Shown: positions 1 to 64,000 of the stretch, piece by piece | How the letters are laid out: each line of letters begins with the position of its first letter | Position numbering within the stretch: the first letter of the stretch is position 1 | From: a bacterium | GTDB lineage: Bacteria; Krumholzibacteriota; Krumholzibacteriia; LZORAL124-64-63 | DNA: 64,000 bases | Direction of reading: 5' to 3' | Assembly: GCA_016703265.1 (NCBI GenBank) | Contig: JADJCK010000015.1 | Coordinates: 8,586 to 72,585, forward strand | Notes under the pieces: model-generated | Seen by the model: the letters and a program-made list of their open reading frames with translations, nothing else | Database searches by the model: none | Told to the model about the DNA's origin: nothing | Made by a program: the position numbers and the translations under genes

Positions 1-1
1 A

Positions 2-766
2 TTGATGGAGAATCCCGTCAATGGCCAGGAATTGGGATTTGTGATGCCAGTCCCGCGTGACGACGAGGCGGAGGACTGGTTCGTGCTCTTTGATTACAAT
101 CCCATTGGGTATGTGCGCGACGACGATAAGAACAAGCTCGATGCTGATGCACTCCTGAAGAGCATCAGCGAGGGTACGGAGCAGGCCAACGAGATCCGAC
201 GCAAGAATGGCTGGGCGGAGATCCACGTTGAAGGATGGCGGGTTCCGCCGTACTACGACGAGAAAACGCACAATCTGAAGTGGGCGATAATCGGCGCTTC
301 GGACGCAGGCAAGACCGTGAACTTCTCGGTCCGGCTCCTGGGGCGTGGCGGCGCCATGAGCGCCGACCTGGTGATCGATCCAGAGGACTTGAACCGGGTA
401 CTGCCGGAGTTCGAGCAACTCATCGAGCAGTTCAGCTTCACATCCGAGCACCGGTACGCGGCGTTTCGTGAAGGCGACAAGGTCGCCAAGTACGGCCTTA
501 CCGCCCTCGTGGCCGGAGGCGCCGGCGCCGTGGCCATGAAGACAGGCCTACTGGCCAAGTTCTGGAAGCTCATCGTCATTGGCTTCCTGGCACTCATGGG
601 CTCACTCAAGCGCGTTTTCGGGAAGTTGTTCTCGCGGCGCGGCGGGGGCCAATCGCGCACGCTCTTTGTAGACAGCGCCCCGGGCAATACGAGCCTGATC
701 GACGCTGGTCACAACAATGACGGAAATGACGAGCCGAGAAATGACAATACGGGTCCCCCTGCATGA
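2..766 (+). CDS. DUF2167-family membrane-anchored protein (N-terminus may be cut by window edge)
   Basis: ORF open from window start; recalled DUF2167-like motifs (GYVRDDD, LDADALLKSI, EGTEQANE, GW..PPYYDEKTHNLKWA, RLLGRGG) and a C-terminal TM helix LIVIGFLALMG. Confidence 0.6.
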   Translation: MMENPVNGQELGFVMPVPRDDEAEDWFVLFDYNPIGYVRDDDKNKLDADALLKSISEGTEQANEIRRKNGWAEIHVEGWRVPPYYDEKTHNLKWAIIGASDAGKTVNFSVRLLGRGGAMSADLVIDPEDLNRVLPEFEQLIEQFSFTSEHRYAAFREGDKVAKYGLTALVAGGAGAVAMKTGLLAKFWKLIVIGFLALMGSLKRVFGKLFSRRGGGQSRTLFVDSAPGNTSLIDAGHNNDGNDEPRNDNTGPPA

Positions 767-1326
767 GCCCCTATTCTGTGATCACGGCCGTCTGCCTCGT
801 CGGCATTGTTGCAGAAGCCCTGAGGATCAGCCGGCCAGGCCAGCTGATGCTGGCAGCGGGGCCCGACGGCCGCTACCACGTGGGCGCTGCGCCGGTGCTG
901 CTCCGCGGACGCGCGTTCGCTGTACACATAGTCCCGCTGCTTCCGACCGGTCCGACTTTCCGATTCGGGCGCGAGGGAAGTGGGTCTACGACCTTGCCCA
1001 TCAGCCGTGCGGCAATCGATGACGGGCGTGATCGCCTCGATACCACGCGCCGGATTTGCGGTCGCGTCTTGCCGATCTGTTGGGCAATGCTGGTATACTT
1101 GGTTGTCCTTGTACCAGCAACGCTCCTGCTGGGTCTCGTGGCACACGGTTGGATCGTCCTCGCTTGCGGCCTGCTGCTGATCCAGGGGCGTTGCTTTCGA
1201 TCTTCTGGTTCTCGTACCGCACACCGCATCCAGGAGAGACATGGCAGTGCGTTCACCATTTGGTGGCAATGCTTCTGTTTCCACCCGCAGGTGTATTTGC
1301 ATGCGATCGACTGGTGTCAGAGCTGA
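763..1326 (+). CDS. hypothetical membrane protein
   Basis: ATGA start/stop overlap with upstream gene; hydrophobic stretch ICWAMLVYLVVLVPATLLLGLVAHGWIVLACGLLL; no family recognised. Confidence 0.3.
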   Translation: MSPYSVITAVCLVGIVAEALRISRPGQLMLAAGPDGRYHVGAAPVLLRGRAFAVHIVPLLPTGPTFRFGREGSGSTTLPISRAAIDDGRDRLDTTRRICGRVLPICWAMLVYLVVLVPATLLLGLVAHGWIVLACGLLLIQGRCFRSSGSRTAHRIQERHGSAFTIWWQCFCFHPQVYLHAIDWCQS

Positions 1327-1652
1327 CTGATGACATCCATCCGCTGACGGCCTCACTGGCCCTGTTGCCTGCGGGGAAGGCACGTGCTCTCGTTGCGGAA
1401 CAGGTGCGTCAGTGGAAGTACCCCGTTGTGGGCGATATTGCGCGCCCCGATTCTGGGACAATCGAGGCGCTAGTCGAGACCGTGACCTCGTTCAGTCCAG
1501 ATTTTGATAATCTTCTAGGGCCGCCCGAACCAGATGGTGACTCCAGTGTCGCGTATTGCCCGCGATGTCTGGCGCAATTCACTGGTGTCGACGGCGCCTG
1601 TCTCGATTGCACAGGGATCGACACGATTCGGTTCCAACGAGACGGTCAATAG
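1269..1652 (+). CDS. hypothetical protein with C-terminal zinc-ribbon-like CxxC..CxxC
   Basis: In-frame ATG at 1269 inside ORF 1056..1652; protein-like composition; CPRCLAQFTGVDGACLDCTG near C-terminus. Confidence 0.3.
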   Translation: MLLFPPAGVFACDRLVSELTDDIHPLTASLALLPAGKARALVAEQVRQWKYPVVGDIARPDSGTIEALVETVTSFSPDFDNLLGPPEPDGDSSVAYCPRCLAQFTGVDGACLDCTGIDTIRFQRDGQ

Positions 1653-2002
1653 AAGCAAGGCGTGGTTGTGGCGGACGGCGCCAACCGAGTTGTGGCGATG
1701 GGCTCCGGTGGATTGGCGCGGTGCGCCCAGTTGTTCAACGTGCGCAGTTGCCCCTATTCCGATCGTCAGTTTTGTTGCTGGGTGCCGGAGGTCGGCAGGC
1801 CTGTCCGGCCATTCGGAGCCTTGCTCTCGAGAGGACAATTTGGGCTGCTCCCTGACTCGTGCTTGAGGTACAATATTGCCACATGAGGTGTCTGTTGAGC
1901 CGCGGGGCCCCGCCGCTCCTTTCATGGCAACCGCCATGGAATCAAGCGTCGTCGGAGTTAATGGGATATCCCGCCAGATGCACGTACCCTTCGGAGCACA
2001 TC

Positions 2003-3107
2003 ATGCACAATCTAGCCAGCATGCTCGGATACTTGCTTGTGGCCGCTCTTTCCTGCATGAATGCGCTGGCAGACACGGGACAAGAATTGGCTAGGCAGAC
2101 GCTTCCACACGTTATCACGATTCGCATGTTTAATGCGCAGGCTCAGGAGACCGGTTTGGGAAGCGGCTTCTGGCTCGGTGGCGGAGAGGTGGTGACGAAC
2201 GCACACGTTGTGGCCGGCGGCGCTTGGGCCGAGATCCATTCACTAGAAGGTCAGTTGATCGGTACCGCACCATATGCGATTCTACTCGACTCCCCGAACG
2301 ATCTGGTAGTCCTGGCAGTACCAAACGGGCGGATGGGGGGTCTGGGGCTGGCCGATGGCGATCCTAGCGTTGGGACCGCCGTTTGGGCGTTCGGAGCCCC
2401 GCTAGGCTTGGATGGCACAGTATCGTCCGGAATCATTTCGGCAACACGGGATATCGACGGACGACGCTTATTGCAAATGACGGTTCCCATTTCGAGCGGA
2501 TCGTCTGGAGGCCCTGTGGTCGACGCCGTCGGAAACGTAGTCGGCGTCGCGGGTTGGCATGATGCGCGAAGGTCAGAATCTCAATTTTGCGATTCCCGTT
2601 AGTTCGCTTGCGTCGCTGCTGCGACAAGCCCGGGGCCGGTACCCGTTTCCGGCGCCCGAGTCGGTGGGAGTGGCTCCGGGGTCGACCGCGGAGATCAGGA
2701 CTGACGACGACGAAGCTCGGTTCGCCGCCTTCCTGGCCGGGATGGCATCAGCGGATTTCCTTGAAGACGGTAACACCTTTCGCGGTCGCTTGGACGAATC
2801 GGATGTTGATCTTGATGGGCCCACTGATTTCTACAGATTCACCGGCTATAGCGGTCAGCGTCTGATCGTCACTGTGTCTTCCCGCACATTTGATCCGGTG
2901 GTCGAGGTCTTGGCCACTCATCAATGGCCTTCCGAAGGAGGGGACTCGTGGGAGGCAATGGATGATGACGGTGGCGGAGGTACCACTGCTCGAATCTCAG
3001 CCGTCCTGCCATCGACCGGCGAATACCATATTGCAGTGCGATCAATTCAGGCGGGAGGGGCGACTATGAGATTTCGATGGGCGAGAATCGCACGGCCGCA
3101 TTGGTGA
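2003..3107 (+). pseudogene. trypsin-like (S1C/HtrA-type) serine protease with PPC (pre-peptidase C-terminal) domain; frame broken near 2557
   Basis: Signal peptide MHNLASMLGYLLVAALSCMNALA; TNAHVV (His), NDLVVL (Asp), SSGSSGGPVVD (Ser). The expected continuation GQNLNFAIPV is in the next frame (ORF 2559..3107), which also carries a PPC-like FYRFTGYSGQRLIVTV..GEYHIAV. Confidence 0.55.
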
Positions 3108-3400
3108 GCGGTGATCGTTGGATTCGAGTTGGCGGGGACGATGCCAAGGACGTCTGGTGGGACAGCCGAACGCTGACGCGCTCCGGACATGAAGCTACAA
3201 TGTGGGTACGAACCGTCTATAAGCAGGCTCAATCTACCGCCGAAGGTTTGCAATACGATGTTCACAATGGGCAGTGGACCTTTGATTGCGTGAACCGCCG
3301 GATGATGCTCCTGTCCGAGCAGGTGGCATTGGCAGGCAAGAACGTAGCTGATACGGACTTCGATGCGTGGCGACAGAAGTGGCAAAATGTTGTCCCCTGA
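3077..3400 (+). CDS. surface-adhesin-E-like domain protein (possibly a displaced C-terminal domain of the protease gene)
   Basis: WIRVGGDD..VWWDSRTLTRSG..MWVRTVY...QWTFDCVNRRMML pattern. No signal peptide of its own. Its frame stays open upstream of the ATG (..GRGDYEIS-MGE) into the end of the PPC region. Confidence 0.35.
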   Translation: MGENRTAALVSGDRWIRVGGDDAKDVWWDSRTLTRSGHEATMWVRTVYKQAQSTAEGLQYDVHNGQWTFDCVNRRMMLLSEQVALAGKNVADTDFDAWRQKWQNVVP

Positions 3401-3685
3401 AACTTGTAGAGCCAGCGCTGCTTGAAGAGGCATGCAGGGATCGCTAGCTGCTGGTGCCGAGCACACTCCTTGGTTGTTGCATAAGGGCTCGGTCCCCAAG
3501 CGCTCCAGAATGTGCTCGGGTTCGTCAGGTACCACAATCGCGTTTACCTAGAACTTCTGATCTGCAGACTTTCTGTATCGCCCAATATAGTGCCGATCCC
3601 CTCCAATTTCACTCAGAGGATTTGGGGCGGGTGGAGTATGCGCCGGATGCGAACTAGATCGGAGTACATCGTGAAGTACTTAGTT

Positions 3686-4377
3686 ATGATCGCACTGTTA
3701 TATCATCGCACCCCTCATCGGTCGCGGCACAGCTCGTGCTTTTCTCGGACGACTTCAATAGCGGCTGCGATTCAGATTGGAATTTTCCGCATGGTGGATG
3801 GGCGTGTGAGGGCGAGGTATTGCGTCAGGCCAACTACTGCGGGCTTGCTGCATGCGACAATCACGCGTGGATAGGTTCTCAGGACTGGGCGGACTGCACG
3901 GTAACACTTGAGTATACCCCCACCGAAGCCAGCAGCAACGGACCTCAGATTTATGTCAAGGCATGCACCGATCCCGCATCGATCGCCGGCATGAACAATG
4001 AGGGCCAGTGGGTTTCGGGGTTACGGTATTGATCTTGGCTGGAATTCAGAACTCAAGATCACTAAGTACAATTCCACGTCAGCGGGGACACTTTGCGATT
4101 GCGTTCGGCGCTTCAGTTTGAATGAACATTGAACCACATATGTGGTCAAGTTTGGGCGCGTAGGCGCTGCACTGTTCGCGCAAAAGTCTATGCGAAGGGC
4201 AACCGTTGAGCCTGATTGGATGCTCACCGCATTCGACGGTGACTATGCCACCGGTATCGCTGGTATCGGCACTTGGAACACGCCAGGGGCTACATTGACA
4301 ACATCGAAATCCAGTTGCTGGCGCGGTGCCCGCTGAATCTACTACGTGGGGGTAACCCCAAGACGCTTTACAGGTAG
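3686..4377 (+). pseudogene. concanavalin-A-like lectin/glucanase (LamG/DUF1080-like) gene remnant spread over at least 3 frames
   Basis: Signal-peptide-like start (MIALL.. at 3686), then LFSDDFNSG..W..GGW in frame of 3736..4032, then FDGDYATGIAGIGTWNTPG (4142..4336), then YIDNIEIQLL ending at TAG 4375-4377; locally lower G+C. Confidence 0.3.
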
Positions 4378-4469
4378 GATCCGCTGATCGCATCTCATCT
4401 TCAGTCAACCCGCTTCTAGGCGTTGGCCCAGGGCCATCTTCTTTGGTTATCCTGGCCTTCGGCAGAATT

Positions 4470-4889
4470 TCATATTCGCAGGAACTGAGCGCGCGAGAGG
4501 TGCGCCAAACAACCCCGTGGCGCGCCGGCGACGATCACGCCTCGCCCTCCCCTTGTTTTCCTGCCACCGCTCCGCCTTTCCCCGCCCCGAAACCGCCTCT
4601 CGCAATCCCCAATCTTACTCTCCGCCGCCGCATACAAACCAACCCCCATCTGATCCGCCAACCTCACCAGGCAGATAAACACATCCGCCATCTCATCCTT
4701 CACCGCCAGCCTCTTGCCCGGCGCCATATCGACGGATTCCTCCTGCGTCAGCCACAGGAAATTCTCCACCAACGCGCCGGCCTCGACACTCAGCGTCATC
4801 GCCGTGTTCTTCGGCGTCCGGAACGGTGCCCAATCCCTGGTCTTGGCGAACGCGCCAATGCGGCGCGAGAGAATCTGGTACTTCGTCAT
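4470..4889 (-). CDS. MazG-like nucleotide pyrophosphohydrolase
   Basis: RDWAPFRTPKNTAMTLSVEAGALVENFLWLTQEES and VKDEMADVFICLVRLADQMGVGL match the all-alpha NTP-PPase (MazG-type) pattern; start taken at MTKYQ. Confidence 0.65.
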   Translation of the reverse strand: MTKYQILSRRIGAFAKTRDWAPFRTPKNTAMTLSVEAGALVENFLWLTQEESVDMAPGKRLAVKDEMADVFICLVRLADQMGVGLYAAAESKIGDCERRFRGGERRSGGRKTRGGRGVIVAGAPRGCLAHLSRAQFLRI

Positions 4890-4988
4890 CGCCGGTTCTC
4901 GCACTTCGGGCCGGGGAGATGTCTGGGCTGTCATCGCAGCTCATCAATATGCCATCCCGCCCATGGTACCGAATTCCGAGGCCCGAGT

Positions 4989-6205
4989 TCAAGCCGCATC
5001 GCTCCGCCGCCGTACGCCGGCCAACGCGGCTCCCAACATCACAATCACGGCCCCAACCAGAAACACCCCCCGCATCCCCCCAACAACCGCCTCCGCCCCC
5101 GCCCCCCCAACATCCCCAGTCCCCGCGCCGATCTCGAACACAACCCCCATCCCCCAACCCCCGCCATCAACCCAAGATTCCGCGCCAAACTCAACATCCC
5201 CGCCACAACCCCGCGCCGCCCCCCATCAACGGCACTCATGATCGCTGTATTATTGGAAGCCTGGAACAACGCATACCCCGCAGTGATGAACCCCACCGCC
5301 CCCACATACCCCGCCACCCCCAACGACACCGGCAACACCGCCAACGCCACGCACCCAACCAGCATCGCCATCAACCCAACCCGCGTCACGCGCGCCGCCC
5401 CGCGACGATCCGTCAACCGTCCCGCCGGCACCCCCATCAGCGCCGCCACCAGCGGCCCCACCGACATCACGAAGCCGACCTGCGCCGTACCCAGCCCCAG
5501 CCCGCGCGCCAGGTGGAACGGTCCCACCACGAGCGTCGCCATGATCACCATCGCCACCAGCAGGGTCATCGTCAGCCCGGCGGCCAGTCCCGGCTCGCGC
5601 AGCAGTCGCCGCATCTCGATGAAGTCGCCACCCACGCCCAACGCGCCGCCCCGCACACGCGCCGCCCGCGGCCCATCCGCCGGCAGCCACCGCATCGCCA
5701 TCACCAGCGCCACCACACCCAGCGGCACGCTCACCAGGAAGATCGCGCGCCACCCCACCGTCGCTGCCAGCATGCCGCCCAGCGAAGGGCCCAGCGCGGT
5801 GCCGGTCGCCGACATCGTGCCCAGCAGTCCGATCGCCGTGCCGGCGCGCGCGCGGGGCGCCACCTCGCCGGCCAGGGCCATCGTCATCGCCAGCATCACG
5901 GCGGCGCCCAGTCCCTGCGCCGCGCGCGCGGCAATCAGCGCTTCAATGTTCGGCGCCGCCCCGCACGCCACCGACGCCGCCGTGAACAGCGCCATGCCCC
6001 CCAGCAGCAGCCGCCGCCTGCCGATGCGATCGCCCAGCCGGCCGGCGCCCACAATCGTCGTCGTCACCGCGGCCAGGTACGCCAGCACCACCCACTGCAC
6101 GGTCTTGAAGCTGGCGCCGAACGCCTCGGCCAGCGTCGGCAGGCTCGAGTTGGCGATGCTCGTGTCCAGCGACGGCAGCAGCATCGCCAGGCAGAGGGCG
6201 GCCAT
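4989..6205 (-). CDS. MFS transporter (drug:H+ antiporter-like); C-terminal TM helix is in a different frame (break in a G-run near 5125)
   Basis: LPSLDTSIANSSLPTL, GRLGDRIGRRR, multiple TM segments in ORF 5045..6205. The last 53 aa (MGVVFEIGAG..GMRGVFLVGAVIVMLGAALAGVRRR, stop at 4989-4991) read in the adjacent frame. Divergent from a LysR gene. Confidence 0.65.
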
Positions 6206-6374
6206 CGCCGGTTTGTTGGTGGTGATCTGGGGCTGGGCGGTCTTGGGCCGTGCGGCCCTGGGCGGGTGATCGTCATCGTCTGGTCCATGAGCGCCTCCGG
6301 TTCCGACGACGCCCGGGGTGGGGCCGTCGGGAACAGGCTAGCCTTGCCGGTGGTGTGGCGGTAGACGCACGGGT

Positions 6375-6391
6375 TGCACTATATGCGTGCA
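6375..6391. promoter_or_regulatory. candidate LysR-type operator dyad TGCAC-N7-GTGCA in the MFS/LysR divergent region
   Basis: Perfect 5-bp inverted repeat around an AT-rich centre (TGCACTATATGCGTGCA), about 30-40 nt upstream of the LysR start. Confidence 0.25.
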
Positions 6392-6416
6392 TTTGACGCC
6401 ATGTCTGGTTGCGCGT

Positions 6417-7340
6417 ATGCTGCCCCGCATGAACCGCCCCGACCTGAACCTCCTGTTCACCCTCGACGCCCTGCTCTCCGAAGGCAGCGTGGCCCGCGCC
6501 GCCGTGCGCCTGGGCCTCAGCCCGTCTGCCATGAGCCGATCCCTGGCCCGCCTGCGCACCGAAACCGGCGACCCGCTCCTGGTCCGCGCCGGCCGCGGCC
6601 TGGTACCCACGCCGCGCGCGCTGCAGCTGCGTTCAGAGATCGGCCCCCTCGTCGACGCCGCCGAAGCGGCGCTGCGCCCGGTCGCCCTGCTCGATGTCTC
6701 GCAGCTCGACCGCACCTTCACCCTGCGCGCCAGCGAAGGCTTCGTGGAGAACTTCGGCGCGGCTTTATTGACGCGCGTGGCCGCCGAGGCCCCGCACGTG
6801 CGGCTGCGCTTCGTGGCGCGCCCGCGCTCGGGCCCAGGCTCGGGCGACGTGGCCCTGCGCGATGCGGGCGTCGACCTCGACATCGGCGTCGTCGGCCCCG
6901 CCACCGGCCCGGAGGTGCGCACGCAGGCGTTGTTCCGCGATCGGTTTGTGGGGGTGGTGGGGACGGGGCATCCGTTGTCTGGCCGCGGTCGCGTGACGCT
7001 GGCGCGCTACGCGGCGGCGCGGCATGTGTCGGTGGCGCGGCGGGCATCGGCGGGCTTTGGGCCGGTGGATGAGGCGCTGGTTGCCGCTGGTGTCGAGCGC
7101 GACATCACCGTTGTGGTTGGCGGGTTCGGCGCGGCCTTGGCGCTGGCGCGCGGGGCCGAGCTGGTGGCGACGGTGCCGGAGCGGCACACCGGATGCCTGC
7201 GCGAGGGGCTTGTGACGTTCGCGCTGCCGTTTGCGGTGGAAGAGGTGACGGTGGCGATGATGTGGCATCCCCGGTTGGAGGCGGATGGGGGGCAGGGGTG
7301 GTTGCGGGGGTGTGTCAGGGAGGTTTGTGGGGGGGGGTAG
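6417..7340 (+). CDS. LysR family transcriptional regulator
   Basis: N-terminal wHTH LNLLFTLDALLSEGSVARAAVRLGLSPSAMSRSLARLR; ~300 aa; divergent to the transporter. Start at 6417 or 6429. Confidence 0.8.
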   Translation: MLPRMNRPDLNLLFTLDALLSEGSVARAAVRLGLSPSAMSRSLARLRTETGDPLLVRAGRGLVPTPRALQLRSEIGPLVDAAEAALRPVALLDVSQLDRTFTLRASEGFVENFGAALLTRVAAEAPHVRLRFVARPRSGPGSGDVALRDAGVDLDIGVVGPATGPEVRTQALFRDRFVGVVGTGHPLSGRGRVTLARYAAARHVSVARRASAGFGPVDEALVAAGVERDITVVVGGFGAALALARGAELVATVPERHTGCLREGLVTFALPFAVEEVTVAMMWHPRLEADGGQGWLRGCVREVCGGG

Positions 7341-7381
7341 GGTTCGGGGCCCCATCGAAAAATAAGGCCCGCAGACATGGC

Positions 7382-7434
7382 ACTTGCGCCGGCGCAACTG
7401 CTCGCGTGGTTGTGATTGTTGCGCCGGCGCAAGT
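7382..7434. repeat. double-palindrome repeat, copy A (REP/BIME-like)
   Basis: ACTTGCGCCGGCGCAACT - 18-nt spacer ending GTGATT - GTTGCGCCGGCGCAAGT; 14-bp perfect palindrome cores at 7384-7397 and 7419-7432. Confidence 0.9.
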
Positions 7435-7506
7435 TTCAGGGGGTCGAGACACGGGCCGCTCCAGCACCCGCTTCATGCCGCGTTCCCGCGACCTGAAGCA
7501 AGCCGC

Positions 7507-7977
7507 CTAGGTCCCGGCCTGGCGCGCCTCAGGCACGGCCAACGTCGCCAGATCGAACACGTTCGCGAAATTGACAATGGGCGGCACGAACGCGGGAAGC
7601 TGGGCTCTCAGCAGCGAAGACACGAGCGCTTCGCGAATGAACGGATACATCAGGCTGGGGGCCACACGACCGCCGACCTGCTTCAGTGCACTCGCCAGGG
7701 CGTCTGGGTCCACGGGCGGGTTGTCGATCTCGATGACGGATCGATAGGCCACCGCAAGCGTTACCCCCGGTAGATTCGTGATCTGCACCGACAGCTCTAC
7801 GCCTAGGACATTCGTGGCGAGGCGATTCAACCCGAGATTGAGCTTGAACTCGACCTGATGGTCGGACGCAAACTCCCGCACCGCGTCCTCTTTGCGAACT
7901 TCGAGCATGGTGAGTTCCGGGCCGGCCACGAGACGGATGCCCGGTTCGCTCCTGCTCTCTGTGGCTTCAGCTGACAT
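7507..7977 (-). CDS. SecB-like chaperone (third gene of a toxin-antitoxin-chaperone module)
   Basis: About 155 aa; SecB-like pattern (LEVRKED..EF., VEFKLNLG.., LMYPFIREALVSSLLRAQLP..PPIVNF); overlaps the hicB stop by 11 nt. Confidence 0.65.
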   Translation of the reverse strand: MSAEATESRSEPGIRLVAGPELTMLEVRKEDAVREFASDHQVEFKLNLGLNRLATNVLGVELSVQITNLPGVTLAVAYRSVIEIDNPPVDPDALASALKQVGGRVAPSLMYPFIREALVSSLLRAQLPAFVPPIVNFANVFDLATLAVPEARQAGT

Positions 7978-8530
7978 TCAGGTTCTCCTCGCATGCGAAC
8001 GAAAGCACGTTGTTTGGATGTTGTGACATGTACTCGGTGGTCTGGACTGTCAGTGACGGTCCTGAATCGTCTGATCTCCGGGAAAACGCACTCAGCGGAA
8101 TCAGGGACTGCGATGACGTGAGCGGCAGGCCGCCACTGCGCCCAAACGAGGCCTCAAAGCTGTAGCGTGGTAGTGGCCGGCGCTCGCGCGGTGCCGGTGA
8201 TGCATTGCGGGCGACCGATTCCTCGAGTTGCAGGACCATCCACCTGTTGACGCTCGTCCCCAATTCTGCGGCGCAGATGGTGACGGATCGATGGAGCTCC
8301 GGAGACATTCGCAACAGCAGTTTCCCGGAGAAGGGCCGCTCGGGTTCCTCCTGGCGCGTTGCGCAGAACTCGAGGTAGTCCTCGACCGAATCGATGAACG
8401 CCTGCTGGATCTCATCCACGGACCTGCCTTGAAACGTGATCACGTCCCGCGTGTTGACCACACGTCCGTGGAGCAGGTTCGCGTCCGCGTCGAACTCGAC
8501 GGTCGCCATGTAACCCTTGTACTCCATCAT
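7967..8530 (-). CDS. hicB: HicB-family antitoxin with long C-terminal extension (candidate chaperone-addiction region)
   Basis: MMEYKGYMATVEFDADANLLHGRVVNTRDVITFQGRSVDEIQQAFIDSVEDYLEFC plus RHH-like LLLRMSPELHRSVTICAAELGTSVNRWMV, then a ~60-aa low-complexity tail; 4-nt overlap with hicA. Confidence 0.75.
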   Translation of the reverse strand: MMEYKGYMATVEFDADANLLHGRVVNTRDVITFQGRSVDEIQQAFIDSVEDYLEFCATRQEEPERPFSGKLLLRMSPELHRSVTICAAELGTSVNRWMVLQLEESVARNASPAPRERRPLPRYSFEASFGRSGGLPLTSSQSLIPLSAFSRRSDDSGPSLTVQTTEYMSQHPNNVLSFACEENLNVS

Positions 8531-8781
8531 GGCGCTACTCCCGCCTGGATGAGGAACTCCCTGACCGACTTCACGGCGCCCCTGTCGGTTTCCCTCTTTG
8601 GGTGGGGCCGGTGGAAGATGGCCTTGCGACCGTTCAGCGCCACCCTGACGCGCGACCCTCGGCCCTCCGTGATCTCGGCGCCAAGTCCATTCAGCAGCGA
8701 GACGATGTCGTCCCACACAATGTCCGCTCTCGTGGGCGATTCGAAGATGGCCGCCAAGGTCCCGCGCTGGTGACTGTTCAT
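8527..8781 (-). CDS. hicA: HicA-family toxin
   Basis: 84 aa; TLAAIFESPTRADIVWDDIVSLLNGLGAEITEGRGSRVRVALNGRKAIFHRPHP matches the HicA mRNA-interferase pattern. Confidence 0.75.
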   Translation of the reverse strand: MNSHQRGTLAAIFESPTRADIVWDDIVSLLNGLGAEITEGRGSRVRVALNGRKAIFHRPHPKRETDRGAVKSVREFLIQAGVAP

Positions 8782-8980
8782 AAGCCGCCCTGGATAGATC
8801 GACCGCGGGTCGCTTCGCCTTGATTGAATGATACTACAAAATGATACTGCACGCCAATCGATATTCGTCGCGAGCGTTACTGTTTGTGAAATAGACGGTT
8901 AGTCGCCATTGCCCATCCCCCCTTCGGGCACACCTGGCCAACCAGAGAAGCTGTTTCGTTTATTTCATATATTGCGAATA

Positions 8981-9475
8981 ATGCGAATCTCCTTTACCAT
9001 CCCGAAATACCCAAGGAGCCCCGCCTTGCCCTCCCCGCAACCCGATCCCATCCAGCCCACCGAAGCGGAGATCCGCCTCGCCGCCGACGCGGTTCGTGAG
9101 CTGGCACGCTTTCTGGAAGCTGACCTTCCCATCCAGGTGCCTGGCCTCGACCGCCCCGTGGTGCTTCCCACCGCGGCCGTGCGCCTGCTGGTCGAGCTGC
9201 TCGCCACCATGGCGGAAGGACATGCCGTGACCCTGATCCCCGTCCACGCCGAACTCACCACCCAGCAGGCCGCCGACCTTCTCGGCGTTTCCCGCCCGTT
9301 CCTGGTCAAGGAACTGGAGTCGGGCCGCCTGGCCCACCGCAAGGTCGGCACGCATCGCCGCGTTCTGTTCCGCGACCTCATGGCCTACAAGCGTGCGCAC
9401 GAGGCCACGCGCGTGGAGGCGTTGGGGGAGCTGGCGGGACAGGCGCAGGATCTGGATCTGGGATACGGGGAGTGA
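8981..9475 (+). CDS. excisionase/MerR-type HTH antitoxin (partner of PIN toxins)
   Basis: TTQQAADLLGVSRPFLVKELESGRLAHRKVGTHRRVLFRDLMAYKR; start uncertain (TTG 8909 or ATG 8981). Confidence 0.6.
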   Translation: MRISFTIPKYPRSPALPSPQPDPIQPTEAEIRLAADAVRELARFLEADLPIQVPGLDRPVVLPTAAVRLLVELLATMAEGHAVTLIPVHAELTTQQAADLLGVSRPFLVKELESGRLAHRKVGTHRRVLFRDLMAYKRAHEATRVEALGELAGQAQDLDLGYGE

Positions 9476-9752
9476 CGAACTTCACTGCGGATATCGATGC
9501 CTGCGTACTGTATGCAGGGCACTTGCGCCGGCGCAAGTGATGGCGCCCGGCGGAGAAACCAATCGCGCTATTTCGAACCGCCGCTCCTCGTGTCGCGCAG
9601 CGTGTCGTCATCGTTTCAGACCGCCCCAAGGGAGGATCGATCTCCATGAGCCGTCGTCTCCATTCCGGCCATTCATTGATGCCGGCTTTGACGCGCTCGA
9701 CGCGGGCCCAGAATGCGGCGGACTCCGGGGTGTCAGTCTTCTTTTCCAGCAT
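9378..9752 (-). CDS. hypothetical small protein (only the N-terminal ~50 aa look genuine)
   Basis: MLEKKTDTPESAAFWARVERVKAGINEWPEWRRRLMEI is protein-like. The 3' half of the ORF reads through repeat B and overlaps the antitoxin gene, so the true end is unclear. Confidence 0.25.
   Translation of the reverse strand: MLEKKTDTPESAAFWARVERVKAGINEWPEWRRRLMEIDPPLGRSETMTTRCATRGAAVRNSAIGFSAGRHHLRRRKCPAYSTQASISAVKFVTPRIPDPDPAPVPPAPPTPPRAWPRAHACRP
9473..9540 (+). pseudogene. 5' stub of a PIN-domain (VapC-like) toxin gene, cut off by repeat copy B
   Basis: GTGA overlap with the antitoxin stop. It reads VTNFTADIDACVLYAG (typical PIN N-terminus with the first acidic residue), runs into ACTTGCGCCGGCGCAAGT and stops. 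Confidence 0.4.
9521..9538. repeat. single palindrome unit, copy B
   Basis: ACTTGCGCCGGCGCAAGT, perfect 18-bp palindrome. Confidence 0.85.
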
Positions 9753-9981
9753 CGGTCCTGCCTCCCGTAGCGATCTCTAACTGTACGGCAGCTGCCTCTT
9801 CGAGTTCAAGGTGTGAATACCCAGGGACCCATCACCACGCCGCATTGATCCCCCATGGACACCGCGCCCGAGAGTCACCGCTGCCCGTGCAACTAAATTC
9901 GCTGTTATATAATGAGTTAACGAAGTCTGGCCCGCCGGCACCGATCCCGCTCCAGAGAATTTCCAAGATTCCATTGATTGC

Positions 9982-10000
9982 TGGTACCGTATTTGGTACC
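9982..10000. promoter_or_regulatory. candidate operator: TGGTACC-N5-TGGTACC upstream of hicA-2
   Basis: Two copies of the self-complementary GGTACC 12 nt apart, 16 nt upstream of the ATG at 10016. Confidence 0.25.
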
Positions 10001-10015
10001 ATATCCTTTGGAGCG

Positions 10016-10264
10016 ATGATGTCGCGCGCAGACAAGCTCATTGAACGAGCCTGCAGGCACCCTGGCTCACTCACGTTTGGAGAGCTGGAGCGGCTGGCAG
10101 GACTGTTCGGCTTCCATCAGGTCCGGCAGCGCGGCAGCCATCGCATCTTCAAGCGGCCGGGCCATCCGTACTTCAACTTCCAGGAGTCCGGCGGCATGGC
10201 GAAGATCGCGCAAGTAAGACAACTGCTCGACTACGCCCACTCCCAGGGCTGGCTCGACGACTGA
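10016..10264 (+). CDS. hicA: HicA-family toxin (second HicAB module)
   Basis: 82 aa; LTFGELERLAGLFGFHQVRQRGSHRIFKRPGHP (YcfA/HicA-like). Confidence 0.7.
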   Translation: MMSRADKLIERACRHPGSLTFGELERLAGLFGFHQVRQRGSHRIFKRPGHPYFNFQESGGMAKIAQVRQLLDYAHSQGWLDD

Positions 10265-10277
10265 TAAGGAGACCCCC

Positions 10278-10673
10278 ATGCCCGGCTACAGCCAGTACAT
10301 CGCCTGGAGCGCCGAGGACAACCAATACGTGGCCACTTGCCCGGAGCTGGCTCACCTCATGGCCCTTGGCGACACGGAAGAAGAAGCCGTGAGCGGACTG
10401 AAGGTCGCCATCGGACTGGTCCTCGAGGACATGGCCGCATCCGGCGCCACGCCGCCCATACCTTCAGGCCACATGGCGCACAGCGGGCAGTTCCGCGTGC
10501 GCCTGCCGCGCACGTTGCACGCGCGGCTCGCCATGCAGGCCGAGCGCGAAGGTGTCTCACTGAACACCCTGGTCTGCACGTTGTTGTCCGAGGGCTCCGC
10601 GCTCTGGCATGCGGCGGACCATGTGACGGAGCGGTTCAGGGTGGCTTGTGGGGAGGGGCTCGACCGGGAGTGA
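10278..10673 (+). CDS. hicB: HicB-family antitoxin
   Basis: YSQYIAWSAEDNQYVATCPELAHLMALGDTEEEAVSGLKVAIGLVLEDM plus C-terminal RHH FRVRLPRTLHARLAMQAEREGVSLNTLVCTLL. Confidence 0.75.
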   Translation: MPGYSQYIAWSAEDNQYVATCPELAHLMALGDTEEEAVSGLKVAIGLVLEDMAASGATPPIPSGHMAHSGQFRVRLPRTLHARLAMQAEREGVSLNTLVCTLLSEGSALWHAADHVTERFRVACGEGLDRE

Positions 10674-10705
10674 GGGGCGTTGGCGGGCAGGCGGGGGTGG
10701 CCCGT

Positions 10706-10756
10706 CAGCGCCGGCGCAACTTCTCCCGCGGCCGTGATTCTTGCGCCGGCGCAAGT
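10706..10756. repeat. double-palindrome repeat, copy C (left unit degenerate)
   Basis: CAGCGCCGGCGCAACT - TCTCCCGCGGCCGTGATT - CTTGCGCCGGCGCAAGT. Confidence 0.85.
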
Positions 10757-10825
10757 GACCAAACGACAAACTATATACGAATCAGAGTCCGTGCGGCGCA
10801 TGTTTTGGTCCAATGATGTTGTCTG

Positions 10826-11260
10826 GTGCGCCCATATTGGGTATCATATAGTACTAAACGACCCTCCCTGGTCGCCGAACCAATCACCGGCAGGTTCCTC
10901 GTGCCCCAGGCCCAGGCGTCCGACCAGGAACGACGATTACTGCGCGCCCTCGCGGCCGACCCGAGCCGGGCGACTGCGACCCAAAGGGCTCTCTACGACC
11001 TGATGGCTCATGGCCTGACGGTGGCCGACGCCTGCGACGCCCTGTGGCATTGGATCGTCGAGGATCGACCGGTGAAGCGGACCCTGATGCACGGCCAGGA
11101 TGACGGCCAACCCGCTTTCGAGATCTGGCCCGAGCTGGTGGGGCGGAAGTTCTATTGCAAGTTCCTCGTCAGGGGGAACCCGCTCGTGCAGCAGTTGCTG
11201 CTGGTGGTGTCGGCCCACCCCGACGATCCCCACAGCCCATCGAGAGGCAGCCCGTCATGA
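10826..11260 (+). CDS. MqsR-like toxin (putative)
   Basis: Sits directly upstream of, and ATGA-overlapping, a zinc-ribbon+HTH antitoxin. C-terminal GRKFYCKFLV....LLLVVSAHPD resembles the MqsR (Y.K..V....V.SFKE) core. True start may be GTG 10898, because TATCAT/TATAGT -10-like boxes lie at about 10841-10856. Confidence 0.45.
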   Translation: MRPYWVSYSTKRPSLVAEPITGRFLVPQAQASDQERRLLRALAADPSRATATQRALYDLMAHGLTVADACDALWHWIVEDRPVKRTLMHGQDDGQPAFEIWPELVGRKFYCKFLVRGNPLVQQLLLVVSAHPDDPHSPSRGSPS

Positions 11261-11832
11261 CCGAGCCCCAATGCCCCCTGTGCGGCGCGCCAGCCCTCAT
11301 CCACCACGAGGGCCAGTACAAGATGTACCCGCCGCCCAACATCCCTGGCGGGCCGTTCACCGTGGCCAACGCCAAGTGGGAGGCGTGCGCCGCGTGCAAC
11401 GAGGAGATCCTCCCCGCCGCGTTGCTCGCCGAGCTCGAAGCGCAGCGCATCGAACGGCTGGGTTACCTGCGACCTGATGAGATTCGCGCCGTGCGCGAGC
11501 GCGCGGGGCTGACGCAGACCGAGATGGCGATTTTCGTGGGCGTCGGCGAGAAGACGTATTGCCGGTGGGAGGCGGGCCGTTCGTTGCAGAACCTGTCGAG
11601 CGACAACCTCATCCGCCTGGCCGACCGCGTGCCCGAAGCGTTCGCCCAGCTGTCGGTACAGCGCGACCCGCAGCGTCAGGCCGTGATCGATGCCTATCTG
11701 GCCGACCTCGGTAACCAGGAAGGGTGCAGCGAACTGGCGCTGGCGGCGCACGGGGCCGAACTCGACGTGGCGCTGGCCGACGAGTTGCGCCTGCGCCTGC
11801 GCATCCTGGCATCGAAGGGGAAGGACCAGTGA
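11257..11832 (+). CDS. MqsA-like antitoxin (N-terminal zinc ribbon + XRE HTH) with a ~70-aa C-terminal extension
   Basis: CPLCG...CAACNEE zinc ribbon; HTH IRAVRERAGLTQTEMAIFVGVGEKTYCRWEAGRSLQ; extra tail after the HTH. Confidence 0.7.
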   Translation: MTEPQCPLCGAPALIHHEGQYKMYPPPNIPGGPFTVANAKWEACAACNEEILPAALLAELEAQRIERLGYLRPDEIRAVRERAGLTQTEMAIFVGVGEKTYCRWEAGRSLQNLSSDNLIRLADRVPEAFAQLSVQRDPQRQAVIDAYLADLGNQEGCSELALAAHGAELDVALADELRLRLRILASKGKDQ

Positions 11833-12677
11833 CCGCGAGAATGTTGCGCGGTGCACCCGGGATCGCGCCGCACGAATTGATGGTGCGCCTGCTGCACGCC
11901 ACTGCGCAGGACCAGCCGGGCGCCATCGACCCGGCCCGCCTGCTATCGTTCCTGGGCCTGGATTTCCTGCCGGTGGATTTCGCGACGGCGCTTCGCGACG
12001 TCCTTCCCGACGACGCCCGCACCGCGCGCGCGCTGCTGTCGTCTCCCGACCACCTGGTCGCCGTCGATGCCGCGCTCGACCCGCAGTGGGTGCGCTTCAG
12101 CACCCTGCACGAGATTGCCCATTACGTGCTGCAGGATCATCGCCACGCGCTCTACCTCTGCGATGCCGAAGGACTCAGCCACCGGGCGCGCCTCGACTTC
12201 GAAGTGCAGGCCAACCTTTTCGCCGCCGACCTGCTGTTCAAGGGCCATTATTTCACGGTGGAGGCGCAGGCCCTGCCGGTATCGGCCGCGACGGTCAAGG
12301 CGCTGGCGCTGAAGTACCAGGCCTCATTCGAAGCGACAGCACGCCGCCTGGTGGAGAAGCACCATGCCCCGGTCATGCTGGTCGTCTGCGAGCGACAGGC
12401 AGATCGCTCGGTCATCGACGCGTCCCAGTCCGCAGTCTGGCGGGTGAAGTACTGCTCGGCGTCGACGTCGTTCAGGACGCGATGGTTCGCCCGCGTTGAA
12501 GGCGAGGCGCCCGCCGAAATCGCCGCGGCGCTGTCGACCGGCGGGCGCGACCTCGCCGACTCGATCGTGGTGGAGATGCCGCTGGCGGGGGATGCGGGCG
12601 GAGCGTTCAGGGTCGAGTGGTACTTCGATCAGGGCCATGTCATGGGGCTCGCGATGCCGACGAAGGGTGGGGCTTAG
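11829..12677 (+). CDS. ImmA/IrrE-family (COG2856, DUF955) zinc metalloprotease
   Basis: HEIAHYVL (HExxH) followed by EVQANLFAADLL; GTGA overlap with the antitoxin stop. Confidence 0.7.
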   Translation: MTARMLRGAPGIAPHELMVRLLHATAQDQPGAIDPARLLSFLGLDFLPVDFATALRDVLPDDARTARALLSSPDHLVAVDAALDPQWVRFSTLHEIAHYVLQDHRHALYLCDAEGLSHRARLDFEVQANLFAADLLFKGHYFTVEAQALPVSAATVKALALKYQASFEATARRLVEKHHAPVMLVVCERQADRSVIDASQSAVWRVKYCSASTSFRTRWFARVEGEAPAEIAAALSTGGRDLADSIVVEMPLAGDAGGAFRVEWYFDQGHVMGLAMPTKGGA

Positions 12678-12693
12678 GGCAGTGGCGGGTGCC

Positions 12694-12746
12694 ACTTGCG
12701 CTGGCGCAACTTCTCCCGCCCCCGTGATTGTTGCGCCGGCGCAACT
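12694..12746. repeat. double-palindrome repeat, copy D
   Basis: ACTTGCGCTGGCGCAACT - TCTCCCGCCCCCGTGATT - GTTGCGCCGGCGCAACT. Confidence 0.85.
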
Positions 12747-12845
12747 CACAGAACCGCGTGAAATCCATCGCAAGCCGCATTAACGATAAGCCGGCATCGC
12801 ATCCCAAGCCCGCCCATCGCGAACGGATGAGTCGCGAGGGCTGAT

Positions 12846-13514
12846 TCACGATTCCGCGCGCGACTGACCACCGGTCAAGTCGCGCGCGTGCCCGGCGTGT
12901 CGCGGGCTGCCGACGGCCGCCAGGGGAATCTCGACGATCGCCACGCGTGCGGGGTTGAGATGGACATCTTCCCCGCCATTGTCATCGGTGAACGAGACCA
13001 TGCCGCAGCCTGGCGTCCAGACCTCAAGTTCCCCGGCGAAGGAGGCCAGCGGACGGCAATCGGGATCGCCGTCTTCGATTTCCCCCGGGTCGTCCGCATC
13101 GACGACAAATTCCACCACGGCGCGGTCAGAGGTGAAATGGACCCGCAACGCGCCGCGGCCTTCGGGACGTTCCTCGAGATCATCCTGGTTCTCGAAACGG
13201 GCCCCGTCGACAGCGCTGTCCCACAGCAGATGGATGGACTGCACGGCCGCCAGGCGGACGCAGACGATCTGGTAGCGCGAATCGAAACAGAAGAAGTTCT
13301 CGAAGCCGCGGTCACCCAGGGCTCTTTCGAGGCGCCGCTTGCACGTTGCTGCGATCGGGTAGTCGCACGGCTCTCGGCCTGGCAGGCGGATTCTGGCGGT
13401 CCAGTACACAGCGCCGTCGATGGCGGCGTGGTCCAACGGGTAGGCCGGTTGGGACTGGGGCGGGCTCTTCCCGGTCTGCGGCGTTCGTCTGTGGTTGTGC
13501 ATCGGGAGCTCCAT
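12846..13514 (-). CDS. hypothetical protein (no recognisable domain)
   Basis: Coding-like ORF; acidic C-terminal half; start at MELPMHN (13514) or MHN (13502); bracketed by repeat copies D and E. Confidence 0.4.
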   Translation of the reverse strand: MELPMHNHRRTPQTGKSPPQSQPAYPLDHAAIDGAVYWTARIRLPGREPCDYPIAATCKRRLERALGDRGFENFFCFDSRYQIVCVRLAAVQSIHLLWDSAVDGARFENQDDLEERPEGRGALRVHFTSDRAVVEFVVDADDPGEIEDGDPDCRPLASFAGELEVWTPGCGMVSFTDDNGGEDVHLNPARVAIVEIPLAAVGSPRHAGHARDLTGGQSRAES

Positions 13515-13722
13515 TTGCTGCGCGCATGGCGGGAGACTGCCCGCTTGAGCGCAGGGAACCCGTGGGCACGCCGGGTGCCAGCCCGCTCGCAACTGCCGGA
13601 AACCGCGCTGTGGACGCCGCGGGAGTGGAGCTTCGGTCTGGCGGCCGCCATGGGCCGGGGGTGGATTGTGTCGCCAGCGCGGGACGCGTTGGGCCGAAGT
13701 GGATAGACCGATTGACGGCGGC

Positions 13723-13775
13723 AGTTGCGCCGGCGCAAGTCTTCAAGCCACCGTGATTCTTGCGCCGGCGCAAGT
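13723..13775. repeat. double-palindrome repeat, copy E
   Basis: AGTTGCGCCGGCGCAAGT - CTTCAAGCCACCGTGATT - CTTGCGCCGGCGCAAGT. Confidence 0.9.
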
Positions 13776-13833
13776 CATAGGACTGCACAAAATCCCCAAT
13801 GGCATCAATCAGGTGCTGATTCACGGAGTGCGA

Positions 13834-14523
13834 CTATTCCCGCCCCCGCACCAACATCCCCCCGCTGATCCCCAGCACCACCGCCGCATGCAGGAACGCC
13901 ACCATCGGTGTCCACATCAATCGCGATTCGCCGTGCTGCGAGATCACCATCGCCAATGGCAGGGCACAGAGGGCCAGCAGGAGCCAGCCGGTGACGCGCG
14001 GCGCACGTCGCGCAAGAAAAGCGAGCCCCGCGAGACCTGCGGCCGCCAGTAGAACGAATCCCGCAGCCGCTGTCGTCCTCTCGGCAAAGGATCCCGTCAG
14101 GACGATCGAAATCGACGCGGCAGTGAGCACCGATGCACCCAGCAGCAGCCGGAACGTGCCGGCGCGAGCGCCCCAGTATTGGAGCAGATAGCTGACGGCG
14201 AAGACCTCGACCAACAGCTTGCGTGGCGTCTCGCCACTGAAGGCCGCACTCACGTTCGGCCCGAGGCGCCCGGCGAAGAGCAGGACAGCCACCGCCAACA
14301 ACGCATGAAACCCGGCGCGACGCGTCACGCCCATCGTCCATTCATCCGCATCCTTCAACCAGCCGATCTCGCGCAGCACCGACGGCAGGAACACCGCCAG
14401 GGCGAACGCGACCTCGAGGCGCGGATAGAGCCAGGTGCCGGCCAGGGCCACCACGCCGATGCCGAACGCGATCGCGTCGATCGACGGCAAGCGCCTGGGG
14501 GTCTCACGCGTCATCATCGTCAT
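13834..14523 (-). CDS. multi-pass membrane protein co-transcribed with a small XRE regulator
   Basis: At least 5 hydrophobic helices; overlaps the upstream HTH gene by about 20 nt. Confidence 0.5.
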   Translation of the reverse strand: MTMMTRETPRRLPSIDAIAFGIGVVALAGTWLYPRLEVAFALAVFLPSVLREIGWLKDADEWTMGVTRRAGFHALLAVAVLLFAGRLGPNVSAAFSGETPRKLLVEVFAVSYLLQYWGARAGTFRLLLGASVLTAASISIVLTGSFAERTTAAAGFVLLAAAGLAGLAFLARRAPRVTGWLLLALCALPLAMVISQHGESRLMWTPMVAFLHAAVVLGISGGMLVRGRE

Positions 14524-14728
14524 CCCCTCCCTCGACGAGCTCGAACAGGTCGGTGACGGGCATGCCCAGGGCGTCGGCCAGCGTGAACGCGAGCAGGGCC
14601 GAGGGCACGTACTTGCCCTTCTCGATGGCCAGGATGGTCTGGCGGCGCACACCGACGGCGGCGGCCAGGTCTTCCTGGGTCAAATCGAGGCGGGCGCGGT
14701 GCTGTTTCAGGTGGTTGGTGAGTTTCAT
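14504..14728 (-). CDS. XRE-family HTH transcriptional regulator (74 aa, acidic tail)
   Basis: LKQHRARLDLTQEDLAAAVGVRRQTILAIEKGKYVPSALLAFTLADALGMPVTDLF. Confidence 0.8.
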   Translation of the reverse strand: MKLTNHLKQHRARLDLTQEDLAAAVGVRRQTILAIEKGKYVPSALLAFTLADALGMPVTDLFELVEGGDDDDDA

Positions 14729-14741
14729 GGGGTTGAATGTA

Positions 14742-14751
14742 CGCTATAGCG
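14742..14751. promoter_or_regulatory. candidate operator palindrome CGCTATAGCG upstream of the XRE gene
   Basis: Perfect 10-bp palindrome 14 nt upstream of the XRE start codon, in an AT-richer stretch. Confidence 0.3.
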
Positions 14752-14891
14752 CACTTTTTGTCAATGGTGAATGACATTTTGGCCGCGCGCGGCCTCGGCG
14801 CTCTTAAGCCCAAGTTGTGGCAAGGTTTACGCTGCCATTCGCCGTCAGGTCGATTACCGTGTCGCTTTCATAAGACAGAGGGAGAGCGAGC

Positions 14892-15276
14892 ATGAAGAAG
14901 CAGACCCCCGAATCGGCCGCCCCGGCTTCGCAGTTGATCGACGAGCGCATCGAGGAACTGGGTGACTGGCGCGGCGATCTGCTCGCCCGCCTGCGCGCCG
15001 TGATCCGCGCGGCCGACCCCGCCATCGTCTAGGAGTGGAAGTGGCGCGTGCCGGTGTGGTCGCGCGACGGCATCATCTGCACGGGTGAGGCCTACAAGAG
15101 CACCGTGAAGCTGACCTTCGCCAAGGGTGCGGCGCTGAAGGACCCGAAGGGCCTCTTCAATTCCAGCCTCGAAGGCAACACGCGGCGCGCGATCGACTAT
15201 CGTGAAGGCGACAAGGTGAACGAGGCCGCGCTGAAGACGCTCGTGCGCGGCGGCGGCCCTGAACGCGAAGGCTTGA
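14892..15276 (+). pseudogene. DUF1801 (YdhG-like) gene with in-frame TAG and a probable 2-nt indel
   Basis: MKKQTPESAAPASQLIDERIEELGDWRGDLLARLRAVIRAADPAIV-TAG(15030)-EWKWRVPVWSRDGIICTGEAYKSTVKLTFAKGAALKDP..NTRRAIDYREGDKVNEAALKTLVR. The usual ending AAAALNAKA-stop is in the +1 frame (TGA 15274-15276). Confidence 0.55.
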
Positions 15277-16082
15277 TGAACGTGCGTGGCGCCGCAACCA
15301 TCCTCACATTGGCCGCACTGCTGGCGCTCCCGCCCGCCACCGCGCACGCCGCCTCGCCGTTCCCCTACAACCTGCGCACCGGCCGCGAGGCCGCGCTCGC
15401 CGCCACCGGCACCAGCCTCCTGCTCACCAGCCTGATCCTCGCGCACGACAACACGCCGCTCACGCCGGCGGAGCTGGCCGCGCTCGATGTCGCAGCGTTG
15501 CCGTCGATCGACCGCGCCGCCACCCGCCGCTGGTCGCCCGGCGCGGCGAAGGCCAGCGATCGCCTCGTGACGACACTCACCATCGCGCCGCTCGCCGTTG
15601 CTGCGGTCGGTCCCGGTCGCGAGCGCGGCGGCCGCGTGGCGCTCATGTATGCCGAGACGATGCTCCTCTCGGGCGGCGCCACGGCGCTGCTCAAGCACGC
15701 TGTCGCGCGGCCGCGGCCGTTCACGTACAACGACGACGCGCGCATCGACCCGGCGCTGCGCCTGTCGGGCATGGCGCGGCGCTCGTTTCCTTCGGGCCAC
15801 ACGGCGCAGTCGTTCGCGGCGATGGTCTTCCTTGCCACGGTGCACGGGAAGCTGCAGCCGCGCGGTGAGGGCTGGGTCTGGGCGGGATGCCTGGGCGCGG
15901 CGGCCACCGTGGGCTGGCTGCGTTACGAGGCGGGGTACCACTTCCCGACCGACATCCTGGCGGGCGCGGCGATCGGCGCCACGGCGGGATGGCTGGTGCC
16001 GCATCTGCATGAGCTCGCTGATGACGGCACAACCGCCGCGCCGGTGGAAGGCGCGCGCATCGGCGTCGGCTTCGGGTTCTGA
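15276..16082 (+). CDS. PAP2-superfamily phosphatase (membrane)
   Basis: Signal peptide MNVRGAATILTLAALLALPPATAHA; KHAVARPRP, PSGH, YEAGYHFPTD (acid-phosphatase motifs). Confidence 0.7.
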   Translation: MNVRGAATILTLAALLALPPATAHAASPFPYNLRTGREAALAATGTSLLLTSLILAHDNTPLTPAELAALDVAALPSIDRAATRRWSPGAAKASDRLVTTLTIAPLAVAAVGPGRERGGRVALMYAETMLLSGGATALLKHAVARPRPFTYNDDARIDPALRLSGMARRSFPSGHTAQSFAAMVFLATVHGKLQPRGEGWVWAGCLGAAATVGWLRYEAGYHFPTDILAGAAIGATAGWLVPHLHELADDGTTAAPVEGARIGVGFGF

Positions 16083-16130
16083 TTCACCTCGCGCAGGGAG
16101 TTTCACCCCCACGAGAATTCGAACCGGAGG

Positions 16131-16649
16131 ATGACCATGTTCCTGATGCTCCTGTTGATGCTGCTCGTCGCCCAGGCTCCGGTTGCCGCCGCGGCGCCTG
16201 CGACACAACTTGACGCCGCCACCTCCCAATCGACCGCAACCCTGGAGACGACCATGACCGCCACCGGCGCCTTCGACGTGAAGATGATTCCCCAACCCGC
16301 CGACGGCGAAGCCGCCGGCCCGTTCGGCCGCCTGCTGCTCGACAAACAGTACCACGGCGCGCTCACGGCCGTCAGCCGCGGCCAGATGATGGCCTTCCAG
16401 TCGGCGACCGAGGGATCGGCGGGGTACGTGGCGCTGGAGCAGGTCACCGGCACCCTCGACGGGCGCCGCGGCAGCTTCGTGCTGCAGCACGAGGGGCTCA
16501 TGACGCGCGGTACGCCCACCCGCCTGCAAGTGACCGTGGTGCCGGACTCGGGGACCGACGAACTGGCAGGACTGGCCGGCGAACTGGACATCATCTTCGC
16601 CGAGGATGGCCATCGCTACGAGTTGAGGTACACGCTGGAGCGGCCGTAG
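16131..16649 (+). CDS. DUF3224 domain protein (secreted)
   Basis: Signal peptide; GAFDVKMIPQP......LLLDKQYHGALTAVSRGQMM...GYVALEQVTGTLDGRRGSFVLQH pattern. Confidence 0.55.
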   Translation: MTMFLMLLLMLLVAQAPVAAAAPATQLDAATSQSTATLETTMTATGAFDVKMIPQPADGEAAGPFGRLLLDKQYHGALTAVSRGQMMAFQSATEGSAGYVALEQVTGTLDGRRGSFVLQHEGLMTRGTPTRLQVTVVPDSGTDELAGLAGELDIIFAEDGHRYELRYTLERP

Positions 16650-16736
16650 CGCCTGGCGGGGCCCCGTGGCGGCGTTGGTGGCGTGCGCGCATTCACCGCC
16701 CTTGCCCCGGGGCCCGCTTCTGGCTAGCCTGCCGGG

Positions 16737-18590
16737 ATGCAACACACAGCGCTCGGCATCCTCAACACCACCTACGGTTACCCCGCCTTCCGCGGCCACC
16801 AGGCCGCGGTCATCGACCACCTGACAGCGGGCGGCGACGCCCTGCTGCTCATGCCCACCGGCGGCGGCAAGTCGGTGTGCTACCAGATCCCGTCGCTGCT
16901 GCGCGAGGGCACCGGCATCATCGTCTCGCCCCTGATCGCGCTGATGCAGGACCAGGTCGGCGCCGTGACGCAACTGGGCCTGAAGGCCGCATTCCTCAAC
17001 TCGACATTGTCGATGAGGGAAGCCGCGGACGTCGAGCGCCGGCTGCTGGGCGGCGACATCGAACTGCTCTACATCGCCCCCGAGCGGCTGCTGCAGCCGC
17101 GCACCCTCGAACTGCTCGACAAGGCCGCCATCGCGCTGTTCGCGATCGACGAGGCGCACTGCGTCTCCCAGTGGGGACACGACTTCCGTCCCGAGTACCT
17201 GCAGTTGTCGGTCCTGGCCGAGCGCTACCCGGGCGTGCCGCGCCTGGCCTGCACCGCCACGGCCGACGAGCGCACGCGCGCCGAGATTCTCACCAACCTG
17301 CGGCTGGAAGGCGGCCGCGTGTATGTGGGCGGTTTCGATCGCCCCAACATCCGCTATCGCGTGGTGCCGAAGGACGAGCCGCGCAAGCAACTGCTCAAGT
17401 TCCTGCGCGACGAGCACGCCGGCGACGCCGGCATCGTATACTGCCTGGCCCGCAAGAAGACGGAGGAGACGGCCGCGTTCCTGGTTCAGAACGGCATCCC
17501 CGCCGTGCCGTACCACGCCGGGCTCGACGCCGCGGTGCGCCGTCGCCATCAGGAGCGCTTCCTCAACGAGGACGGCCTGGTCGTCTGCGCGACCATCGCG
17601 TTCGGCATGGGCATCGACAAGCCCGACGTGCGCTTCGTCGCGCACCTCGACCTGCCCAAGAGCGTGGAGGGCTACTACCAGGAGACCGGTCGCGCCGGCC
17701 GCGACGGACTGCCGGCCAACGCCTGGCTCTGCTACGGCCTGCAGGACGTGGTGATGCTGCGCAAGCTGGTCGACGACGGCGAAGGTGACGAGATGCATCG
17801 CCGCCGCGCCTCGCAACAACTCGACGCGATGCTCGGCTACTGCGAAGTCACAGCCTGCCGCCGCCAGCGCCTGCTGGCCCACTTCGGCGAAGTGATGCCC
17901 GAGCCGTGCGGCAACTGCGACACCTGCCTGTGGCCGCCCGAGACGTTCGACGCCACCGTCGTCGCACAGAAGGCTCTGTCGTGCGTCGCCCGCACCGGCC
18001 AGCGCTTCGGCGCGCAACACATCATCGAGGTGCTGCGCGGCGGCGCCGCCGAACGCGTGCTGCGCCTGGGCCACGACAAGCTGTCGACCTACGGCATCGG
18101 CAACGAACTGGACGCCTTCGGCTGGCGCAGCGTCATCCGCCAGCTGGTGGCCGGCGGCTACCTGGCGCTCGACCCCGAGGGCTACGGCGGCCTGCGCCTG
18201 ACGTCGGCGGCGGGCCCGGTGCTGCGGGGCGAGCAGCCGCTGCACCTGCGGCGCGATGTGTTGCAACGCGCGACTGCCGGCGCAGGTCGCGGCGCCGCCC
18301 GCAAAGCCCGCCGCGCCGAACTGGCCCTGGCGGCCGATTTCGACGACGCGGTGGAGCCGGATGCCGCCACCACCCTGCTTTTCGAGCGCCTGCGCACGCT
18401 CCGCAAGCGCCTGGCGTCGGAAGCGGGCGTGCCGCCGTATGTCATCTTCCATGACAAGACGCTGGCCGAAATGGCGCGCCGGCGGCCGACTTCGGAGGCG
18501 GCGTTGCTCGGCATCAACGGGGTGGGGCAGGCCAAGCTGGAGAGGTATGGGGAGGCGTTCTTGGCGGAGATGAGGGTGGAGGAGGGGTGA
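16737..18590 (+). CDS. recQ: ATP-dependent DNA helicase RecQ
   Basis: [40 protein letters not shown], zinc-binding CRR..L..FGE...CGNCDTC, C-terminal HRDC ([16 protein letters not shown]). Confidence 0.95.
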
Positions 18591-18645
18591 GGGCTTAACG
18601 CGCGCCCGGGACTTGGCCCCGTGGAATCTCTTTTGATATGGAGTC

Positions 18646-18697
18646 ACTTGCGCCGGCGCAAGTTTCACGATTTGGCGATTGTTGCGCCGGCGCAAGT
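18646..18697. repeat. double-palindrome repeat, copy F
   Basis: ACTTGCGCCGGCGCAAGT - TTCACGATTTGGCGATT - GTTGCGCCGGCGCAAGT. Confidence 0.9.
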
Positions 18698-18782
18698 GGG
18701 CTGGTCGCGCTTCAACGCAACATCCCCACTTCGCTCCGTGCCGGCCAAGCCCGACTTGAAGTGCACATACAAAGTATTTACA

Positions 18783-19052
18783 ATGTTATCAGACAGGATT
18801 GCGAACCGGGCCAGCATGGAGCCAACTGATATGCGCAAGACCTACGATTTCTCGAAGGGCAGCAAGAACCCCTACGCCGCCCGACTCAAGAAGACCCAGG
18901 TCACCATCCGGCTGGATGAGGTCACCGTCACCTGGTTCAAGGCACTTGCCGAGGAAATCGGTATCCCGTACCAGACCCTTATCAACCTCTACCTGCGCGA
19001 CTGTGCGGCGAACGAGCGTCGGCTGAATCTCGAATGGAAGCCGAAAAGGTAA
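18783..19052 (+). CDS. BrnA-like antitoxin (orphan; no BrnT toxin gene upstream)
   Basis: MRKTYDFSKG..NPYAARLKK.QVTIRLDEVTVTWFKALAEEIGIPYQTLINLYLRDCA; start 18783, 18816 or 18831. Confidence 0.65.
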   Translation: MLSDRIANRASMEPTDMRKTYDFSKGSKNPYAARLKKTQVTIRLDEVTVTWFKALAEEIGIPYQTLINLYLRDCAANERRLNLEWKPKR

Positions 19053-19121
19053 TTCGGCGGATGCAGCGCGTATCCTCATGCTAATTATGGAGCTAGCGTC
19101 CACCTGGCTGGGCGCGGCAAA

Positions 19122-19142
19122 AGTGCCACAGCTTGTGGCACT
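19122..19142 (+). terminator. 9-bp perfect hairpin AGTGCCACA-GCT-TGTGGCACT (terminator or operator)
   Basis: Located 70 nt after the brnA-like stop; followed by ATTT only, so intrinsic-terminator status is weak. Confidence 0.3.
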
Positions 19143-19332
19143 ATTTGGATAGGTGCCGCTTCGCGCCTGCCCGATGTGGCCATTCCCCCGCTTCAACGAT
19201 TTGTTAGGCACACGGCATCCGTACACCCCGCGTGATACGGCATGTCCCGTCCCCCAGGCCACCAGCCGACCGAGCCCCGCCGTCCGGCCACGCCGCAGCG
19301 ACGGGCCGCTCACGACCATACGGAGAAGCGAG

Positions 19333-19821
19333 ATGGTGAACTCCGCAAAGAACAGGATCTGCCTCTGGTACGACGGCGACGCCGAGGAAGCCGCACGGTT
19401 CTACGCCAGGACCTTCCCCGACTCGTCCGTGGGCGCGGTGATGCGCGCACCGGGCGACTATCCGTCGGGCAAGCAGGGCGACGTGCTGACCGTCGAGTTC
19501 ACGGTGATGGGCATTCCCTGCCTCGGGCTCAACGGCGGACCCGCGTTCCAGCACAGCGAAGCGTTCTCGTTTCAGGTCGCCACCGTCGACCAGGCCGAGA
19601 CCGATCGCTACTGGAACGCGATCATCGGCAACGACGGCCAGGAGAGCGCCTGCGGCTGGTGCAAGGACAAGTGGGGGGTGTCGTGGCAGATCACGCCGAT
19701 CGCCCTGACGCAAGGCGTCACCGATCCCGATGCCGCCGTGGCCGGGCGCGTGTTCGAGGCGATGATGGGGATGACGAAGATCGATGTCGCCGCCATCGAG
19801 GCGGCGCGACGCGGGTCGTGA
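19333..19821 (+). CDS. VOC/glyoxalase-superfamily protein (PhnB / 3-demethylubiquinone-9 methyltransferase-like domain)
   Basis: ICLWYDGDAEEAARFYARTFPDS.., GDVLTVEFTVMGIPCLGLNGGP.FQHSEAFSFQV...DQAETDRYWNAI, CGWCKDKWGVSWQI. Confidence 0.7.
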   Translation: MVNSAKNRICLWYDGDAEEAARFYARTFPDSSVGAVMRAPGDYPSGKQGDVLTVEFTVMGIPCLGLNGGPAFQHSEAFSFQVATVDQAETDRYWNAIIGNDGQESACGWCKDKWGVSWQITPIALTQGVTDPDAAVAGRVFEAMMGMTKIDVAAIEAARRGS

Positions 19822-19845
19822 AGCCCGGGACTTGTGAAGCCCGCG

Positions 19846-19926
19846 ACTTGCGCCGGCGCAACTCTCACGACGAAGTGATCGTTGCGCCGCCGCCTGCCTC
19901 GTCTCGCGACTTGCGCCGGCGCAAGT
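19846..19926. repeat. triple-unit version of the palindrome repeat, copy G
   Basis: ACTTGCGCCGGCGCAACT - CTCACGACGAAGTGATC - GTTGCGCCGCCGC (degenerate) - 17 nt - ACTTGCGCCGGCGCAAGT. Confidence 0.9.
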
Positions 19927-19945
19927 GGGCGGCCCGTCGCTCGCC

Positions 19946-20800
19946 CTATCGCCGCTTCAGCGCCCCGAACCGCGCCCACACCCCGCAATGGTCCGATCCC
20001 CACACGCCGGCCGGCGACGGCGCGCCCAGCACCACGCGCGCCGCGGTCGGCACCAGCTGCTCACCGTTGCAGAACAGGTAGTCGATGCGCCGCGGCGTCG
20101 TGCCCGTGGCCGGGCCGAACGTCGCGGCGGCGGGCAGCACCAGGCCCGGGTGCACGGTCGCCAGCACGTCGGTGAAGCGCTCGAACATGGGCGCCAGTTC
20201 GAGCCGGTCGGGTTCGGCGTTGAAGTCGCCGCCGATGAGAAGCGCAGCGTCAGGGGCCGTCAGCACGCGTCGCATCGACGAACGCCATCAATCCGGCAAT
20301 CTGCTCGGCGCGGATCTCCGCACCCTCTCCCGTGTGGTGCAGGTGCGTGACATAGGTCTCAAGTGACCGCCCGTCCGGCAGCGCGAGCCGCGCGCGTGCG
20401 CCGCCACGCGGTAGTCGTCGAGCGGTGGCAGCTTCACCTCGTGCTGCGCCACGATCGGCAGCCGCGTGAGGATCGCATTGCCGTAGCGCTTGGCCCCGCC
20501 CACCGGGTCCACCGACGTGAACACGAACACGCAACCCAGGCTGTCCGCCAGTTGCTGCGCCTGGTTGGGCAGCCCTTCCTTCTCGAGCACTTCCTGCAGG
20601 AAGATGACGTCGGGCGCCAACGCGCGCAGCGTGTCGACGATGACGGTGCTCCGCGCCGGCCAGTTCTGCTGGTCGTGCCAGAGGTTGAGCGTGACGGCGG
20701 TGAAACCGTTTGCAGGGGCGGGGACTTGCGCCGGCGCAAGTGCGGCCGCCGTCGCGGCGACAAGCAGGATCGCCACTGCTGCGATCGATGATGTGCGCAT
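19946..20800 (-). pseudogene. endonuclease/exonuclease/phosphatase (EEP) family gene split over three frames
   Basis: Signal peptide plus VTLNLWHD..., DVIFLQEV (ORF 20288..20830); LALPDGRSLETYVTHLHH (ORF 20250..20870); LLIGGDFNAEPD ... RIDYLF ... SDHCGVWA (ORF 19946..20275). Confidence 0.6.
20724..20741. repeat. single palindrome unit, copy H, inside the EEP signal-peptide codons
   Basis: ACTTGCGCCGGCGCAAGT read on the minus strand as ..ALAPAQV.. Confidence 0.85.
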
Positions 20801-20826
20801 GAGCCAGCTTCCTTCGTTGGTCGCGA

Positions 20827-21120
20827 TCACGCCTCTTCCACCGGCACCGCGTTGTCAGCGGCGGCCGCATACCGCGACCGCCGCTGGCACCAGAGAATCC
20901 AGCCGAGGCCGGCCACGGTGCTGACGACGCTCATCGCCGGCGGCATCTTCAGGCCGAACAGGCTGACGACGACCGGCAGGATCAGCAGGAAGAAGCCGCG
21001 GTTGGCCGACCGCGGGATCACGGTGAACCGGTGCGCGATGATCTCCACGAGGAACGTGATCACCGCGGTCGCCAGGACCGGCATCGCCAGGACGACTTCA
21101 CCTTTCAGGAAATCGGTCAT
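20827..21120 (-). CDS. small membrane protein (hypothetical)
   Basis: 97 aa from MTDFLKGE; three hydrophobic helices. Confidence 0.4.
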   Translation of the reverse strand: MTDFLKGEVVLAMPVLATAVITFLVEIIAHRFTVIPRSANRGFFLLILPVVVSLFGLKMPPAMSVVSTVAGLGWILWCQRRSRYAAAADNAVPVEEA

Positions 21121-21160
21121 GCATCCATTCCCTTCAAATGTACTGCGGGCAGCCGTCGTG

Positions 21161-21206
21161 AATTGCGCCGGCGCAACTCTCACGATCCCGTGACTTGCGC
21201 CGCGCC
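21161..21206. repeat. double-palindrome repeat, copy I (right unit degenerate)
   Basis: AATTGCGCCGGCGCAACT - CTCACGATCCCGTG - ACTTGCGCCGCGCC. Confidence 0.8.
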
Positions 21207-21212
21207 AGCGCG

Positions 21213-21899
21213 CTATTCCAGCGCGGCCAGCGCCTCATCCACCGTCACAACCTTGGCATACGTGCGGTCCAGCGTCGCGAGCGTGGCAGCGTGCACGTGC
21301 GCTGCCGGCACCGTCGTGTCGCCGGACTTCAGGTCGCGCGTGGCGCAGGCGTCGCCGACGACGAGCACCTCGTAGCCAAGATCGCTCGCCGCACGCGTGG
21401 CCGCCTCGACGCACATGTGCGTCTGCATGCCGCACAGCACCAGCCGCTTGATGCCGGCCTCCTGCAGCATCGCCTGCAGGCCGGTGTTCAGGAACGCGTT
21501 GACCTCGTCCTTCATGACGATCTTCTCGCCCTCGCGCGGCATCACGTCGGCGTGGAAGCCGCGCCCGGCCTTCGCGTTGTGGCCCACGTGGATGACTGCC
21601 TTGCCCGCCGCGCGTGCTTTCTCGAGCAGGCGCGCCGCGTTGGCGCCGGCCGCTTCGGGCGCGCTCAGCGGCAGCGCGCCGCCGGGATAGTAGAAGTCCT
21701 GGATGTCGATGATGAGCAGCGCGGTCGCGGGAGCTTCCGCGGCGGCGGTCTCGGCCGCCCGCGCCGGCTGGGCGGCGGCCAGCGCGAAGCCCAGCGTCAG
21801 CGAAGTGACGAGGCTCGTCGTGAGCGTGACAGCCGTGATCACGGCAAGGGCCCTGGCACTCCTGCGCAGTGCGGCGGCGATTGAGGTTGTGTTGCGCAT
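21213..21899 (-). CDS. isochorismatase-family cysteine hydrolase (secreted or membrane-anchored)
   Basis: ALLIIDIQDFY, VIHVGH, LVLCGMQTHMCVEAATRAA; N-terminal signal/anchor. Confidence 0.7.
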   Translation of the reverse strand: MRNTTSIAAALRRSARALAVITAVTLTTSLVTSLTLGFALAAAQPARAAETAAAEAPATALLIIDIQDFYYPGGALPLSAPEAAGANAARLLEKARAAGKAVIHVGHNAKAGRGFHADVMPREGEKIVMKDEVNAFLNTGLQAMLQEAGIKRLVLCGMQTHMCVEAATRAASDLGYEVLVVGDACATRDLKSGDTTVPAAHVHAATLATLDRTYAKVVTVDEALAALE

Positions 21900-21918
21900 T
21901 GCGTGGACCTTTCGTTTG

Positions 21919-23517
21919 TCAGTTCCCGAAACCGACGGCGAGTCCCAGGCGGACATCGTCGTTCGCAAGCCGCCAGCTTGTGCGGCGCGCGGTCGCGCCC
22001 GACAGTTCGCGCATCCACCTGAGGCTGGCGGAATATTCGGCCAACACGTGGATATCGCCGACAATGCGGAACTCGGCCCCGACCACGGCGCTGACGCCGA
22101 TCGCGAGGGAACGATTGAGGTTGGTTTCGACGTCGTCGTCGTATTCCTGCCAGTACTCGTAGTACTTGTACCTGACCAAAGGGCCGAGCCCCCAGTAGTC
22201 CGCCACGCCGTCGTCACCGACGCGGCGCCGGATACGCTCGGCGCGTACCATCAGGTCGAATTCTGTTCTGCCATCCTCATCCCTGTCGCTCGTACGAAGA
22301 TTCGGCTGGAGAAGCCAGCGCCAACCGCGCCCGGTATCGTCGAGGCGGCGCCAGGCAATCGCGCTGCCTTCCAGTGGTTGCACCCTGAAATTGGGCCCAA
22401 TCATGACGAGGAGCGCCGACCCGACGCCGCTCCTGCCGGCAGTCCCGGTCGTGGCGGCGGCATCATCGTCGCCGCGGCGCGCAACGAGCATCATGCGTAC
22501 GCTCGGCTGGGTGAGGTACCATTCGCGATATTCATCCGGGAAACCCTCGTTGTAGGCAAACCGATGGTAGACGACGCCGAGTCCGGACTCCAATGCCAGT
22601 GCCGCATTGCGGCTGAGCGTGTATTCGACGCCCACGTTGGTGCGCCATTCGAAGTCCAGGCCGGATGAACCATATCCGGCCCGGAAATCAGTCTGCAGGC
22701 CGGTTGCCCAGTAGGGACGCACGTGGCCGCGCGGTTCATGACGACGCAGGTACTGCAGCAGCAGCGTGGCATCGTAGGTGCCCCTGGGCTCGGATTCGAG
22801 GTCATTGTAGGTGTCCTTGCGGAGATCGCCGCTCAGCCTCGTGCCCAGGCGCAGTCCGTGGCCGTCGTTGAACATGTGACGCCACATGAACCCGTTGACG
22901 TTCAGTCCGCTGATGCCGTCGAGGCCATTGACGGTGAACTCCAGCGCCTGCCAGGAGTCGTCCTGCGCGGCCTGGTCTTCGTCGGATCCAGGGTCGTCGC
23001 TGCCCCAGGGGTACACCGTGACGAAGGTCGCCAGCGTCGAGAGCCCGTTGAAGGAGCCCACTTCCGGGATGTAGGCCATGTTCACGTCGACGGCGTGCAG
23101 CCTCACCGTCACCAGCGGGTACGGCGTCAGCACCGGGTAGCCGTCGTTGAGCGACGGCGACACGGCGTCGATCATCTGCGCGCCCACCCACACGCCGCCG
23201 ATCAGCCGCACCCGGGCACCCAGCGACAAGTGCCAGTTCGCATGCCCGTACGAGTCCTGGTACACGCCCAGGTTCCCGTTCAGGGCGCCGCGCTTCGTCT
23301 GGGCGAATGTCCACTGCAGGCCGGCCCCGGGATTGAACTCGCGCAATCCCGAACCCTCATACGCATTCAGATGGTGCGAGAACCCGAACACGTTCACCGC
23401 CATCTCGGCCCGCGCCGCGCCCGGCGCCGCCAGTGCGGCACAGCCCACGACCAGGGTGAGACACACGTTGAATCGATGCAGGTTCCTGGAAAGCACGGAG
23501 ATGGCCATCGGATACAT
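21919..23517 (-). CDS. putative outer-membrane beta-barrel protein
   Basis: Signal peptide ..CAALAAPGAARA; N-terminal FGFSHHLN..REFNPGAGLQW (PagL/acyloxyacyl-hydrolase-like barrel pattern); alternating beta-strand-like sequence. Confidence 0.4.
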   Translation of the reverse strand: MYPMAISVLSRNLHRFNVCLTLVVGCAALAAPGAARAEMAVNVFGFSHHLNAYEGSGLREFNPGAGLQWTFAQTKRGALNGNLGVYQDSYGHANWHLSLGARVRLIGGVWVGAQMIDAVSPSLNDGYPVLTPYPLVTVRLHAVDVNMAYIPEVGSFNGLSTLATFVTVYPWGSDDPGSDEDQAAQDDSWQALEFTVNGLDGISGLNVNGFMWRHMFNDGHGLRLGTRLSGDLRKDTYNDLESEPRGTYDATLLLQYLRRHEPRGHVRPYWATGLQTDFRAGYGSSGLDFEWRTNVGVEYTLSRNAALALESGLGVVYHRFAYNEGFPDEYREWYLTQPSVRMMLVARRGDDDAAATTGTAGRSGVGSALLVMIGPNFRVQPLEGSAIAWRRLDDTGRGWRWLLQPNLRTSDRDEDGRTEFDLMVRAERIRRRVGDDGVADYWGLGPLVRYKYYEYWQEYDDDVETNLNRSLAIGVSAVVGAEFRIVGDIHVLAEYSASLRWMRELSGATARRTSWRLANDDVRLGLAVGFGN

Positions 23518-23722
23518 CTTTTGCGCATGCGTTCGGGAATCGTTCCTGGCGCCAGCCCAGGCAGTGCCGCTGCTGATGGTACCCTGCAACTGCCGTACGA
23601 TGCAAGATAGAGAGCCCCGCCCAACCCCCACGGTTGCTTCAACGCGCCATCGGCCCTAGTCTTGGGCGGTCCCGAGCCGGGAGAATCGATCCCCGAGCGC
23701 ACCCCGCATCCCCGGAGATGGC

Positions 23723-24538
23723 ATGGACCTCCTTTTGTGGCTGAAAGCGGCGATCCTCGGGCTGGTCGAAGGCGCGACCGAGTTCATCCCGGTTTCGTCG
23801 ACCGGGCACCTGATCCTCACGCAGAGCCTCCTGAATTTCACGGGGCCCACGGCCAATGCGTTCCTCATCTTCATCCAGCTGGGGGCCATCCTGGCGGTGG
23901 TCTGGCTGTACTGGCGCAAGTTCCTCGACCTGCTGCTCAACTTCTGGAAGCCCGGCAAGGCGCGGCAGCTGGTGCTGAACCTCGTGATCGCCACCATTCC
24001 GGCGGTGGTGATCGGGCTGCCGACCGACGACTGGATCGAGGCGCGCCTGTTCAAGCCGCTGCCGGTGGCCCTGGCGCTGGTGGTCGGCGGTATCGCCATC
24101 CTCATCATCGAGAAGCGGAAGCACACCGTGAAGGTGGCGAGCCTGGATGACATCCCCCTGAAGCTGGCGCTGGGGGTGGGGCTCATCCAGGTGTTGTCGA
24201 TCCTGTGGCCGGGGGTGTCGCGGTCGGGGGCGACGATCATGGGCGGGCTGGTGCTGGGGCTGTCGCGGACGGCAGCGACCGAGTTCTCGTTCTTCCTGGC
24301 GGTGCCGGCCATGCTCGGGGCCTCGGCCCTGAAGTTATATGGTGTGCGCGACCAGCTCGGTGCGGGCGACCTGCCGGTGTTCGCGATCGGGTTCCTGGTG
24401 GCGTTCGTGTCGGCGTTGCTGGTCATCAAGGGGTTGCTGGCGTTCGTGGCGCGGCGGAGTTTCGTGCCGTTCGCCTGGTACCGGATCGTGGTTGGCGTAG
24501 CTGTGGCGGCCGCGTTTGCGTTCGGAGTGGGGCGTTGA
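23723..24538 (+). CDS. uppP: undecaprenyl-diphosphate phosphatase
   Basis: GLVEGATEFIPVSSTGHLIL, PGVSRSGATI, FSFFLAVPAM. Confidence 0.9.
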   Translation: MDLLLWLKAAILGLVEGATEFIPVSSTGHLILTQSLLNFTGPTANAFLIFIQLGAILAVVWLYWRKFLDLLLNFWKPGKARQLVLNLVIATIPAVVIGLPTDDWIEARLFKPLPVALALVVGGIAILIIEKRKHTVKVASLDDIPLKLALGVGLIQVLSILWPGVSRSGATIMGGLVLGLSRTAATEFSFFLAVPAMLGASALKLYGVRDQLGAGDLPVFAIGFLVAFVSALLVIKGLLAFVARRSFVPFAWYRIVVGVAVAAAFAFGVGR

Positions 24539-24942
24539 ACGAAAAGCTGCTTGCCCACGTCCGTTTGTGGACTATTTTAGTCGCGCTGGTTGTCTCTGTC
24601 GTCGCATTTTTTGCGATTTCGTTCGCATTTGCCCTCGGAATTTTCCTTACAGCCCTGTGGGCCGCTGCCGGCCTGCTGGTGCTCGAGCGCCTGCTGCGCG
24701 CAGCGGTGCTGCCGCCGGGTAAGGCCCGCAACGGGTTTGCGATCGCCCTCTGGGGTGCCGCAAAAATCGCAGTTTACGGCGTCGCGGTATGGGTGCTATT
24801 TTCCCGTCCGCTTCCAGCACTGAGCCACGCCGTGGGGTTCACTTTAATGATGGTCGTCCTGGTGGTCCTCGGGGCACAGGCCCGCTCCGCCGAGATCCGA
24901 CTGTCCTCCCGACGGGAAAACGATGCACCGACTGAAAGTTGA
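24535..24942 (+). CDS. ATP synthase protein I-like small membrane protein
   Basis: Four hydrophobic helices immediately upstream of, and overlapping, atpB; no ATG, TTG start assumed. Confidence 0.4.
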   Translation: MNEKLLAHVRLWTILVALVVSVVAFFAISFAFALGIFLTALWAAAGLLVLERLLRAAVLPPGKARNGFAIALWGAAKIAVYGVAVWVLFSRPLPALSHAVGFTLMMVVLVVLGAQARSAEIRLSSRRENDAPTES

Positions 24943-26074
24943 ACGCGTCGCCCTCCTGGCCCTCCTGCTCGGAGCGGCCCTGCTGGCGCCCGGGTACGCC
25001 CTCGCCGCGGATGAACACGGCCATTCGGCGCCGGCCACGGCCACGGCCACGGAGCAGCACGAGGCGGCCCCCGCCGAGGCGCACCAGGCGTCGCCGGCCG
25101 AGGCGCCCGCCACCGACCATGCCCACGGCGAGCCGGCTGAGTCCGGGCACGCGGCCACCGAACATCCGGCCACCGACGGCCACGCCGTCGATGCGGCCCA
25201 CGGCACGACCGACGCGCACGGCGCCGACGCCACGCACGGCGACGCGGCCGCGCACGGCGGCGGTCACGGCGGCGGCATGCCGCACCTGCCGAGTGCCATC
25301 ACGTTCATCTCGAAGTGGGTGCCGCAGCCGGTGGGCGAGAAGCTCGACGCGCTGAAGGATCCCATCTTCTCGTTGTTCATGGCGGCGATCATCGCCGCTT
25401 TTTTCATCTCGCTGTCGGGCAAGCTGAATGCGCGCCACCCGGGCCGCGCGCAGATGGCCGCCGAGCTGATCTTCGGCGGGCTGTATTCGCTGTTCGCGAC
25501 GATCATTGGGAGCACCGCGCGGCGCTACACGCCGTTCCTCGGTTCGATGTTCGTGTTCATCCTCTGCAACAACCTGTTCGGCCTGATCCCGCTGGGTCAC
25601 TCGTCGACCAGCAGCTTCGCCAACACCACCTTCGCGCTGGGCATGATGACGTTCCTGTACGTCCAGGGCATCGCGCTGAAGGAGAACGGCATCGGCGGGT
25701 ACCTGCACCACATGGCGGGCTCGCCGAAGACGAAGATGGACTGGGGCTTCTCGCTGCTGCTGTTCCCGCTGCACCTGCTGGGCGAGCTGATCAAGCCCGT
25801 CTCGCTGTCGCTGCGTCTGTTCGGCAACATCTTCGGCGAGGACACGCTCGTGGCCACGATGGTGCTGCTGGGCGCGGGCATCAGCTTCTCGCTCAGCGGG
25901 CAGAACCCGTGGGTGCCGGGACTGCCGCTGCAGTTCCCGTTCTATTTCCTGGGCCTGCTGTCGTGCACCATCCAGGCGCTGGTGTTCACGCTGCTGGCGA
26001 CGGTCTACATCGCGCTGTGGCTGCCCCACGGGCACCACGGTGACGAGCACGGCGAAGGCCACCACGCCCACTAG
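24923..26074 (+). CDS. atpB: F0 ATP synthase subunit a with ~115-aa His/Ala/Asp-rich N-terminal extension and His-rich C-tail
   Basis: Core LFGLIPLGHSSTS, LSLRLFGNIFGED, IQALVFTLLATVYI. N-terminal signal-like segment then repeated H-x-x-A/T/D motifs; C-terminus PHGHHGDEHGEGHHAH. Confidence 0.85.
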   Translation: MHRLKVERVALLALLLGAALLAPGYALAADEHGHSAPATATATEQHEAAPAEAHQASPAEAPATDHAHGEPAESGHAATEHPATDGHAVDAAHGTTDAHGADATHGDAAAHGGGHGGGMPHLPSAITFISKWVPQPVGEKLDALKDPIFSLFMAAIIAAFFISLSGKLNARHPGRAQMAAELIFGGLYSLFATIIGSTARRYTPFLGSMFVFILCNNLFGLIPLGHSSTSSFANTTFALGMMTFLYVQGIALKENGIGGYLHHMAGSPKTKMDWGFSLLLFPLHLLGELIKPVSLSLRLFGNIFGEDTLVATMVLLGAGISFSLSGQNPWVPGLPLQFPFYFLGLLSCTIQALVFTLLATVYIALWLPHGHHGDEHGEGHHAH

Positions 26075-26198
26075 GGCGCGGGCCTCAGCCAAGAGAACTT
26101 CGGGCGTCGGGCCCGGAATTCCGGATCGATGGCGATCCGGGACCACCGCGGGGCAACCCGCGTAAAGTGAAGACGCGCGCACGCGTTAAGGAGGAACA

Positions 26199-26429
26199 AT
26201 GGACGGCAACATTCTCGGACTGGCTCTTCCCCTCGGGCTGGGTATGGCGGCGATCGGTTCGGGCCTCGGCCTGGGCAAGGCGATCGAGGGCGGCATGAAC
26301 GCCATGGGCCGGCAGCCGGAAGCCATCGGCCAGATCCAGACGGCCATGATCATCGGTTGCGCCTTCATCGAGGCTCTGACGATCTACGCCCTGATCGCGA
26401 CCATCCTCCTGATGGGCAAGCTGGGCTGA
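26199..26429 (+). CDS. atpE: F0 ATP synthase subunit c
   Basis: 76 aa hairpin; GLGLGKAIEGGMNAMGRQPEA...FIEALTIYALI. Confidence 0.9.
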   Translation: MDGNILGLALPLGLGMAAIGSGLGLGKAIEGGMNAMGRQPEAIGQIQTAMIIGCAFIEALTIYALIATILLMGKLG

Positions 26430-26556
26430 TGACGGCTTCGGCCGAAGACCCTGGGCCGGTTTCTGCGTGCGCGGCAGTGATCGCGGGGGGCGGCTTCGCC
26501 GCCCCTCCAAGCCGCGGCGGCGTGCGTGAGAGAAGGTCGACCGGAAGGTACCCATC

Positions 26557-27060
26557 ATGGATTTCGTGACACCAAACATCACCAATCTGCTGACCACGGC
26601 GGTCGGCTTCATCCTCTTCGTGTGGGTGTTGGCCAAGTTCGCCTGGGGGCCGATCCTCAACCTGCTGGACGCCCGGCGCCAGAAGATCGAGGGCGACTAC
26701 ACGGCGGCCGAGAAGAATCTCGCCGACTCCGAGCAGTTGAAGGGTGAGTTCGAGAGCAAGCTCGCCGACATCAAGTCCATCGAGCGCGAGCGCGTGCAGG
26801 AAGCGGTCAAGCGCGGTGAAGGCATCGCCGACGGCATCGTGCACAAGGCGCACGCCGACGCCGCGTCCACCGTGGCGAAGGCCGAGCAGGACATCGAGGT
26901 CGAGGCCCACAAGGCCCAGTTGCAGCTGCGCGACTCGGTGGTGGCCATGGCGATCGGTGCGGCCGAGAAGGTCATCGGCACCAAGATGGACGATGCGATG
27001 CACCGCAAGCTGATCACCGACTACATCGACGAGCTGGACAAGACCGGGAGCGGAGCCTGA
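26557..27060 (+). CDS. atpF: F0 ATP synthase subunit b
   Basis: N-terminal TM helix, then long charged coiled coil; position in operon. Confidence 0.8.
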   Translation: MDFVTPNITNLLTTAVGFILFVWVLAKFAWGPILNLLDARRQKIEGDYTAAEKNLADSEQLKGEFESKLADIKSIERERVQEAVKRGEGIADGIVHKAHADAASTVAKAEQDIEVEAHKAQLQLRDSVVAMAIGAAEKVIGTKMDDAMHRKLITDYIDELDKTGSGA

Positions 27061-27611
27061 TGCGCGACCGCAGGGTAGCCGGACGTTACGCGGAGGCGCT
27101 GCTGCGCACGGCCAAGCCGGCGGGAACGCTGGTCGCGTGCGCCGAGTCGTACGCGGGCGTGCTCGAGGTCATGGCGGCCAGCCGTGAGCTGGTCATCTTC
27201 CTCGACAGTCCGCAGGTGCGCGAGCAGGAGAAGAAGGAAGTCCTGAAGAAGGTCTTCGGGCCGCACCTGGAACCGGTGCTGCTGGACTTCTTCAACCTGC
27301 TGCTCGACCGCAACCGCATCGAGCTGTTGCGCGACATCGGCACCGTGTTCGCCGAACTGGTCGAGGCCGACCAGGGCCTGGTGCGGGTGGGCGTGGTCAC
27401 GGCCATCGCGCTGCCGGCCGACCTGGAGACGAAGCTGCGCGACAAGCTGGCACACGTGACGGGCAAGTCCGTCATCCTGGATAAGAAGGTCGATCCGGCG
27501 GTCATCGGCGGGGTGCGCGTCACCCTGGGCGATCGCGTCATCGACGGCACGGTGCGCACGAACCTGGACCGCCTGCGCAAGACGCTGGCCACTGCCCAGG
27601 TGCGGGGTTGA
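27060..27611 (+). CDS. atpH: F1 ATP synthase subunit delta
   Basis: RYAEALL.., C-terminal IIGGVRVTLGDRVIDGTVRTNLDRL; TGATG junction with atpF. Confidence 0.85.
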   Translation: MRDRRVAGRYAEALLRTAKPAGTLVACAESYAGVLEVMAASRELVIFLDSPQVREQEKKEVLKKVFGPHLEPVLLDFFNLLLDRNRIELLRDIGTVFAELVEADQGLVRVGVVTAIALPADLETKLRDKLAHVTGKSVILDKKVDPAVIGGVRVTLGDRVIDGTVRTNLDRLRKTLATAQVRG

Positions 27612-27647
27612 CGACCCGTCACGCGGGATTCAACGAGGAGACCGGAA

Positions 27648-29153
<1,506 letters not shown>

Positions 29154-29186
29154 GACTCGCAGGCGCGCGTAAGCGGGAGGTCACCG

Positions 29187-31576
<2,390 letters not shown>

Positions 31577-31579
31577 ACG

Positions 31580-31996
31580 ATGGCCAGGAGCTTCAAGGTC
31601 ATCATCGTCACCCCCGATCGCACCGCCTTCGAGGGCGAGGCGGTCTCCGCCACCTTCCCGGGTTCGGCCGGCTATCTCGGCGTGTGGGCCAACCACGCAC
31701 CGCTGGTCGCCGCCGTCCTGCCCGGCCTGGTGACGCTGCGGCTCGACGATGCCGGCAACGAACAGAAGCTGGCCGTGGGCGCCGGCTTCCTCGAGATCTC
31801 CGACAACGTGGTCAACCTCATGACCGACACCTGCGAACTGTCGAGCGAGATCGACGTGGCCCGCGCGCAAAAGGCCCTCGAACGCGCGCGGGCACGGCTG
31901 ACCTCGATGGATTTGGACCTCGATCGCGAACGGGCGCGTCTGGCGCAGTCGCGGGCGCAGGCACGGATCAAGGCGGCGGGGCGCGGGGCGCGGTAG
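31580..31996 (+). CDS. atpC: F1 ATP synthase subunit epsilon
   Basis: 138 aa; VIIVTPDRTAFEGEAVSATFPGSAGYLGVWANHAPL; last gene of the operon. Confidence 0.85.
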   Translation: MARSFKVIIVTPDRTAFEGEAVSATFPGSAGYLGVWANHAPLVAAVLPGLVTLRLDDAGNEQKLAVGAGFLEISDNVVNLMTDTCELSSEIDVARAQKALERARARLTSMDLDLDRERARLAQSRAQARIKAAGRGAR

Positions 31997-32036
31997 GCGC
32001 GCGGCGCATGCGGTTGAATGGTGGATGCGGCCGGCT

Positions 32037-32072
32037 CCCGTTGGGGGCCGGCCGCCTTTTTTCGTTCCAGGG
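32037..32072 (+). terminator. intrinsic terminator after atpC
   Basis: GCGGCCGGCTCCC-GTTG-GGGGCCGGCCGC stem-loop followed by C and TTTTTT. Confidence 0.8.
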
Positions 32073-32224
32073 GTTCGCGCCTTGACCCGAGCCTGCGCCC
32101 GAGACCCCACGGCTTCGGCCACGGCCCGTATTGACGCCAAGAGGAGTAAAATGGTATGCTTTGGGCTCCTCCGGAAAGACGGGCCCTGAAGGTCCGCCAC
32201 CCGGGACCACGCAGCGATGGAGAG

Positions 32225-33721
32225 ATGAACATGCGACGAATGATCAGCCTGTGCGCCCTGGTCGTGATGTCGGTCGTGGGCGTGGCTGCGGCGTCCACGG
32301 AGAATCTGCTCCCGGTCCGGGAAGGCGCATCGATCCCGGCGCCGCAGGCGCCGCGCGCCCAGCCGCCGCTGGATATCACGGGGGGCAAACTCCTCCCGGT
32401 GGGCGATGGCTCCATGCCTGTAGCGCGTCCCGAGCCGGCCCCGCACGCGGTCGAGTCGACCGTCGGCCAACTCCCGGTCGACGAGGCGGCGGGCTCCGGT
32501 CGCCAAAGCTCAGACAAGTCGGGCGCCGCGCCCCAGGTGATGGACGACCATTTCACCGTACAGGCCGGCTCGACGCTCGCAATCGCCGCCGCTGCGGGCT
32601 TCCTGGTCAACGACTACGATCCCGAGGGCGATGCCGTGATAGCCACGGCGATCTCGCACTTTGTCGATAACGGTTCCCTGTCGGCGTTCACCGATGGCAG
32701 CTTCAACTACACCCCGGTCGCGGGATTCACCGGCTACGACTACTTCGACTACCAGGTCACCGATGGCACCAACAACGCGGAGATCGGCAGGGTCCACTTC
32801 CACGTGGTGGCCACCGACCGGCCGCCCCTGGCGCTGGGCGAAGCCTACGCCGTCGCCATGAATGCACCGTTGGCGATCGCGGCTGCGGCAGGCTTCCTGG
32901 TCAATGACTTCGACCCCGACGGCGACGCCGTTGCGGCGATCACGATCCCCGACGATGTCGATTACGGCACCTTGTCTGCCTATACCGACGGCCAGTTCAC
33001 CTACACTCCCAACCCGAACTTCACGGGAACCGACAGCTTCAGCTATCAGATCTCGGCCAACGGCCTGAGCGCCATCGCCACGGTCACGTTGACCGTGTAC
33101 GAACCCAACCGGGCTCCGATTGCCACCGCGGACTACTATTACGCGCCGATCAGCGGCTCGATCGCCATTCCCGCCGCGGCGGGCCTGTTCCGGAACGACC
33201 TCGATCCGGATGGCGATGTGTTCTTCGCGACCATCATCTCCGACCTCGTCGATTACGGCACGCTGTTGGCGTACACGGACGGCCACTTCAGCTACACGCC
33301 CACGCCCGGCTATTCCGGCATCGACCGGTTCACCTACCAGATCGGGGACGTCAACGGCGCATCGGCGTCCGCCACGGTGACGATCTTCGTCGGCGTCACT
33401 TCGGATCCGGCCTCGCCGGTTCCCCTGCCGCCCGCCGATGGCCAGCGGTTCGGCATGAGCCTGCCGACACCGAACCCCTTCAACCCGACCACGCGGATCG
33501 ATTTCCGGGTCGACGGCACGGCCCGCACGGCCATGCGCGTGTTCGACCTGCGCGGGGCCCTGGTCCGGACCCTCGTGGATGAGGACCTTCCGGCCGGCGA
33601 TCACACGGTCCAGTGGGACGGCAGGGACGATCAGGGCGTGGAGATGGCGAGCGGGGCCTACTTCGTCGCCCTGGTGAGCGGGTCGGATCTCACGAGCCGG
33701 AAGATTGCGCTCGTGAAGTAA
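32225..33721 (+). CDS. secreted protein with four tandem ~95-aa Ig/cadherin-like repeats and a FlgD-Ig/T9SS-like C-terminal domain
   Basis: Signal peptide MNMRRMISLCALVVMSVVGVAAA; 4x (AAAGFLVND.DP.GD......I.D.VDYGTL.AYTDG.F.YTP..GF.G.D.F.YQ); tail NPFNPTTRIDF...VFDLRGALVRTL..AGDHTVQWDGRDDQG..ASGAYF. Confidence 0.75.
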   Translation: MNMRRMISLCALVVMSVVGVAAASTENLLPVREGASIPAPQAPRAQPPLDITGGKLLPVGDGSMPVARPEPAPHAVESTVGQLPVDEAAGSGRQSSDKSGAAPQVMDDHFTVQAGSTLAIAAAAGFLVNDYDPEGDAVIATAISHFVDNGSLSAFTDGSFNYTPVAGFTGYDYFDYQVTDGTNNAEIGRVHFHVVATDRPPLALGEAYAVAMNAPLAIAAAAGFLVNDFDPDGDAVAAITIPDDVDYGTLSAYTDGQFTYTPNPNFTGTDSFSYQISANGLSAIATVTLTVYEPNRAPIATADYYYAPISGSIAIPAAAGLFRNDLDPDGDVFFATIISDLVDYGTLLAYTDGHFSYTPTPGYSGIDRFTYQIGDVNGASASATVTIFVGVTSDPASPVPLPPADGQRFGMSLPTPNPFNPTTRIDFRVDGTARTAMRVFDLRGALVRTLVDEDLPAGDHTVQWDGRDDQGVEMASGAYFVALVSGSDLTSRKIALVK

Positions 33722-33823
33722 GGTCGCCGGGGTCGTCCGTTTCCCTCCATGGCCGACTCCCCGCGCCCGCGCTACCATGTCAGCCACGCGATCCTACCAC
33801 CATGTCCGCACAAGGAGCCCACG

Positions 33824-34327
33824 ATGAGCCGCACCGTGACTCTCGGTGGCAACCCCATCGAGGTTGCCGGCACGTTCCCGACGAAGGGCGCCAAGGCGCC
33901 CGCCTTCAGCCTGGTCGCCAAGGACCTGGCCGACACCGCGCTGGCGACGTTCGCCGGCAAGCGGAAGGTCCTGAACATCTTCCCCAGTCTCGACACGGCC
34001 GTGTGCGCCACCTCGGTGCGCAAGTTCAACGCGGCGGCCAACGAGCTGACGAACACCGTGGTGCTGTGCATCTCGGCCGACCTGCCGTTCGCGCAGTCGC
34101 GCTTCTGCGGCGCCGAGGGCCTGGACAACGTGCTGACGCTCTCGACGCTGCGCGGCCGCTCGTTCCTGCAGGACTACGGCGTGGCCATCACCAGCGGCCC
34201 CTTGTCCGGGCTGGCCGCGCGCGCGGTCGTCGTGCTCGACGCGAACGACACCGTGCTGCACGCCGAACTGGTGCCGGAGATCAAGCAGGAGCCGGACTAC
34301 GCGGCGGCGCTGTCGGTCCTTGCCTGA
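33824..34327 (+). CDS. tpx: thiol peroxidase
   Basis: [70 protein letters not shown]. Confidence 0.93.
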
Positions 34328-34395
34328 GGCGCTTTGGGCGGGTGCTGGCGGAACTGGCCGCTCAGCGTTGGGTTGAAGAGAGGTTGCGGCCGGCT

Positions 34396-34434
34396 CCCGG
34401 TGGGGGCCGGCCGCCTTCTGTTGTCCCGTTGGAC
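34396..34434 (+). terminator. terminator-like hairpin after tpx (near-identical copy of the atpC terminator stem)
   Basis: GCGGCCGGCTCCC-GGTG-GGGGCCGGCCGC followed by CTTCTGTTGT (weak U-tract). Confidence 0.55.
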
Positions 34435-34486
34435 CGCGGCCTGCCCCGACATCGGCGTGCATCGGCGCGGGCCTTCATGTGCCGAG

Positions 34487-34538
34487 ACTTGCGCCGGCGC
34501 AAGTCTCACGGCATCGCCACGGTTGCGCCGGCGCAACA
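34487..34538. repeat. double-palindrome repeat, copy J
   Basis: ACTTGCGCCGGCGCAAGT - CTCACGGCATCGCCACG - GTTGCGCCGGCGCAAC. Confidence 0.9.
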
Positions 34539-34689
34539 TGCCGCCGGCACCACGGCATCCTGCCGCCTGCGACACCACAGTGATCGACGACTGCCGGCGC
34601 GGGCGACAAGAGTTCAGCCTGTCGCGGTCCCTGGGCTCAGGCAATACGAACCGGACGAAGGATTGCCGGGTGCATCCTCGCCATCACGG

Positions 34690-36013
34690 GAGTCAGCACG
34701 GCGGTCGGCCTGCGGTCGATGGGTACGAGATCGATATCGACGGCGAGGGCGACCCGGTCGAGCGGGCCTACCAGCGCAGTGACCAGCGGCGGTACCACGT
34801 GCCGTGTCCGATCTGCGGCGTGGTGGCGCCGATCCTGTGGCAGAACTTCGAATGGCCGGACGGGCAACCGGAGCAGGCGGCTTTGCGTTGCGAGTCGTGC
34901 CAGGCCCTCCTTCCGAACATCACAAGACCGCCATGCTGGAACACGGCCGGTGGGTGGCCCAGGCCGAAGGCGATGGGGTCACAGCGGGGTATCACCTGTC
35001 GGCGCTGTATTCGCCGCTGGGATGATATGCGTGGGGCGAGATGGCGCGGGACTTCCTGAACGCCAAGCACGATGGTCCCGAGAAACTGAAGACCTGGATC
35101 AACACCTGCCTGGGCGAGACCTGGGAGGAGTCGGGTGAGGTCATCAACCAGGACAGTCTCATGGGCCAGGCGCGAGCACTACCCGGCCGTGGTGCCCCTG
35201 CCGGTGCTCGTGCTGACTGCGGGGGTGGATGTGCAGGACGACCGGCTCGAGGTCGAAGTGTGCGGCTGGCGCACGGGCGAGGAGTCGTGGGGGATCTCGT
35301 ACCGTGTTCTGTGGGGCGATCCTGCGGCGGCTCCGGTCTGGCGGCAGCTCGATGATGTGCTGTCGGCGACCTGGGAGCGCGAGGACGGGCTCAACATGCG
35401 GATCGTGCAGTGCTGTATCGACTCGGCAGGGCATCGCACAGAGGCCGTCTATCGGTACGTGAAGCCGCGGCAGGTGCGCGGCGTGTATGCAACCGTTGGC
35501 CGGGCAGGCGTGGGGCGGCCGATCATCTCGGCTCCGTCCAACCGCAAGCAGGGGCAGGCGCCGCTACCGGTGAAGCTGTTCACGGTCGGGGTCGACGAGG
35601 CCAAAGGCATTCTCTACTCGCGGCTCAAGGAGGAGACGCCTGGGCCTGGGTACTGCCACTTCCCTGAAGGCGATGGATACGAGCAGGAGTACTTCAAGCA
35701 GCTGACGGCGGAGAAGCGCGTGATCAGGTACACGAAGGGGTTTCCGAAGGCGGAGTGGATCAAGACGCGGGCACGGAACGAGGCGCTCGATTGTCGGGTG
35801 CAGGCGCATGCGGCGCTTTGCTTGCTGAATCCGTTGTGGAAGGCTGTGGAGAAGAATCTGGCGCCCAGGTTGCCGTTTCCGGAGCAGGCGATTGCGGAGC
35901 CGTCCGACGGCACAGTTGCGAGGCATCCGATTGGCATGGTACGGCTGGCGAATAGTGAGCAGCTGCGGAGGATCGCGGCGCGGGATTCATGGGTGACGCG
36001 GCGCAGACGATAG
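34690..36013 (+). pseudogene. phage terminase large subunit (GpA family) remnant: N-terminal ATPase part missing, at least 3 frame breaks
   Basis: ERAYQRSDQRRYHVPCPICG...LRCESCQAL (frame 1), HHKTAMLEHGRWVAQ..GYHLSALYSPLG (frame 2), ARDFLNAKHDGPEKLKTWINTCLGETWEE (frame 3), VLVLTAGVDVQDDRLEVEVCGW...IDSAGHRTEAVY...FTVGVDEAKGILYSRL...QLTAEKRV...RNEALDC (ORF 35135..36013). Confidence 0.75.
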
Positions 36014-36720
36014 GATCCAGAGCATAGATCGAGCACCATGAGACCGGGGCATACTCTGGCCGCACTCGGTCCTTGAAAATGCTTGGTCGTCGAAATGGCG
36101 AGTAGGCTGTCGTAAGAAGCTCATTCGTGTCGGCGCTTGCGGCGCTCGATGGCTTCCCTCGCATCCAGCAGGTGAGTGATGGTGTGATCTCTGATCAAAT
36201 CGTAATGCGTCGGTGGCAATTGTGTCCCGCATCGAGCCGCACAAAAAAGTATCCGCGAATTTCAAAGAAATGTTGCACCCGAATCGCCCTAGAATGGCCT
36301 TTTATCTATGCAGCCGATCACCAGAGTGATTCGAATGGTGGACCCGCGATTCGAGGCGGTTGGCTGCAAATGAAGAACTTACGCGGAAAGTCCGGTGCGG
36401 TCAGCATTGGACATTGAAGTGCGCGCCGCAGAGCGGCAGGCTCAACGTTGGGCCAGCGCTTCGAATCTCACGCGGCAGAATGGTCGCAAGCGCCCATGGT
36501 TGGTACCGTGATGGGAAATGCACTCGCCTCCATTTGATGGCGACAACCGAGTCCCGTCTCGGCGGAAGATGTGGCCATGATGAGAGCGCGCTCAGAAGCA
36601 TGTGTCGTAGTCGCGAAAACGGGATCCGCCTTTGGCGGGTCGCCGGGCTGTCCGGGAAACAGGGACCACCTCTGGGACGTCGAAACGCATCCGCTACCGC
36701 CAGCATGAAGTGGAGGAACG

Positions 36721-39700
36721 ATGAAATACTTCAGTCGTGGCAATCGCAGAAACTCCGGCGCTTGGGCTTCGGGCGAAACGTGGGTCTACGCTGCGAAGTG
36801 TGCGCCGGCAGTGATCGCGTTAATCGCGATGCTTCTTATTACTCCTGGCGTATTCGCAGAGGGGTCATGGGGTTTTGTTGATCTCATTGTGACTTTTGAG
36901 TCGACTGATATCGACCGCACGCCAGCAATCGACGGCGCGACTCTGCGAATTGATGGTGTCGGCAAATCTACGAGCATTGGCGCACTGACGCGAGTCATTT
37001 CCTGTAAGCCATTGGTTGCGGATCAGTTGTCGCCAGAGTTTTCCTTCTCGGGGCCTTGGATGATAACGGTGTTCACATCGGAAAGCCCGGAATCGCTGCT
37101 CCAGGCTGTTCTGCTCGAATCATCCGTCGCCAAGGCAATGCTCCAACAGGACGCCGGTGAGTTCGCAAGTGAGCGAACTCTCGCGTACTTTCCCGACGAC
37201 GATCATGATCTCTTTTGCAGCGCGCAGTCACAGTTGCACCGCAGAGTCGTAACTGAGGTGCCTTTGGCTGGCGACGAATGTGGGCCGAGTAGGCCAGCGC
37301 CCGATTGTGACATGGATCTGCCGCAAGCCTGGGGCATCAGCCGTGGAGATTCCAGTATTGTCGTGGCCGTAATTGACGGCGGGTTCGACCTATTTCATCC
37401 GGGACTAGGAGGGCCCGGACCGGATTTCGCAGTGACCGATTCTCTCGCGTGGTACAATCGCGGGATATGGTATCGCAACTGGCGCGAAGTCATTGGTCAG
37501 TTTCCGGCTGATACTGACACCTTCCCCGGTATCGGCGGGGTGGACGAGGACAACAATGGCGTCACGGATGAAGATGCCTGGGGCAATCTACCCGGCGAGC
37601 CCCGCGAAGCCGATCCTTCGGTCCATCGCTGGACCTCAATCGGAGCATATACGTTCACTAACACGAACGCTCAGTGGGAGGCCGATGAATTCGTCGGTAT
37701 GCGCCTTTACCTTACCGAAAAACCCTACACCAGTGATGGTGTCTACGAACTGATCAGGTCTAATACCGCAACCGAAATCACAACATGGGGAACTTATGTT
37801 ATCGACTTGATGGTTGCCAATGGTTTCAACGGGTGGGAGTATCTGAGTAGAGGCAACGGTCGCGTGCAGTTCAAGATTTGCGATGGGGAGGATCAGGATG
37901 GGGACGGTGAGGTCGACGACTTCGGTTATGTTGGGAGTCCCTATGATGACGACGAAAATGGATACGAAGACGATGTGCGCGGATGGGACTTCGTTGCTTC
38001 TTCGAGAATGCTTCTTGGGCCAGTCTTGAGCTGTGATCGAGAGGACTATTGCACCGCAGACAATGATCCGAGATCCATGTGGGATCATGGTACGTCGGTC
38101 GCCAGCCAAGTGGCAACGGTAGAAACAGATGGGCGCATGATGGGGGTCGCGCCCAAGGTAAAGATTCTACCAGTGCGCGTCGGGTGCATTCTCTCGTGTG
38201 GAACTGAGCTTCAAACATATTCACCGTACAAAGGATTGGGAATCGACTACGCACGGAAAATGGGGGCCGACATCATTTCAATCTCTGTCCCGCCCAATCG
38301 CTTGGAGGGTATTCCTAGTTTCCCCCACGATGAGGTACGCCGGGCACTTGACGCCGGAATCGTCGTTGTAGCGGGAGCCGGCAACGAGGTTTTCGAGGCA
38401 GACGTTGTGGGAGTGGAAGAAGTCGTGTGGGTTGCAGGTCTGGAAACCAACGATGTGAGATGGGACTGGGAGGATGATGGAGAGAGCAACTACGGTGCAT
38501 GGGTGGATGTTGCTGCGCTAGCAGCTCCGGTGACTATGGCGGTATGGGGAGCCTTGCCATATCCGGGTAGCCTGAACGGTTGGCTGCAGCCCAGTGAGTG
38601 GCACACGTATGGATATGAGCCCCTTGACCCACCCGTGCATACGGCTCACGGAGGGTTTGGAACCTCGTTGTCTGTACCCATGGTTGCCGGTGTTGCCGCG
38701 CTCGTGAAGTCGACCTATCCACATTGGACGCGCAGCGAAATCGTCAACAAGATTTCCGTAAGCACTGACAACATCTACGGCGACGGTCTCAACGACCGGG
38801 ACCTCACTTGGCTTGGGAATGGTCGTGTGAATGCTTACAGGGCACTGACCTTTTACGGCAACTTACCGGCCGCGAGCGACACAACATGGGCCCACAACAT
38901 CTGGATCGGCGGCGACGTCGAGGTCCCCGAGGGGCGCACGCTGACCATCGCGGCCGGCGACACCGTTCGCGTGGCGATTGACGACCTACTCCATGCTGGC
39001 GCGAATCCGAATGAGATCGAGTTCGTGATCGACGGCGCATTGCATGTGAATGGCACGCCGTCCGCCCCGGTAGTGTTCGAGTCCTTCGGCGGGTCGCATC
39101 ACAGGTGGCTGGTGGGCGAAGCGATCACCATCTCTGGGGAGACATTCACCATCGGTGGTTTGGGCTGTGCCCAGATTGCCTCAGACGCAAATTCGCCTTT
39201 GATGCCTGGTGTCAGCTCCGCGTCGCAAGTGTTCTCAGTCGAGATCACGCATGTCGCGGCGTTGGACTCGGTCAAGGTCGACCTATCTGGCCTGGGCCTG
39301 AATGCAACGACCCTTCATCTGCGCGACGACGGCCAAGGCGAAGACATCGTTGCAGCCGACGGAATCTACACATCGGCTCCCTTCGCTGCGATGCTCTCGG
39401 TGGGGAATGGCTATTCGGTTGACGTCACTGCGTATGCATCAGGTGGCGGTTACAGGCGGCGTAGCGTGGCCGTTGAGGTGCCGCAGGTTGTGGCGAAGTT
39501 TACGGATGTGTCTTCGCAGACGGGGCTGGACTATCAGGGTACGCCATTTAGTGCAGCGAGCGCGAAGATGAGTGCTGATAGCGGAATGATTGTGACCACG
39601 TCCGATCAAGAAGCGCCAACTTATGACCGAATCGAAGTGCTGCCCACGGGAGCTCCGCGCTTCTCTGCACGCGGATTCGCTGCTTCTCCGATTGGGGGGC

Positions 39701-41343
39701 GTGGCGTCGCCTTCGCGGACTTTGACAACGACGGCGACGAGGACCTGTTCGTGGCTCATGCGCAATCGCCGAAGTTATATCGCAATGACGCGGGAAACTT
39801 TGTGGATGTCACGAACGCGATGGGGTTGTCGACTCTGGCGGCAGGATCAGTCACCGGGTGCTGGGGCGACTACGACAACGACGGCTGGTTGGATCTGTTC
39901 GTCACTAGATGTGAAGTGCCGGGTGCGGAGCCTCCAGACAAGGACAACATCACGTTTGCACAGCACCGGCTGTTCCGCAACACGTGCGGATCCGGATGCG
40001 GTTTCGTGGACGTTACGGCAGCCGCTGGATTCGTGGTTCAGTATCTGCCCGTAGCCGCGTCCGCCTCATGGGGCGACTTGGAGAATGACGGCGACTTGGA
40101 CCTCGTGATCGTCGACTTGAGCGATCTCGGCTATGGCAACAGTGCGGTGTTCGTGAATCAGGGGAATGGCACCTTCAGCGAAGAGCGAGCTTCGAGGCTC
40201 AGCAACGGCATCATGGGCGGCTACGATATCGACTATGGCACCGGCGTTGTCTGGGCTGACATGAACAACGATGGCGACTTGGATATCGTCGTCAGCTGCG
40301 CCAGTCCGGGGTCTGGAATCCTCTTCAATGACGGTACCGGCGTATTCCCAGCTGACGCTACAGTGAGATTCCCGTCCGGTGCCGCGGGTTATGGCGGACT
40401 GCAGGTCTTTGACCACAATCTCGATGGCTGGCAGGACGTCTTCATGTTGTCGCGCACCGCGAATGAGCCATCGCGGCTATTTCTGGCCAATCCGACTCAA
40501 GATGGAGTCATCTATCTTGAGAACACGCACAACGCCGCGCTGGCCCACACGTCCAGTGGTATGGGTTCACTCGCCGCCGACTACACGTCTGATGGCGACA
40601 TGGACCTGTTTGTGGGGCGCCCGGTGGCCAGCGGGGAGTTCTTCTACAAGACGGACAGCCAGGTTGATGCAAATTCGCTTGGTCAGCGCTATGTGAAGCT
40701 GCGTCTGGTTTCGCCGAATGCGGACAACGCTAACCGCCAGGGCATCGGGGCAGCGGTGACGGTGACTGCGGGCGGTCTGGTTCAGACGGCTCAAGTCGAC
40801 GGTGGCAGCGGCCGTGGCGGTCAGCGAGACCGCACTTTGACCTTTGGGTTGGGAGATTACACCGGCCCGATCACGGCAACAATTCGGTGGCCTGGCGGCA
40901 CAGTTCAAAGCGACGTCGACCTGATTGCAAGTGGAGCTGGTGCCGGCGAAACGGTCAATATTGTGAGCGACGCTGCTCCTACCGTCAGCAACGTGAACGT
41001 GGCCACTCTGGTCGTCCCGGGTACCACGTTCTTTGACTGGGTGTTCACGTGGGACACCGACGCGGCCTGCAAGGCTGCCAATGATGTCCTGACGTTCGAC
41101 CAATTGGAAATTGCCAACCCGTGTTGGCCCGGCTGGACTACGGTAACACCGGCGACCACGGGGATCACCTACACCTATGCTGCCAAGTCCGGCGGTGGCT
41201 ACACGCACACGATTCGGATCGACCATGAAGACTGCAACCTGAACTGCAGCTTCCGGTACACGGTTTCCAGCGACGGCGGTCTGCAGTCCGCGACCAGCCC
41301 GACCAAGACGAAGGTCGTCAAGTTCTGCCCCTCGGGGTTCTAG
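36721..41343 (+). CDS. 1540-aa secreted multidomain protein: subtilisin-like S8 peptidase (with large insert) + FG-GAP/VCBS repeats + ASPIC/UnbV-like domain
   Basis: GGAGGA SD; signal/anchor. S8 triad contexts VAVIDGGFD, WDHGTSVASQ, GFGTSLSVPMVAGVAALV. Six DxDxDGxxD FG-GAP-like repeats (FADFDNDGDEDLFV, WGDYDNDGWLDLFV, WGDLENDGDLDLVI, WADMNNDGDLDIVV, ...). RQGIGAAVTVTAGG..QTAQVDGGSGRGGQRDRTLTFGLG (ASPIC/UnbV). Confidence 0.8.
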   Translation: MKYFSRGNRRNSGAWASGETWVYAAKCAPAVIALIAMLLITPGVFAEGSWGFVDLIVTFESTDIDRTPAIDGATLRIDGVGKSTSIGALTRVISCKPLVADQLSPEFSFSGPWMITVFTSESPESLLQAVLLESSVAKAMLQQDAGEFASERTLAYFPDDDHDLFCSAQSQLHRRVVTEVPLAGDECGPSRPAPDCDMDLPQAWGISRGDSSIVVAVIDGGFDLFHPGLGGPGPDFAVTDSLAWYNRGIWYRNWREVIGQFPADTDTFPGIGGVDEDNNGVTDEDAWGNLPGEPREADPSVHRWTSIGAYTFTNTNAQWEADEFVGMRLYLTEKPYTSDGVYELIRSNTATEITTWGTYVIDLMVANGFNGWEYLSRGNGRVQFKICDGEDQDGDGEVDDFGYVGSPYDDDENGYEDDVRGWDFVASSRMLLGPVLSCDREDYCTADNDPRSMWDHGTSVASQVATVETDGRMMGVAPKVKILPVRVGCILSCGTELQTYSPYKGLGIDYARKMGADIISISVPPNRLEGIPSFPHDEVRRALDAGIVVVAGAGNEVFEADVVGVEEVVWVAGLETNDVRWDWEDDGESNYGAWVDVAALAAPVTMAVWGALPYPGSLNGWLQPSEWHTYGYEPLDPPVHTAHGGFGTSLSVPMVAGVAALVKSTYPHWTRSEIVNKISVSTDNIYGDGLNDRDLTWLGNGRVNAYRALTFYGNLPAASDTTWAHNIWIGGDVEVPEGRTLTIAAGDTVRVAIDDLLHAGANPNEIEFVIDGALHVNGTPSAPVVFESFGGSHHRWLVGEAITISGETFTIGGLGCAQIASDANSPLMPGVSSASQVFSVEITHVAALDSVKVDLSGLGLNATTLHLRDDGQGEDIVAADGIYTSAPFAAMLSVGNGYSVDVTAYASGGGYRRRSVAVEVPQVVAKFTDVSSQTGLDYQGTPFSAASAKMSADSGMIVTTSDQEAPTYDRIEVLPTGAPRFSARGFAASPIGGRGVAFADFDNDGDEDLFVAHAQSPKLYRNDAGNFVDVTNAMGLSTLAAGSVTGCWGDYDNDGWLDLFVTRCEVPGAEPPDKDNITFAQHRLFRNTCGSGCGFVDVTAAAGFVVQYLPVAASASWGDLENDGDLDLVIVDLSDLGYGNSAVFVNQGNGTFSEERASRLSNGIMGGYDIDYGTGVVWADMNNDGDLDIVVSCASPGSGILFNDGTGVFPADATVRFPSGAAGYGGLQVFDHNLDGWQDVFMLSRTANEPSRLFLANPTQDGVIYLENTHNAALAHTSSGMGSLAADYTSDGDMDLFVGRPVASGEFFYKTDSQVDANSLGQRYVKLRLVSPNADNANRQGIGAAVTVTAGGLVQTAQVDGGSGRGGQRDRTLTFGLGDYTGPITATIRWPGGTVQSDVDLIASGAGAGETVNIVSDAAPTVSNVNVATLVVPGTTFFDWVFTWDTDAACKAANDVLTFDQLEIANPCWPGWTTVTPATTGITYTYAAKSGGGYTHTIRIDHEDCNLNCSFRYTVSSDGGLQSATSPTKTKVVKFCPSGF

Positions 41344-41360
41344 ACAATAGGAGGGTCGAC

Positions 41361-42278
41361 ATGTCCCGAACGAAGTGGTCGTGGTCCGTCTCGCTGTTGA
41401 CGATCTTCGTGTCAGCGTCGGCAGTCGCGGCAGATGATCTGGACGGTGTCAAAGTATTGGGATCGCTGGGCTTATCGCAATCAGTGCAGAACAGCTGCAT
41501 CGCTATTTGGGTACCAGTGCCGCAGGATATGGCAATTAGCGGCATAAAATGGTACAATAACGATGCGATGGCGACGTTTCCGGAAGTACTTGTCCAGAGT
41601 GGCACCCCGGAATACCCCGTGGCCTTGACCGATGCCTATTCGGTGGCGGCGAATGTTTCCGGACCGTCAAGCGGTTGGGGGGAAGTGACGTTTTCCGGGT
41701 TGGTGGGCAGCGCAAGCGGAGGCCTGTACGTGATTTTCCGGGTGCCAGACGGAGTCGCGGCGACAGCAGACGGCGTTGGTGGCGGGCCCGCGCTTGGCTA
41801 CACCAACGCGGCGTCCGGGCTGTCCGGCTGGTTGAGCGCCGATGGAGTGGAGTGGGAGCCGGTGCATCCGAGCTTCGGCTTTGCAGCGCAACCTGTTCTC
41901 GTAGCCGGCACACCTGGGATGACGCTCAAGTCCAAGGGGAAGGCAGGCGGCACGGTCGGGCAGGCAGCCAGCAATTCAGCGCCAGCAGTTGTGACTAGCT
42001 ATCCGACCATCCTTCTTCCGGCATCACCGAATCCGTTCAACCCGCAGACGACGCTGAAGTATTCGGTAAGGGAAACCAGCCAAGTCGACCTGTGCGTGTT
42101 CAATGTGCGGGGCGAACTAGTGAATCGACTGGTTGCCGAGCGGAAGGAGCCGGGCGAGTACACTGTTGTGTGGGATGGGCGCGACCGTAGCGGGGCGGCC
42201 ATGGCCAGCGGCGTGTACTTTGCGAGGTTCTTGGCAGGAAATGTGGCGATGTCGCAGCGGCTTGTACTGCTGCAATAG
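41361..42278 (+). CDS. secreted protein, unknown N-domain + FlgD-Ig/T9SS-like C-terminal domain
   Basis: Signal peptide; tail NPFNPQTTLKYSV..VDLCVFNVRGELVNRL...GEYTVVWDGRDRSGAAMASGVYFARF. Confidence 0.65.
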   Translation: MSRTKWSWSVSLLTIFVSASAVAADDLDGVKVLGSLGLSQSVQNSCIAIWVPVPQDMAISGIKWYNNDAMATFPEVLVQSGTPEYPVALTDAYSVAANVSGPSSGWGEVTFSGLVGSASGGLYVIFRVPDGVAATADGVGGGPALGYTNAASGLSGWLSADGVEWEPVHPSFGFAAQPVLVAGTPGMTLKSKGKAGGTVGQAASNSAPAVVTSYPTILLPASPNPFNPQTTLKYSVRETSQVDLCVFNVRGELVNRLVAERKEPGEYTVVWDGRDRSGAAMASGVYFARFLAGNVAMSQRLVLLQ

Positions 42279-42336
42279 CTGTTGGCGAGCGGGGGTGGCC
42301 GCAACGCCACCCCCACGCAATCGAAAGCTGGCCGCA

Positions 42337-43485
42337 ATGAAATTCGCGCATACGATCGCAATTGCGACTTTCCTGGCCGGCTGCGTGGCTCAAGTGGCGT
42401 GGGCCAGAACTTGGCGAGTGGAACTCAACGGTTCGGGGGACTTTAGGGATATACAGCCAGCGGTGGAGGCCGCATCATCAGGCGATACGATTCGTATCGG
42501 TCCAGGGAGATTTCAGCAACTGCATCAGATCGTTGCTCCGGCGTGGACGGAGGAGACGATTGTTGCGGTGACAAAGGACAATCTGACATTTATCGGAGCG
42601 GGGGCGGAACAGACGATTCTTGGCATGACGTCTTACTATGCACCGGAAGGTCGGTTTCCAAAGGTCATTTGTTCCGTCGACTCGCATGTTGGCGCCATCA
42701 GTGGTCTGACGATTGAGAACATGAAGACAGGAATCTATTGGTGGCAGGGGACTTTGGACGTGCATGATTGCGTGTTTCGACATTTTGGCGCCGGGATTGT
42801 GTGCTGGATCGATGGCGGAAGCATTCGCGATTGTCAATTTGAAATTAGCAATGATGGGAAAGCACTCACGCCGGAACTGACGAACACATTGATTGTTGAT
42901 AGCTGCAGTTGTTTGGGGTACGGCCAGGGATTCACGTCCGGTGCTTCCGCCCACAACATCAATTTCTCAAATTGTGAATTTAGAGACAACCGTACTGCGA
43001 TGGTGTACGACCGTTGGAGTACTGGTACGATCGAGAATACGACGATCGTGAATTCGATCTTTGCTGGTTTGATGGTCACATACAACTCGCAGGTGAATAT
43101 GGTAGGTGTGCGCATCAACGGCGGGCAATACGGACTCTTTGTGTCTGGCGGATCAGTTGTGACCGGAGAAAACGTGATATTGGAAGGGACGACCGGTGAA
43201 TCCCTGTACACTTCGTCCGAGTCGCATGTGACTATTAACAATAGTCACATTTTACCGGCGAGTGGCCTTGGAGTTGGTAGCCATGGCTACTTCGGAGCAC
43301 CCGTGCTGCTGGACTTAAGTGGCAACTATTGGGGCACGACCAGTACGGATCTGATTGATAGCATGATCACAGACGGTGTCGACGACCCATTAGTTCACTG
43401 TACTGTGCAGTACTTGCCAATCGCCAACGGCCCGGTCCCGACCGAGTCCACTTCCTGGGGCGACCTGAAGGCCCTATTCCGGTGA
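42337..43485 (+). CDS. right-handed parallel beta-helix repeat protein (secreted)
   Basis: Signal peptide MKFAHTIAIATFLAGCVAQVAWA; W.V..NGSGDFRDIQPAVEAASSGDTIRIGPG (pectin-lyase-fold start); repeated ...N..I.N. turns; ends SWGDLKALFR. Confidence 0.65.
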   Translation: MKFAHTIAIATFLAGCVAQVAWARTWRVELNGSGDFRDIQPAVEAASSGDTIRIGPGRFQQLHQIVAPAWTEETIVAVTKDNLTFIGAGAEQTILGMTSYYAPEGRFPKVICSVDSHVGAISGLTIENMKTGIYWWQGTLDVHDCVFRHFGAGIVCWIDGGSIRDCQFEISNDGKALTPELTNTLIVDSCSCLGYGQGFTSGASAHNINFSNCEFRDNRTAMVYDRWSTGTIENTTIVNSIFAGLMVTYNSQVNMVGVRINGGQYGLFVSGGSVVTGENVILEGTTGESLYTSSESHVTINNSHILPASGLGVGSHGYFGAPVLLDLSGNYWGTTSTDLIDSMITDGVDDPLVHCTVQYLPIANGPVPTESTSWGDLKALFR

Positions 43486-43698
43486 GCCGAGGTCCAATTT
43501 CTCTCTCTCGCATTCACGCTGCGCGCCCCGACCGGGGAGCCAATCTGAACTGCCGCGGCCCGGGTGTGAACAATCGCAACAGGTCACACCCGACTGTCGC
43601 GATGCGGCACGCATTTGAGGATTGGGGAAAAACACGCAGTTATGATTTAACTCATTGATTTTCATGGATGTTGTCAGGCGCCTCGGGCAGGCACTATG

Positions 43699-43809
43699 AC
43701 AAACACCACAAAACCCCAAAAAAAAAAAAAACCCCCAAAAACCCCCCCAACACAAAACCAAAACCAAAAACCCCCCCACCCCAAACCCCCCCCCCCCAAC
43801 CCCCCCCCA
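43699..43809. repeat. 111-nt tract containing only A and C (A14 and C12 homopolymers)
   Basis: Direct reading: no G or T between 43699 and 43809; C-rich continuation to about 43855; G8 run at 43870-43877. Confidence 0.95.
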
Positions 43810-43899
43810 GTTCCCCACCCGCCACGCCCGAACCCGTCCACCACCAGGTAGGCGGTACCGCAAACGGGCGGGGGGGGCTGAAGTCGACAGTTGTGACAC

Positions 43900-44810
43900 A
43901 CCCGGAAGACGTTTGTCCATAAATGGCCCGTGGGAGGCCGCCAAGCAGCCCGCCACAGTCGGCAACTGTCCTGCAGACGCCTGCGAGGTAGACGTCTGGC
44001 GAGCAGCGGCAAGATCGCGTGCCCACCAGACGTGAGCCACCACGTCGGCCCCAGCCGAACAGCTTCTCGGCAGCCGCACGATCTGGTCCGGCAGCGAGGC
44101 ACCGCCTCCCGGCGTAGACCGGGCCAAGTCCTCGTCTCGCCAGCGCCGCAACTCGCCGCTGCAAGCAAGACAGGTCTGCGGGTGGATCTCCGTCTGCACA
44201 CGCCCAGGTGCGCCGGCAGCGGCACATGGTGGTTCGGGCGGCGCTTCTTCGGCGTCGCGCGACCACCTCGGCGGAGCCTGGGGGGGAGGAACCGTGACCA
44301 GACCTGGTGCGGCGGCGCTCGATGGCCGGGACGACCTTCTCCTGCTGCGCCAAGAGGAGACAGTGCCAGGGCGTGCTTGAGGTAGGCGTTCTCGCGCAGG
44401 TGATGCAGCTCGCCAAGGAGTCCATCCAGCAGCGGGCATTGACCCGCGCAGCGCTTGAGTTCGGTGTGATGCGCGCGTTGTTGTCCATGCGCGCAGCATA
44501 CACGACACGCGGATTAACACGGGAACAGTTTCCGGCCGTACCAAGGGCGTTTTCGTGCGCACATCGAGACCGCCGAGCAGCACCGCCAACCCGTCGCGTC
44601 AACGCACGCGAGCGCAGCGAACGTTCCGAGCTTGCTACACCGCTCTCCCAGGCAGGATCTTCAGGCGGTCGCGGTTGCGGTTGCAGAACAGAACAGGTGG
44701 CCCGAACGCGGGTCCTGGCCGACAGTCCGCGTCAACGCCGCCAGCGTGTCGAACGACTGCGGGGGGTAGGCACACGCTTTGGGGACGGTCAGCATTCCGG
44801 CGAGCACGCA
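43900..44810 (-). mobile_element. IS66-family element remnant (TnpB/orf2-like plus N-terminal part of the transposase), heavily frameshifted and 3'-truncated
   Basis: Minus-strand fragments: SFDTLAALTRTVGQDPRSGHLFCF.NRNRDRLKIL (IS66 orf2 signature), LLGELHHLRENAYLKHAL (transposase leucine-zipper region), CLACSGELRRW..D......VRLPRSCS (zinc-finger region). They sit in different frames. Confidence 0.5.
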
Positions 44811-45099
44811 CAGCGAGCCAGCGCCACGAGGCAGGCGGCGGCCGTCGGCAGGGCGAGCTCGAACAGAGGCGGTGTCGGCGTCGCGGCCGGACAGGGACGA
44901 ACTTGGGGGGTGGGGGCGCAGCCAGGCCCAGGGAGCCGACGCTGAATCGTCCTGGGCACGGCTGGCGGGAACTGCGGATGGTTGCGATCTCGCGGAGTAC
45001 GACGACGGCTGGACATGAGGCACCTCGGGTTGGGGAGCGGCACAGCCGAAATCAGGGGCGGGGGAATACGCGCGGGGTCGGACGCTTACACCACAACCA

Positions 45100-45114
45100 T
45101 GGCCCGATCCGTGC
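45100..45114 (+). promoter_or_regulatory. sigma54-like -24/-12 element TGGCCCG-N4-GTGC
   Basis: GG-N10-GC spacing correct; 62 nt upstream of the ATG at 45176. Confidence 0.25.
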
Positions 45115-45175
45115 CTCCTTCCGGGCAAGTCGATCCGCACCGGATGCGACACGCCCAACAAGGAAGGAAGCCGTC

Positions 45176-45793
45176 ATGAAGACCACCGTAAAAGCCCGCA
45201 AGAACCTGCTCTCCGCCCTGGCCCTGTCCACCGCCCTGCTGGCCGGAGGCGCCCAGGCCGCCGACGCGACCGCGTCCACGGTTCGCGACACCTCCCACCG
45301 CGGCTTCTTCCTGGGCCTGAACGCCGGCGGCGGCGGCAGCCAGATGATGTTCAAGGACGGCTCGCGCCACATCACCGAGGAGCCCCTGGCCGGCGGCCTC
45401 GGCCAGTTGCGCGTGGGCTACGACCTGAGCCGCCATTTCGCGGTGGGCGTGGAGTCCATCGGCTTCACCAGCAAGAAGGACGACAACGACTGGGAACTGG
45501 GCGCCGTGCTGGCGACCGTGACCTGGAGGCCGTGCGACAAGGGCTTCTTCCTGCGCGCGGGCGTGGGTGTCGGCGGCGGCGACTTCACCGACCCGACGAG
45601 CGGCGTCGCGCACTCGGTCAAGCGGCGCGCGGCGGCCCTGTTCGGCCTGGGCTACGAGTGGAAGCTGGGCGAACGCTTCGGGCTGGGTCTGGCTGCGGAC
45701 GGCTTCGGCTTCGACGCCGACGGCGTGACCGGGTACGAGGACGATGAGGTGGGTGCAGGCGGCGCCACGGTGCAGTTCAACTGGTACCTGTAG
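45176..45793 (+). CDS. small outer-membrane beta-barrel protein
   Basis: Signal peptide ..LLAGGAQA; alternating strands (GFFLGLNAGGG, LRVGYDL, FAVGVESIGF, FFLRAGVGVGG, ALFGLGYEW, GLGLAADGFGF); aromatic C-terminus. Confidence 0.55.
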   Translation: MKTTVKARKNLLSALALSTALLAGGAQAADATASTVRDTSHRGFFLGLNAGGGGSQMMFKDGSRHITEEPLAGGLGQLRVGYDLSRHFAVGVESIGFTSKKDDNDWELGAVLATVTWRPCDKGFFLRAGVGVGGGDFTDPTSGVAHSVKRRAAALFGLGYEWKLGERFGLGLAADGFGFDADGVTGYEDDEVGAGGATVQFNWYL

Positions 45794-45871
45794 AGATCGT
45801 ACGTTGTGCAGGCCGGCGGCCTGGGCGAGAATGGGCAGCAGCCACCTCCTGCACGAACGGGAAAGCCACCG

Positions 45872-47341
45872 ATGAACAGCCACCGGGACAACGAGAGCCG
45901 GAACGGGCGGGGACGCGCAGGGCGTCGCCCGCTCCGGCGCGCCTGGCGGCCTCTGCTGCCGGCGCTGGTGCTCATGCTGACTTGCGCCGGCGCAACTGTC
46001 GGTTCGGCCGCCGCCGTGGCCCCGGACGCGCCCGACAGCCTGGCCGCACCTGCCGTCGATGATCGCCGCCTGCATCTGGCCGCGGTCGAACTGGTGGGCG
46101 CCACGCGCACCGACCTGGCCACCGTCTACCGTTACCTGCCGCTGCGTCCGGGACAGGCCATCGACCAGGCCGCGCTGGTCGCGGCCGTCGAGGAACTGCG
46201 CGCGGGCGGCCTTTTCCGCTCGGTGGATTTCTACACGCGGCCGGGTGAGGGGCGCGGGCAACTGGTGCTCGTGCTCGAGGTTGTCGAGCATCGGCCCGAC
46301 CTTCGCTGGGCGGCCGGCAACACGAATCTCGACGGCTGGTACCTGGTGCCGGCGATGGTCGCATTCGACAATGCGTTCGGCGATGGCGGCAACCTGGACC
46401 TGCGCTGGCGCATCGGGCTGCGCCACGACGCGATCGTGTTGCGTTACGGGCAGCCGCGCGTCGGCGACGGTCGCAGCTACTGGAACCTCGAGGCCGGCGC
46501 CGGTCGCACCGAGCGTCCGTACTTCGCCGACGGCGTCGAGTTCCTCCATGGCGTCGATGCCTCGGGCCTCGCATTCGCCTTCGGTCGGCATGTGGACGAG
46601 CGTCGCCTGGTCGAGTTCAGCCTCGATGTCGCGACCGTCGATGTGGCCCATCACTCCACCGCCCACACGCGCTCGCAGGACGACAGCGTCGACTACGGGC
46701 AGGAGATTCCCGAGGCCGACCTGCCGCCGGCGATCCGCGAGGCGGTCGGTCGCAGCGCGCGCGCCTCCGCGCATCTCGACTGGCAGTACGATTCGCGTCC
46801 GGCCCGCAGCACCGCCGGCACGCCGACGGGCGGACTGTGGGGGCGCGCCAAGGGCGGGCTCGTGGTGCAGGAGGGGCGCCCGGGGCACGCCACCCTCGAG
46901 ATGGACCTGCGGTCGTACCGCGCCGTGCCCGGCGGCGTGCTTGCCGCGCGACTGCGCGGGCAGTGGGTCGGCGAGGCGGCGGCCTTCCACGACCGGCTCT
47001 ACCTCGGCGGCCTGTACAGCCTGCGCGGCTTCTCCACCGGCGCGTTGTCGCCCCCCGGCGGCGACACCTGGCAATGGGCGGGCTCACTCGAGTACCGCAG
47101 TCCCATCCTCTCCGATGCCCGCGGCACGAAGCTGGCCGGCATCCTGTTCGTCGACGCGGGAGCCGGCGGCGCCGGCGATGTCGCTGATCCATACACGGGC
47201 ATGGCCGTGGGCGCCGGCTACGGCGTGCGCATGCGCGTGCGCTGGCTCGACTGGATCGGCGTCGATGTCGGCTTCCCGCTCACCGAGCGCACGCTCGACA
47301 TGCGCTTCCAGGGCCACGCCTCGATCGGGTGGTCGTTCTGA
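45872..47341 (+). CDS. Omp85 (BamA/TamA-family) outer-membrane protein with one POTRA-like domain
   Basis: POTRA-like VELVGATRTDLATVYRYLPLRPGQAIDQAAL..AVEELRAGGLFRSV; surface-antigen barrel LYLGGLYSLRGF...AGILFVDAG...GAGYGVRM; ends GWSF. Start could be 45806. Confidence 0.65.
   Translation: MNSHRDNESRNGRGRAGRRPLRRAWRPLLPALVLMLTCAGATVGSAAAVAPDAPDSLAAPAVDDRRLHLAAVELVGATRTDLATVYRYLPLRPGQAIDQAALVAAVEELRAGGLFRSVDFYTRPGEGRGQLVLVLEVVEHRPDLRWAAGNTNLDGWYLVPAMVAFDNAFGDGGNLDLRWRIGLRHDAIVLRYGQPRVGDGRSYWNLEAGAGRTERPYFADGVEFLHGVDASGLAFAFGRHVDERRLVEFSLDVATVDVAHHSTAHTRSQDDSVDYGQEIPEADLPPAIREAVGRSARASAHLDWQYDSRPARSTAGTPTGGLWGRAKGGLVVQEGRPGHATLEMDLRSYRAVPGGVLAARLRGQWVGEAAAFHDRLYLGGLYSLRGFSTGALSPPGGDTWQWAGSLEYRSPILSDARGTKLAGILFVDAGAGGAGDVADPYTGMAVGAGYGVRMRVRWLDWIGVDVGFPLTERTLDMRFQGHASIGWSF
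45980..45997. repeat. single palindrome unit, copy K, inside the Omp85 signal-peptide codons
   Basis: ACTTGCGCCGGCGCAACT read as ..LTCAGAT.. Confidence 0.85.
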
Positions 47342-48000
47342 TGCGGCGCATGCATGCCACTCTGGCCTGCCTGCTGGGCACGCTGCTTCTGACGGCATCG
47401 GCAGGGCCGGCCCTGGCGTCCGCGCGCCTGATCAGCGTGGCGCCCGCGCGCGCCGGTGAACAATTGGCCTGCCGCGTGACCGCGAGCGGGCTGCCCGACG
47501 AGCGCCAGCTGCAGTCGATGCGCTCGGGCCTGGTCGCGGCCGTCGAGCTGGAACTGGCCGTGGTCGACGCCGAAGGGCGCGTGGCCGTTGCGCATTCGCT
47601 GTCGCTGCGCCTGGGCTTCGACCTGTGGGAAGAGGTCTTCTCGGTATCGGGCGCGGGGGCCGAGCGACGCTTCCGGAGCCTTGAGGAACTGCGGGCGCAC
47701 CTGGCCGACCTGCCGCCGTTCACGTTGATGCCGCTGGCTTCATTGGCCGAGTCCGGCCGCTACCAGGTGCGCGCGGGACTGCTCGCGCGGCCCGTCGCGA
47801 ACGACGAGCGCGAACGAGTCGGCAACCTGATCGCGGGCGAGCCGCGCGGGGAGCCGGGCCGCTCGGACCGGCAGGAGGCCTCGGTCAGCCTCGGGCGCCT
47901 GATCCGCTTCTTCTACCAGGGCACGCGCGACGATCGCGACGGCCAGGAAGCGGCCTCGGCCTGGTTCCGGCGGCAGGAGGTGCCCGATGAAGCGCATTAG
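47341..48000 (+). CDS. DUF4390-like periplasmic protein
   Basis: TGATG junction with the Omp85 gene; signal peptide; pattern ..SGLVAAVELELAVVD......LRLGFDLWEEVF....FRSLEELRAHL. Position upstream of an NtrY-type kinase. Confidence 0.5.
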   Translation: MRRMHATLACLLGTLLLTASAGPALASARLISVAPARAGEQLACRVTASGLPDERQLQSMRSGLVAAVELELAVVDAEGRVAVAHSLSLRLGFDLWEEVFSVSGAGAERRFRSLEELRAHLADLPPFTLMPLASLAESGRYQVRAGLLARPVANDERERVGNLIAGEPRGEPGRSDRQEASVSLGRLIRFFYQGTRDDRDGQEAASAWFRRQEVPDEAH

Positions 48001-49486
48001 CACGCGCCTGGCGATCTCGTTCCTGCTGGTCGCCCTGCTGCCCACGCTGCCGCTGTCGCTGGTGGTGCGCGACCTGCTCGAGCGGCGCTTCGGTCCGGCC
48101 ATCGCCGACCCGCTCGAGCTTGCGCTCGAAGCCGGCCTCGACGAAAGCCGCAGCCACCTGCAGGAACTGCGCGAGGGGCTCGCGCGTCGCGCCGTCGCCG
48201 CGGCTGCTTCCGCCGATGCCGGCGCCGTGCTGATGCTCGACCAGGCAGGCGCCGTGCAGCCCGCCGATTCGCTGACCGCGTTCGCCGCGGCGCGGCCGGG
48301 GCTCCTTGACCCGTTCGATCCCGCGGACGACCCGCAGAACGCCGCCGCCGCCGACACGCTGCCGGTGCGCCGCCGCGGCGACGCCCTCGTGGCGCGCGTG
48401 CCCGGGCCCGATGGCTCTGCCACCGTGGTCGTGCAGGCGCTGCCCGCCGGCATGGTGCAGCGCGCGGGCGACCTGACCGGCGGCGTGACCGTGCTGCGCG
48501 CCGTGCGCGCCGAGGAGGGCCGCGTGGTCCGCAGTTTCGTCGGCCCGTTCCTGCTCGTGTACGGCGCCCTCATCCTCGTGGCGCTGGTGGCCGGCCTGCT
48601 CTGGTCGCGGCAGATGGTGCGTCCGCTGGAGATGCTGGTCGGCGCCACGCGGCGCGTTGCCGGCGGCGACCTCGAGTTCCGCCTGGAGCGGCAGGGGCCC
48701 GGCGAGGTCGGCGAACTGGTGGCGAGCTTCGACGAGATGGTCGCGCGCCTGGCCGAGCAGCGGCGCGACCTGGCCCGCCTCGAGCGCGTGGCCGCCTGGC
48801 GCGGCATGGCGCGCACGCTGGCGCACGAAGTGAAGAACCCGCTCACGCCGATCCTGCTGGCGATCACGCAGGTGCGCGACGCCTACAAGGGCGACGACGC
48901 GACCTATCGCGCACTGCTCACCGAGGCTGTCGACATCACCGGCGAGGAGGTCGAAAGCCTGCGCCGCCTGGTGAAGGCCTTCGGCGACTTCGCGCGGTTG
49001 CCGCGCCCCGAACTGCGCGAGGGCGACCTGGTCGCGCTGCTGCTCGACCTGGAGCAGCTCTACGGCTCGTCGCGCCTGGAGCTGGGCGGCACGGCCGCGC
49101 CGGTGGTCGGCTGGTTCGATTACGATGCGCTGCGGCGCGCGCTGATCAACCTCATCGACAACGGGCTGGCGGCGTGCCGGCAGCAGCGCGAGCCCGAGCG
49201 CGTCTCATTGGTCCTCGAGCGGTTGCAGGTCGGCGCCCGCCTGGTGGTCAGCGACCGCGGGGCCGGCATCGCCCCGCAGAACCTGGCGCGCATCTTCGAG
49301 CCCGACTTCACCACCAAGAGCGACGGCATGGGCCTCGGCCTGGCCATCGTCGAGAACATCATCATCGGCCACGGCGGCGTCATCTCGGTGCGCAGCGAGC
49401 CCGGTCACGGCGCCGCATTCACCGTCGACCTGCCGTTGACGGCCGCCGTTGCCGCCACATCCGCCACCGAGGACGGTGCCGCGTGA
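47987..49486 (+). CDS. sensor histidine kinase (TM-HAMP-HisKA-HATPase; NtrY-like)
   Basis: HAMP RPLEMLVGATRRVAGGDLEFRL; H-box LAHEVKNPLTPI; N/G boxes NLIDNGL, DRGAGI, GMGLGLAIV. Confidence 0.85.
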   Translation: MKRISTRLAISFLLVALLPTLPLSLVVRDLLERRFGPAIADPLELALEAGLDESRSHLQELREGLARRAVAAAASADAGAVLMLDQAGAVQPADSLTAFAAARPGLLDPFDPADDPQNAAAADTLPVRRRGDALVARVPGPDGSATVVVQALPAGMVQRAGDLTGGVTVLRAVRAEEGRVVRSFVGPFLLVYGALILVALVAGLLWSRQMVRPLEMLVGATRRVAGGDLEFRLERQGPGEVGELVASFDEMVARLAEQRRDLARLERVAAWRGMARTLAHEVKNPLTPILLAITQVRDAYKGDDATYRALLTEAVDITGEEVESLRRLVKAFGDFARLPRPELREGDLVALLLDLEQLYGSSRLELGGTAAPVVGWFDYDALRRALINLIDNGLAACRQQREPERVSLVLERLQVGARLVVSDRGAGIAPQNLARIFEPDFTTKSDGMGLGLAIVENIIIGHGGVISVRSEPGHGAAFTVDLPLTAAVAATSATEDGAA

Positions 49487-50904
49487 GTCCCAGGGTCCTG
49501 ATCATCGATGATGAGCGGAACATCCGCCGCACGTTTGCCATGGTGCTGACTGCCGAGGGGTTCACAGTCGACGTGGCCGAGAGCGGCGAGGACGGCCTCG
49601 AGCGCTGCCAGGCCGAGCGTCCCGATGTGGCGGTGATCGACGTGCGGCTGCCGGGCATGGACGGCATCGAGGTGCTGCGGCGGCTGCGCGAGCACGACAC
49701 CGAGCTGCCGGTGATCATGATCAGCGGCCACGGGACCATTGCCACCGCGGTCGAGGCCACGCGCCACGGCGCCTTCGACTTCATCGAGAAGCCGCTCAGC
49801 AAGGAGCGCCTGCTCGTCGCCATCCGCAATGCGCTGGACCGCCGCGACCTGGGTCGCGAGGTGCGTGCGCTGCGCGACAAGGTGAAGAGGCGCGCGCTGA
49901 TGGTGGGCGAATCCATGCCCGTGCAGGCGATCCGCGAGCAGGTGCGGCGCGTGGGGCCTACCGGCGCGCGCGTGCTGATCACCGGCGAGAGCGGCACCGG
50001 CAAGGAACTGGTGGCGCGCGCGGTGCACGATGCCAGCGATCGTCGCGCCAAGCCCTTTGTGAAGGTCAATTGCGCGGCCATCCCCGAGGAGCTGATCGAG
50101 AGCGAGCTGTTCGGGGCGGTGAAGGGCGCCTACACCGGCGCCACCCAGACCCGCGACGGCAAGTTCCTGCAGGCCGACGGCGGCACGCTGTTCCTGGACG
50201 AGATCGGCGACATGTCGCTCAAGGCGCAGGCCAAGGTGCTGCGCGCATTGCAGGAGGGCGAGATCGAGCGCGTGGGCGGCAACGAGACCCACAAGGTCGA
50301 CGTGCGCGTGGTGGCCGCCACCAACAAGGACCTGGCTGCCGAGGTGGCGGCCGGCCGCTTCCGCGAGGACCTCTACTTCCGCCTCAACGTGGTGCCGGTG
50401 CACATGCCGCCGCTGCGCGAACGGCCGGGCGACATTACCCTGTTGGCCGAGCACTTCCTGGCCGCGTACCTGGACGAGAACGGGCTGCCGCAGCGCCGCC
50501 TGTCGGACAGCGCGCTGCTCGCGCTCCAGCGGTTGCCATGGCCGGGCAACATCCGCGAGCTGGGCAACGCCGTCGAGCGCCTGGCCATCCTCAGCAGCGG
50601 CGCGGTCATCTCCCCCGACGACCTGGCTGCCTGCGGCGTGGGCGTGGCGACGGCAACTCCGGCGCGTGCCGAGGCGCCCTTCACGGCCACGGCGACGGGC
50701 CGGCCCGACCTGGCCGCGGTGCGCGCCGCCGGCGGCCTGGCCGCGGCACGCCAGCAGTTCGAGAAGAGCCTCATCGTTGCGGCCCTGAAGCAGGCCGATG
50801 GCAACGTCTCGGGCGCCTCGCGCCTGCTCGGCCTGGACCGCACGAACCTGCACAAGAAGATCCAGCAGTACGGACTGGGCTCCGGGCGCGGGGGTGAGGA
50901 ATGA
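49483..50904 (+). CDS. sigma54-dependent response regulator (REC - AAA+ - Fis HTH; NtrX/NtrC-like)
   Basis: [21 protein letters not shown]; [15 protein letters not shown]; GAFTGA-type [10 protein letters not shown]; ESELFG; C-terminal [25 protein letters not shown] overlap with the kinase. Confidence 0.9.
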
Positions 50905-51572
50905 TCGCGATGAGGTGCCTGCCCTGGATCGTCGTGGCGGCGCTAGGACTGGCCGTCCCGGTGCATGCCGACGAGGCGGGGGAACCGCCGCGCGCCGATA
51001 GGGTATCGGAGTCGCCGCGCCTGCGAACCTGGCACCTGGCGCTGCAATCGGTCGACGCGTGGCGCAACCACTTCGACGTCTTCGACCAGCCCGGCCTGCC
51101 GCCCGCGGGTGTGGACTCGCGCGGGAAGGGCGGCGGCATGGCGATCGGCCGCCGCTTCGGTGACCGGTTCCTGGCGCAGGTGCAGTTCGCGATCGCGCGG
51201 CACGACATCGACGACATGGACGAGCAGCTCATCGACATCGAGGTGCTCCTGACGGGCACGGTGTTGTTCCGTCCGCTGCGCACCTTCCAGCCGTTCCTGC
51301 GTGGCGGCCTCGGTGGTGGGGGCCAGGCGCTGGAGCTGCCGGGCAATGGCGGTCAGGTCGTCGCCGTGGGCCCGGTGGCCATCGCCGGCGGCGGCGCGCA
51401 GATCCGGCTCGGCGACAGGTTCAGCCTCGAGATCGAGACCGTGGCCACGTTCACCGACTTCCTCGAGGTGCACGACGAGTCGAATGACCGGCTCTGGGAC
51501 GGCGACGACTGGCAGGTGCGCATCTCCAATCGCGGCTGGCGTACCGGGGTCGGCCTCGTGTTCTGGTTCTGA
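50901..51572 (+). CDS. outer-membrane beta-barrel protein (hypothetical)
   Basis: ATGA overlap with the regulator; signal peptide; ends VGLVFWF. Confidence 0.5.
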   Translation: MIAMRCLPWIVVAALGLAVPVHADEAGEPPRADRVSESPRLRTWHLALQSVDAWRNHFDVFDQPGLPPAGVDSRGKGGGMAIGRRFGDRFLAQVQFAIARHDIDDMDEQLIDIEVLLTGTVLFRPLRTFQPFLRGGLGGGGQALELPGNGGQVVAVGPVAIAGGGAQIRLGDRFSLEIETVATFTDFLEVHDESNDRLWDGDDWQVRISNRGWRTGVGLVFWF

Positions 51573-51709
51573 GTGGCCGGACTTGAACGGCGATGGGCGT
51601 GAATGATCGCTGCGGTTGATCAGCACATGTGCGGCGACCCGACACAGTGCCAGATGCCTCTCGCGGCCGCTGAATGTCGAATCCAAGGCACAACCGCCTG
51701 AACCCACCA

Positions 51710-51723
51710 GGCACGAAACCTGC
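51710..51723 (+). promoter_or_regulatory. sigma54-like -24/-12 element GGCACG-N4-CTGC
   Basis: caGGCACGAAACCTGCcc with correct GG-N10-GC spacing, about 85 nt upstream of the ATG at 51809. Confidence 0.3.
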
Positions 51724-51808
51724 CCTTGCCGGCGCGATCCACCGCTGTCCGGCTCCAAGGTGCCGGCTGTCACCGCTGACGCGGCCGTTCAGGGGAGTTG
51801 ATCGCGAG

Positions 51809-54199
51809 ATGGCACGAGTGAGTCCTGGCCTCCCACCCCTGCTGACGCTGGCCTGCCTGTTGGCACTGGCTTGCCCGTTGGCGGCGGGCTCCGTTGCCTG
51901 GTCGCAGCCCACGGCCCTGCCCGACCAGCGCGTGAACCTGGCCGGCCAGGTGCTGGAACGGAGCACCCAGGCGCCGATCGGCGGCGCCATGGTCAAGCTG
52001 GCCCTCGTCGCCCCCGACACCGCTTCGTTGCCGATGTCCTGGTCCGCGTATTTCGGCCAGCTCGGCCGGCTCGAGGGCCAGTACGCGGATGAAGAGGGCC
52101 TGGTCACCTATACCGACTCGACCGGGACCTTCCGCTTCCGCGCCCTGCCGCCCGGGCAGGTGTCCGTCACGTTCCCGAACGCGGGCTATGCCCCGTTCGA
52201 GGCGACCGAGACGATCCGGCCCGACGAACTCGTGCAGCTCACGGTTCGCCTGCGCCGGCGGCAGTACGACGCGCAGGAAGTCGTGGTCTACGGCCGCCGG
52301 CCCGAACTGGAGACGTCGCGGCAATCGCTCGCCAGGCACGAGGTGGAACGGCTTCCCGGCACCGGCGGCGACGTGATCCGCAGCGTGCAGGCGCTGCCCG
52401 GCGTCGCGCGGCCGACGATGTCCGACCCGGGCGCCGTCATCGTGCGCGGCAGCGGCAACTTCGATACGCGGTTCCTGCTCGACGGCATCGACATCCCCCT
52501 GCTGTTCCACTTCGGGGGCGTGAAGTCGACGTACAACTCGCTCAGCCTGGGCTCGGTGGACCTGTATCCCGGCGGGTTCGGGCCGCGCTACGGCGGCTGC
52601 GTCGGCGGCCTGGTCGAACTGAAGGGCCGCGTTGCCCGTGACGACCACTGGCACACGACGATCGAGGCCGGCCTGCTCGACGCCAGCTTTCATACGGAAG
52701 GGCCGCTGGGCCGCGGCTTCGGCCTCACCCTGACCGCGCGGCGCAGCTTCATCGGTGAGGTAGCCGAGGCCGCCCTGAAGGACAACGACGACGTGCAGCT
52801 GGCGGTGGCACCTTTCTACGCCGACGCGCTGGCGCGCCTGGACTGGCAGGCCCACCCGGACCACCGCTTCTTCCTGACGTACTTCGGCGCCAGCGACCGC
52901 CTGGCGCTCGTTACGCCCGACAACAGCGCCGGCAGCCCGGAAGTCTCCGAGGCCACCGACGAGGTGCAGCTGGACCTGGCCTTCAGCCGCTTCATCCTCG
53001 GTTACGACGGGCAACTGGGCGAGCGCGTGCGCAACGAACTGCGCGCCTCGGCCGGTCGCGACCGCAACTCGGGCCACCTGCTGGGCGCCTTCCGCTTCGA
53101 CGGGCGCGGCCCCATCTACAACCTGCGCAACGACCTCGCCGTGACCTGGCGTCCGGACGTGGTCTCGCACGTGGGCGCCGACCTGATCTACAGCACGTAC
53201 GACTACGCCGTGAAGGTCGCGGGCTACCCGGAGTCGGCGCTGGCCGACAAGGAGTTCTCGGACCTGGGAGCCTACGCGAGCGTTGAGCTGCGTCCGCTCG
53301 CAAACCTGCTGGTGACGCCGGGCGTTCGCTACGACTACTACCACCATCTCGACAAGAGCCGCCTCGGCCTGCGCACGTCGGTGCGCTGGGATTACCGCGA
53401 AGGGCGCGTGCTCACCGCCTCGGCGGGCGCCTACAACCAGGCGCCGCGGCCGATCGGGCAGTCGACCGACCCGATCTACGGCAACCCCGACCTGCCGCCC
53501 ACCACGGCGCGGCACCTGACGCTGGGCCACGAGTGGCAGCTGGGCGCGAATACGTCGCTCAAGGCCGAGGGATACCACAACACACAGGACGACGTGCCGG
53601 CCTACGCCGACATCAACGACGTGAACTTCCTGCCCGACGCGCAGGCGCGCATGTACGGCCTGGAGTTCATGCTGCGGCACGAAGTGAAGGGCCGCTTCTC
53701 CGGCTGGCTGGCCTACAGCATCGGCCGCAGCGAGCGGCGCTTTGCCCGCGATCCCGGCACCGGCGACTCGTGGTCGCCCGACTCGTGGCTGCCGCACGAC
53801 ATTGACCAGACCCACCATCTCGAAGCCACCGGGACCTGGGAACTGGGGCGCAACTGGTCGTTCGGTTCGCGGCTGCAGTTCGTTTCCGGCGTGCCGGTAA
53901 CGCCGCTGCTCAGCTACACCAGCGGGCAGTTCGAATTCGACGCCGACACCGGCAACTACGTGCCGGTCGAAGGACCGTACCTGTCGGACCGCGTGGAGCC
54001 GTACATGCGGGTCGACCTGCGCGTCGACCGCAAGTTCGTGCGGCGCAGCACGGTCTGGTCGCTGTTCCTGGACCTGCAGAACGCGAACTACTTCGTCTAC
54101 AACAGCCCCGAGGGCTACACCTACAACTACGACTACTCACGGCGCTCGTCGTACGGCTGGATCTTCCTGCCGTCGCTCGGCGCGCGCGTGGAATTCTAG
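51809..54199 (+). CDS. TonB-dependent-receptor-like outer-membrane protein with N-terminal carboxypeptidase-regulatory-like domain
   Basis: LAGQVLERSTQAPIGGAMVKL (CarbopepD_reg-like); plug GGDVIRSVQALPGVAR; long barrel; terminal SLGARVEF. Confidence 0.7.
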   Translation: MARVSPGLPPLLTLACLLALACPLAAGSVAWSQPTALPDQRVNLAGQVLERSTQAPIGGAMVKLALVAPDTASLPMSWSAYFGQLGRLEGQYADEEGLVTYTDSTGTFRFRALPPGQVSVTFPNAGYAPFEATETIRPDELVQLTVRLRRRQYDAQEVVVYGRRPELETSRQSLARHEVERLPGTGGDVIRSVQALPGVARPTMSDPGAVIVRGSGNFDTRFLLDGIDIPLLFHFGGVKSTYNSLSLGSVDLYPGGFGPRYGGCVGGLVELKGRVARDDHWHTTIEAGLLDASFHTEGPLGRGFGLTLTARRSFIGEVAEAALKDNDDVQLAVAPFYADALARLDWQAHPDHRFFLTYFGASDRLALVTPDNSAGSPEVSEATDEVQLDLAFSRFILGYDGQLGERVRNELRASAGRDRNSGHLLGAFRFDGRGPIYNLRNDLAVTWRPDVVSHVGADLIYSTYDYAVKVAGYPESALADKEFSDLGAYASVELRPLANLLVTPGVRYDYYHHLDKSRLGLRTSVRWDYREGRVLTASAGAYNQAPRPIGQSTDPIYGNPDLPPTTARHLTLGHEWQLGANTSLKAEGYHNTQDDVPAYADINDVNFLPDAQARMYGLEFMLRHEVKGRFSGWLAYSIGRSERRFARDPGTGDSWSPDSWLPHDIDQTHHLEATGTWELGRNWSFGSRLQFVSGVPVTPLLSYTSGQFEFDADTGNYVPVEGPYLSDRVEPYMRVDLRVDRKFVRRSTVWSLFLDLQNANYFVYNSPEGYTYNYDYSRRSSYGWIFLPSLGARVEF

Positions 54200-54208
54200 G
54201 GGGCCGAC

Positions 54209-55372
54209 TTGCGATACCTGCGCTGCCTCTTCGTACTGCTGCCGGCCGCCGCGCTGCTGGCCGGTTGCGGCGAGGGCTTTCCCGACGAGGAGATGCACCT
54301 TGGGCTCGACACCAAGGTGCGTCCGTTCGCGATCGTGGTCGAGCCGCCGGAAGCGGCCCCCGGCGATACCGTGCAGGTGACGCTGCACGCCCGTGCGCCC
54401 CGGCCCGACGACCTGGACATCACCTGGCGCGTGGCGCTGGACTTCGACCGTGGCCTCTACGATGTCGACGAGGTTGAACGCAACCTGCGGACGCTGGCCG
54501 TACCGCCGCCCGTGATCGACGCCGACGGCTTCCTGACCCAGACCTTCAGGTGGGTGGTGCCCGATTCGACGCTGCTCTACAGCTCGGCGATCCCCGAAGT
54601 GCCCGACGACCCGGCGCTGCCGGCCATCGTGGCGCTGCTGCCCGGCCTGGACGCCAGCCCGCCGCTCCGCAAGGACGAGATCGACACCTGGCTCAAGGCG
54701 CACGACATCTACGATGTGCTCGCGATGGACCTGCCCACGCAGGCCGCGACCTGGGCGCTTGCCGACCGCTTCGCCTGCGCCGTGCGCCTGCGGGCCACCC
54801 TGCGCACGGACGTCGTGGTCGACGTGACGCGCAACCTGACGGTCCGCTATACGCGCCAGCTGGGTGGGCCCAACGGCAACCGCAATACCGGCGTGCCCCT
54901 GTTCGAGGTGGTGGCCCTGGAGAAGCGGGATGCTTCGATCGCCGACATCTCCGCCGCGGGCGTGCCACAGACCCGCTACCCGTTCGTCGACTACTTCGGG
55001 GGTCGACTTGCCGAGCGCGTCGACGTGCCTCTTCACGACGACTGGACCTACTACATGCGTTCCAGCTATGACGCCCAGTACTACTCGTCGCCCTGGGATC
55101 CCACGTTCATCACCTATGAGTCCGGACACACCAGCTGGTACTACTACAGGCAGGACGCGCCGACTTCGGATCACGTCTTCTTCGTCACCGAAGAAGGTGA
55201 CGATGCGGAGATGTGGAACCTCGACGAAACGGCGCGGATCATGCCCGACGGGCCGGGCTCGACCTTCCGGGTCGTCTGCGTCGTGCGTGACGATCGCATC
55301 GAATGGGTGTCGTTCAACGCCACGCCGGGCTCGGCGCTGGTCGAGGGCATCGTTGCGTTCCAGGCGCCCTGA
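54209..55372 (+). CDS. lipoprotein, unknown function
   Basis: Lipobox LLAGC after a hydrophobic leader (TTG start); no family recognised. Confidence 0.5.
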   Translation: MRYLRCLFVLLPAAALLAGCGEGFPDEEMHLGLDTKVRPFAIVVEPPEAAPGDTVQVTLHARAPRPDDLDITWRVALDFDRGLYDVDEVERNLRTLAVPPPVIDADGFLTQTFRWVVPDSTLLYSSAIPEVPDDPALPAIVALLPGLDASPPLRKDEIDTWLKAHDIYDVLAMDLPTQAATWALADRFACAVRLRATLRTDVVVDVTRNLTVRYTRQLGGPNGNRNTGVPLFEVVALEKRDASIADISAAGVPQTRYPFVDYFGGRLAERVDVPLHDDWTYYMRSSYDAQYYSSPWDPTFITYESGHTSWYYYRQDAPTSDHVFFVTEEGDDAEMWNLDETARIMPDGPGSTFRVVCVVRDDRIEWVSFNATPGSALVEGIVAFQAP

Positions 55373-55474
55373 GGGGGCGGGTGCGGACGACGCCTGCCCT
55401 CTCTCGTCACACGACTGCCGCCACGAAAACGAGGTTGTCCACCAAAGGGCCAGCCGCGGACCCGGCAAAACCGC

Positions 55475-58126
55475 TTATCGCACCAGCTGCACCTTCACCG
55501 TCGCCGCGCCCCCAGGCGTCCGCAGACGTCCCAGGTAGGTGCCGCTCGGCAGCGAGCGCCCCGCGTCGTCGCAGCCGTCCCAGGTCCAGGCCTGGGGCCC
55601 GGCCGCCAATGCACCGGCGGCCAGTACGCGCACGCGACGCCCCGCGATGTCGAACATCTCCAGCGTGGCGAAGCCGCCCGACGCCATCTCGAAGCGCAGT
55701 TCGGTGCGCGGATTGAACGGGTTCGGCGCCGCGACCAGGCGCGGGGTCGCCGCCGGAAGTGCCCCGGGAGCGCCCGCAGCGCCGGCGGCCGCGGCGAAGA
55801 CGGCCGTGCGCGTGATTGTTCCGCCGGAAGGCATCACCGAGGTTGCGGGTGTCGTCTCGTCCGTCTCCAGCCAGCGCACGAAGACCGAGCCGGGCTCAGG
55901 CAGCGCCGTGATCGTGACCGGGTTGCCGCGGAACCAGGTACCGGTGAAGGGGAAAGGCGAGCCCGGCACCGGGAGGCCCGCCGTGTTGGCGTCGATCACG
56001 ACGCCACCCATCGCCACGCTGCCACGTGCCGGGTCGCTCACATGCACCACGACCGTGCCGGTGCCCGGCAGGCCGAACATCGCCTGGTAGTGCTGGCGCA
56101 CGTAGGGCGGACGATTGTCCGTGAACTCGCGCAGCCAGCTGACCCACTGCGCCCAGTCCTGGTCCACGTCCCAGCGCGCATACCAGGTGGGAATGGCCGG
56201 CTCGTACTGGTCGGCATAGCCGTCGATGATGGGCACGAGATGCGATGGGCGGAACGTCGTGTTCAGGTGGGCGGCCATCGCATTGATGAAGTCGCTCCGG
56301 AAGCCGTCGTTCTCCAGCAGGCCGCGCAGCAGTTCGGTCGACCAGGCCGGCACATCGGTGGCCTGGGTGGCGCCGAACAGGGCGTCGTAGTCGGCCCAGT
56401 GGAAGCAGGCGTCCATGTCCTTCAGGGACCAGCGCCACTTGCCGTCGTGGCCGTACGGCGCGCCGGCCACGGTGCCGGCGGTATTCCGGCGCCACATCAC
56501 GACGTTGTTGTCCGGCCAGTCGGTGTTGGCGGCGTAGATCTCGGCCGTGCACCAGGCGATGTAGTTGGCCATGTCCATCAGCGAGTCGGCGTGCGCGAAC
56601 GCGGCGGCGTTGTTCATGTCGTGCGCGGCTACGTAGTCGCGCAAAGCGAAATACGGCAGGTTGGCGTCGGCGGGCCCATCGTCGACCTCGCCGTTGTTCT
56701 CCAGAAGCACCACTTCGGATTCGGGAATGCCGTAGACCCGCTCGTAGTAGAAGCGGCTGTACTCGTCGCGCAGGTTCGCCAGGCCCCAGTACTCGCCGTC
56801 CAGGAACTGGATCACCGGGCGTCCGGCCTGCGTGTCGAAACCCATGTCGCCGAACATCGTGTGCAGGGCCAGGTCGCGGAAGTCGAGGTGGTATTAGTCG
56901 TCGCCGGAGCTGCGCAGGCGGAATCGTGCCCAGGCGGAGTAGGGCAGGTCCGGGAACAACTGGGTGCTGAAGTCGGTATCACCGTATTCGGCGTCGGCGT
57001 ACAGTTTGAGCGACTTCTGCGGCAGGCGCACCGTCCAGCTGCCGCTGATGCGTGCGCCGGCGTCCTGCGAAAGCACCAGGCCGCCGCTCGCGTCGAACAA
57101 CTCCACATGCACCGGCCGTTCCCAGGCTGAGCCGCTCTCGAAGTAGTTCCCGCTCCAGGCGATGTCCGGATCCCAGAGGTTGCCCGGCACATAGATGCCG
57201 GTCGCGTCGTCGAACAGGTTCGCCGGATCGGTCGCCAGCGAGATGACGGGGAAGAAACAGCGCGAGGCCACCTCCGCCCCGACGATGAAGGATTGTGTGA
57301 CGACGGCGCTCGGTTCCAGGCCGCTGCGGAACGCGCGCGCCCGCACCACCGTGATCTTGTCGATGTTGCCCGCCGGCGGTCGCCACGCTTCGTGTCCGCT
57401 CGCGATGAAGTTCGTGGGGATCAGCGAGAAGAAGTTCGGGTCGTCCGCGCGATCGTCGACGGTGAAGGGCGCGGTGTAGAGCGGCGATGTCGCCGTCGGT
57501 ACGCTGCCGTCGAGCGTGTAGCGGATCTGCGCGGCCTGGTCCAGGCAGGCCATGGAAAGGCTGAAGGACGCGGCGCGGAAGCCGGCCGGCCTCGAGAACA
57601 GCGGCGCAGGCACCGTGCCCGTGGGCAAGCCGTTGGCGGCGCCCGGAGTGGCCACCGGGTAGATCGACCACGTGGCGCCGCCGTCGGGCTGGCGCGCATA
57701 CGAGCGGTCGGCAGTCAGCGCCATGGCCGGCGCCTGGTCCAGCAGTGTCACGCCGTTGGCCGCCGTCAGGAGCACGGGCTCCCCCGAGGCGCCCAGTTTG
57801 AAGTTGGTATGCAGCTGGCCGCCGCCGCGCACGCCGTTCTTGTCCGAGGCCCAGACCAGCAGCCAGCCGTGGGCCGGCACCGATCCCTGGGGGAACTGCC
57901 ATTTGAGGGGCACCGCGGCGTCATCGCTCAACCAGCAACCGGTGAGGTTCACGGTCGCGGCCCCGGGATTGTAGAGCTCGATCCAGTCGGAGTAGGCTCC
58001 GTCCACATCGACCCGCGTGGCCGTGTTCGAACTCATGTACTCGTTGATGAACACGGTCTGGGCCGCAGCCGTCGAAGCGAAGGAGAGCAGCAGGAAGGTC
58101 AGAAGGCGTTTGGCAAAGGCGCGCAT
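55475..58126 (-). pseudogene. lamin-tail-domain + CotH kinase-family surface protein with FlgD-Ig-like tail, interrupted by in-frame TAA (56894-56896)
   Basis: ORFs 56894..58285 and 55475..56857 are in the same frame. Sequence ..RLRSSGDD-TAA-YHLDFRDL.. aligns to ..VRNSGDDWGYIGFRDL.. in the intact paralog downstream. LTD FINEYMSSN..DWIELYNPG..NLTGCWLSDD; CotH core QFLDGEYWGLANLRDEYSRFYYER. Confidence 0.7.
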
Positions 58127-58196
58127 GGATGGGCCCTTCTTTCGCCTGCCGGCGGCCGCATCACCGCGACCGCCGGCTTCGGTTCCCCTCCGTAGC

Positions 58197-61100
58197 CTAG
58201 CGCACGAGCTGCATCTTGACCAGCGAGTTGCCCTCACTGGTGCGCAGGCGGCCCAGGTAGCCGCCGCTGGCCAGGGCGTGGCCATTTTCGTCGCGGCCGT
58301 CCCACGTGATCGCGTGATTCCCTGCCGCCAGGTCGCCGGCAGCGAGCGTCCGCATGCGGCGGCCCGCCAGGTCGAAGATCTCGAGCGTCACCGGTCCGTC
58401 CTGCGACAACTCGAAGCTGAGCGTTGTCTGCGGATTGAACGGGTTCGGGGCCACGGCAAGGCGCAGGGCGGGACGCGGCAGGTCGTTGTCGTCGGGCACG
58501 TCGGACAGCGAGTCCAGGCGCGCGTAGAGGGCCACGTTGTCCCAGCGCGTGTTGCCCGAGGCACCGGCGGCGTTGGTGCCGCTGAACAGCAGGCGCACGC
58601 GGAAGTCCGGGTTGTCGTTGGCCGCGGCAATGCCGGCGAAGTCCCAGCTGACCAGGCCCGGCACCTCGCTGATGGCCACGGTGCCGCCCAGCGGCAGCCA
58701 GTTGTCGGTGCCCGCGGCGGTGGCGTACTCCAGGCGCACTTCCTGGGCGCCGTTCGAGGAGCGCCAGACGGCTGCTGCCAGCAGCGGCTCGGCCAGCCCG
58801 GTCGTCGGCAGCGTGATGTGCAGTTCGCGCGTGTCGGACGGGTTGCGCACGCGCAGGCCGAGCCCCGCGGCGTTGCCCAGCTGCGCGTTCACGTCGGAGC
58901 CCGCCACGTTGTCCAGGTAGCCGGCGCCGGTGCCCGGCCAGGTGATGGTCGGTGCGCCGACCGCAGCCACGTCGGCGGCGACCGAGGTGAGCGTGCCGGC
59001 CGGCAGGCTGTTGAAGTGCCAGTAGTGCGCCAGTTGCGGCGGGTTGGCGTCGCTGGCGAACACCGCCGTGCGGGTGACCAGCGCCGCGCCCGGCGTCACG
59101 GTGATCGTCGGGGTCGTCTCGCCGGTCTCCTGCCAGCGCACGAAGGTCGAGCCGGCCGCCGGCAGCGCCGTCACGGTGACGGCATTGCCCTGGAAGTAGG
59201 CGCCGGTCCACGGGTAGGGCGAGCCGGGAACGGGCAGGCCCGGCGTGTTCGCGTCGATCACCAGCGTGTTCACGCGAACGGAGCCGCGTGCGGCGTCGCT
59301 GACATCGACCCGCACGCTGCCGGTGCCGGCCAGGCCGAAGAAGGACTGGTACTGCTGGCGCATGACGGCCGGGCGATTCACCGTGAAGGTACGGAAGGCC
59401 TGCACCTGCGCGTTCCAGTTCTCCGTCAGGGCCCAGCGCGCGTACCACGTCGGGATGGCTGGCGCGTAACGGTTCGCATGCTCGTCGATGATGCTGATCA
59501 GCCGCGACGACACGAAGGTGGCGTTCAGATGGTCGGCCGCGTTGTTGATGAAGTCGCGGCGGAAGCCGTCGTTCTCCAGCAGGCCGCGCAGCAGTTCGGT
59601 CGACCAGGGCGGATTCGGCCAGCTCGGACCGTTGGTGGCCGTCGCGGCGGCCAGCGCGTTGTAGGACGCGTCCTGGAACGAATCGTCCATGTCCTTCAGC
59701 GACCAGCGCCAGCGGCCGTCGTGCCCGGTGGGCGCGCCGAGGGCGTTGGTGGCCAGGTTGCGGCGCCAGAAGACGATGTTGTTGCCGGGCCAGTCGGTGT
59801 TCGCCGCGTAGATCTCGGCCGTGCAGTACTCGATGAAGTTGGCGACGTCCATGAGCGAGTCCACATGCGCGAACGCCGCCGGGTCGTTCATGTCGTGCGC
59901 GGCCACATAGGTGCGCAGCGCGAAGTACGGCAGGTTGCCGTCGGCGGGGCCGTCGTCGACCTCGCCGTCGTTCTCCAGGAGCACCACGTCGGCCTCGGGC
60001 ACGCCGTACATGCGCTCGTAGTAGAAGCGGCTGTACTCGTCGCGCAGGTTGGCCAGACCCCAGTACTCGCCGTCCAGGAACTGGATCACCGGGCGGCCCG
60101 CCTGGCGGTCGAAGTCCAGGCCGTCGAACATCGCGTGGATCGAGAGGTCGCGGAAGCCGATATAGCCCCAGTCGTCGCCGGAGTTGCGCACGCGGAAGCG
60201 CGCATACGAAGTGGACGGCAGCTCGGGGAACAACTGCGCGCCGAAGGTGGGCTCGCCGTAGCCAATACCGGCGTACAGCTTCACGGTCTTCTGCGGCAGC
60301 TTCACCGTCGCGTTGCCGCTGATGCGGATGCCGGCATCCTGCGAGAGCACCACGTCGCCGGCTTCGTTGAACAGCTCGACATGCACCGGCCGCTCCCAGG
60401 CCGCGCCGCTCTGGAAGTAGTTGCCGGTCTCGTCGGCCCCGGGCACGTACAGGTTGCCCGGCACATAGATGCCGTTGGCGTTATCGAACAGGTTCACCGG
60501 GTCGGTCACCAGCGAGATGACCGGGAAGAAGCAGCGCGAAGCCACGTCCGGCCCCACGATGTACGAACGCGTGGCCACCTTGCCGGGCGTCAGGCCGGTG
60601 CGGAAAGCGCGTGCGCGCACGACCGTGATCTTGTCGATGGCGCCCACCGGCAGCCGCCAGGCGTAGTGGCCGGGCGCCATGAAGTTGGTCGGGATCGGCG
60701 CGTAGACCGCCGGGTCGCCGGCGCGGTCGTCGATGGTGATCGGGCCCGTGTACACCGGCGAGGTCGCGGTCGGCTCGCTGCCGTCGAGTGTGTAACGGAT
60801 GGTGGCCAGCGGGTCGGTCGTGGCCAGTACCAGGCCGAACGAGGCGGCGTGGAAGCCGGCCTGCGCCGAGAAGACGGGCGTGGGCGCTACCTGCGTGGGT
60901 ACGCCGTTGGCCGCGCCCGGCGTCGCCACGTTGTACACCGACCATGTGGCCGCGCCGTCGGGCTGCCGCGCGTACGACTGGTCCGCCGTCAGCAGCATCG
61001 CCGGCGCCTGGTCCAGCAGCGTCACGCCGTCGGCCGCCGTCAGCAGCAGCGGCTCGCCCGAAGCGCCGATCTTGAAGTTGGTATGGAGCTGGCCGCCGGC

Positions 61101-61406
61101 CAGCACGCCGTTCTTGTCCGAGGCCCACACCACCAGCCACCCGTGGGCCGGCACCGATCCCTGCGGGAACTGCCACTTGAGAGGCAGGGCGGCGTCATCG
61201 CTCAGCCAGGCGCCGGTCAGGTTCACGGCGGTCGCGCCGGGATTGTAGAGCTCGATCCAGTCGGAGAAGGCGCCGTCGACATCGGCCAGCGTGCCCGTAT
61301 TGGTGCTCATGAACTCGTTGATGACCACCGACTGCGCCGCCGCCGGACCCGCCAGCAGGCAGGCGACGGCAAGCACCGGCAACCAGCGCAAGGACTTGTG
61401 CAGCAT
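58197..61406 (-). CDS. lamin-tail-domain + CotH kinase-family surface protein (1069 aa) with FlgD-Ig/T9SS-like C-terminal domain
   Basis: Signal peptide; LTD (VINEFMSTN..DWIELYNPGATAVNLTGAWLSDD); CotH region; extra ~190-aa domain absent from the paralog; tail NPFNPQTTLSFEL..VTLEIFDLAGRRMRTL..GNHAITWDGRDENG..ASGGYL. Confidence 0.8.
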   Translation of the reverse strand: MLHKSLRWLPVLAVACLLAGPAAAQSVVINEFMSTNTGTLADVDGAFSDWIELYNPGATAVNLTGAWLSDDAALPLKWQFPQGSVPAHGWLVVWASDKNGVLAGGQLHTNFKIGASGEPLLLTAADGVTLLDQAPAMLLTADQSYARQPDGAATWSVYNVATPGAANGVPTQVAPTPVFSAQAGFHAASFGLVLATTDPLATIRYTLDGSEPTATSPVYTGPITIDDRAGDPAVYAPIPTNFMAPGHYAWRLPVGAIDKITVVRARAFRTGLTPGKVATRSYIVGPDVASRCFFPVISLVTDPVNLFDNANGIYVPGNLYVPGADETGNYFQSGAAWERPVHVELFNEAGDVVLSQDAGIRISGNATVKLPQKTVKLYAGIGYGEPTFGAQLFPELPSTSYARFRVRNSGDDWGYIGFRDLSIHAMFDGLDFDRQAGRPVIQFLDGEYWGLANLRDEYSRFYYERMYGVPEADVVLLENDGEVDDGPADGNLPYFALRTYVAAHDMNDPAAFAHVDSLMDVANFIEYCTAEIYAANTDWPGNNIVFWRRNLATNALGAPTGHDGRWRWSLKDMDDSFQDASYNALAAATATNGPSWPNPPWSTELLRGLLENDGFRRDFINNAADHLNATFVSSRLISIIDEHANRYAPAIPTWYARWALTENWNAQVQAFRTFTVNRPAVMRQQYQSFFGLAGTGSVRVDVSDAARGSVRVNTLVIDANTPGLPVPGSPYPWTGAYFQGNAVTVTALPAAGSTFVRWQETGETTPTITVTPGAALVTRTAVFASDANPPQLAHYWHFNSLPAGTLTSVAADVAAVGAPTITWPGTGAGYLDNVAGSDVNAQLGNAAGLGLRVRNPSDTRELHITLPTTGLAEPLLAAAVWRSSNGAQEVRLEYATAAGTDNWLPLGGTVAISEVPGLVSWDFAGIAAANDNPDFRVRLLFSGTNAAGASGNTRWDNVALYARLDSLSDVPDDNDLPRPALRLAVAPNPFNPQTTLSFELSQDGPVTLEIFDLAGRRMRTLAAGDLAAGNHAITWDGRDENGHALASGGYLGRLRTSEGNSLVKMQLVR

Positions 61407-61863
61407 TCTCTAACCTTCCAAATGACAACAGGTTACAGTAGTGGCGGGGTCCATTGCCGGTCGTCTTGCGCGTTACGCCCCCTAATTTGATCAATAATAA
61501 CACGCCAAGGGCGGTACCGTCAAAGCAATACCGACACGGGGCGTTTTCCCTGCTATCCTCGTTGTTGCAGAAACTGGATCCGTTTTCAGCCATTTTGCCC
61601 CCCTGGGCGCAAGGAACCGCCCCATGGTCACCCGGCCTGCCCTCTGGTTGCCCATCCTTCTGTCGGCCGTCGCCGTGTGCGTCGCCCGTGTGGCGCGACT
61701 GTCGCTGCCGGCGGCAGCTTCGGCTGGTTGTGGCCAAGCGTGTGATCGCAGGCGGTCCGGCATCTATTGACGGGAAGGCGGCGTTTTCCGACATTCACTT
61801 TTAGCCTTCCGGGGCTGGCCAGGTGAACCTCGAAGTGAACCCCCAACCGGATGACGGCAGGCC

Positions 61864-63741
61864 ATGAACCATCTGCGCACGATTGCCGGGACCATGATCG
61901 CCCTCTTCCTGCTCGGCGCCCTTGCCGGCTGCGGCGGGGGCGGCGATCCGGTCGCGCCCGACGACGGCACACCGGCGGCCGTCACCGACCTTGAGACGGT
62001 GGCCGGCACCGACAACAGCGTCACCCTGGCCTGGACCGTGCCCGCGGCCGCCGCGAAGGCCGGCGGCTCGCTGGCCTACGACCTGCGCTACACGCTGCTG
62101 GGGCAGGAGGCTGCCGACCGTTCGCTGTGGACGGCGGCGCCGGCGCCGCTGGCGTTGACGGGCGCGGGCCAGACGCAGATGCATGTGGTGACCGGGCTCG
62201 CGGCGGGATCCACCTACGTGTTCAGCCTGGCCGCGCGGTACGGCAGCGGCGCGTGGTCGACGCCTTCGGCGCCGGCGGTCGGTACCGCAGCCGTGCAGCC
62301 CGACCAGACGCCGCCGGCCCGCGTGCAGGACCTGGTGCAGTATGCCGGCACCACCGGTTCCCTGACCGTGGCCTGGTCGCTGGCCGGCGACGACACCATC
62401 TATGGACGCGCCGAAGACTATGAAGTGCGCTATGCCGGCACGCCCCTCACAGCCGAAACCTGGGCTGCCGCCACGGTTGCCGATGAAGTGCCCGAGGCGC
62501 ACCCGGTCCCCGGCAGGCTGATGCTGACGATCGACGGGCTTGTCGAGGGCCAGACCTATCACGTGGGCCTGAAGGCGCTCGACGATGCCGGCCACGCCTC
62601 GGCGCTGTCGAACGTGGTGACCGCGAGCGCCGTCGCGATGCGCACCATCCACGTGCGCGTCGACGGCAGCGGCGATTACGCCAGGCTGAACGACGCGATC
62701 CACGCCGCGATGCCCGGCGACGTCGTGCTTGTGGGACCCGGTCGCTACACCTGGACGAACCAGGGCGATGGCGACGCCACGCAGGGCCTGTTCGTCGTCC
62801 GGCGCGACCAGACCGACTTCACCATCCGCAGCGAGGCCGGCGCCGCTGCGACCATTCTCGACGCCGAGCGGCAGGGTCGCGTCATGTACGTGGTCGGCGG
62901 CACGTTCGGCAGCGGCGAAGAGCGCACCTGGGCCGGCGTCACCATCGAGGGCTTCACGTTCGTCAACGGGCTTGCGCTCGGCGTTGGCGGCGAGCTTGGC
63001 CCGCCGTGGGCCGGTGCCGGGCTGGCCCTGCACCTGACCGACACCCTCGTGCGCGACTGCATCTTCCGCGACAACGAGGCGATCGAGGGCGGCGCGGTCT
63101 GGATGGGCGGCCAGGGCGGCTCGCGGCTGGAGAACTGCCTGCTCGAGAACAACGAGGCCGAATCCGGCGGCGCCGTCCACCTGGTCAACAGCGAGCCGGT
63201 GATGAGCCTGAGCGGCTGCATCATCCGGAACAACGTCGCGTCGCTGGCCGGTGGCGCCATCTACGCAGCCAATGTCGGCCTGGAGATGGACGACACCCTC
63301 GTCCACGGCAACCTGGCGATCGATCGCGGCGGCGCCATGTACATCGCGGCCCTTCACGACGGCAGCTGGATCGAGGGCTGTTCGTTCCTGGGCAACACGG
63401 CGCCGATCGCCTCGGGCCTCCGGCTGGCCTATCCGATGACCTTGACGCTGCGCCGCAGCCTGGTTGCCGCGAACGGCGGCGGGGCGGGCATCGAGATCGT
63501 CGCTGTGGGCGTGGGTTCGGGCGCGGTGCTGAAGGCCGGCTGCAACCTGGTGTTCGGCAACAACGGTGGCAACGCGTGGCCCATCGGCACCATCGATCTC
63601 GGCGGCAACCTGGCGAGCGACCCGCTGCTGTGCCCCGACGGCTTGCATCCGTCGGCCGGCTCGCCCTGCCTGCCGGGCAACCGTGCCGGCGGCGACGAAT
63701 GCGGCCTCATCGGCGCCCTCGGCCAGGGCTGCGGAGGCTGA
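61864..63741 (+). CDS. lipoprotein with two fibronectin-III-like domains and a right-handed beta-helix domain
   Basis: Lipobox LGALAGC; 2x (V.DL.......S.TLAW..P......Y.LRY...); I.V..DGSGDYARLNDAIHAAMPGDVVLVGPGRY; repeated GGA.Y....L turns. Confidence 0.65.
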   Translation: MNHLRTIAGTMIALFLLGALAGCGGGGDPVAPDDGTPAAVTDLETVAGTDNSVTLAWTVPAAAAKAGGSLAYDLRYTLLGQEAADRSLWTAAPAPLALTGAGQTQMHVVTGLAAGSTYVFSLAARYGSGAWSTPSAPAVGTAAVQPDQTPPARVQDLVQYAGTTGSLTVAWSLAGDDTIYGRAEDYEVRYAGTPLTAETWAAATVADEVPEAHPVPGRLMLTIDGLVEGQTYHVGLKALDDAGHASALSNVVTASAVAMRTIHVRVDGSGDYARLNDAIHAAMPGDVVLVGPGRYTWTNQGDGDATQGLFVVRRDQTDFTIRSEAGAAATILDAERQGRVMYVVGGTFGSGEERTWAGVTIEGFTFVNGLALGVGGELGPPWAGAGLALHLTDTLVRDCIFRDNEAIEGGAVWMGGQGGSRLENCLLENNEAESGGAVHLVNSEPVMSLSGCIIRNNVASLAGGAIYAANVGLEMDDTLVHGNLAIDRGGAMYIAALHDGSWIEGCSFLGNTAPIASGLRLAYPMTLTLRRSLVAANGGGAGIEIVAVGVGSGAVLKAGCNLVFGNNGGNAWPIGTIDLGGNLASDPLLCPDGLHPSAGSPCLPGNRAGGDECGLIGALGQGCGG

Positions 63742-63746
63742 GCGGG

Positions 63747-64000
63747 ATGGCGATCATCGAAGGTCCCGGCGGCCCCGTCGAACTGGATGAACGGGGCTAC
63801 CTGAAGAACGCCGCCGACTGGACGCGCGAACTGGCCCCGCTGCTGGCTTCGCGCGAAGGCCTGCGCCAGCTCACGCCCGACCACTGGCGCCTGATCGAGG
63901 TCATGCGCGCGCATCATGCCGAGCGCGGCGCCATGCCGATGATCCGCGAGCTCTGCCGCGCCACCGGCTTCTCGCTGCAGCGCATCTACGAACTGTTCCC
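63747..64000 (+). CDS. TusE/DsrC-family sulfur-relay protein (3' end outside window)
   Basis: LDERGYLKNAADWTRELAPLLASREGLRQLTPDHWRLIEVMRAHHAERGAMPMIRELCRATG. Confidence 0.6.
   Translation, partial: MAIIEGPGGPVELDERGYLKNAADWTRELAPLLASREGLRQLTPDHWRLIEVMRAHHAERGAMPMIRELCRATGFSLQRIYELF

Follow-up and report, generated by a model that had tools for sequence, protein, structure and literature searches.

The window (the whole 64-kb stretch of DNA that was analyzed) contains 16 exact copies of TTGCGCCGGCGCAA, as against none in 100 dinucleotide-preserving shuffles, plus two copies with one or two mismatches at 10706 and 12696. The repeat unit is ACTTGCGCCGGCGCAAGT, an 18-bp perfect palindrome, and most copies are in the form of a doublet (52 bp, with a period of 34–35 bp). 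The copies occupy 11 sites, 9 of them within 7.38–21.21 kb, which agrees on recount with an earlier note made on this DNA. Six sites are doublets, one (21161–21206) is a unit followed by a spacer and a decayed second unit, one is a triplet with a decayed middle unit, and the other three are single units.

The sites are interspersed with a gene backbone that is conserved in related loci (designated here by L numbers): MFS–LysR, RecQ and, further on, EEP (endonuclease/exonuclease/phosphatase)–isochorismatase–BacA–atp. The leftmost doublet (7382–7434; units 7382–7399 and 7417–7434, spacer CTGCTCGCGTGGTTGTGATTG) lies 42 bp past the LysR stop, with convergent genes on either side; L035 homology ends 6 bp short of it, with different cargo beyond. 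Cargo A (7435–9520) comprises a SecB-like chaperone (7507–7929), a 187-aa ORF (7967–8530) and HicA (8527–8781), all on the minus strand, and an HTH_17 protein on the plus strand (9026–9475). A single perfect 18-bp unit (9521–9538), 46 bp past the HTH_17 gene, separates it from cargo B (9539–10703), which consists of small ORFs and HicB (10278–10673, plus strand); the ORF at 9378–9752, formerly read as a PIN stub, has no family match. The next doublet (10704–10756), whose first unit is decayed (two mismatches in the 14-mer), lies 31 bp past HicB, and HicB followed by a doublet is also found in L018, L024 and L036. Cargo C (10757–12693, plus strand) carries a 119-aa ORF, an MqsA-like antitoxin (11257–11832) and an ImmA/IrrE M78 peptidase (11877–12677), and has its own promoter-like site at 10819–10847. 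Seventeen bp past the peptidase gene, a doublet with one mismatch in its first 14-mer (12694–12746) is kept in L042, L044 and L065. Cargo D (12747–13722, minus strand) is an orphan 222-aa gene (12846–13514) with doublets on both sides and no match in a family search; the gene and a doublet are also present in L042, L044 and L065. The doublet at 13723–13775 separates this gene from an XRE/membrane-protein pair; L044 has a single unit at this position and matches the window only as far as the edge of that unit (w13740), beyond which it carries an unrelated gene.

Cargo E (13776–18645) includes the membrane protein and XRE regulator (13834–14728, minus strand), DUF1801–PAP2 (15048–16082), DUF3224 (16131–16649) and RecQ (16737–18590), the DUF3224–RecQ portion being conserved backbone in relatives. 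The doublet 56 bp past the RecQ stop (18646–18697) has orthologues in L034 (a doublet) and in L035 and L039 (decayed single units), and is directly followed by an unalignable stretch of 57 nt (32 nt in L034). Cargo F (18698–19845, plus strand) consists of a brnT remnant, BrnA (18831–19052) and a VOC-type gene of the 3-dmu-9_3-mt family (19333–19821); in L026 the VOC gene adjoins a doublet too, in surroundings that are unrelated. The proposed link between repeats and truncated toxins fails for BrnT: the internal deletion keeps the promoter and BrnA, and does not start at a repeat. The composite triplet (19846–19926; units 19846–19863, decayed about 19880–19897, and 19909–19926) lies between the VOC gene and the EEP gene, at a position that in L034 is filled by an additional 4.5 kb of genes. 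Cargo G (19927–20723, minus strand) is the EEP gene, in two ORFs (19946–20266 and 20288–20776), whose 5′ coding region contains a single unit (20724–20741) encoding ..LAPAQ.. in the signal peptide. This unit is perfectly kept in L034 and L035; in L062 the copy is decayed, and an intact unit lies about 10 nt from it. From the unit edge onward L034 is fully divergent, the N-terminus of EEP having been swapped. Cargo H (20742–21160, minus strand) carries a 97-aa ORF (20827–21120) that is missing from L035 and L062. The site at 21161–21206 makes up the right end of a 363-bp ORF-plus-unit insert, which only the window has and which L035 and L062 lack.

The two outlying copies lie where they had been reported. 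The doublet at 34487–34538 is 160 bp past tpx (33824–34327) and about 220 bp before a 5′-truncated terminase gpA remnant; its spacer is nearly identical to that of an L068 doublet (4830), which instead follows atpC. The single unit at 45980–45997 falls within an Omp85-family gene (45872–47341), where it is read in frame (TCAGAT) as part of the signal-peptide region.

The spacer has its own dyad, with the consensus S-T-n-T-C-r-C-G-nnnn-C-G-y-G-A-n-A-S (49 non-redundant doublets), and folding of the doublets gives a single extended hairpin with an energy of −34 to −42 kcal/mol and a z of −4 to −8. At two pairs of spacer positions, 21/40 and 23/38, pairing is rarer than base frequencies predict: 21/40 is paired in 31% of doublet copies (C.C or G.G accounting for 63%) and 23/38 in 20%, compared to about 38% expected, the pairing counts being measured and the expected value being our own arithmetic from base frequencies. 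Such a deficit agrees with a hairpin in which certain bases are fixed as unpaired, and not with a pair of independent double-strand half-sites. Single units show the same degree of conservation as doublets (perfect 18-mers in 68%), and tandem arrays reach four units in related loci. The repeat sequence occurs nowhere in the literature searched and no Rfam family matched it, in keeping with the earlier note, which had not recognized the motif. The palindrome family is real and previously undescribed, and fits no known family.

It is also common to many genomes of one uncultured lineage, a point missed previously: at least nine species-level MAGs contain it, the exact doublet is found at 33 loci in nine species-representative MAGs and in 43 metagenome contigs, and RecQ and IntI homologues place the repeat-bearing lineage in Krumholzibacteria/-iia. 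The repeats are clustered in variable islands and are not genome-wide. Units are present in 8 of the 15 island intergenic regions of the window and in none of the 14 core ones (Fisher p=0.002), so that the reported association with accessory-module borders stands and the density in core DNA is not similar; one 4.72-Mb MAG contig has three exact doublets only, compared to four in the 64 kb of the window, and the relatives L037, L038 and L041 have no units in 12–22 kb.

Placement relative to genes bears on two functional readings. With gene calls from our own codon-bias caller, and at loci that were picked because they contain the doublet (a choice that biases every neighbourhood statistic), the median distance of units is 22.5 bp to a flanking 3′ end and 134 bp to a 5′ end, with 59 tandem, 35 convergent and 14 divergent contexts. 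Stable GC-rich hairpins at a median of about 22 bp past stop codons, often between convergent genes and with promoter-like sites of modules just downstream, are what would be expected of terminators, insulators or mRNA-stabilizing hairpins selected at the ends of self-contained modules. However, the repeats have no T-run, none of the seven terminator-like matches in 6–23 kb coincides with a repeat, and the organism has classical hairpin-plus-T-run terminators, for example past atpC; the repeats are therefore not ordinary terminators. Independent terminators would not be expected to share an identical 18-mer across genera or to lie within coding regions, and this reading, which we consider very improbable, explains neither origin, copying nor junctions. 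Formation of mRNA 3′-end hairpins is possible as a secondary effect.

A site bound by a global regulator or by a dimeric protein of the ParB/KorB/Noc type, which would be the reason for its conservation and make its portable homology incidental, would account for a perfect 16–18-bp palindrome that is invariant across divergent genomes, for its low copy number and for its regional clustering. Two loci seem to point the same way: in L073, three units lie within 97-bp direct repeats that precede a ParA gene and five within the adjacent ParB/KorB-like gene, and one array in L021 is located 3.3 kb away from parAB and a classical parS cluster. Yet homologues of the ParB-like protein of L073 number only 11, one betaproteobacterial and the others shorter, and its locus has 55–57% GC; the locus is therefore probably a foreign replicon with inserted units. 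Classical parS sites accompany the chromosomal ParB of the lineage. Moreover, units lie just past stop codons and not in promoters, in-frame coding arrays resemble insertions rather than evolved operators, the two spacer positions paired below chance argue for a folded form, and junctions at unit edges are left unexplained. We thus regard a protein-binding role as improbable.

Direct comparison of relatives shows that the segments between repeats vary in presence or absence and are replaced. Several of the points at which homology between relatives stops coincide with a unit edge, and unrelated genes lie beyond. On the MFS–LysR...atp backbone, cargo differs among the window, L034, L035/36, L037 and L039. 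In L068, the place of the window's 493-aa gene is taken by a doublet, then an unrelated gene of 589 aa and a single unit, and homology restarts immediately past the single unit. Whole doublets recur at non-orthologous loci with the same spacer (window 10706/L035 4249; window 34489/L068 4830); the doublet at 10704–10756 is 90% identical, spacer included, to that at 4251–4313 in L035. Spacer similarity is slightly higher within a genome (0.596 versus 0.556, a difference reached in 19 of 500 permutations). Doublets are copied whole. Synteny is also broken at places that have no unit (w16121 and w36516), and some apparent breaks are merely short unalignable stretches adjoining a doublet. The exact junctions could also come from short-homology recombination between conserved 18–52-bp repeats, with no dedicated enzyme.

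Such recombination between copies also belongs to a reading of the family as an ordinary REP/REPIN, mobilized by a RAYT (an IS200/IS605-type Y1 transposase) and passively built up in tolerant intergenic DNA, the junctions being a by-product. The REP/BIME-like anatomy pointed out earlier is indeed borne out: the palindromes are short, mostly extragenic and just past genes, inverted doublets fold into hairpins, tandem arrays reach four units, and there are in-frame insertions in coding DNA, including an array within mnmE of L021. Target-site duplication is absent, as in IS200/IS605 transposition; this makes a MITE-like unit, another earlier suggestion, unlikely. However, a phmmer search with E. 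coli RayT gave no match at E<=10 in ~640 kb around units, a sample that covers every exact-doublet locus of nine MAGs, where a REPIN-flanked RAYT would be expected, and no other IS200/IS605-type gene was found around units. The palindrome of the unit is perfect and lacks a GTAG-type head. As described for REPINs, singlets are decayed and compensatory changes common (PMC3116915), whereas the singles here are well conserved and the spacer mismatches are fixed with no compensatory changes. Copy number is low and copies are clustered instead of being random over extragenic space. A RAYT-driven REP is accordingly, in our view, unlikely.

The only recombinase among unit-adjacent genes with an intact or full-length family match is an integron integrase (TIGR02249: 292 bits in L009; 419 bits, full length, in L030). 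In these two relatives and in L087 and L088, four related genomes in all, where the association had escaped the earlier note, a perfect unit is found 35–48 bp (about 45 bp) before the start of intI, in otherwise diverged DNA. L030 moreover has three consecutive small ORFs with doublets between them, in a cassette-like arrangement. It is therefore conceivable, though doubtful, that the doublet acts as a non-canonical attC, a lone unit as an attI-/attG-like double-strand site, and 7.4–21.2 kb as a CALIN, a cassette array lacking an integrase: cargo segments of 0.4–2 kb are rich in toxin–antitoxin genes, GTTGCGC/GCGCAAC matches GTTRRRY/RYYYAAC at 6 of 7 positions, and the hairpin has fixed unpaired positions. 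CALIN, SALIN and attG insertions beside core genes are documented, the minimal attG being 18 nt (PMC4889954; 10.1101/2022.09.11.507474).

Against this, the ~200 bp common to L087 and L088 ends exactly at ...GGTG|TTAG, after which they diverge: this classical attI-like junction (G|TTAG) is on the opposite side of intI, and the integrons adjoining units appear, from their sequence, to use a classical attI there. No units occur in the variable, TA-rich stretch that follows intI in L087, L090 has an IntI (68% identical) with classical attC sites, and L089 has an IntI with no unit nearby. Just 2 of 49 doublets contain both AAC and GTT, the doublet's inner region is 16–20 nt compared to 20–100 nt for the variable terminal structure of attC (PMC4889954), and the symmetry of the element leaves no evident asymmetry of extrahelical bases. 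The genes of the cargo are found on both strands, with promoters of their own, and among them is the conserved RecQ block; units near intI are sparser than genes; and the window has no intI, nor any IntI remnant or recombinase of any kind. We nevertheless tentatively keep the integron integrase as the leading candidate for an enzyme recombining the hairpins.

The reading we favor, at a probability of about 0.5, is that the repeats are hairpin-forming recombination or junction elements delimiting exchangeable small gene modules, in line with the recombination or insertion hotspot among the earlier proposals: they are located where relatives swap small accessory modules and thus behave like a recombination site. 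The 52-bp doublet would be the replicating form, folding into one hairpin with fixed unpaired positions. Small modules would be inserted, deleted and exchanged at the repeats in flexible parts of the chromosome, probably through crossing over at or within the unit; folding as a single strand would matter, and a dedicated hairpin-recognizing recombinase may act on this form. As compared with known systems, the units lack the hallmarks of canonical integron attC sites and are like REP/BIME/REPIN elements in anatomy. In arrangement, they are like integron attC and Acinetobacter pdif (dif-module) sites: in each case, repeats bound shuffled modules, many of which are toxin–antitoxin or defence genes.

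The repeat is real and is no ordinary one: it is a lineage-wide, island-restricted palindrome that marks points of module exchange. Its 14-bp core, TTGCGCCGGCGCAA, occurs 16 times in exact form in the window and not once in 100 dinucleotide-preserving shuffles; two further copies, at 10706 and 12696, differ by one or two mismatches. The full unit is an 18-bp perfect palindrome, ACTTGCGCCGGCGCAAGT, and is most often found in doublets, in which two units flank a spacer with a period of 34–35 bp. The window holds 11 sites: six doublets (7382–7434, 10704–10756, 12694–12746, 13723–13775, 18646–18697 and 34487–34538), one unit followed by a spacer and a decayed second unit (21161–21206), one composite "triplet" (19846–19926) and three single units (9521–9538, 20724–20741 and 45980–45997), the last two lying inside the 5' end of an EEP gene and inside an Omp85-family gene, respectively. 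Nine of the 11 sites fall in the island of accessory modules at 7.38–21.21 kb. Counts, sites, the share of the island and the folding of the doublets were all re-derived, and the description of the repeat in the earlier note proved accurate.

Gene order in the window was established by family searches and by our own codon-bias gene caller. From left to right, MFS (minus strand) and LysR genes lead to a doublet; genes for a SecB-like chaperone, HicA and an HTH_17 protein to a single unit; HicB to a doublet; a MqsA-like antitoxin and an ImmA/IrrE peptidase to a doublet; an orphan 222-aa gene to a doublet; a membrane protein with an XRE regulator, DUF1801-PAP2, DUF3224 and RecQ to a doublet; and a brnT remnant, BrnA and a VOC-type gene to the triplet. 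There follow the split EEP gene with the unit within its 5' end, a 97-aa ORF leading to a unit, and then isochorismatase, an outer-membrane protein, BacA and the ATP-synthase operon. The genes of the island lie on both strands. Units are present in 8 of its 15 intergenic regions that measure 40 bp or more, versus none of the 14 in the core (Fisher p = 0.002), and its divergent promoter regions are devoid of them. Family searches detected no integrase, transposase or RAYT among the window genes, and neither intI nor an intI remnant was found in the window. A Rfam 15 scan of the whole window gave no match at the gathering score, and an exact look-up of the window RecQ sequence returned no identical record.

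Other features of the window were recorded along the way. Cumulative GC skew reaches its minimum at about 22–24 kb and gene orientation switches from minus to plus at about 23.6 kb, with the atp operon next; this stretch (22000–25000) may be close to the replication origin. A terminase large-subunit (gpA) remnant at 34334–36013, of which ATPase-domain profile positions 181–240 and the nuclease domain survive, is accompanied by no further recognised phage genes and is followed by a block of 56–60% GC. The two blocks of this composition (36721–43485 and 800–4400), which are probably foreign, contain no units; one encodes a 1540-aa subtilase/FG-GAP/ASPIC protein along with FlgD_ig and beta-helix proteins, the other a trypsin-like protease. 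Finally, the minus strand of 55475–61406 encodes two tandem paralogous large secreted proteins, the second of which is split into two ORFs (56894–58285 and 55475–56857) and so may be a pseudogene or frameshifted.

The doublets fold into a single long hairpin (−34 to −42 kcal/mol, z −4 to −8 compared to shuffles). Their anatomy was read from 49–72 non-redundant doublets and 76 singles, a sample in which the invariance of the 14-mer is an effect of ascertainment. The core is flanked as A-(C>G)-14-mer-(G>C)-T, without an asymmetric head, and 68% of the singles (n = 76) carry the perfect 18-mer. The spacer, of consensus S-T-n-T-C-r-C-G-nnnn-C-G-y-G-A-n-A-S, is a dyad in itself, in which compensatory variation is essentially absent. 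Positions 21/40 form C.C or G.G in 63% of the copies and are paired in 31%, which is below the base-frequency prediction, and positions 23/38 are paired in 20%, versus about 38% expected by our own arithmetic from base counts. Such fixed under-paired positions fit a folded hairpin with obligatory unpaired bases, whereas two independent double-strand half-sites would not show under-pairing. As for the singles, 47% retain a half-spacer on one side (the background is 3.6% per side) and 16% are decayed doublets. Shared spacer variants recur at non-orthologous loci (window 10706 and position 4249 of L035, a relative; window 34489 and position 4830 of L068, another relative), and spacer similarity is slightly higher within a genome than between genomes (0.596 vs 0.556, a value reached by 19 of 500 permutations), which argues that doublets are copied as wholes. 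In some copies (e.g. window 18664–18679 and 219–266 of locus L074), the spacer half-sites GTTTCACG and CGTGAAAC are the halves of a classical parS with about six extra bases between them, a match that is probably coincidental.

Neither a MITE nor an intrinsic terminator fits this architecture. Direct flanking repeats of at least 4 bp, as target-site duplication would leave, were found at none of the 72 doublets and none of the 76 singles and were not above shuffled controls, so that we rejected a MITE or IS-derived element. The repeat also lacks the T-run of an intrinsic terminator, and no terminator-like hit coincides with it. A classical terminator (GC hairpin and T-run) follows atpC at 32010–32065 and is conserved at 4760–4805 of L068; the organism therefore uses ordinary terminators.

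The exact doublet pattern was found at 33 loci in nine species-representative MAGs, and in 43 metagenome contigs. The MAGs, all with a GC content of 64–75%, are labeled "bacterium", Krumholzibacteriia, Eisenbacteria, Fibrobacteraceae or Victivallales, the last two labels being probably wrong; RecQ and IntI homologues bear Krumholzibacteria names. There are 1–11 exact doublets per MAG (three in one 4.72-Mb contig; the window has four in 64 kb), with additional single units usually within 1–3 kb of each. The family is therefore low-copy and clustered. No unit was present across the 12–22 kb of three relatives (L037, whose RecQ is 84% identical, L038 and L041). By our own gene calls, and on loci whose selection for the repeat entails an ascertainment bias, the non-redundant clusters comprise 59 tandem, 35 convergent, 14 divergent and 15 coding contexts, and the median distance to the flanking 3' end is 22.5 bp (interquartile range 13–47.5), versus 134 bp to the 5' end. 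A viral origin of the repeat was rejected, as a single match was obtained among 2.9 million viral contigs. The 14-mer itself had no match in the searched literature.

To what extent the repeats coincide with module exchange can be judged from RecQ homologues and metagenome contigs closely related to the window. The backbone MFS-LysR ... RecQ ... EEP-isochorismatase-BacA-atp is conserved and the genes between repeats vary. In answer to a check proposed in the earlier note, the bracketed segments prove to be present, absent or replaced among syntenic relatives (L034, L035/36, L037 and L039/40). On the upstream side of RecQ, L035/36 has AbiE, a FlgD_ig protein and an AAA ATPase, and on the downstream side YhcG, a 139-aa gene and TauE/thioredoxin; the cargo of L039/40 is RhuM, AbiE, YhcG, Phd and Fic; L034 carries an intact BrnTA, VOC and six extra genes; and L037, which is without repeats, carries only Fic. 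In both L035/36 and L039/40 the cargo modules are bordered by units.

The junctions were then inspected at single-base resolution. Across the atp genes, L068 and the window share 91% identity; in L068, homology to the window stops about 20 bp before a doublet, which is followed by a 589-aa TPR protein unrelated to the 493-aa cadherin/FlgD_ig protein of the window, and restarts directly after a single unit. L044 (92% identical to the window) has a single unit at the place of the window doublet 13723–13775, and homology stops at the edge of that unit, with a different gene beyond. Downstream of LysR, the homology between the window and L035 ends 6 bp before the window doublet; both have doublets there, with different cargo after them. 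At the VOC–EEP junction the window has the triplet in place of 4.5 kb in L034, and the 363 bp that the window has in excess of L035 and L062 consist of the 97-aa ORF, a unit and a spacer. The EEP genes of the window, L034 and L035 are alike through the in-gene unit, after which L034 diverges wholly and has a longer, different N-terminus. Note that the EEP gene (window 19946–20776) consists of two ORFs in the window; its counterparts in L035 (296 aa) and L034 (440 aa) are intact. Counter to the general pattern, homology breaks without a unit at window positions 16121 and 36516. The break at 18698 is only apparent: an unalignable stretch of 57 nt (32 nt in L034) lies beside the doublet, past which homology resumes with the brnTA promoter and BrnA.

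This last junction bears on the proposed link between the repeats and truncated toxins. Reading the sequence ruled out that BrnT is truncated at the doublet: brnT (window 18698–18830; compare L034 10694–11047) has lost about 230 bp by an internal deletion that kept the promoter TTGAAG-17-TACAAT (18756–18784). With an intact BrnA, this makes BrnA an orphan antitoxin. The link to truncated toxins therefore finds no support in BrnT, the one case that could be checked.

Units are also found in frame in coding DNA (window 20724–20741 and 45980–45997; L034 16353–16370; L021 2400–2560; L073 1320–1502), where they translate mostly as LAPAQ or CAGA(T/S). Their hosts are always tolerant segments: signal peptides (of EEP, of the Omp85-family protein and of an apparent lipoprotein, recognized by eye from its signal peptide), the N-terminal linker of a ParB-like protein, and an insertion in the MnmE GTPase. 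For EEP, the unit is the point at which the N-terminus is exchanged.

The ParB-like host raises the question of whether the units are binding sites of a ParB-type or other protein, which we regard as a minor rival explanation. They do resemble ParB sites (parS, Noc NBS, KorB OB) in being 16–18-bp perfect palindromes with a GC-rich center, in numbering tens of copies, in clustering and in being invariant across genera. Moreover, the densest cluster of the data set, at L073, comprises eight units around a ParA/ParB-like pair: three in 97-bp direct repeats upstream of the ParA gene, and five, read in frame as LAPAQG repeats, in the 5' portion of the ParB/KorB-like gene next to it. The units differ from ParB sites, however, in lying after stop codons and at module junctions, in forming in-frame coding arrays and in forming doublets with fixed mismatches. 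The L073 locus has a GC content of 55–57% and its ParB/KorB-like protein has only 11 homologues, one of them betaproteobacterial; the protein is rare and probably foreign. The remaining homologues are shorter (314–362 aa vs 406), several aligning over only 67–78% of the query, so that the repeats at the N-terminus may be peculiar to L073. The lineage, furthermore, has classical parS at parAB. At L021, where units lie near a jag-mnmE-mnmG-rsmG-parS-parAB cluster, an in-frame unit array within mnmE is separated by 3.3 kb from parAB and its three classical parS sites, and the chromosomal ParB of the lineage therefore uses the classical site. In-frame arrays in conserved genes look like an inserted mobile repeat rather than evolved operators. 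Identity of the unit with a LexA box or a classical parS was rejected, since spacing and placement do not fit; the window contains no classical parS.

A partner enzyme was sought in the neighborhood of the repeats. For a RAYT, suggested by the REP-like architecture, neither a motif regular expression nor phmmer with E. coli RayT as the query gave a match at E ≤ 10 in about 640 kb translated in six frames; this sample takes in each exact-doublet locus of nine MAGs, the places at which a RAYT flanked by REPINs would be expected. All-against-all protein clustering revealed no recurrent neighbor enzyme; its clusters were limited to those of syntenic genes, of TA/Abi families and of a shared sorting domain. 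Inspection by eye of the proteins beside the units exposed an integron integrase, IntI, at L009 (TIGR02249, 292 bits; cutoff 265) and, in full-length form, at L030 (419 bits over positions 1–314 of 315). Two loci found via IntI homologues, L087 (IntI 89% identical) and L088 (77%), have the same layout: in all four, a perfect unit precedes the intI start by 35–48 bp, the DNA around it having otherwise diverged. Past this unit, L087 and L088 carry BrnT-BrnA, another unit and more genes, the last unit directly following a conserved RNase_T gene. In L030, doublets separate three consecutive small ORFs in a cassette-like manner; one of these resembles by eye a 4-oxalocrotonate tautomerase, a likeness backed by a Tautomerase-family gene in the neighboring P0122 contig. 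Transposase-like fragments were also noticed by eye 18–164 bp from units (IS110-like, L022 3535–4211; IS91-like, L056 2718–2963; rve-like, L074 1–195); these units may be insertion targets or deletion endpoints.

We asked whether the unit could be the attI of the adjoining integron. At 1–2.8 kb downstream of intI, L087 (10450–10666) and L088 (11820–12015) have about 200 bp of non-coding DNA in common, which ends exactly where ...CCAATTAGGTG meets TTAG; beyond, the two diverge and the contigs soon end. This GGTG/TTAG end looks like a classical attI–cassette junction, located across intI from the units, and so weakens the case for the unit as attI. The arrangement is reminiscent of an "inverted" integron, with toxin-antitoxin genes between intI and the attI-like junction. 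Further observations speak against a direct role of IntI. Downstream of intI in L087, the variable, TA-rich stretch contains no units. No unit lies near intI in L089 (IntI 72% identical). At L090 (68%), a low-GC array with classical attC sites (of the GTCTAAC ... GTTAGAC type) and without units lies downstream of intI, at 10988–14123; its upstream genes encode a LexA-like S24 peptidase and a Y-family polymerase. The cargo of the window island and that of the intI-linked regions showed only distant similarity, at the protein level, and recent sharing between the two was rejected. No link between integrons and Krumholzibacteria was found in the searched literature. IntI is thus the sole candidate enzyme that we found, as a neighbor of units only.

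Taken as a whole, we put the probability that the repeats are junctions or recombination sites at about 0.5, on the basis of the sequence comparisons; the choice of loci by the repeat itself and our own gene calls are among the chief uncertainties. The most likely course would then be recombination at or in the unit by a hairpin-recognizing enzyme, to which the folded doublet and the double-stranded unit would present the same duplex; that this enzyme should be IntI is a tentative and rather doubtful proposal. If the repeats are true recombination sites, they show how uncultured Krumholzibacteriota and their relatives assemble and reshuffle TA, abortive-infection and other modules at fixed chromosomal hotspots, by means of a type of site that is missed by the attC models of IntegronFinder, by REP/RAYT finders and by Rfam. 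They could explain some "In0" integrases without recognizable attC, and would provide both a 14–18-nt marker of flexible islands in MAGs and a defined biochemical substrate. If, on the other hand, the repeat is only an enzyme-less REP-like element, it is still a clean case of short conserved repeats that provide portable homology through which modules are exchanged.

The likeness to the REP, BIME and REPIN elements of Proteobacteria is one of anatomy: palindromic units just after genes, inverted doublets forming hairpins, tandem arrays with conserved linkers, absence of target duplication and conservation within a lineage. REPIN–RAYT systems are characterized by a cognate single-copy RAYT gene flanked by repeats, a GTAG-like head on an imperfect palindrome and hundreds of copies randomly placed in extragenic space; their spacers show compensatory changes and their singlets are more decayed than their doublets (PMC3116915). 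Here, by contrast, the palindrome is perfect and lacks a head of the GTAG type, the copies number in the tens and cluster in islands, the singles are undecayed, the spacer has fixed mismatches instead of compensatory changes, and no RAYT occurs in the doublet neighborhoods searched (~640 kb).

Repeats at the borders of variable segments are also known from Neisseria. Its dRS3/NIME arrays and minimal mobile elements consist of short inverted-repeat units with variable intervening segments, are enriched at the borders of variable regions and at rearrangement breakpoints, and are targets of the site-specific recombinase of a mobile element. The present repeat differs in sequence, unit structure and phylum, and neither a cognate phage nor a recombinase of the Piv type was noted. 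The dif modules of Acinetobacter plasmids are bounded by pdif, a 28-bp asymmetric site made of a XerC arm, a 6-bp spacer and a XerD arm (PMC13141974, PMC6449649). Like these modules, those described here are small and discrete, often encode toxin-antitoxin pairs, are bounded by short sites and differ between related replicons, and in both cases modules are shuffled, inverted or deleted without a module-encoded recombinase. The site itself is different, being chromosomal and an 18-bp perfect palindrome or a 52-bp doublet, with no 11-6-11 architecture and no sign of Xer involvement.

An integron array comprises at least two attC sites, which in a complete integron lie within a few kb of intI and recombine with the attI of that integron. 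The attC sites carry R''/R' boxes of the form RYYYAAC ... GTTRRRY, with conserved AAC/GTT triplets. In the repeat, GCGCAAC and GTTGCGC match this pattern at six of seven positions, but AAC and GTT co-occur in only two of 49 doublets, the commonest combinations being AAC...CTT (19), AAG...CTT (13) and AAG...GTT (12); the triplets are mostly AAG/CTT. An attC hairpin is asymmetric and imperfect, with an unpaired central spacer, extrahelical bases and a variable terminal structure of 20–100 nt (PMC4889954), whereas the element described here is 52 bp long and symmetric, has no R/L-box asymmetry and no extrahelical bases, and contains an inner region of 16–20 nt with two under-paired positions only. 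Its cargo lies on both strands with its own promoters, and the neighboring integrons seem to have a classical attI elsewhere. We therefore rejected the possibility that the window is a classical integron cassette array, as it has no intI or remnant, has genes on both strands and is missing the attC hallmarks. The similarities lie at another level: in both cases small, TA-rich, exchangeable modules are bounded by a lineage-specific site that forms a hairpin with fixed unpaired positions, an integrase lies beside the units in four related genomes, and isolated copies adjoin core genes. Cassette arrays without integrase (CALIN), and isolated sites beside core genes (SALIN/attG), are documented for integrons (PMC4889954; 10.1101/2022.09.11.507474).

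It is conceivable, although less likely than not, that the repeat belongs to a third chromosomal gene-cassette system, beside integrons and dif modules, in which the 18-bp double-stranded palindrome and the 52-bp single-stranded hairpin doublet would give a recombinase the same duplex, and in which the part of this recombinase may be played by an integron integrase that accepts symmetric substrates as a second class. As the site is symmetric, modules could in such a system insert in either orientation, beside core genes and even in frame within genes, and in-frame copies would permit swaps of N-termini or signal peptides.

Follow-up and report, generated by a model that had tools for sequence, protein, structure and literature searches.

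The MqsR/MqsA pair of E. coli (PDB 3HI2, 3GN5) is a toxin-antitoxin (TA) system in which the gene of the toxin precedes, and is coupled to, that of the antitoxin, a protein composed of a zinc ribbon and an XRE HTH. The residues K56, Q68, Y81 and K96 of MqsR are needed for toxicity (PMC2791442), and the N-terminal zinc domain of MqsA alone is able to neutralise the toxin (PMC2791442; PMC10440598). In the related MqsR:PanA system, the ZBD-HTH antitoxin carries an extra C-terminal domain, which is the Panacea domain, and there is no protease (PMC10440598). XRE proteins are also partners of M78 peptidases, as in the case of CapH/CapP (7T5T; bioRxiv 10.1101/2022.04.27.489752, 10.64898/2026.05.16.725639), a pair that regulates CBASS as well as further immune operons and in which the XRE-HTH protein CapH bears a C-terminal domain. 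On DNA damage, CapP cleaves CapH, IrrE cleaves DdrO, and ImmA cleaves ImmR, and these proteases cut their partners C-terminal to the HTH, in the C-terminal dimerisation domain; the features of CapP include a cysteine switch, in which a Cys that caps the zinc is followed by acidic residues (bioRxiv 10.64898/2026.05.16.725639). IrrE(PprI)/DdrO of Deinococcus and ImmA/ImmR of ICEBs1 and phages are likewise combinations of a COG2856/M78 protease with an XRE repressor that is cleaved C-terminally on DNA damage, but these pairs control DNA-repair regulons or the induction of mobile elements, and no toxin is attached to the repressor. That a COG2856 Zn-protease may cleave the Xre antitoxin of a RelE-superfamily or PIN toxin, resulting in a three-component TA system, was predicted by Makarova, Wolf and Koonin in 2009 (PMC2701414), and the systems they described are mostly fused Xre-COG2856 proteins that are encoded beside RelE or PIN toxins. 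An ImmA-type protease domain also accompanies the toxin in the Rosmer system RmrT/RmrA (Ernits et al. 2023, PMC10440598), where the HTH and the protease are fused in a single antitoxin.

The operon described here was found in a stretch of 64,000 nucleotides that is referred to as the window. It consists of three ORFs on the + strand (gene 1, gene 2 and gene 3), which together span positions 10901-12677 (Table 1) and encode a putative toxin, an MqsA-type antitoxin and an M78 peptidase as three separate proteins. The logic of a protease that cleaves an Xre antitoxin is the same as in the systems of 2009, but the triad has a CapP-like protease as a protein of its own, an MqsA-type antitoxin with a dedicated tail, and an MqsR-like toxin from a family that had no such annotation. 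Literature searches for a triad of MqsR/MqsA with ImmA/IrrE/CapP retrieved no paper describing it, and in this respect the first-pass annotation of this DNA, by which the triad was regarded as uncharacterised, holds; the general concept is not new, as it dates back to the prediction of 2009 (PMC2701414). Probably, the operon is a TA switch that has a protease of the CapP/IrrE type as its built-in DNA-damage-sensing trigger.

Table 1. Coordinates of the operon and its flanking elements in the window
Feature	Position	Strand	Description and basis
Upstream module boundary	10706..10754	.	doublet of the 14-nt palindrome TTGCGCCGGCGCAA, REPIN-like hairpin
Promoter-like site	10819..10847	+	TTGTCT-17 nt-TATCAT; sigma-70-like
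Conserved non-coding block GGTATCATATAGTACT	10840..10855	+	imperfect palindrome overlapping the -10 hexamer
Gene 1, 119-aa MqsR-fold protein, putative RNase toxin	10901..11260	+	homologue starts, GC3, AF2/Foldseek, hhalign
Gene 2, 191-aa long MqsA-type antitoxin/repressor	11257..11832	+	zinc ribbon, XRE HTH, C-terminal domain
Gene 2 C-terminal domain, residues 133-191	11653..11829	+	40-sequence alignment; absent from E. coli MqsA
Gene 3, 282-aa CapP/IrrE-like M78 zinc metallopeptidase	11829..12677	+	PF06114, PADLOC capP, PDB matches
Downstream module boundary	12696..12744	.	second palindrome doublet, REPIN-like hairpin

The three genes are real genes and not chance ORFs, because their third-position GC (GC3) of 0.82-0.88 is of the coding type and because homologues are conserved in the same order in many genomes. 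The arrangement of E. coli MqsRA, with the toxin gene in front of an antitoxin gene to which it is coupled, is seen here as well: gene 1 and gene 2 overlap by ATGA, with the ATG at 11257-11259 lying over the TGA at 11258-11260, and gene 2 and gene 3 overlap by GTGA, with the GTG at 11829-11831 over the TGA at 11830-11832. Both overlaps had been noted before as signs of translational coupling and were found again at the same positions. The start of gene 1 had to be corrected, since it had been placed at 10826, whereas the start positions of the homologues and the third-position GC point to GTG 10901 as the true start. All homologues of gene 1 are 119 aa long and begin at the equivalent position, and the third-position GC is only 0.56 in 10826-10900, compared to 0.82 in 10901-11260. 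The region 10819-10855, which includes the former start, is occupied by the promoter-like site and a conserved non-coding block.

Sequence searches assigned little to gene 1, as there was no match to Pfam, NCBIfam, PADLOC or PHROGs. The Pfam model of the MqsR toxin, PF15723, gave no match to the protein of the window at E <= 1 and only weak matches to 3 of 48 relatives (best E 0.004), and PDB sequence searches with profiles of 9 and 48 gene-1 sequences gave nothing meaningful. With the shallow alignment of 9 sequences, also the predicted structure was unusable (pLDDT 50), but the alignment could be deepened by an exhaustive profile search, and for this reason both the pLDDT and the hhalign probability rose. 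The resulting AF2 model has a pLDDT of 92, and the best match of this model in Foldseek is E. coli MqsR (3HI2_B) with a probability of 1.00 (TM 0.61/0.73, rmsd 3.1 A, 101 columns), which is the sole confident one, as every other match has a probability of 0.54 or less; against viral structures, Foldseek gave no confident match. hhalign aligned the 48-sequence profile with residues 17-95 of E. coli MqsR at a probability of 82% (pairwise E 1e-5), compared to only 0.7% with the 9-sequence profile. Judged from the model, gene 1 thus has the three-dimensional fold of MqsR, and the MqsR-like nature claimed in the first-pass annotation, which had proposed profile searches and structure prediction as a check, is supported by Foldseek and, at the level of profiles, suggested by hhalign, though the Pfam MqsR model is not passed.

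The residues that are conserved in the family of gene 1 are G69, P77, Y85, K87, S104 and H106, and the pattern Y..K...S.K of MqsR is found in gene 1 as Y85/K87/S104/H106, so that toxins of both kinds share the MqsR fold with Y-x-K ... S-x-[K/H]. Y81 of MqsR corresponds to Y85, which is a Tyr in 44 of 48 relatives, K83 corresponds to K87, and S94 to S104 (48/48). K96 falls on H106, which is a His in 48/48; this mapping is an extrapolation, as the position is one residue outside the stretch that hhalign aligned. In this His, and in a divergence too large for the Pfam model, the toxin of the triad differs from MqsR. Two of the four residues required for MqsR toxicity (Y81 and K96) therewith map to positions that are conserved in the family. 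The other two, K56 and Q68, align with K59 and Q70 of the window protein, but both columns vary among the 48 relatives, and an RNase activity of gene 1 is therefore not assured. On the basis of the modelled fold, gene 1 can be described as a putative divergent ribonuclease toxin of the MqsR type (RelE superfamily). A fold and a likely function are now assigned to a protein family that has been annotated only as hypothetical.

Gene 2 passes TIGR03830 (70.7 bits, cut-off 61.8) as well as PF15731 (44.2 bits, cut-off 30), has matches of HTH_3 and HTH_31 on residues 75-123, and matches the E. coli MqsA structures 3GN5 and 2KZ8. The CxxC pairs of the zinc ribbon are at residues 6-9 (C6, C9) and 44-47 (C44, C47), and 40 relatives show no variation at C9, C44 and C47 and almost none at C6. 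The MqsA layout of a CxxC..CxxC ribbon and an XRE HTH, which had been recognised from the letters alone, is thus substantiated by two profiles above their cut-offs. Also the additional C-terminal stretch that had been noticed is present, but it comprises 59 residues past the MqsA profile (residues 133-191) and not about 70. This tail distinguishes the protein from E. coli MqsA, and it is found in a family of long MqsA proteins with at least 117 clusters of 187-194 aa. In the 40-sequence alignment, the C-terminal domain is conserved to the same degree as the HTH, with R136, P138, R140, Y147, L151, an LALAAHG motif (11734-11754) and L181 as the conserved positions; the motif of the tail can be written as [LM]-A-A-H. 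Gene 2 is an MqsA-type antitoxin that, like PanA, has a domain added to its C-terminus, which we infer to be the docking and cleavage region for the protease.

Gene 3 passes PF06114 with 39.5 bits (gathering score 22), and its sequence matches in the PDB are CapP (7T5T) and IrrE (3DTE). The best match in PADLOC is capP (E 7e-21), which is also the best PADLOC match in 8 of 8 lineages, and the RmrA profile gives a weaker match (E 4e-5). The protein, which had been taken for an ImmA/IrrE protease because of its HEIAH, is thus indeed an M78 peptidase, with CapP and IrrE as its nearest relatives, and with 282 aa it is about as long as CapP (291 aa). Like in CapP, an HExxH (HEIAH, residues 94-98, 12108-12122) is combined with a Glu as third zinc ligand (E125, 12201-12203) and a cysteine-switch loop (C111, 12159-12161) that is followed by acidic residues: C111, which is within YLCDAEG, aligns with the Cys of FQCSDAD in the CapP of Thauera. 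H94, E95, H98, C111 and E125 are invariant across the 8 lineages, and the cysteine-switch Cys is present in 57 of the 59 metagenomic homologues that reach the motif. At the position of R90 of CapP, there is a Trp (W87) in gene 3 of the window and an Arg in the family consensus. IrrE can be aligned to residues 73-232 of gene 3 (with the end at about 220-232); judged from this sequence alignment, gene 3 may have a central HTH and a C-terminal GAF-like ssDNA-sensing domain, which make up the ssDNA groove in peptidases of the CapP/IrrE/ImmA kind. Matches of hepatitis B core antigen to residues 44-100 were weak and were judged to be due to chance.

The association of the three genes was analysed at 81 loci anchored on the long MqsA, with fractions given over the evaluable loci; also the metagenome scan was anchored on the long MqsA, and the gene-1 alignment contains no sufficiently conserved stretch. 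An ORF of the gene-1 family is found upstream of the long MqsA in 58/62 loci, an M78 gene is found downstream in 56/59, and the complete triad occurs in 40 of the 46 loci that are evaluable for it. The co-conservation of the three genes is strict, which settles the point that had been named at the outset as decisive for the reading of the locus, namely whether the protease gene accompanies the pair in relatives. The order toxin-antitoxin-protease recurs in lineages that are only 24-36% identical in gene 1, and there the genes are likewise separated by short gaps or overlap by 4 nt; in the window and the majority of the 8 lineages compared, the antitoxin and protease genes share 4 nt, and in the others they are within 6 nt of each other. 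The tail of the antitoxin, in which the presence of the motif was judged by eye on the sequences, follows the identity of the third gene: the [LM]AAH tail accompanies an M78 gene, and the motif is missing if the third gene is another one. In three loci (L017, L018 and L022), an antitoxin with another type of tail is paired with a ParA-TPR protein, and in two more (L080 and L083) such an antitoxin has no M78.

What surrounds the triad differs between the loci. In five of them (L004-L007 and L014), it is located co-directionally 12-19 nt upstream of a DruE-like helicase and after a Type IIG/DrmMI-like methyltransferase, whereas no conserved gene follows in L001-L003, L011, L016, L019 and the window. 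The neighbours in the window are HicAB-type TA cassettes and small unknown genes, and there is no immune operon, including CBASS, on either flank of the triad. The cassette has hairpin repeats on both sides and no co-directional gene downstream, and the toxin itself is therefore the only possible output of the switch. The palindrome that forms these repeats has 18 matches across the window (1.2 expected), and its doublets fold into hairpins, a GC-rich one upstream and one with -29.9 kcal/mol (z = -5.7) downstream, which is possibly a 3' stabiliser or insulator. The element is also found upstream of the triad and after the protease gene in L001-L003. A reading of the flanking repeats as integron attC sites, and of the island as an integron cassette, was set aside: copies of the palindrome are also present at a distance from the island, at 34.5 kb and 46 kb, where the genes are of the housekeeping type, and the repeats are better described as REP/REPIN-like. 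An Rfam scan of the whole window gave no matches. Upstream of gene 1, the promoter-like site is the sole sigma-70-like match within 10600-12900 (0.2 expected), which suggests a promoter function. The adjoining block GGTATCATATAGTACT is nearly invariant in four genomes, whereas the intergenic DNA around it diverges, and, being an imperfect palindrome that overlaps the -10 hexamer, it may be the operator to which the MqsA-like repressor binds.

From these data, and from what is known about the related proteases, the following mechanism can be proposed as the most likely one. The N-terminal zinc ribbon of gene 2 would hold the toxin, its XRE HTH would repress the operon at the conserved site that overlaps the -10 hexamer, and the additional domain of 59 residues would be the handle by which the protease binds and the region in which it cuts. 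Gene 3 would be kept inactive by C111 capping the catalytic zinc, until ssDNA that arises through DNA damage or phage replication makes the active site accessible, as can be expected by analogy to CapP and IrrE. The protease would then cut the tail of the antitoxin, by which the repressor would leave the DNA and the operon would be derepressed, and the damaged antitoxin would be lost or loosened. The RNase, probably freed thereby, would become active and cause growth arrest or abortive infection. In this scheme, the antitoxin cleavage, the ssDNA signal and the toxin release are our inferences, whereas the identities, folds and motifs of the three proteins, their coupling and their strict co-conservation were established here. 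It is plausible that the protease cleaves the antitoxin and thereby releases the toxin, as the first-pass annotation had suggested, and it is a speculation that such a dedicated protease replaces Lon/Clp. As the zinc domain of MqsA alone neutralises MqsR and the known cuts are C-terminal to the HTH, a cleavage of the tail may derepress the operon but leave the toxin bound, as long as the cut antitoxin escapes degradation. Taken as a whole, the description of the operon as a three-component, protease-gated TA system in the order toxin-antitoxin-protease, with the toxin being released by ssDNA-activated cleavage of the antitoxin, has in our view an even chance of being correct.

It is conceivable, albeit rather unlikely, that the switch acts on transcription only. 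Genes 2 and 3 would then be a repressor and anti-repressor of the CapH/CapP type that raise the expression of the operon after DNA damage, together with downstream defence genes where these are present, and the MqsR-like protein would stay neutralised and would chiefly be a partner for addiction or stabilisation, or else a co-regulator. Not only the sufficiency of the zinc domain for MqsR neutralisation and the cuts of known M78 partners in the C-terminal dimerisation domain agree with this; also the position of the triad before the DruE-like helicase resembles that of CapH/CapP beside immune operons, and such a placement inside a defence operon, as seen in some lineages, fits a purely regulatory role. 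However, in the window and the six loci that resemble it in this respect, the cassette is self-contained with nothing conserved downstream to be regulated, and gene 1, whose S-x-H is invariant and whose Y-x-K is conserved, is retained in 58/62 loci, which speaks for the maintenance of an enzymatic function. The triad differs from CapH/CapP in that the candidate substrate has the MqsA zinc ribbon added at its N-terminus and another domain at its C-terminus, and in that the genes are co-directional, overlapping and behind a toxin gene, in the window without a CBASS nearby or an operon downstream. Another possible origin of an M78/XRE pair, which corresponds to the ImmA/ImmR architecture, is an immunity module of a mobile element, in which the long MqsA would be the repressor, the protease the anti-repressor, and gene 1 would be a passenger. 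In favour of this, repeats flank the cassette on both sides, its genomic contexts differ, and one homologue is on an IMG/VR contig, but this is the only locus among 2.9 million viral contigs, there are three genes between the repeats, and no integrase, replication, conjugation or phage structural genes are found beside the triad in the window and the fetched loci, which is why this explanation is improbable.

The older reading of Xre-COG2856 pairs as TA systems would make the protease the toxic component and gene 1 an accessory protein. COG2856 was listed in 2009 as a predicted toxin partner of Xre (PMC2701414), and the title of the PDB entry 7T5T contains the term 'CapP toxin', but the same study already arrived at cleavage of the Xre repressor as the most likely function of the protease, and all characterised relatives (ImmA, IrrE and CapP) are anti-repressors. 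As it is gene 1 that has the fold of a known toxin and that occupies the slot of the toxin upstream of an MqsA-type antitoxin, a toxic protease is very improbable. The public annotation lists the three proteins separately, as hypothetical protein, MqsA family antitoxin and ImmA/IrrE metallo-endopeptidase, which would be compatible with an ordinary two-gene MqsRA pair adjoined by chance by an unrelated protease gene. The probability of this is negligible, and the co-conservation data already refute it: the antitoxin and protease genes are tightly joined in all 8 lineages, the M78 gene is downstream in 56/59 evaluable loci, and the motif of the antitoxin tail co-varies with the presence of the protease.

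If the proposal of a protease-gated TA system is extended to the family, the long-MqsA systems may be type II TA systems of a modular, sensor-gated class. The tail of the antitoxin would be an exchangeable receiver that is matched to the sensor encoded by the third gene, which would be the CapP-like ssDNA-activated protease in most lineages and the ParA-TPR ATPase in others, and the sensor would directly free the MqsR-like RNase on DNA damage or phage infection. We propose this only tentatively and regard it as somewhat doubtful. It has long been an open question in TA research whether type II toxins ever leave their antitoxins in vivo, and if so how, and the proteases invoked have been housekeeping ones, such as Lon and Clp. 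If the modular class exists, it would be a natural case of type II TA systems whose toxin is released by a trigger of their own and not by housekeeping proteases. A widespread natural operon in which a dedicated, signal-activated protease is joined to a pair of the MqsRA type would offer a clean system for testing toxin release, and its parts would be defined, with ssDNA as the candidate trigger, the 59-residue tail with [LM]AAH as the substrate region, and an RNase as the output. Where the triad is part of an operon with a methyltransferase and a DruE-like helicase, it may have an added role as a regulator of phage defence or as a back-up effector. The triad links the DNA-damage sensing module of CapP, IrrE and ImmA with the classical TA systems.

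The three coupled genes at 10.8-12.7 kb of the window, all on the plus strand, form one unit that is strictly co-conserved and translationally coupled: gene 2 opens with an ATG (11257) that shares bases with the TGA of gene 1, and gene 3 with a GTG (11829) that does so with the TGA of gene 2, both as read in the first-pass annotation. Its start of the module at 10826 has to be moved to GTG 10901, because all close homologues of gene 1 (9/9) are 119 aa long and begin at the equivalent residue, and because GC3 jumps from 0.56 (10826-10900) to 0.82 (10901-11260). Gene 1 is thus shorter than the mechanical ORF, and the stretch between the two starts contains a sigma-70-like site, the sole one in the region, and a 16-nt block, GGTATCATATAGTACT, that is near-invariant in four genomes while the adjacent intergenic DNA is divergent.

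In three MAGs with 74-76% identical gene 1, the same triad and flanking hairpin repeats are found beside another upstream gene, and six distant members of the gene 1 family (P0078, P0046, P0022, P0041, P0066, P0142) keep the gene order at 24-36% gene 1 identity, with a small protein first, then an MqsA of 189-194 aa and an M78 peptidase of 275-288 aa, joined by overlaps or short gaps. Searching with the long MqsA gave 81 loci (43-97% identity), not all of them independent: a gene-1-family ORF lies upstream in 58/62 evaluable loci, M78 lies downstream in 56/59, and the full triad is present in 40/46; the protease is hence co-conserved with the pair in relatives, a check that had been proposed for the module. 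The triad occurs widely, in uncultivated Planctomycetota and in other MAGs, and a single homologue was seen in 2.9 million viral contigs. Two loci, L023 (an IMG/VR contig, 2731-4412) and L064, have long MqsA and M78 with no recognisable gene-1-family ORF upstream; their MqsA ORF is about 90 residues longer at the N-terminus, which may mean that the toxin is fused or replaced, or just that the ORF is called too long.

Judged by its sequence, gene 2 (191 aa) is a bona fide MqsA-family protein, as had been read from its CxxC ribbon and XRE HTH: it exceeds the cut-offs of TIGR03830 (70.7 bits, cut-off 61.8) and PF15731 (44.2 bits, cut-off 30), carries its CxxC pairs (residues 6-9 and 44-47) and the XRE HTH, and matches E. 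coli MqsA structures in sequence. The C-terminal extension exists as well, with 59 rather than about 70 residues following the end of the MqsA profile at residue 132. Long MqsA proteins make up at least 117 clusters, all of 187-194 aa, and across 40 aligned sequences the tail equals the HTH in conservation (R136, P138, R140, Y147, L151, an [LM]-A-A-H-G motif with A161, A163, A164 and H165, and L181). The [LM]AAH motif was found in every protease-linked long MqsA inspected; in two loci without the protease (L080, L083) the tail is unrelated, and in L017, L018 and L022 there is another tail with no AAH motif, and the product of the third gene is a ParA/AAA_31-TPR protein of 560-570 aa, a match to PADLOC candidate PDC-M28B. 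These three loci retain the gene-1-family toxin (HMM E 1e-17 to 3e-9). As the tail type co-varies with the third gene, the tail is likely the interface with the third component, and this is the strongest computational argument.

Gene 3 (282 aa) passes Peptidase_M78, in line with the ImmA/IrrE-type HExxH protease first proposed. Against the defence library it scores best with capP (E 7e-21), as is the case in 8/8 lineages (best E 1.6e-26), and the closest solved relatives are CapP (7T5T) and IrrE (3DTE). H94, E95, H98, E125 and C111 are invariant, and C111, with acidic residues after it, aligns with the CapP "cysteine switch", which covers the zinc as long as no ssDNA is bound (bioRxiv 10.64898/2026.05.16.725639). 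Gene 3 is thus a predicted CapP-type zinc peptidase with active site and cysteine switch intact. Residues 44-100 (window 11958-12128) have weak similarity to hepatitis B virus core antigen (E 1e-3 to 0.8; LDFLPVDFATALRDVL in alignment with LSFLPSDFFPSVRDLL), probably a chance resemblance of an amphipathic helix.

Gene 1 (119 aa), labelled "hypothetical" in public records, has no match in Pfam, NCBIfam, PADLOC, PHROGs or PDB sequences, and an exhaustive profile search returned a small family of 69 representatives of about 105-125 aa. Its AlphaFold2 model (pLDDT 92, 48-sequence alignment) has a sole confident PDB neighbour, E. coli MqsR 3HI2_B, matched at probability 1.00 (TM 0.61/0.73, 101 columns), and further neighbours reach 0.54 at most. 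With hhalign, the family profile aligns with MqsR residues 17-95 at 82% probability, and three family members weakly match the Pfam MqsR model. The description as MqsR-like therefore holds for the fold, although gene 1 itself fails that Pfam model. MqsR toxicity requires four residues, Y81 and K96 among them (PMC2791442). In the hhalign alignment Y81 corresponds to Y85 (44/48), K83 to K87 (K in 41/48) and S94 to S104 (48/48), and K96 to H106 (48/48) if the alignment is extrapolated one residue beyond its end; the columns of K56 and Q68 hold K59 and Q70 in the window protein and are variable across the family. As modelled, gene 1 is a protein with a toxin fold.

Features of the triad, its surroundings and related loci (window positions unless a locus is named)
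Feature	Position	Strand	Remark
HicB and HicA	7967-8781	-	
HTH_17 protein	8909-9475		
HicA-like	~10014-10264		
HicB	10278-10673		
Palindrome doublet TTGCGCCGGCGCAA	10706-10754		upstream bracket of triad; GC-rich hairpin fold
Sigma-70-like site TTGTCT-17-TATCAT	10819-10847	+	sole match of region
16-nt block GGTATCATATAGTACT	10840-10855		upstream of gene 1
Palindrome doublet TTGCGCCGGCGCAA	12696-12744		downstream bracket of triad; GC-rich hairpin fold
ORF	12846-13592	-	no Pfam match
Membrane-protein ORF	13834-14652		overlaps XRE HTH ORF
XRE HTH	14504-14728		overlaps membrane-protein ORF
REPIN-like doublets	7384-7432, 10706-10754, 12696-12744, 13725-13773, 18648-18695, 19848-19924, 34489-34536		
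Single palindrome copies	9523, 20726, 21163, 45982		
Same palindrome, close relatives	L001 2949; L002 514/4842/6795; L003 4251		outside window
Methyltransferase-triad-helicase operon	L004 1-8348 (L005-L007 likewise); L014 983-8333		
Variant triad, ParA-TPR third gene	L017 3159-5794; L018 3157-5769; L022 1441-3926		

Around the window triad, TA-like cassettes form a small island (7967-10673 and 13834-14728) with hairpin repeats between the cassettes, and no co-directional gene follows the triad. The repeats are a REPIN-like family with no Rfam match, in which TTGCGCCGGCGCAA palindromes (18 matches in the window, 1.2 expected) are paired about 35 nt apart and form GC hairpins of about 15 bp; the doublets lie between the small cassettes, and copies of this element also flank the triad on both sides in three further MAGs, where the upstream gene differs. 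In other loci the neighbours of the triad are a PIN/RHH pair (L016) or a UvrD helicase together with a TIR gene (L011). L004-7 and L014, two divergent lineages, have it within a conserved operon, with a Type IIG/DrmMI-like methyltransferase on one side and a DruE-like helicase (DEAD/YjiV_N/Helicase_C/MZB) on the other. Identity there is 52-62% for the flanking genes and only 25-42% for the triad genes, which suggests cassette replacement or fast evolution within the defence operon.

By analogy with MqsRA (PMC2791442), the zinc ribbon of gene 2 would sequester the toxin, and its HTH may repress the promoter at the conserved upstream block. As in CapP/CapH, IrrE/DdrO and ImmA/ImmR, ssDNA arising when DNA is damaged or a phage replicates would then activate the gene 3 protease, which would cut the gene 2 tail so that repression is lost. 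That the cut also frees the toxin is the weakest step of the proposal: MqsR is neutralised by the zinc domain of MqsA alone (PMC2791442, PMC10440598), and tail cleavage must therefore destabilise the whole antitoxin. A serious rival is that the triad is a transcription-only switch, a role that weighs most in those loci where it precedes a defence helicase. Toxin activation is nevertheless favoured as the outcome, because the stand-alone cassette has no alternative output and because the invariant S-x-H and the conserved Y-x-K are retained in gene 1.

Each part of the triad falls into an established family (MqsA, the MqsR fold, CapP/IrrE-type M78), and databases annotate the genes one by one. 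Related designs are the CapH/CapP regulators, the Rosmer RmrA fusions and MqsR:PanA, but the window has no immune operon adjacent to the triad as CapH/CapP in the strict sense would, and unlike in Rosmer, the HTH and the protease are unfused. The literature search found no paper on an MqsR/MqsA/M78 triad, which agrees with the first view of it as uncharacterised, but the general logic is not new: a three-component TA in which a COG2856 protease cleaves the Xre antitoxin that goes with a RelE or PIN toxin was proposed by Makarova et al. in 2009 (PMC2701414). The triad is thus real and, in the literature found, uncharacterised, and it is of value as a TA system that brings its own candidate trigger.
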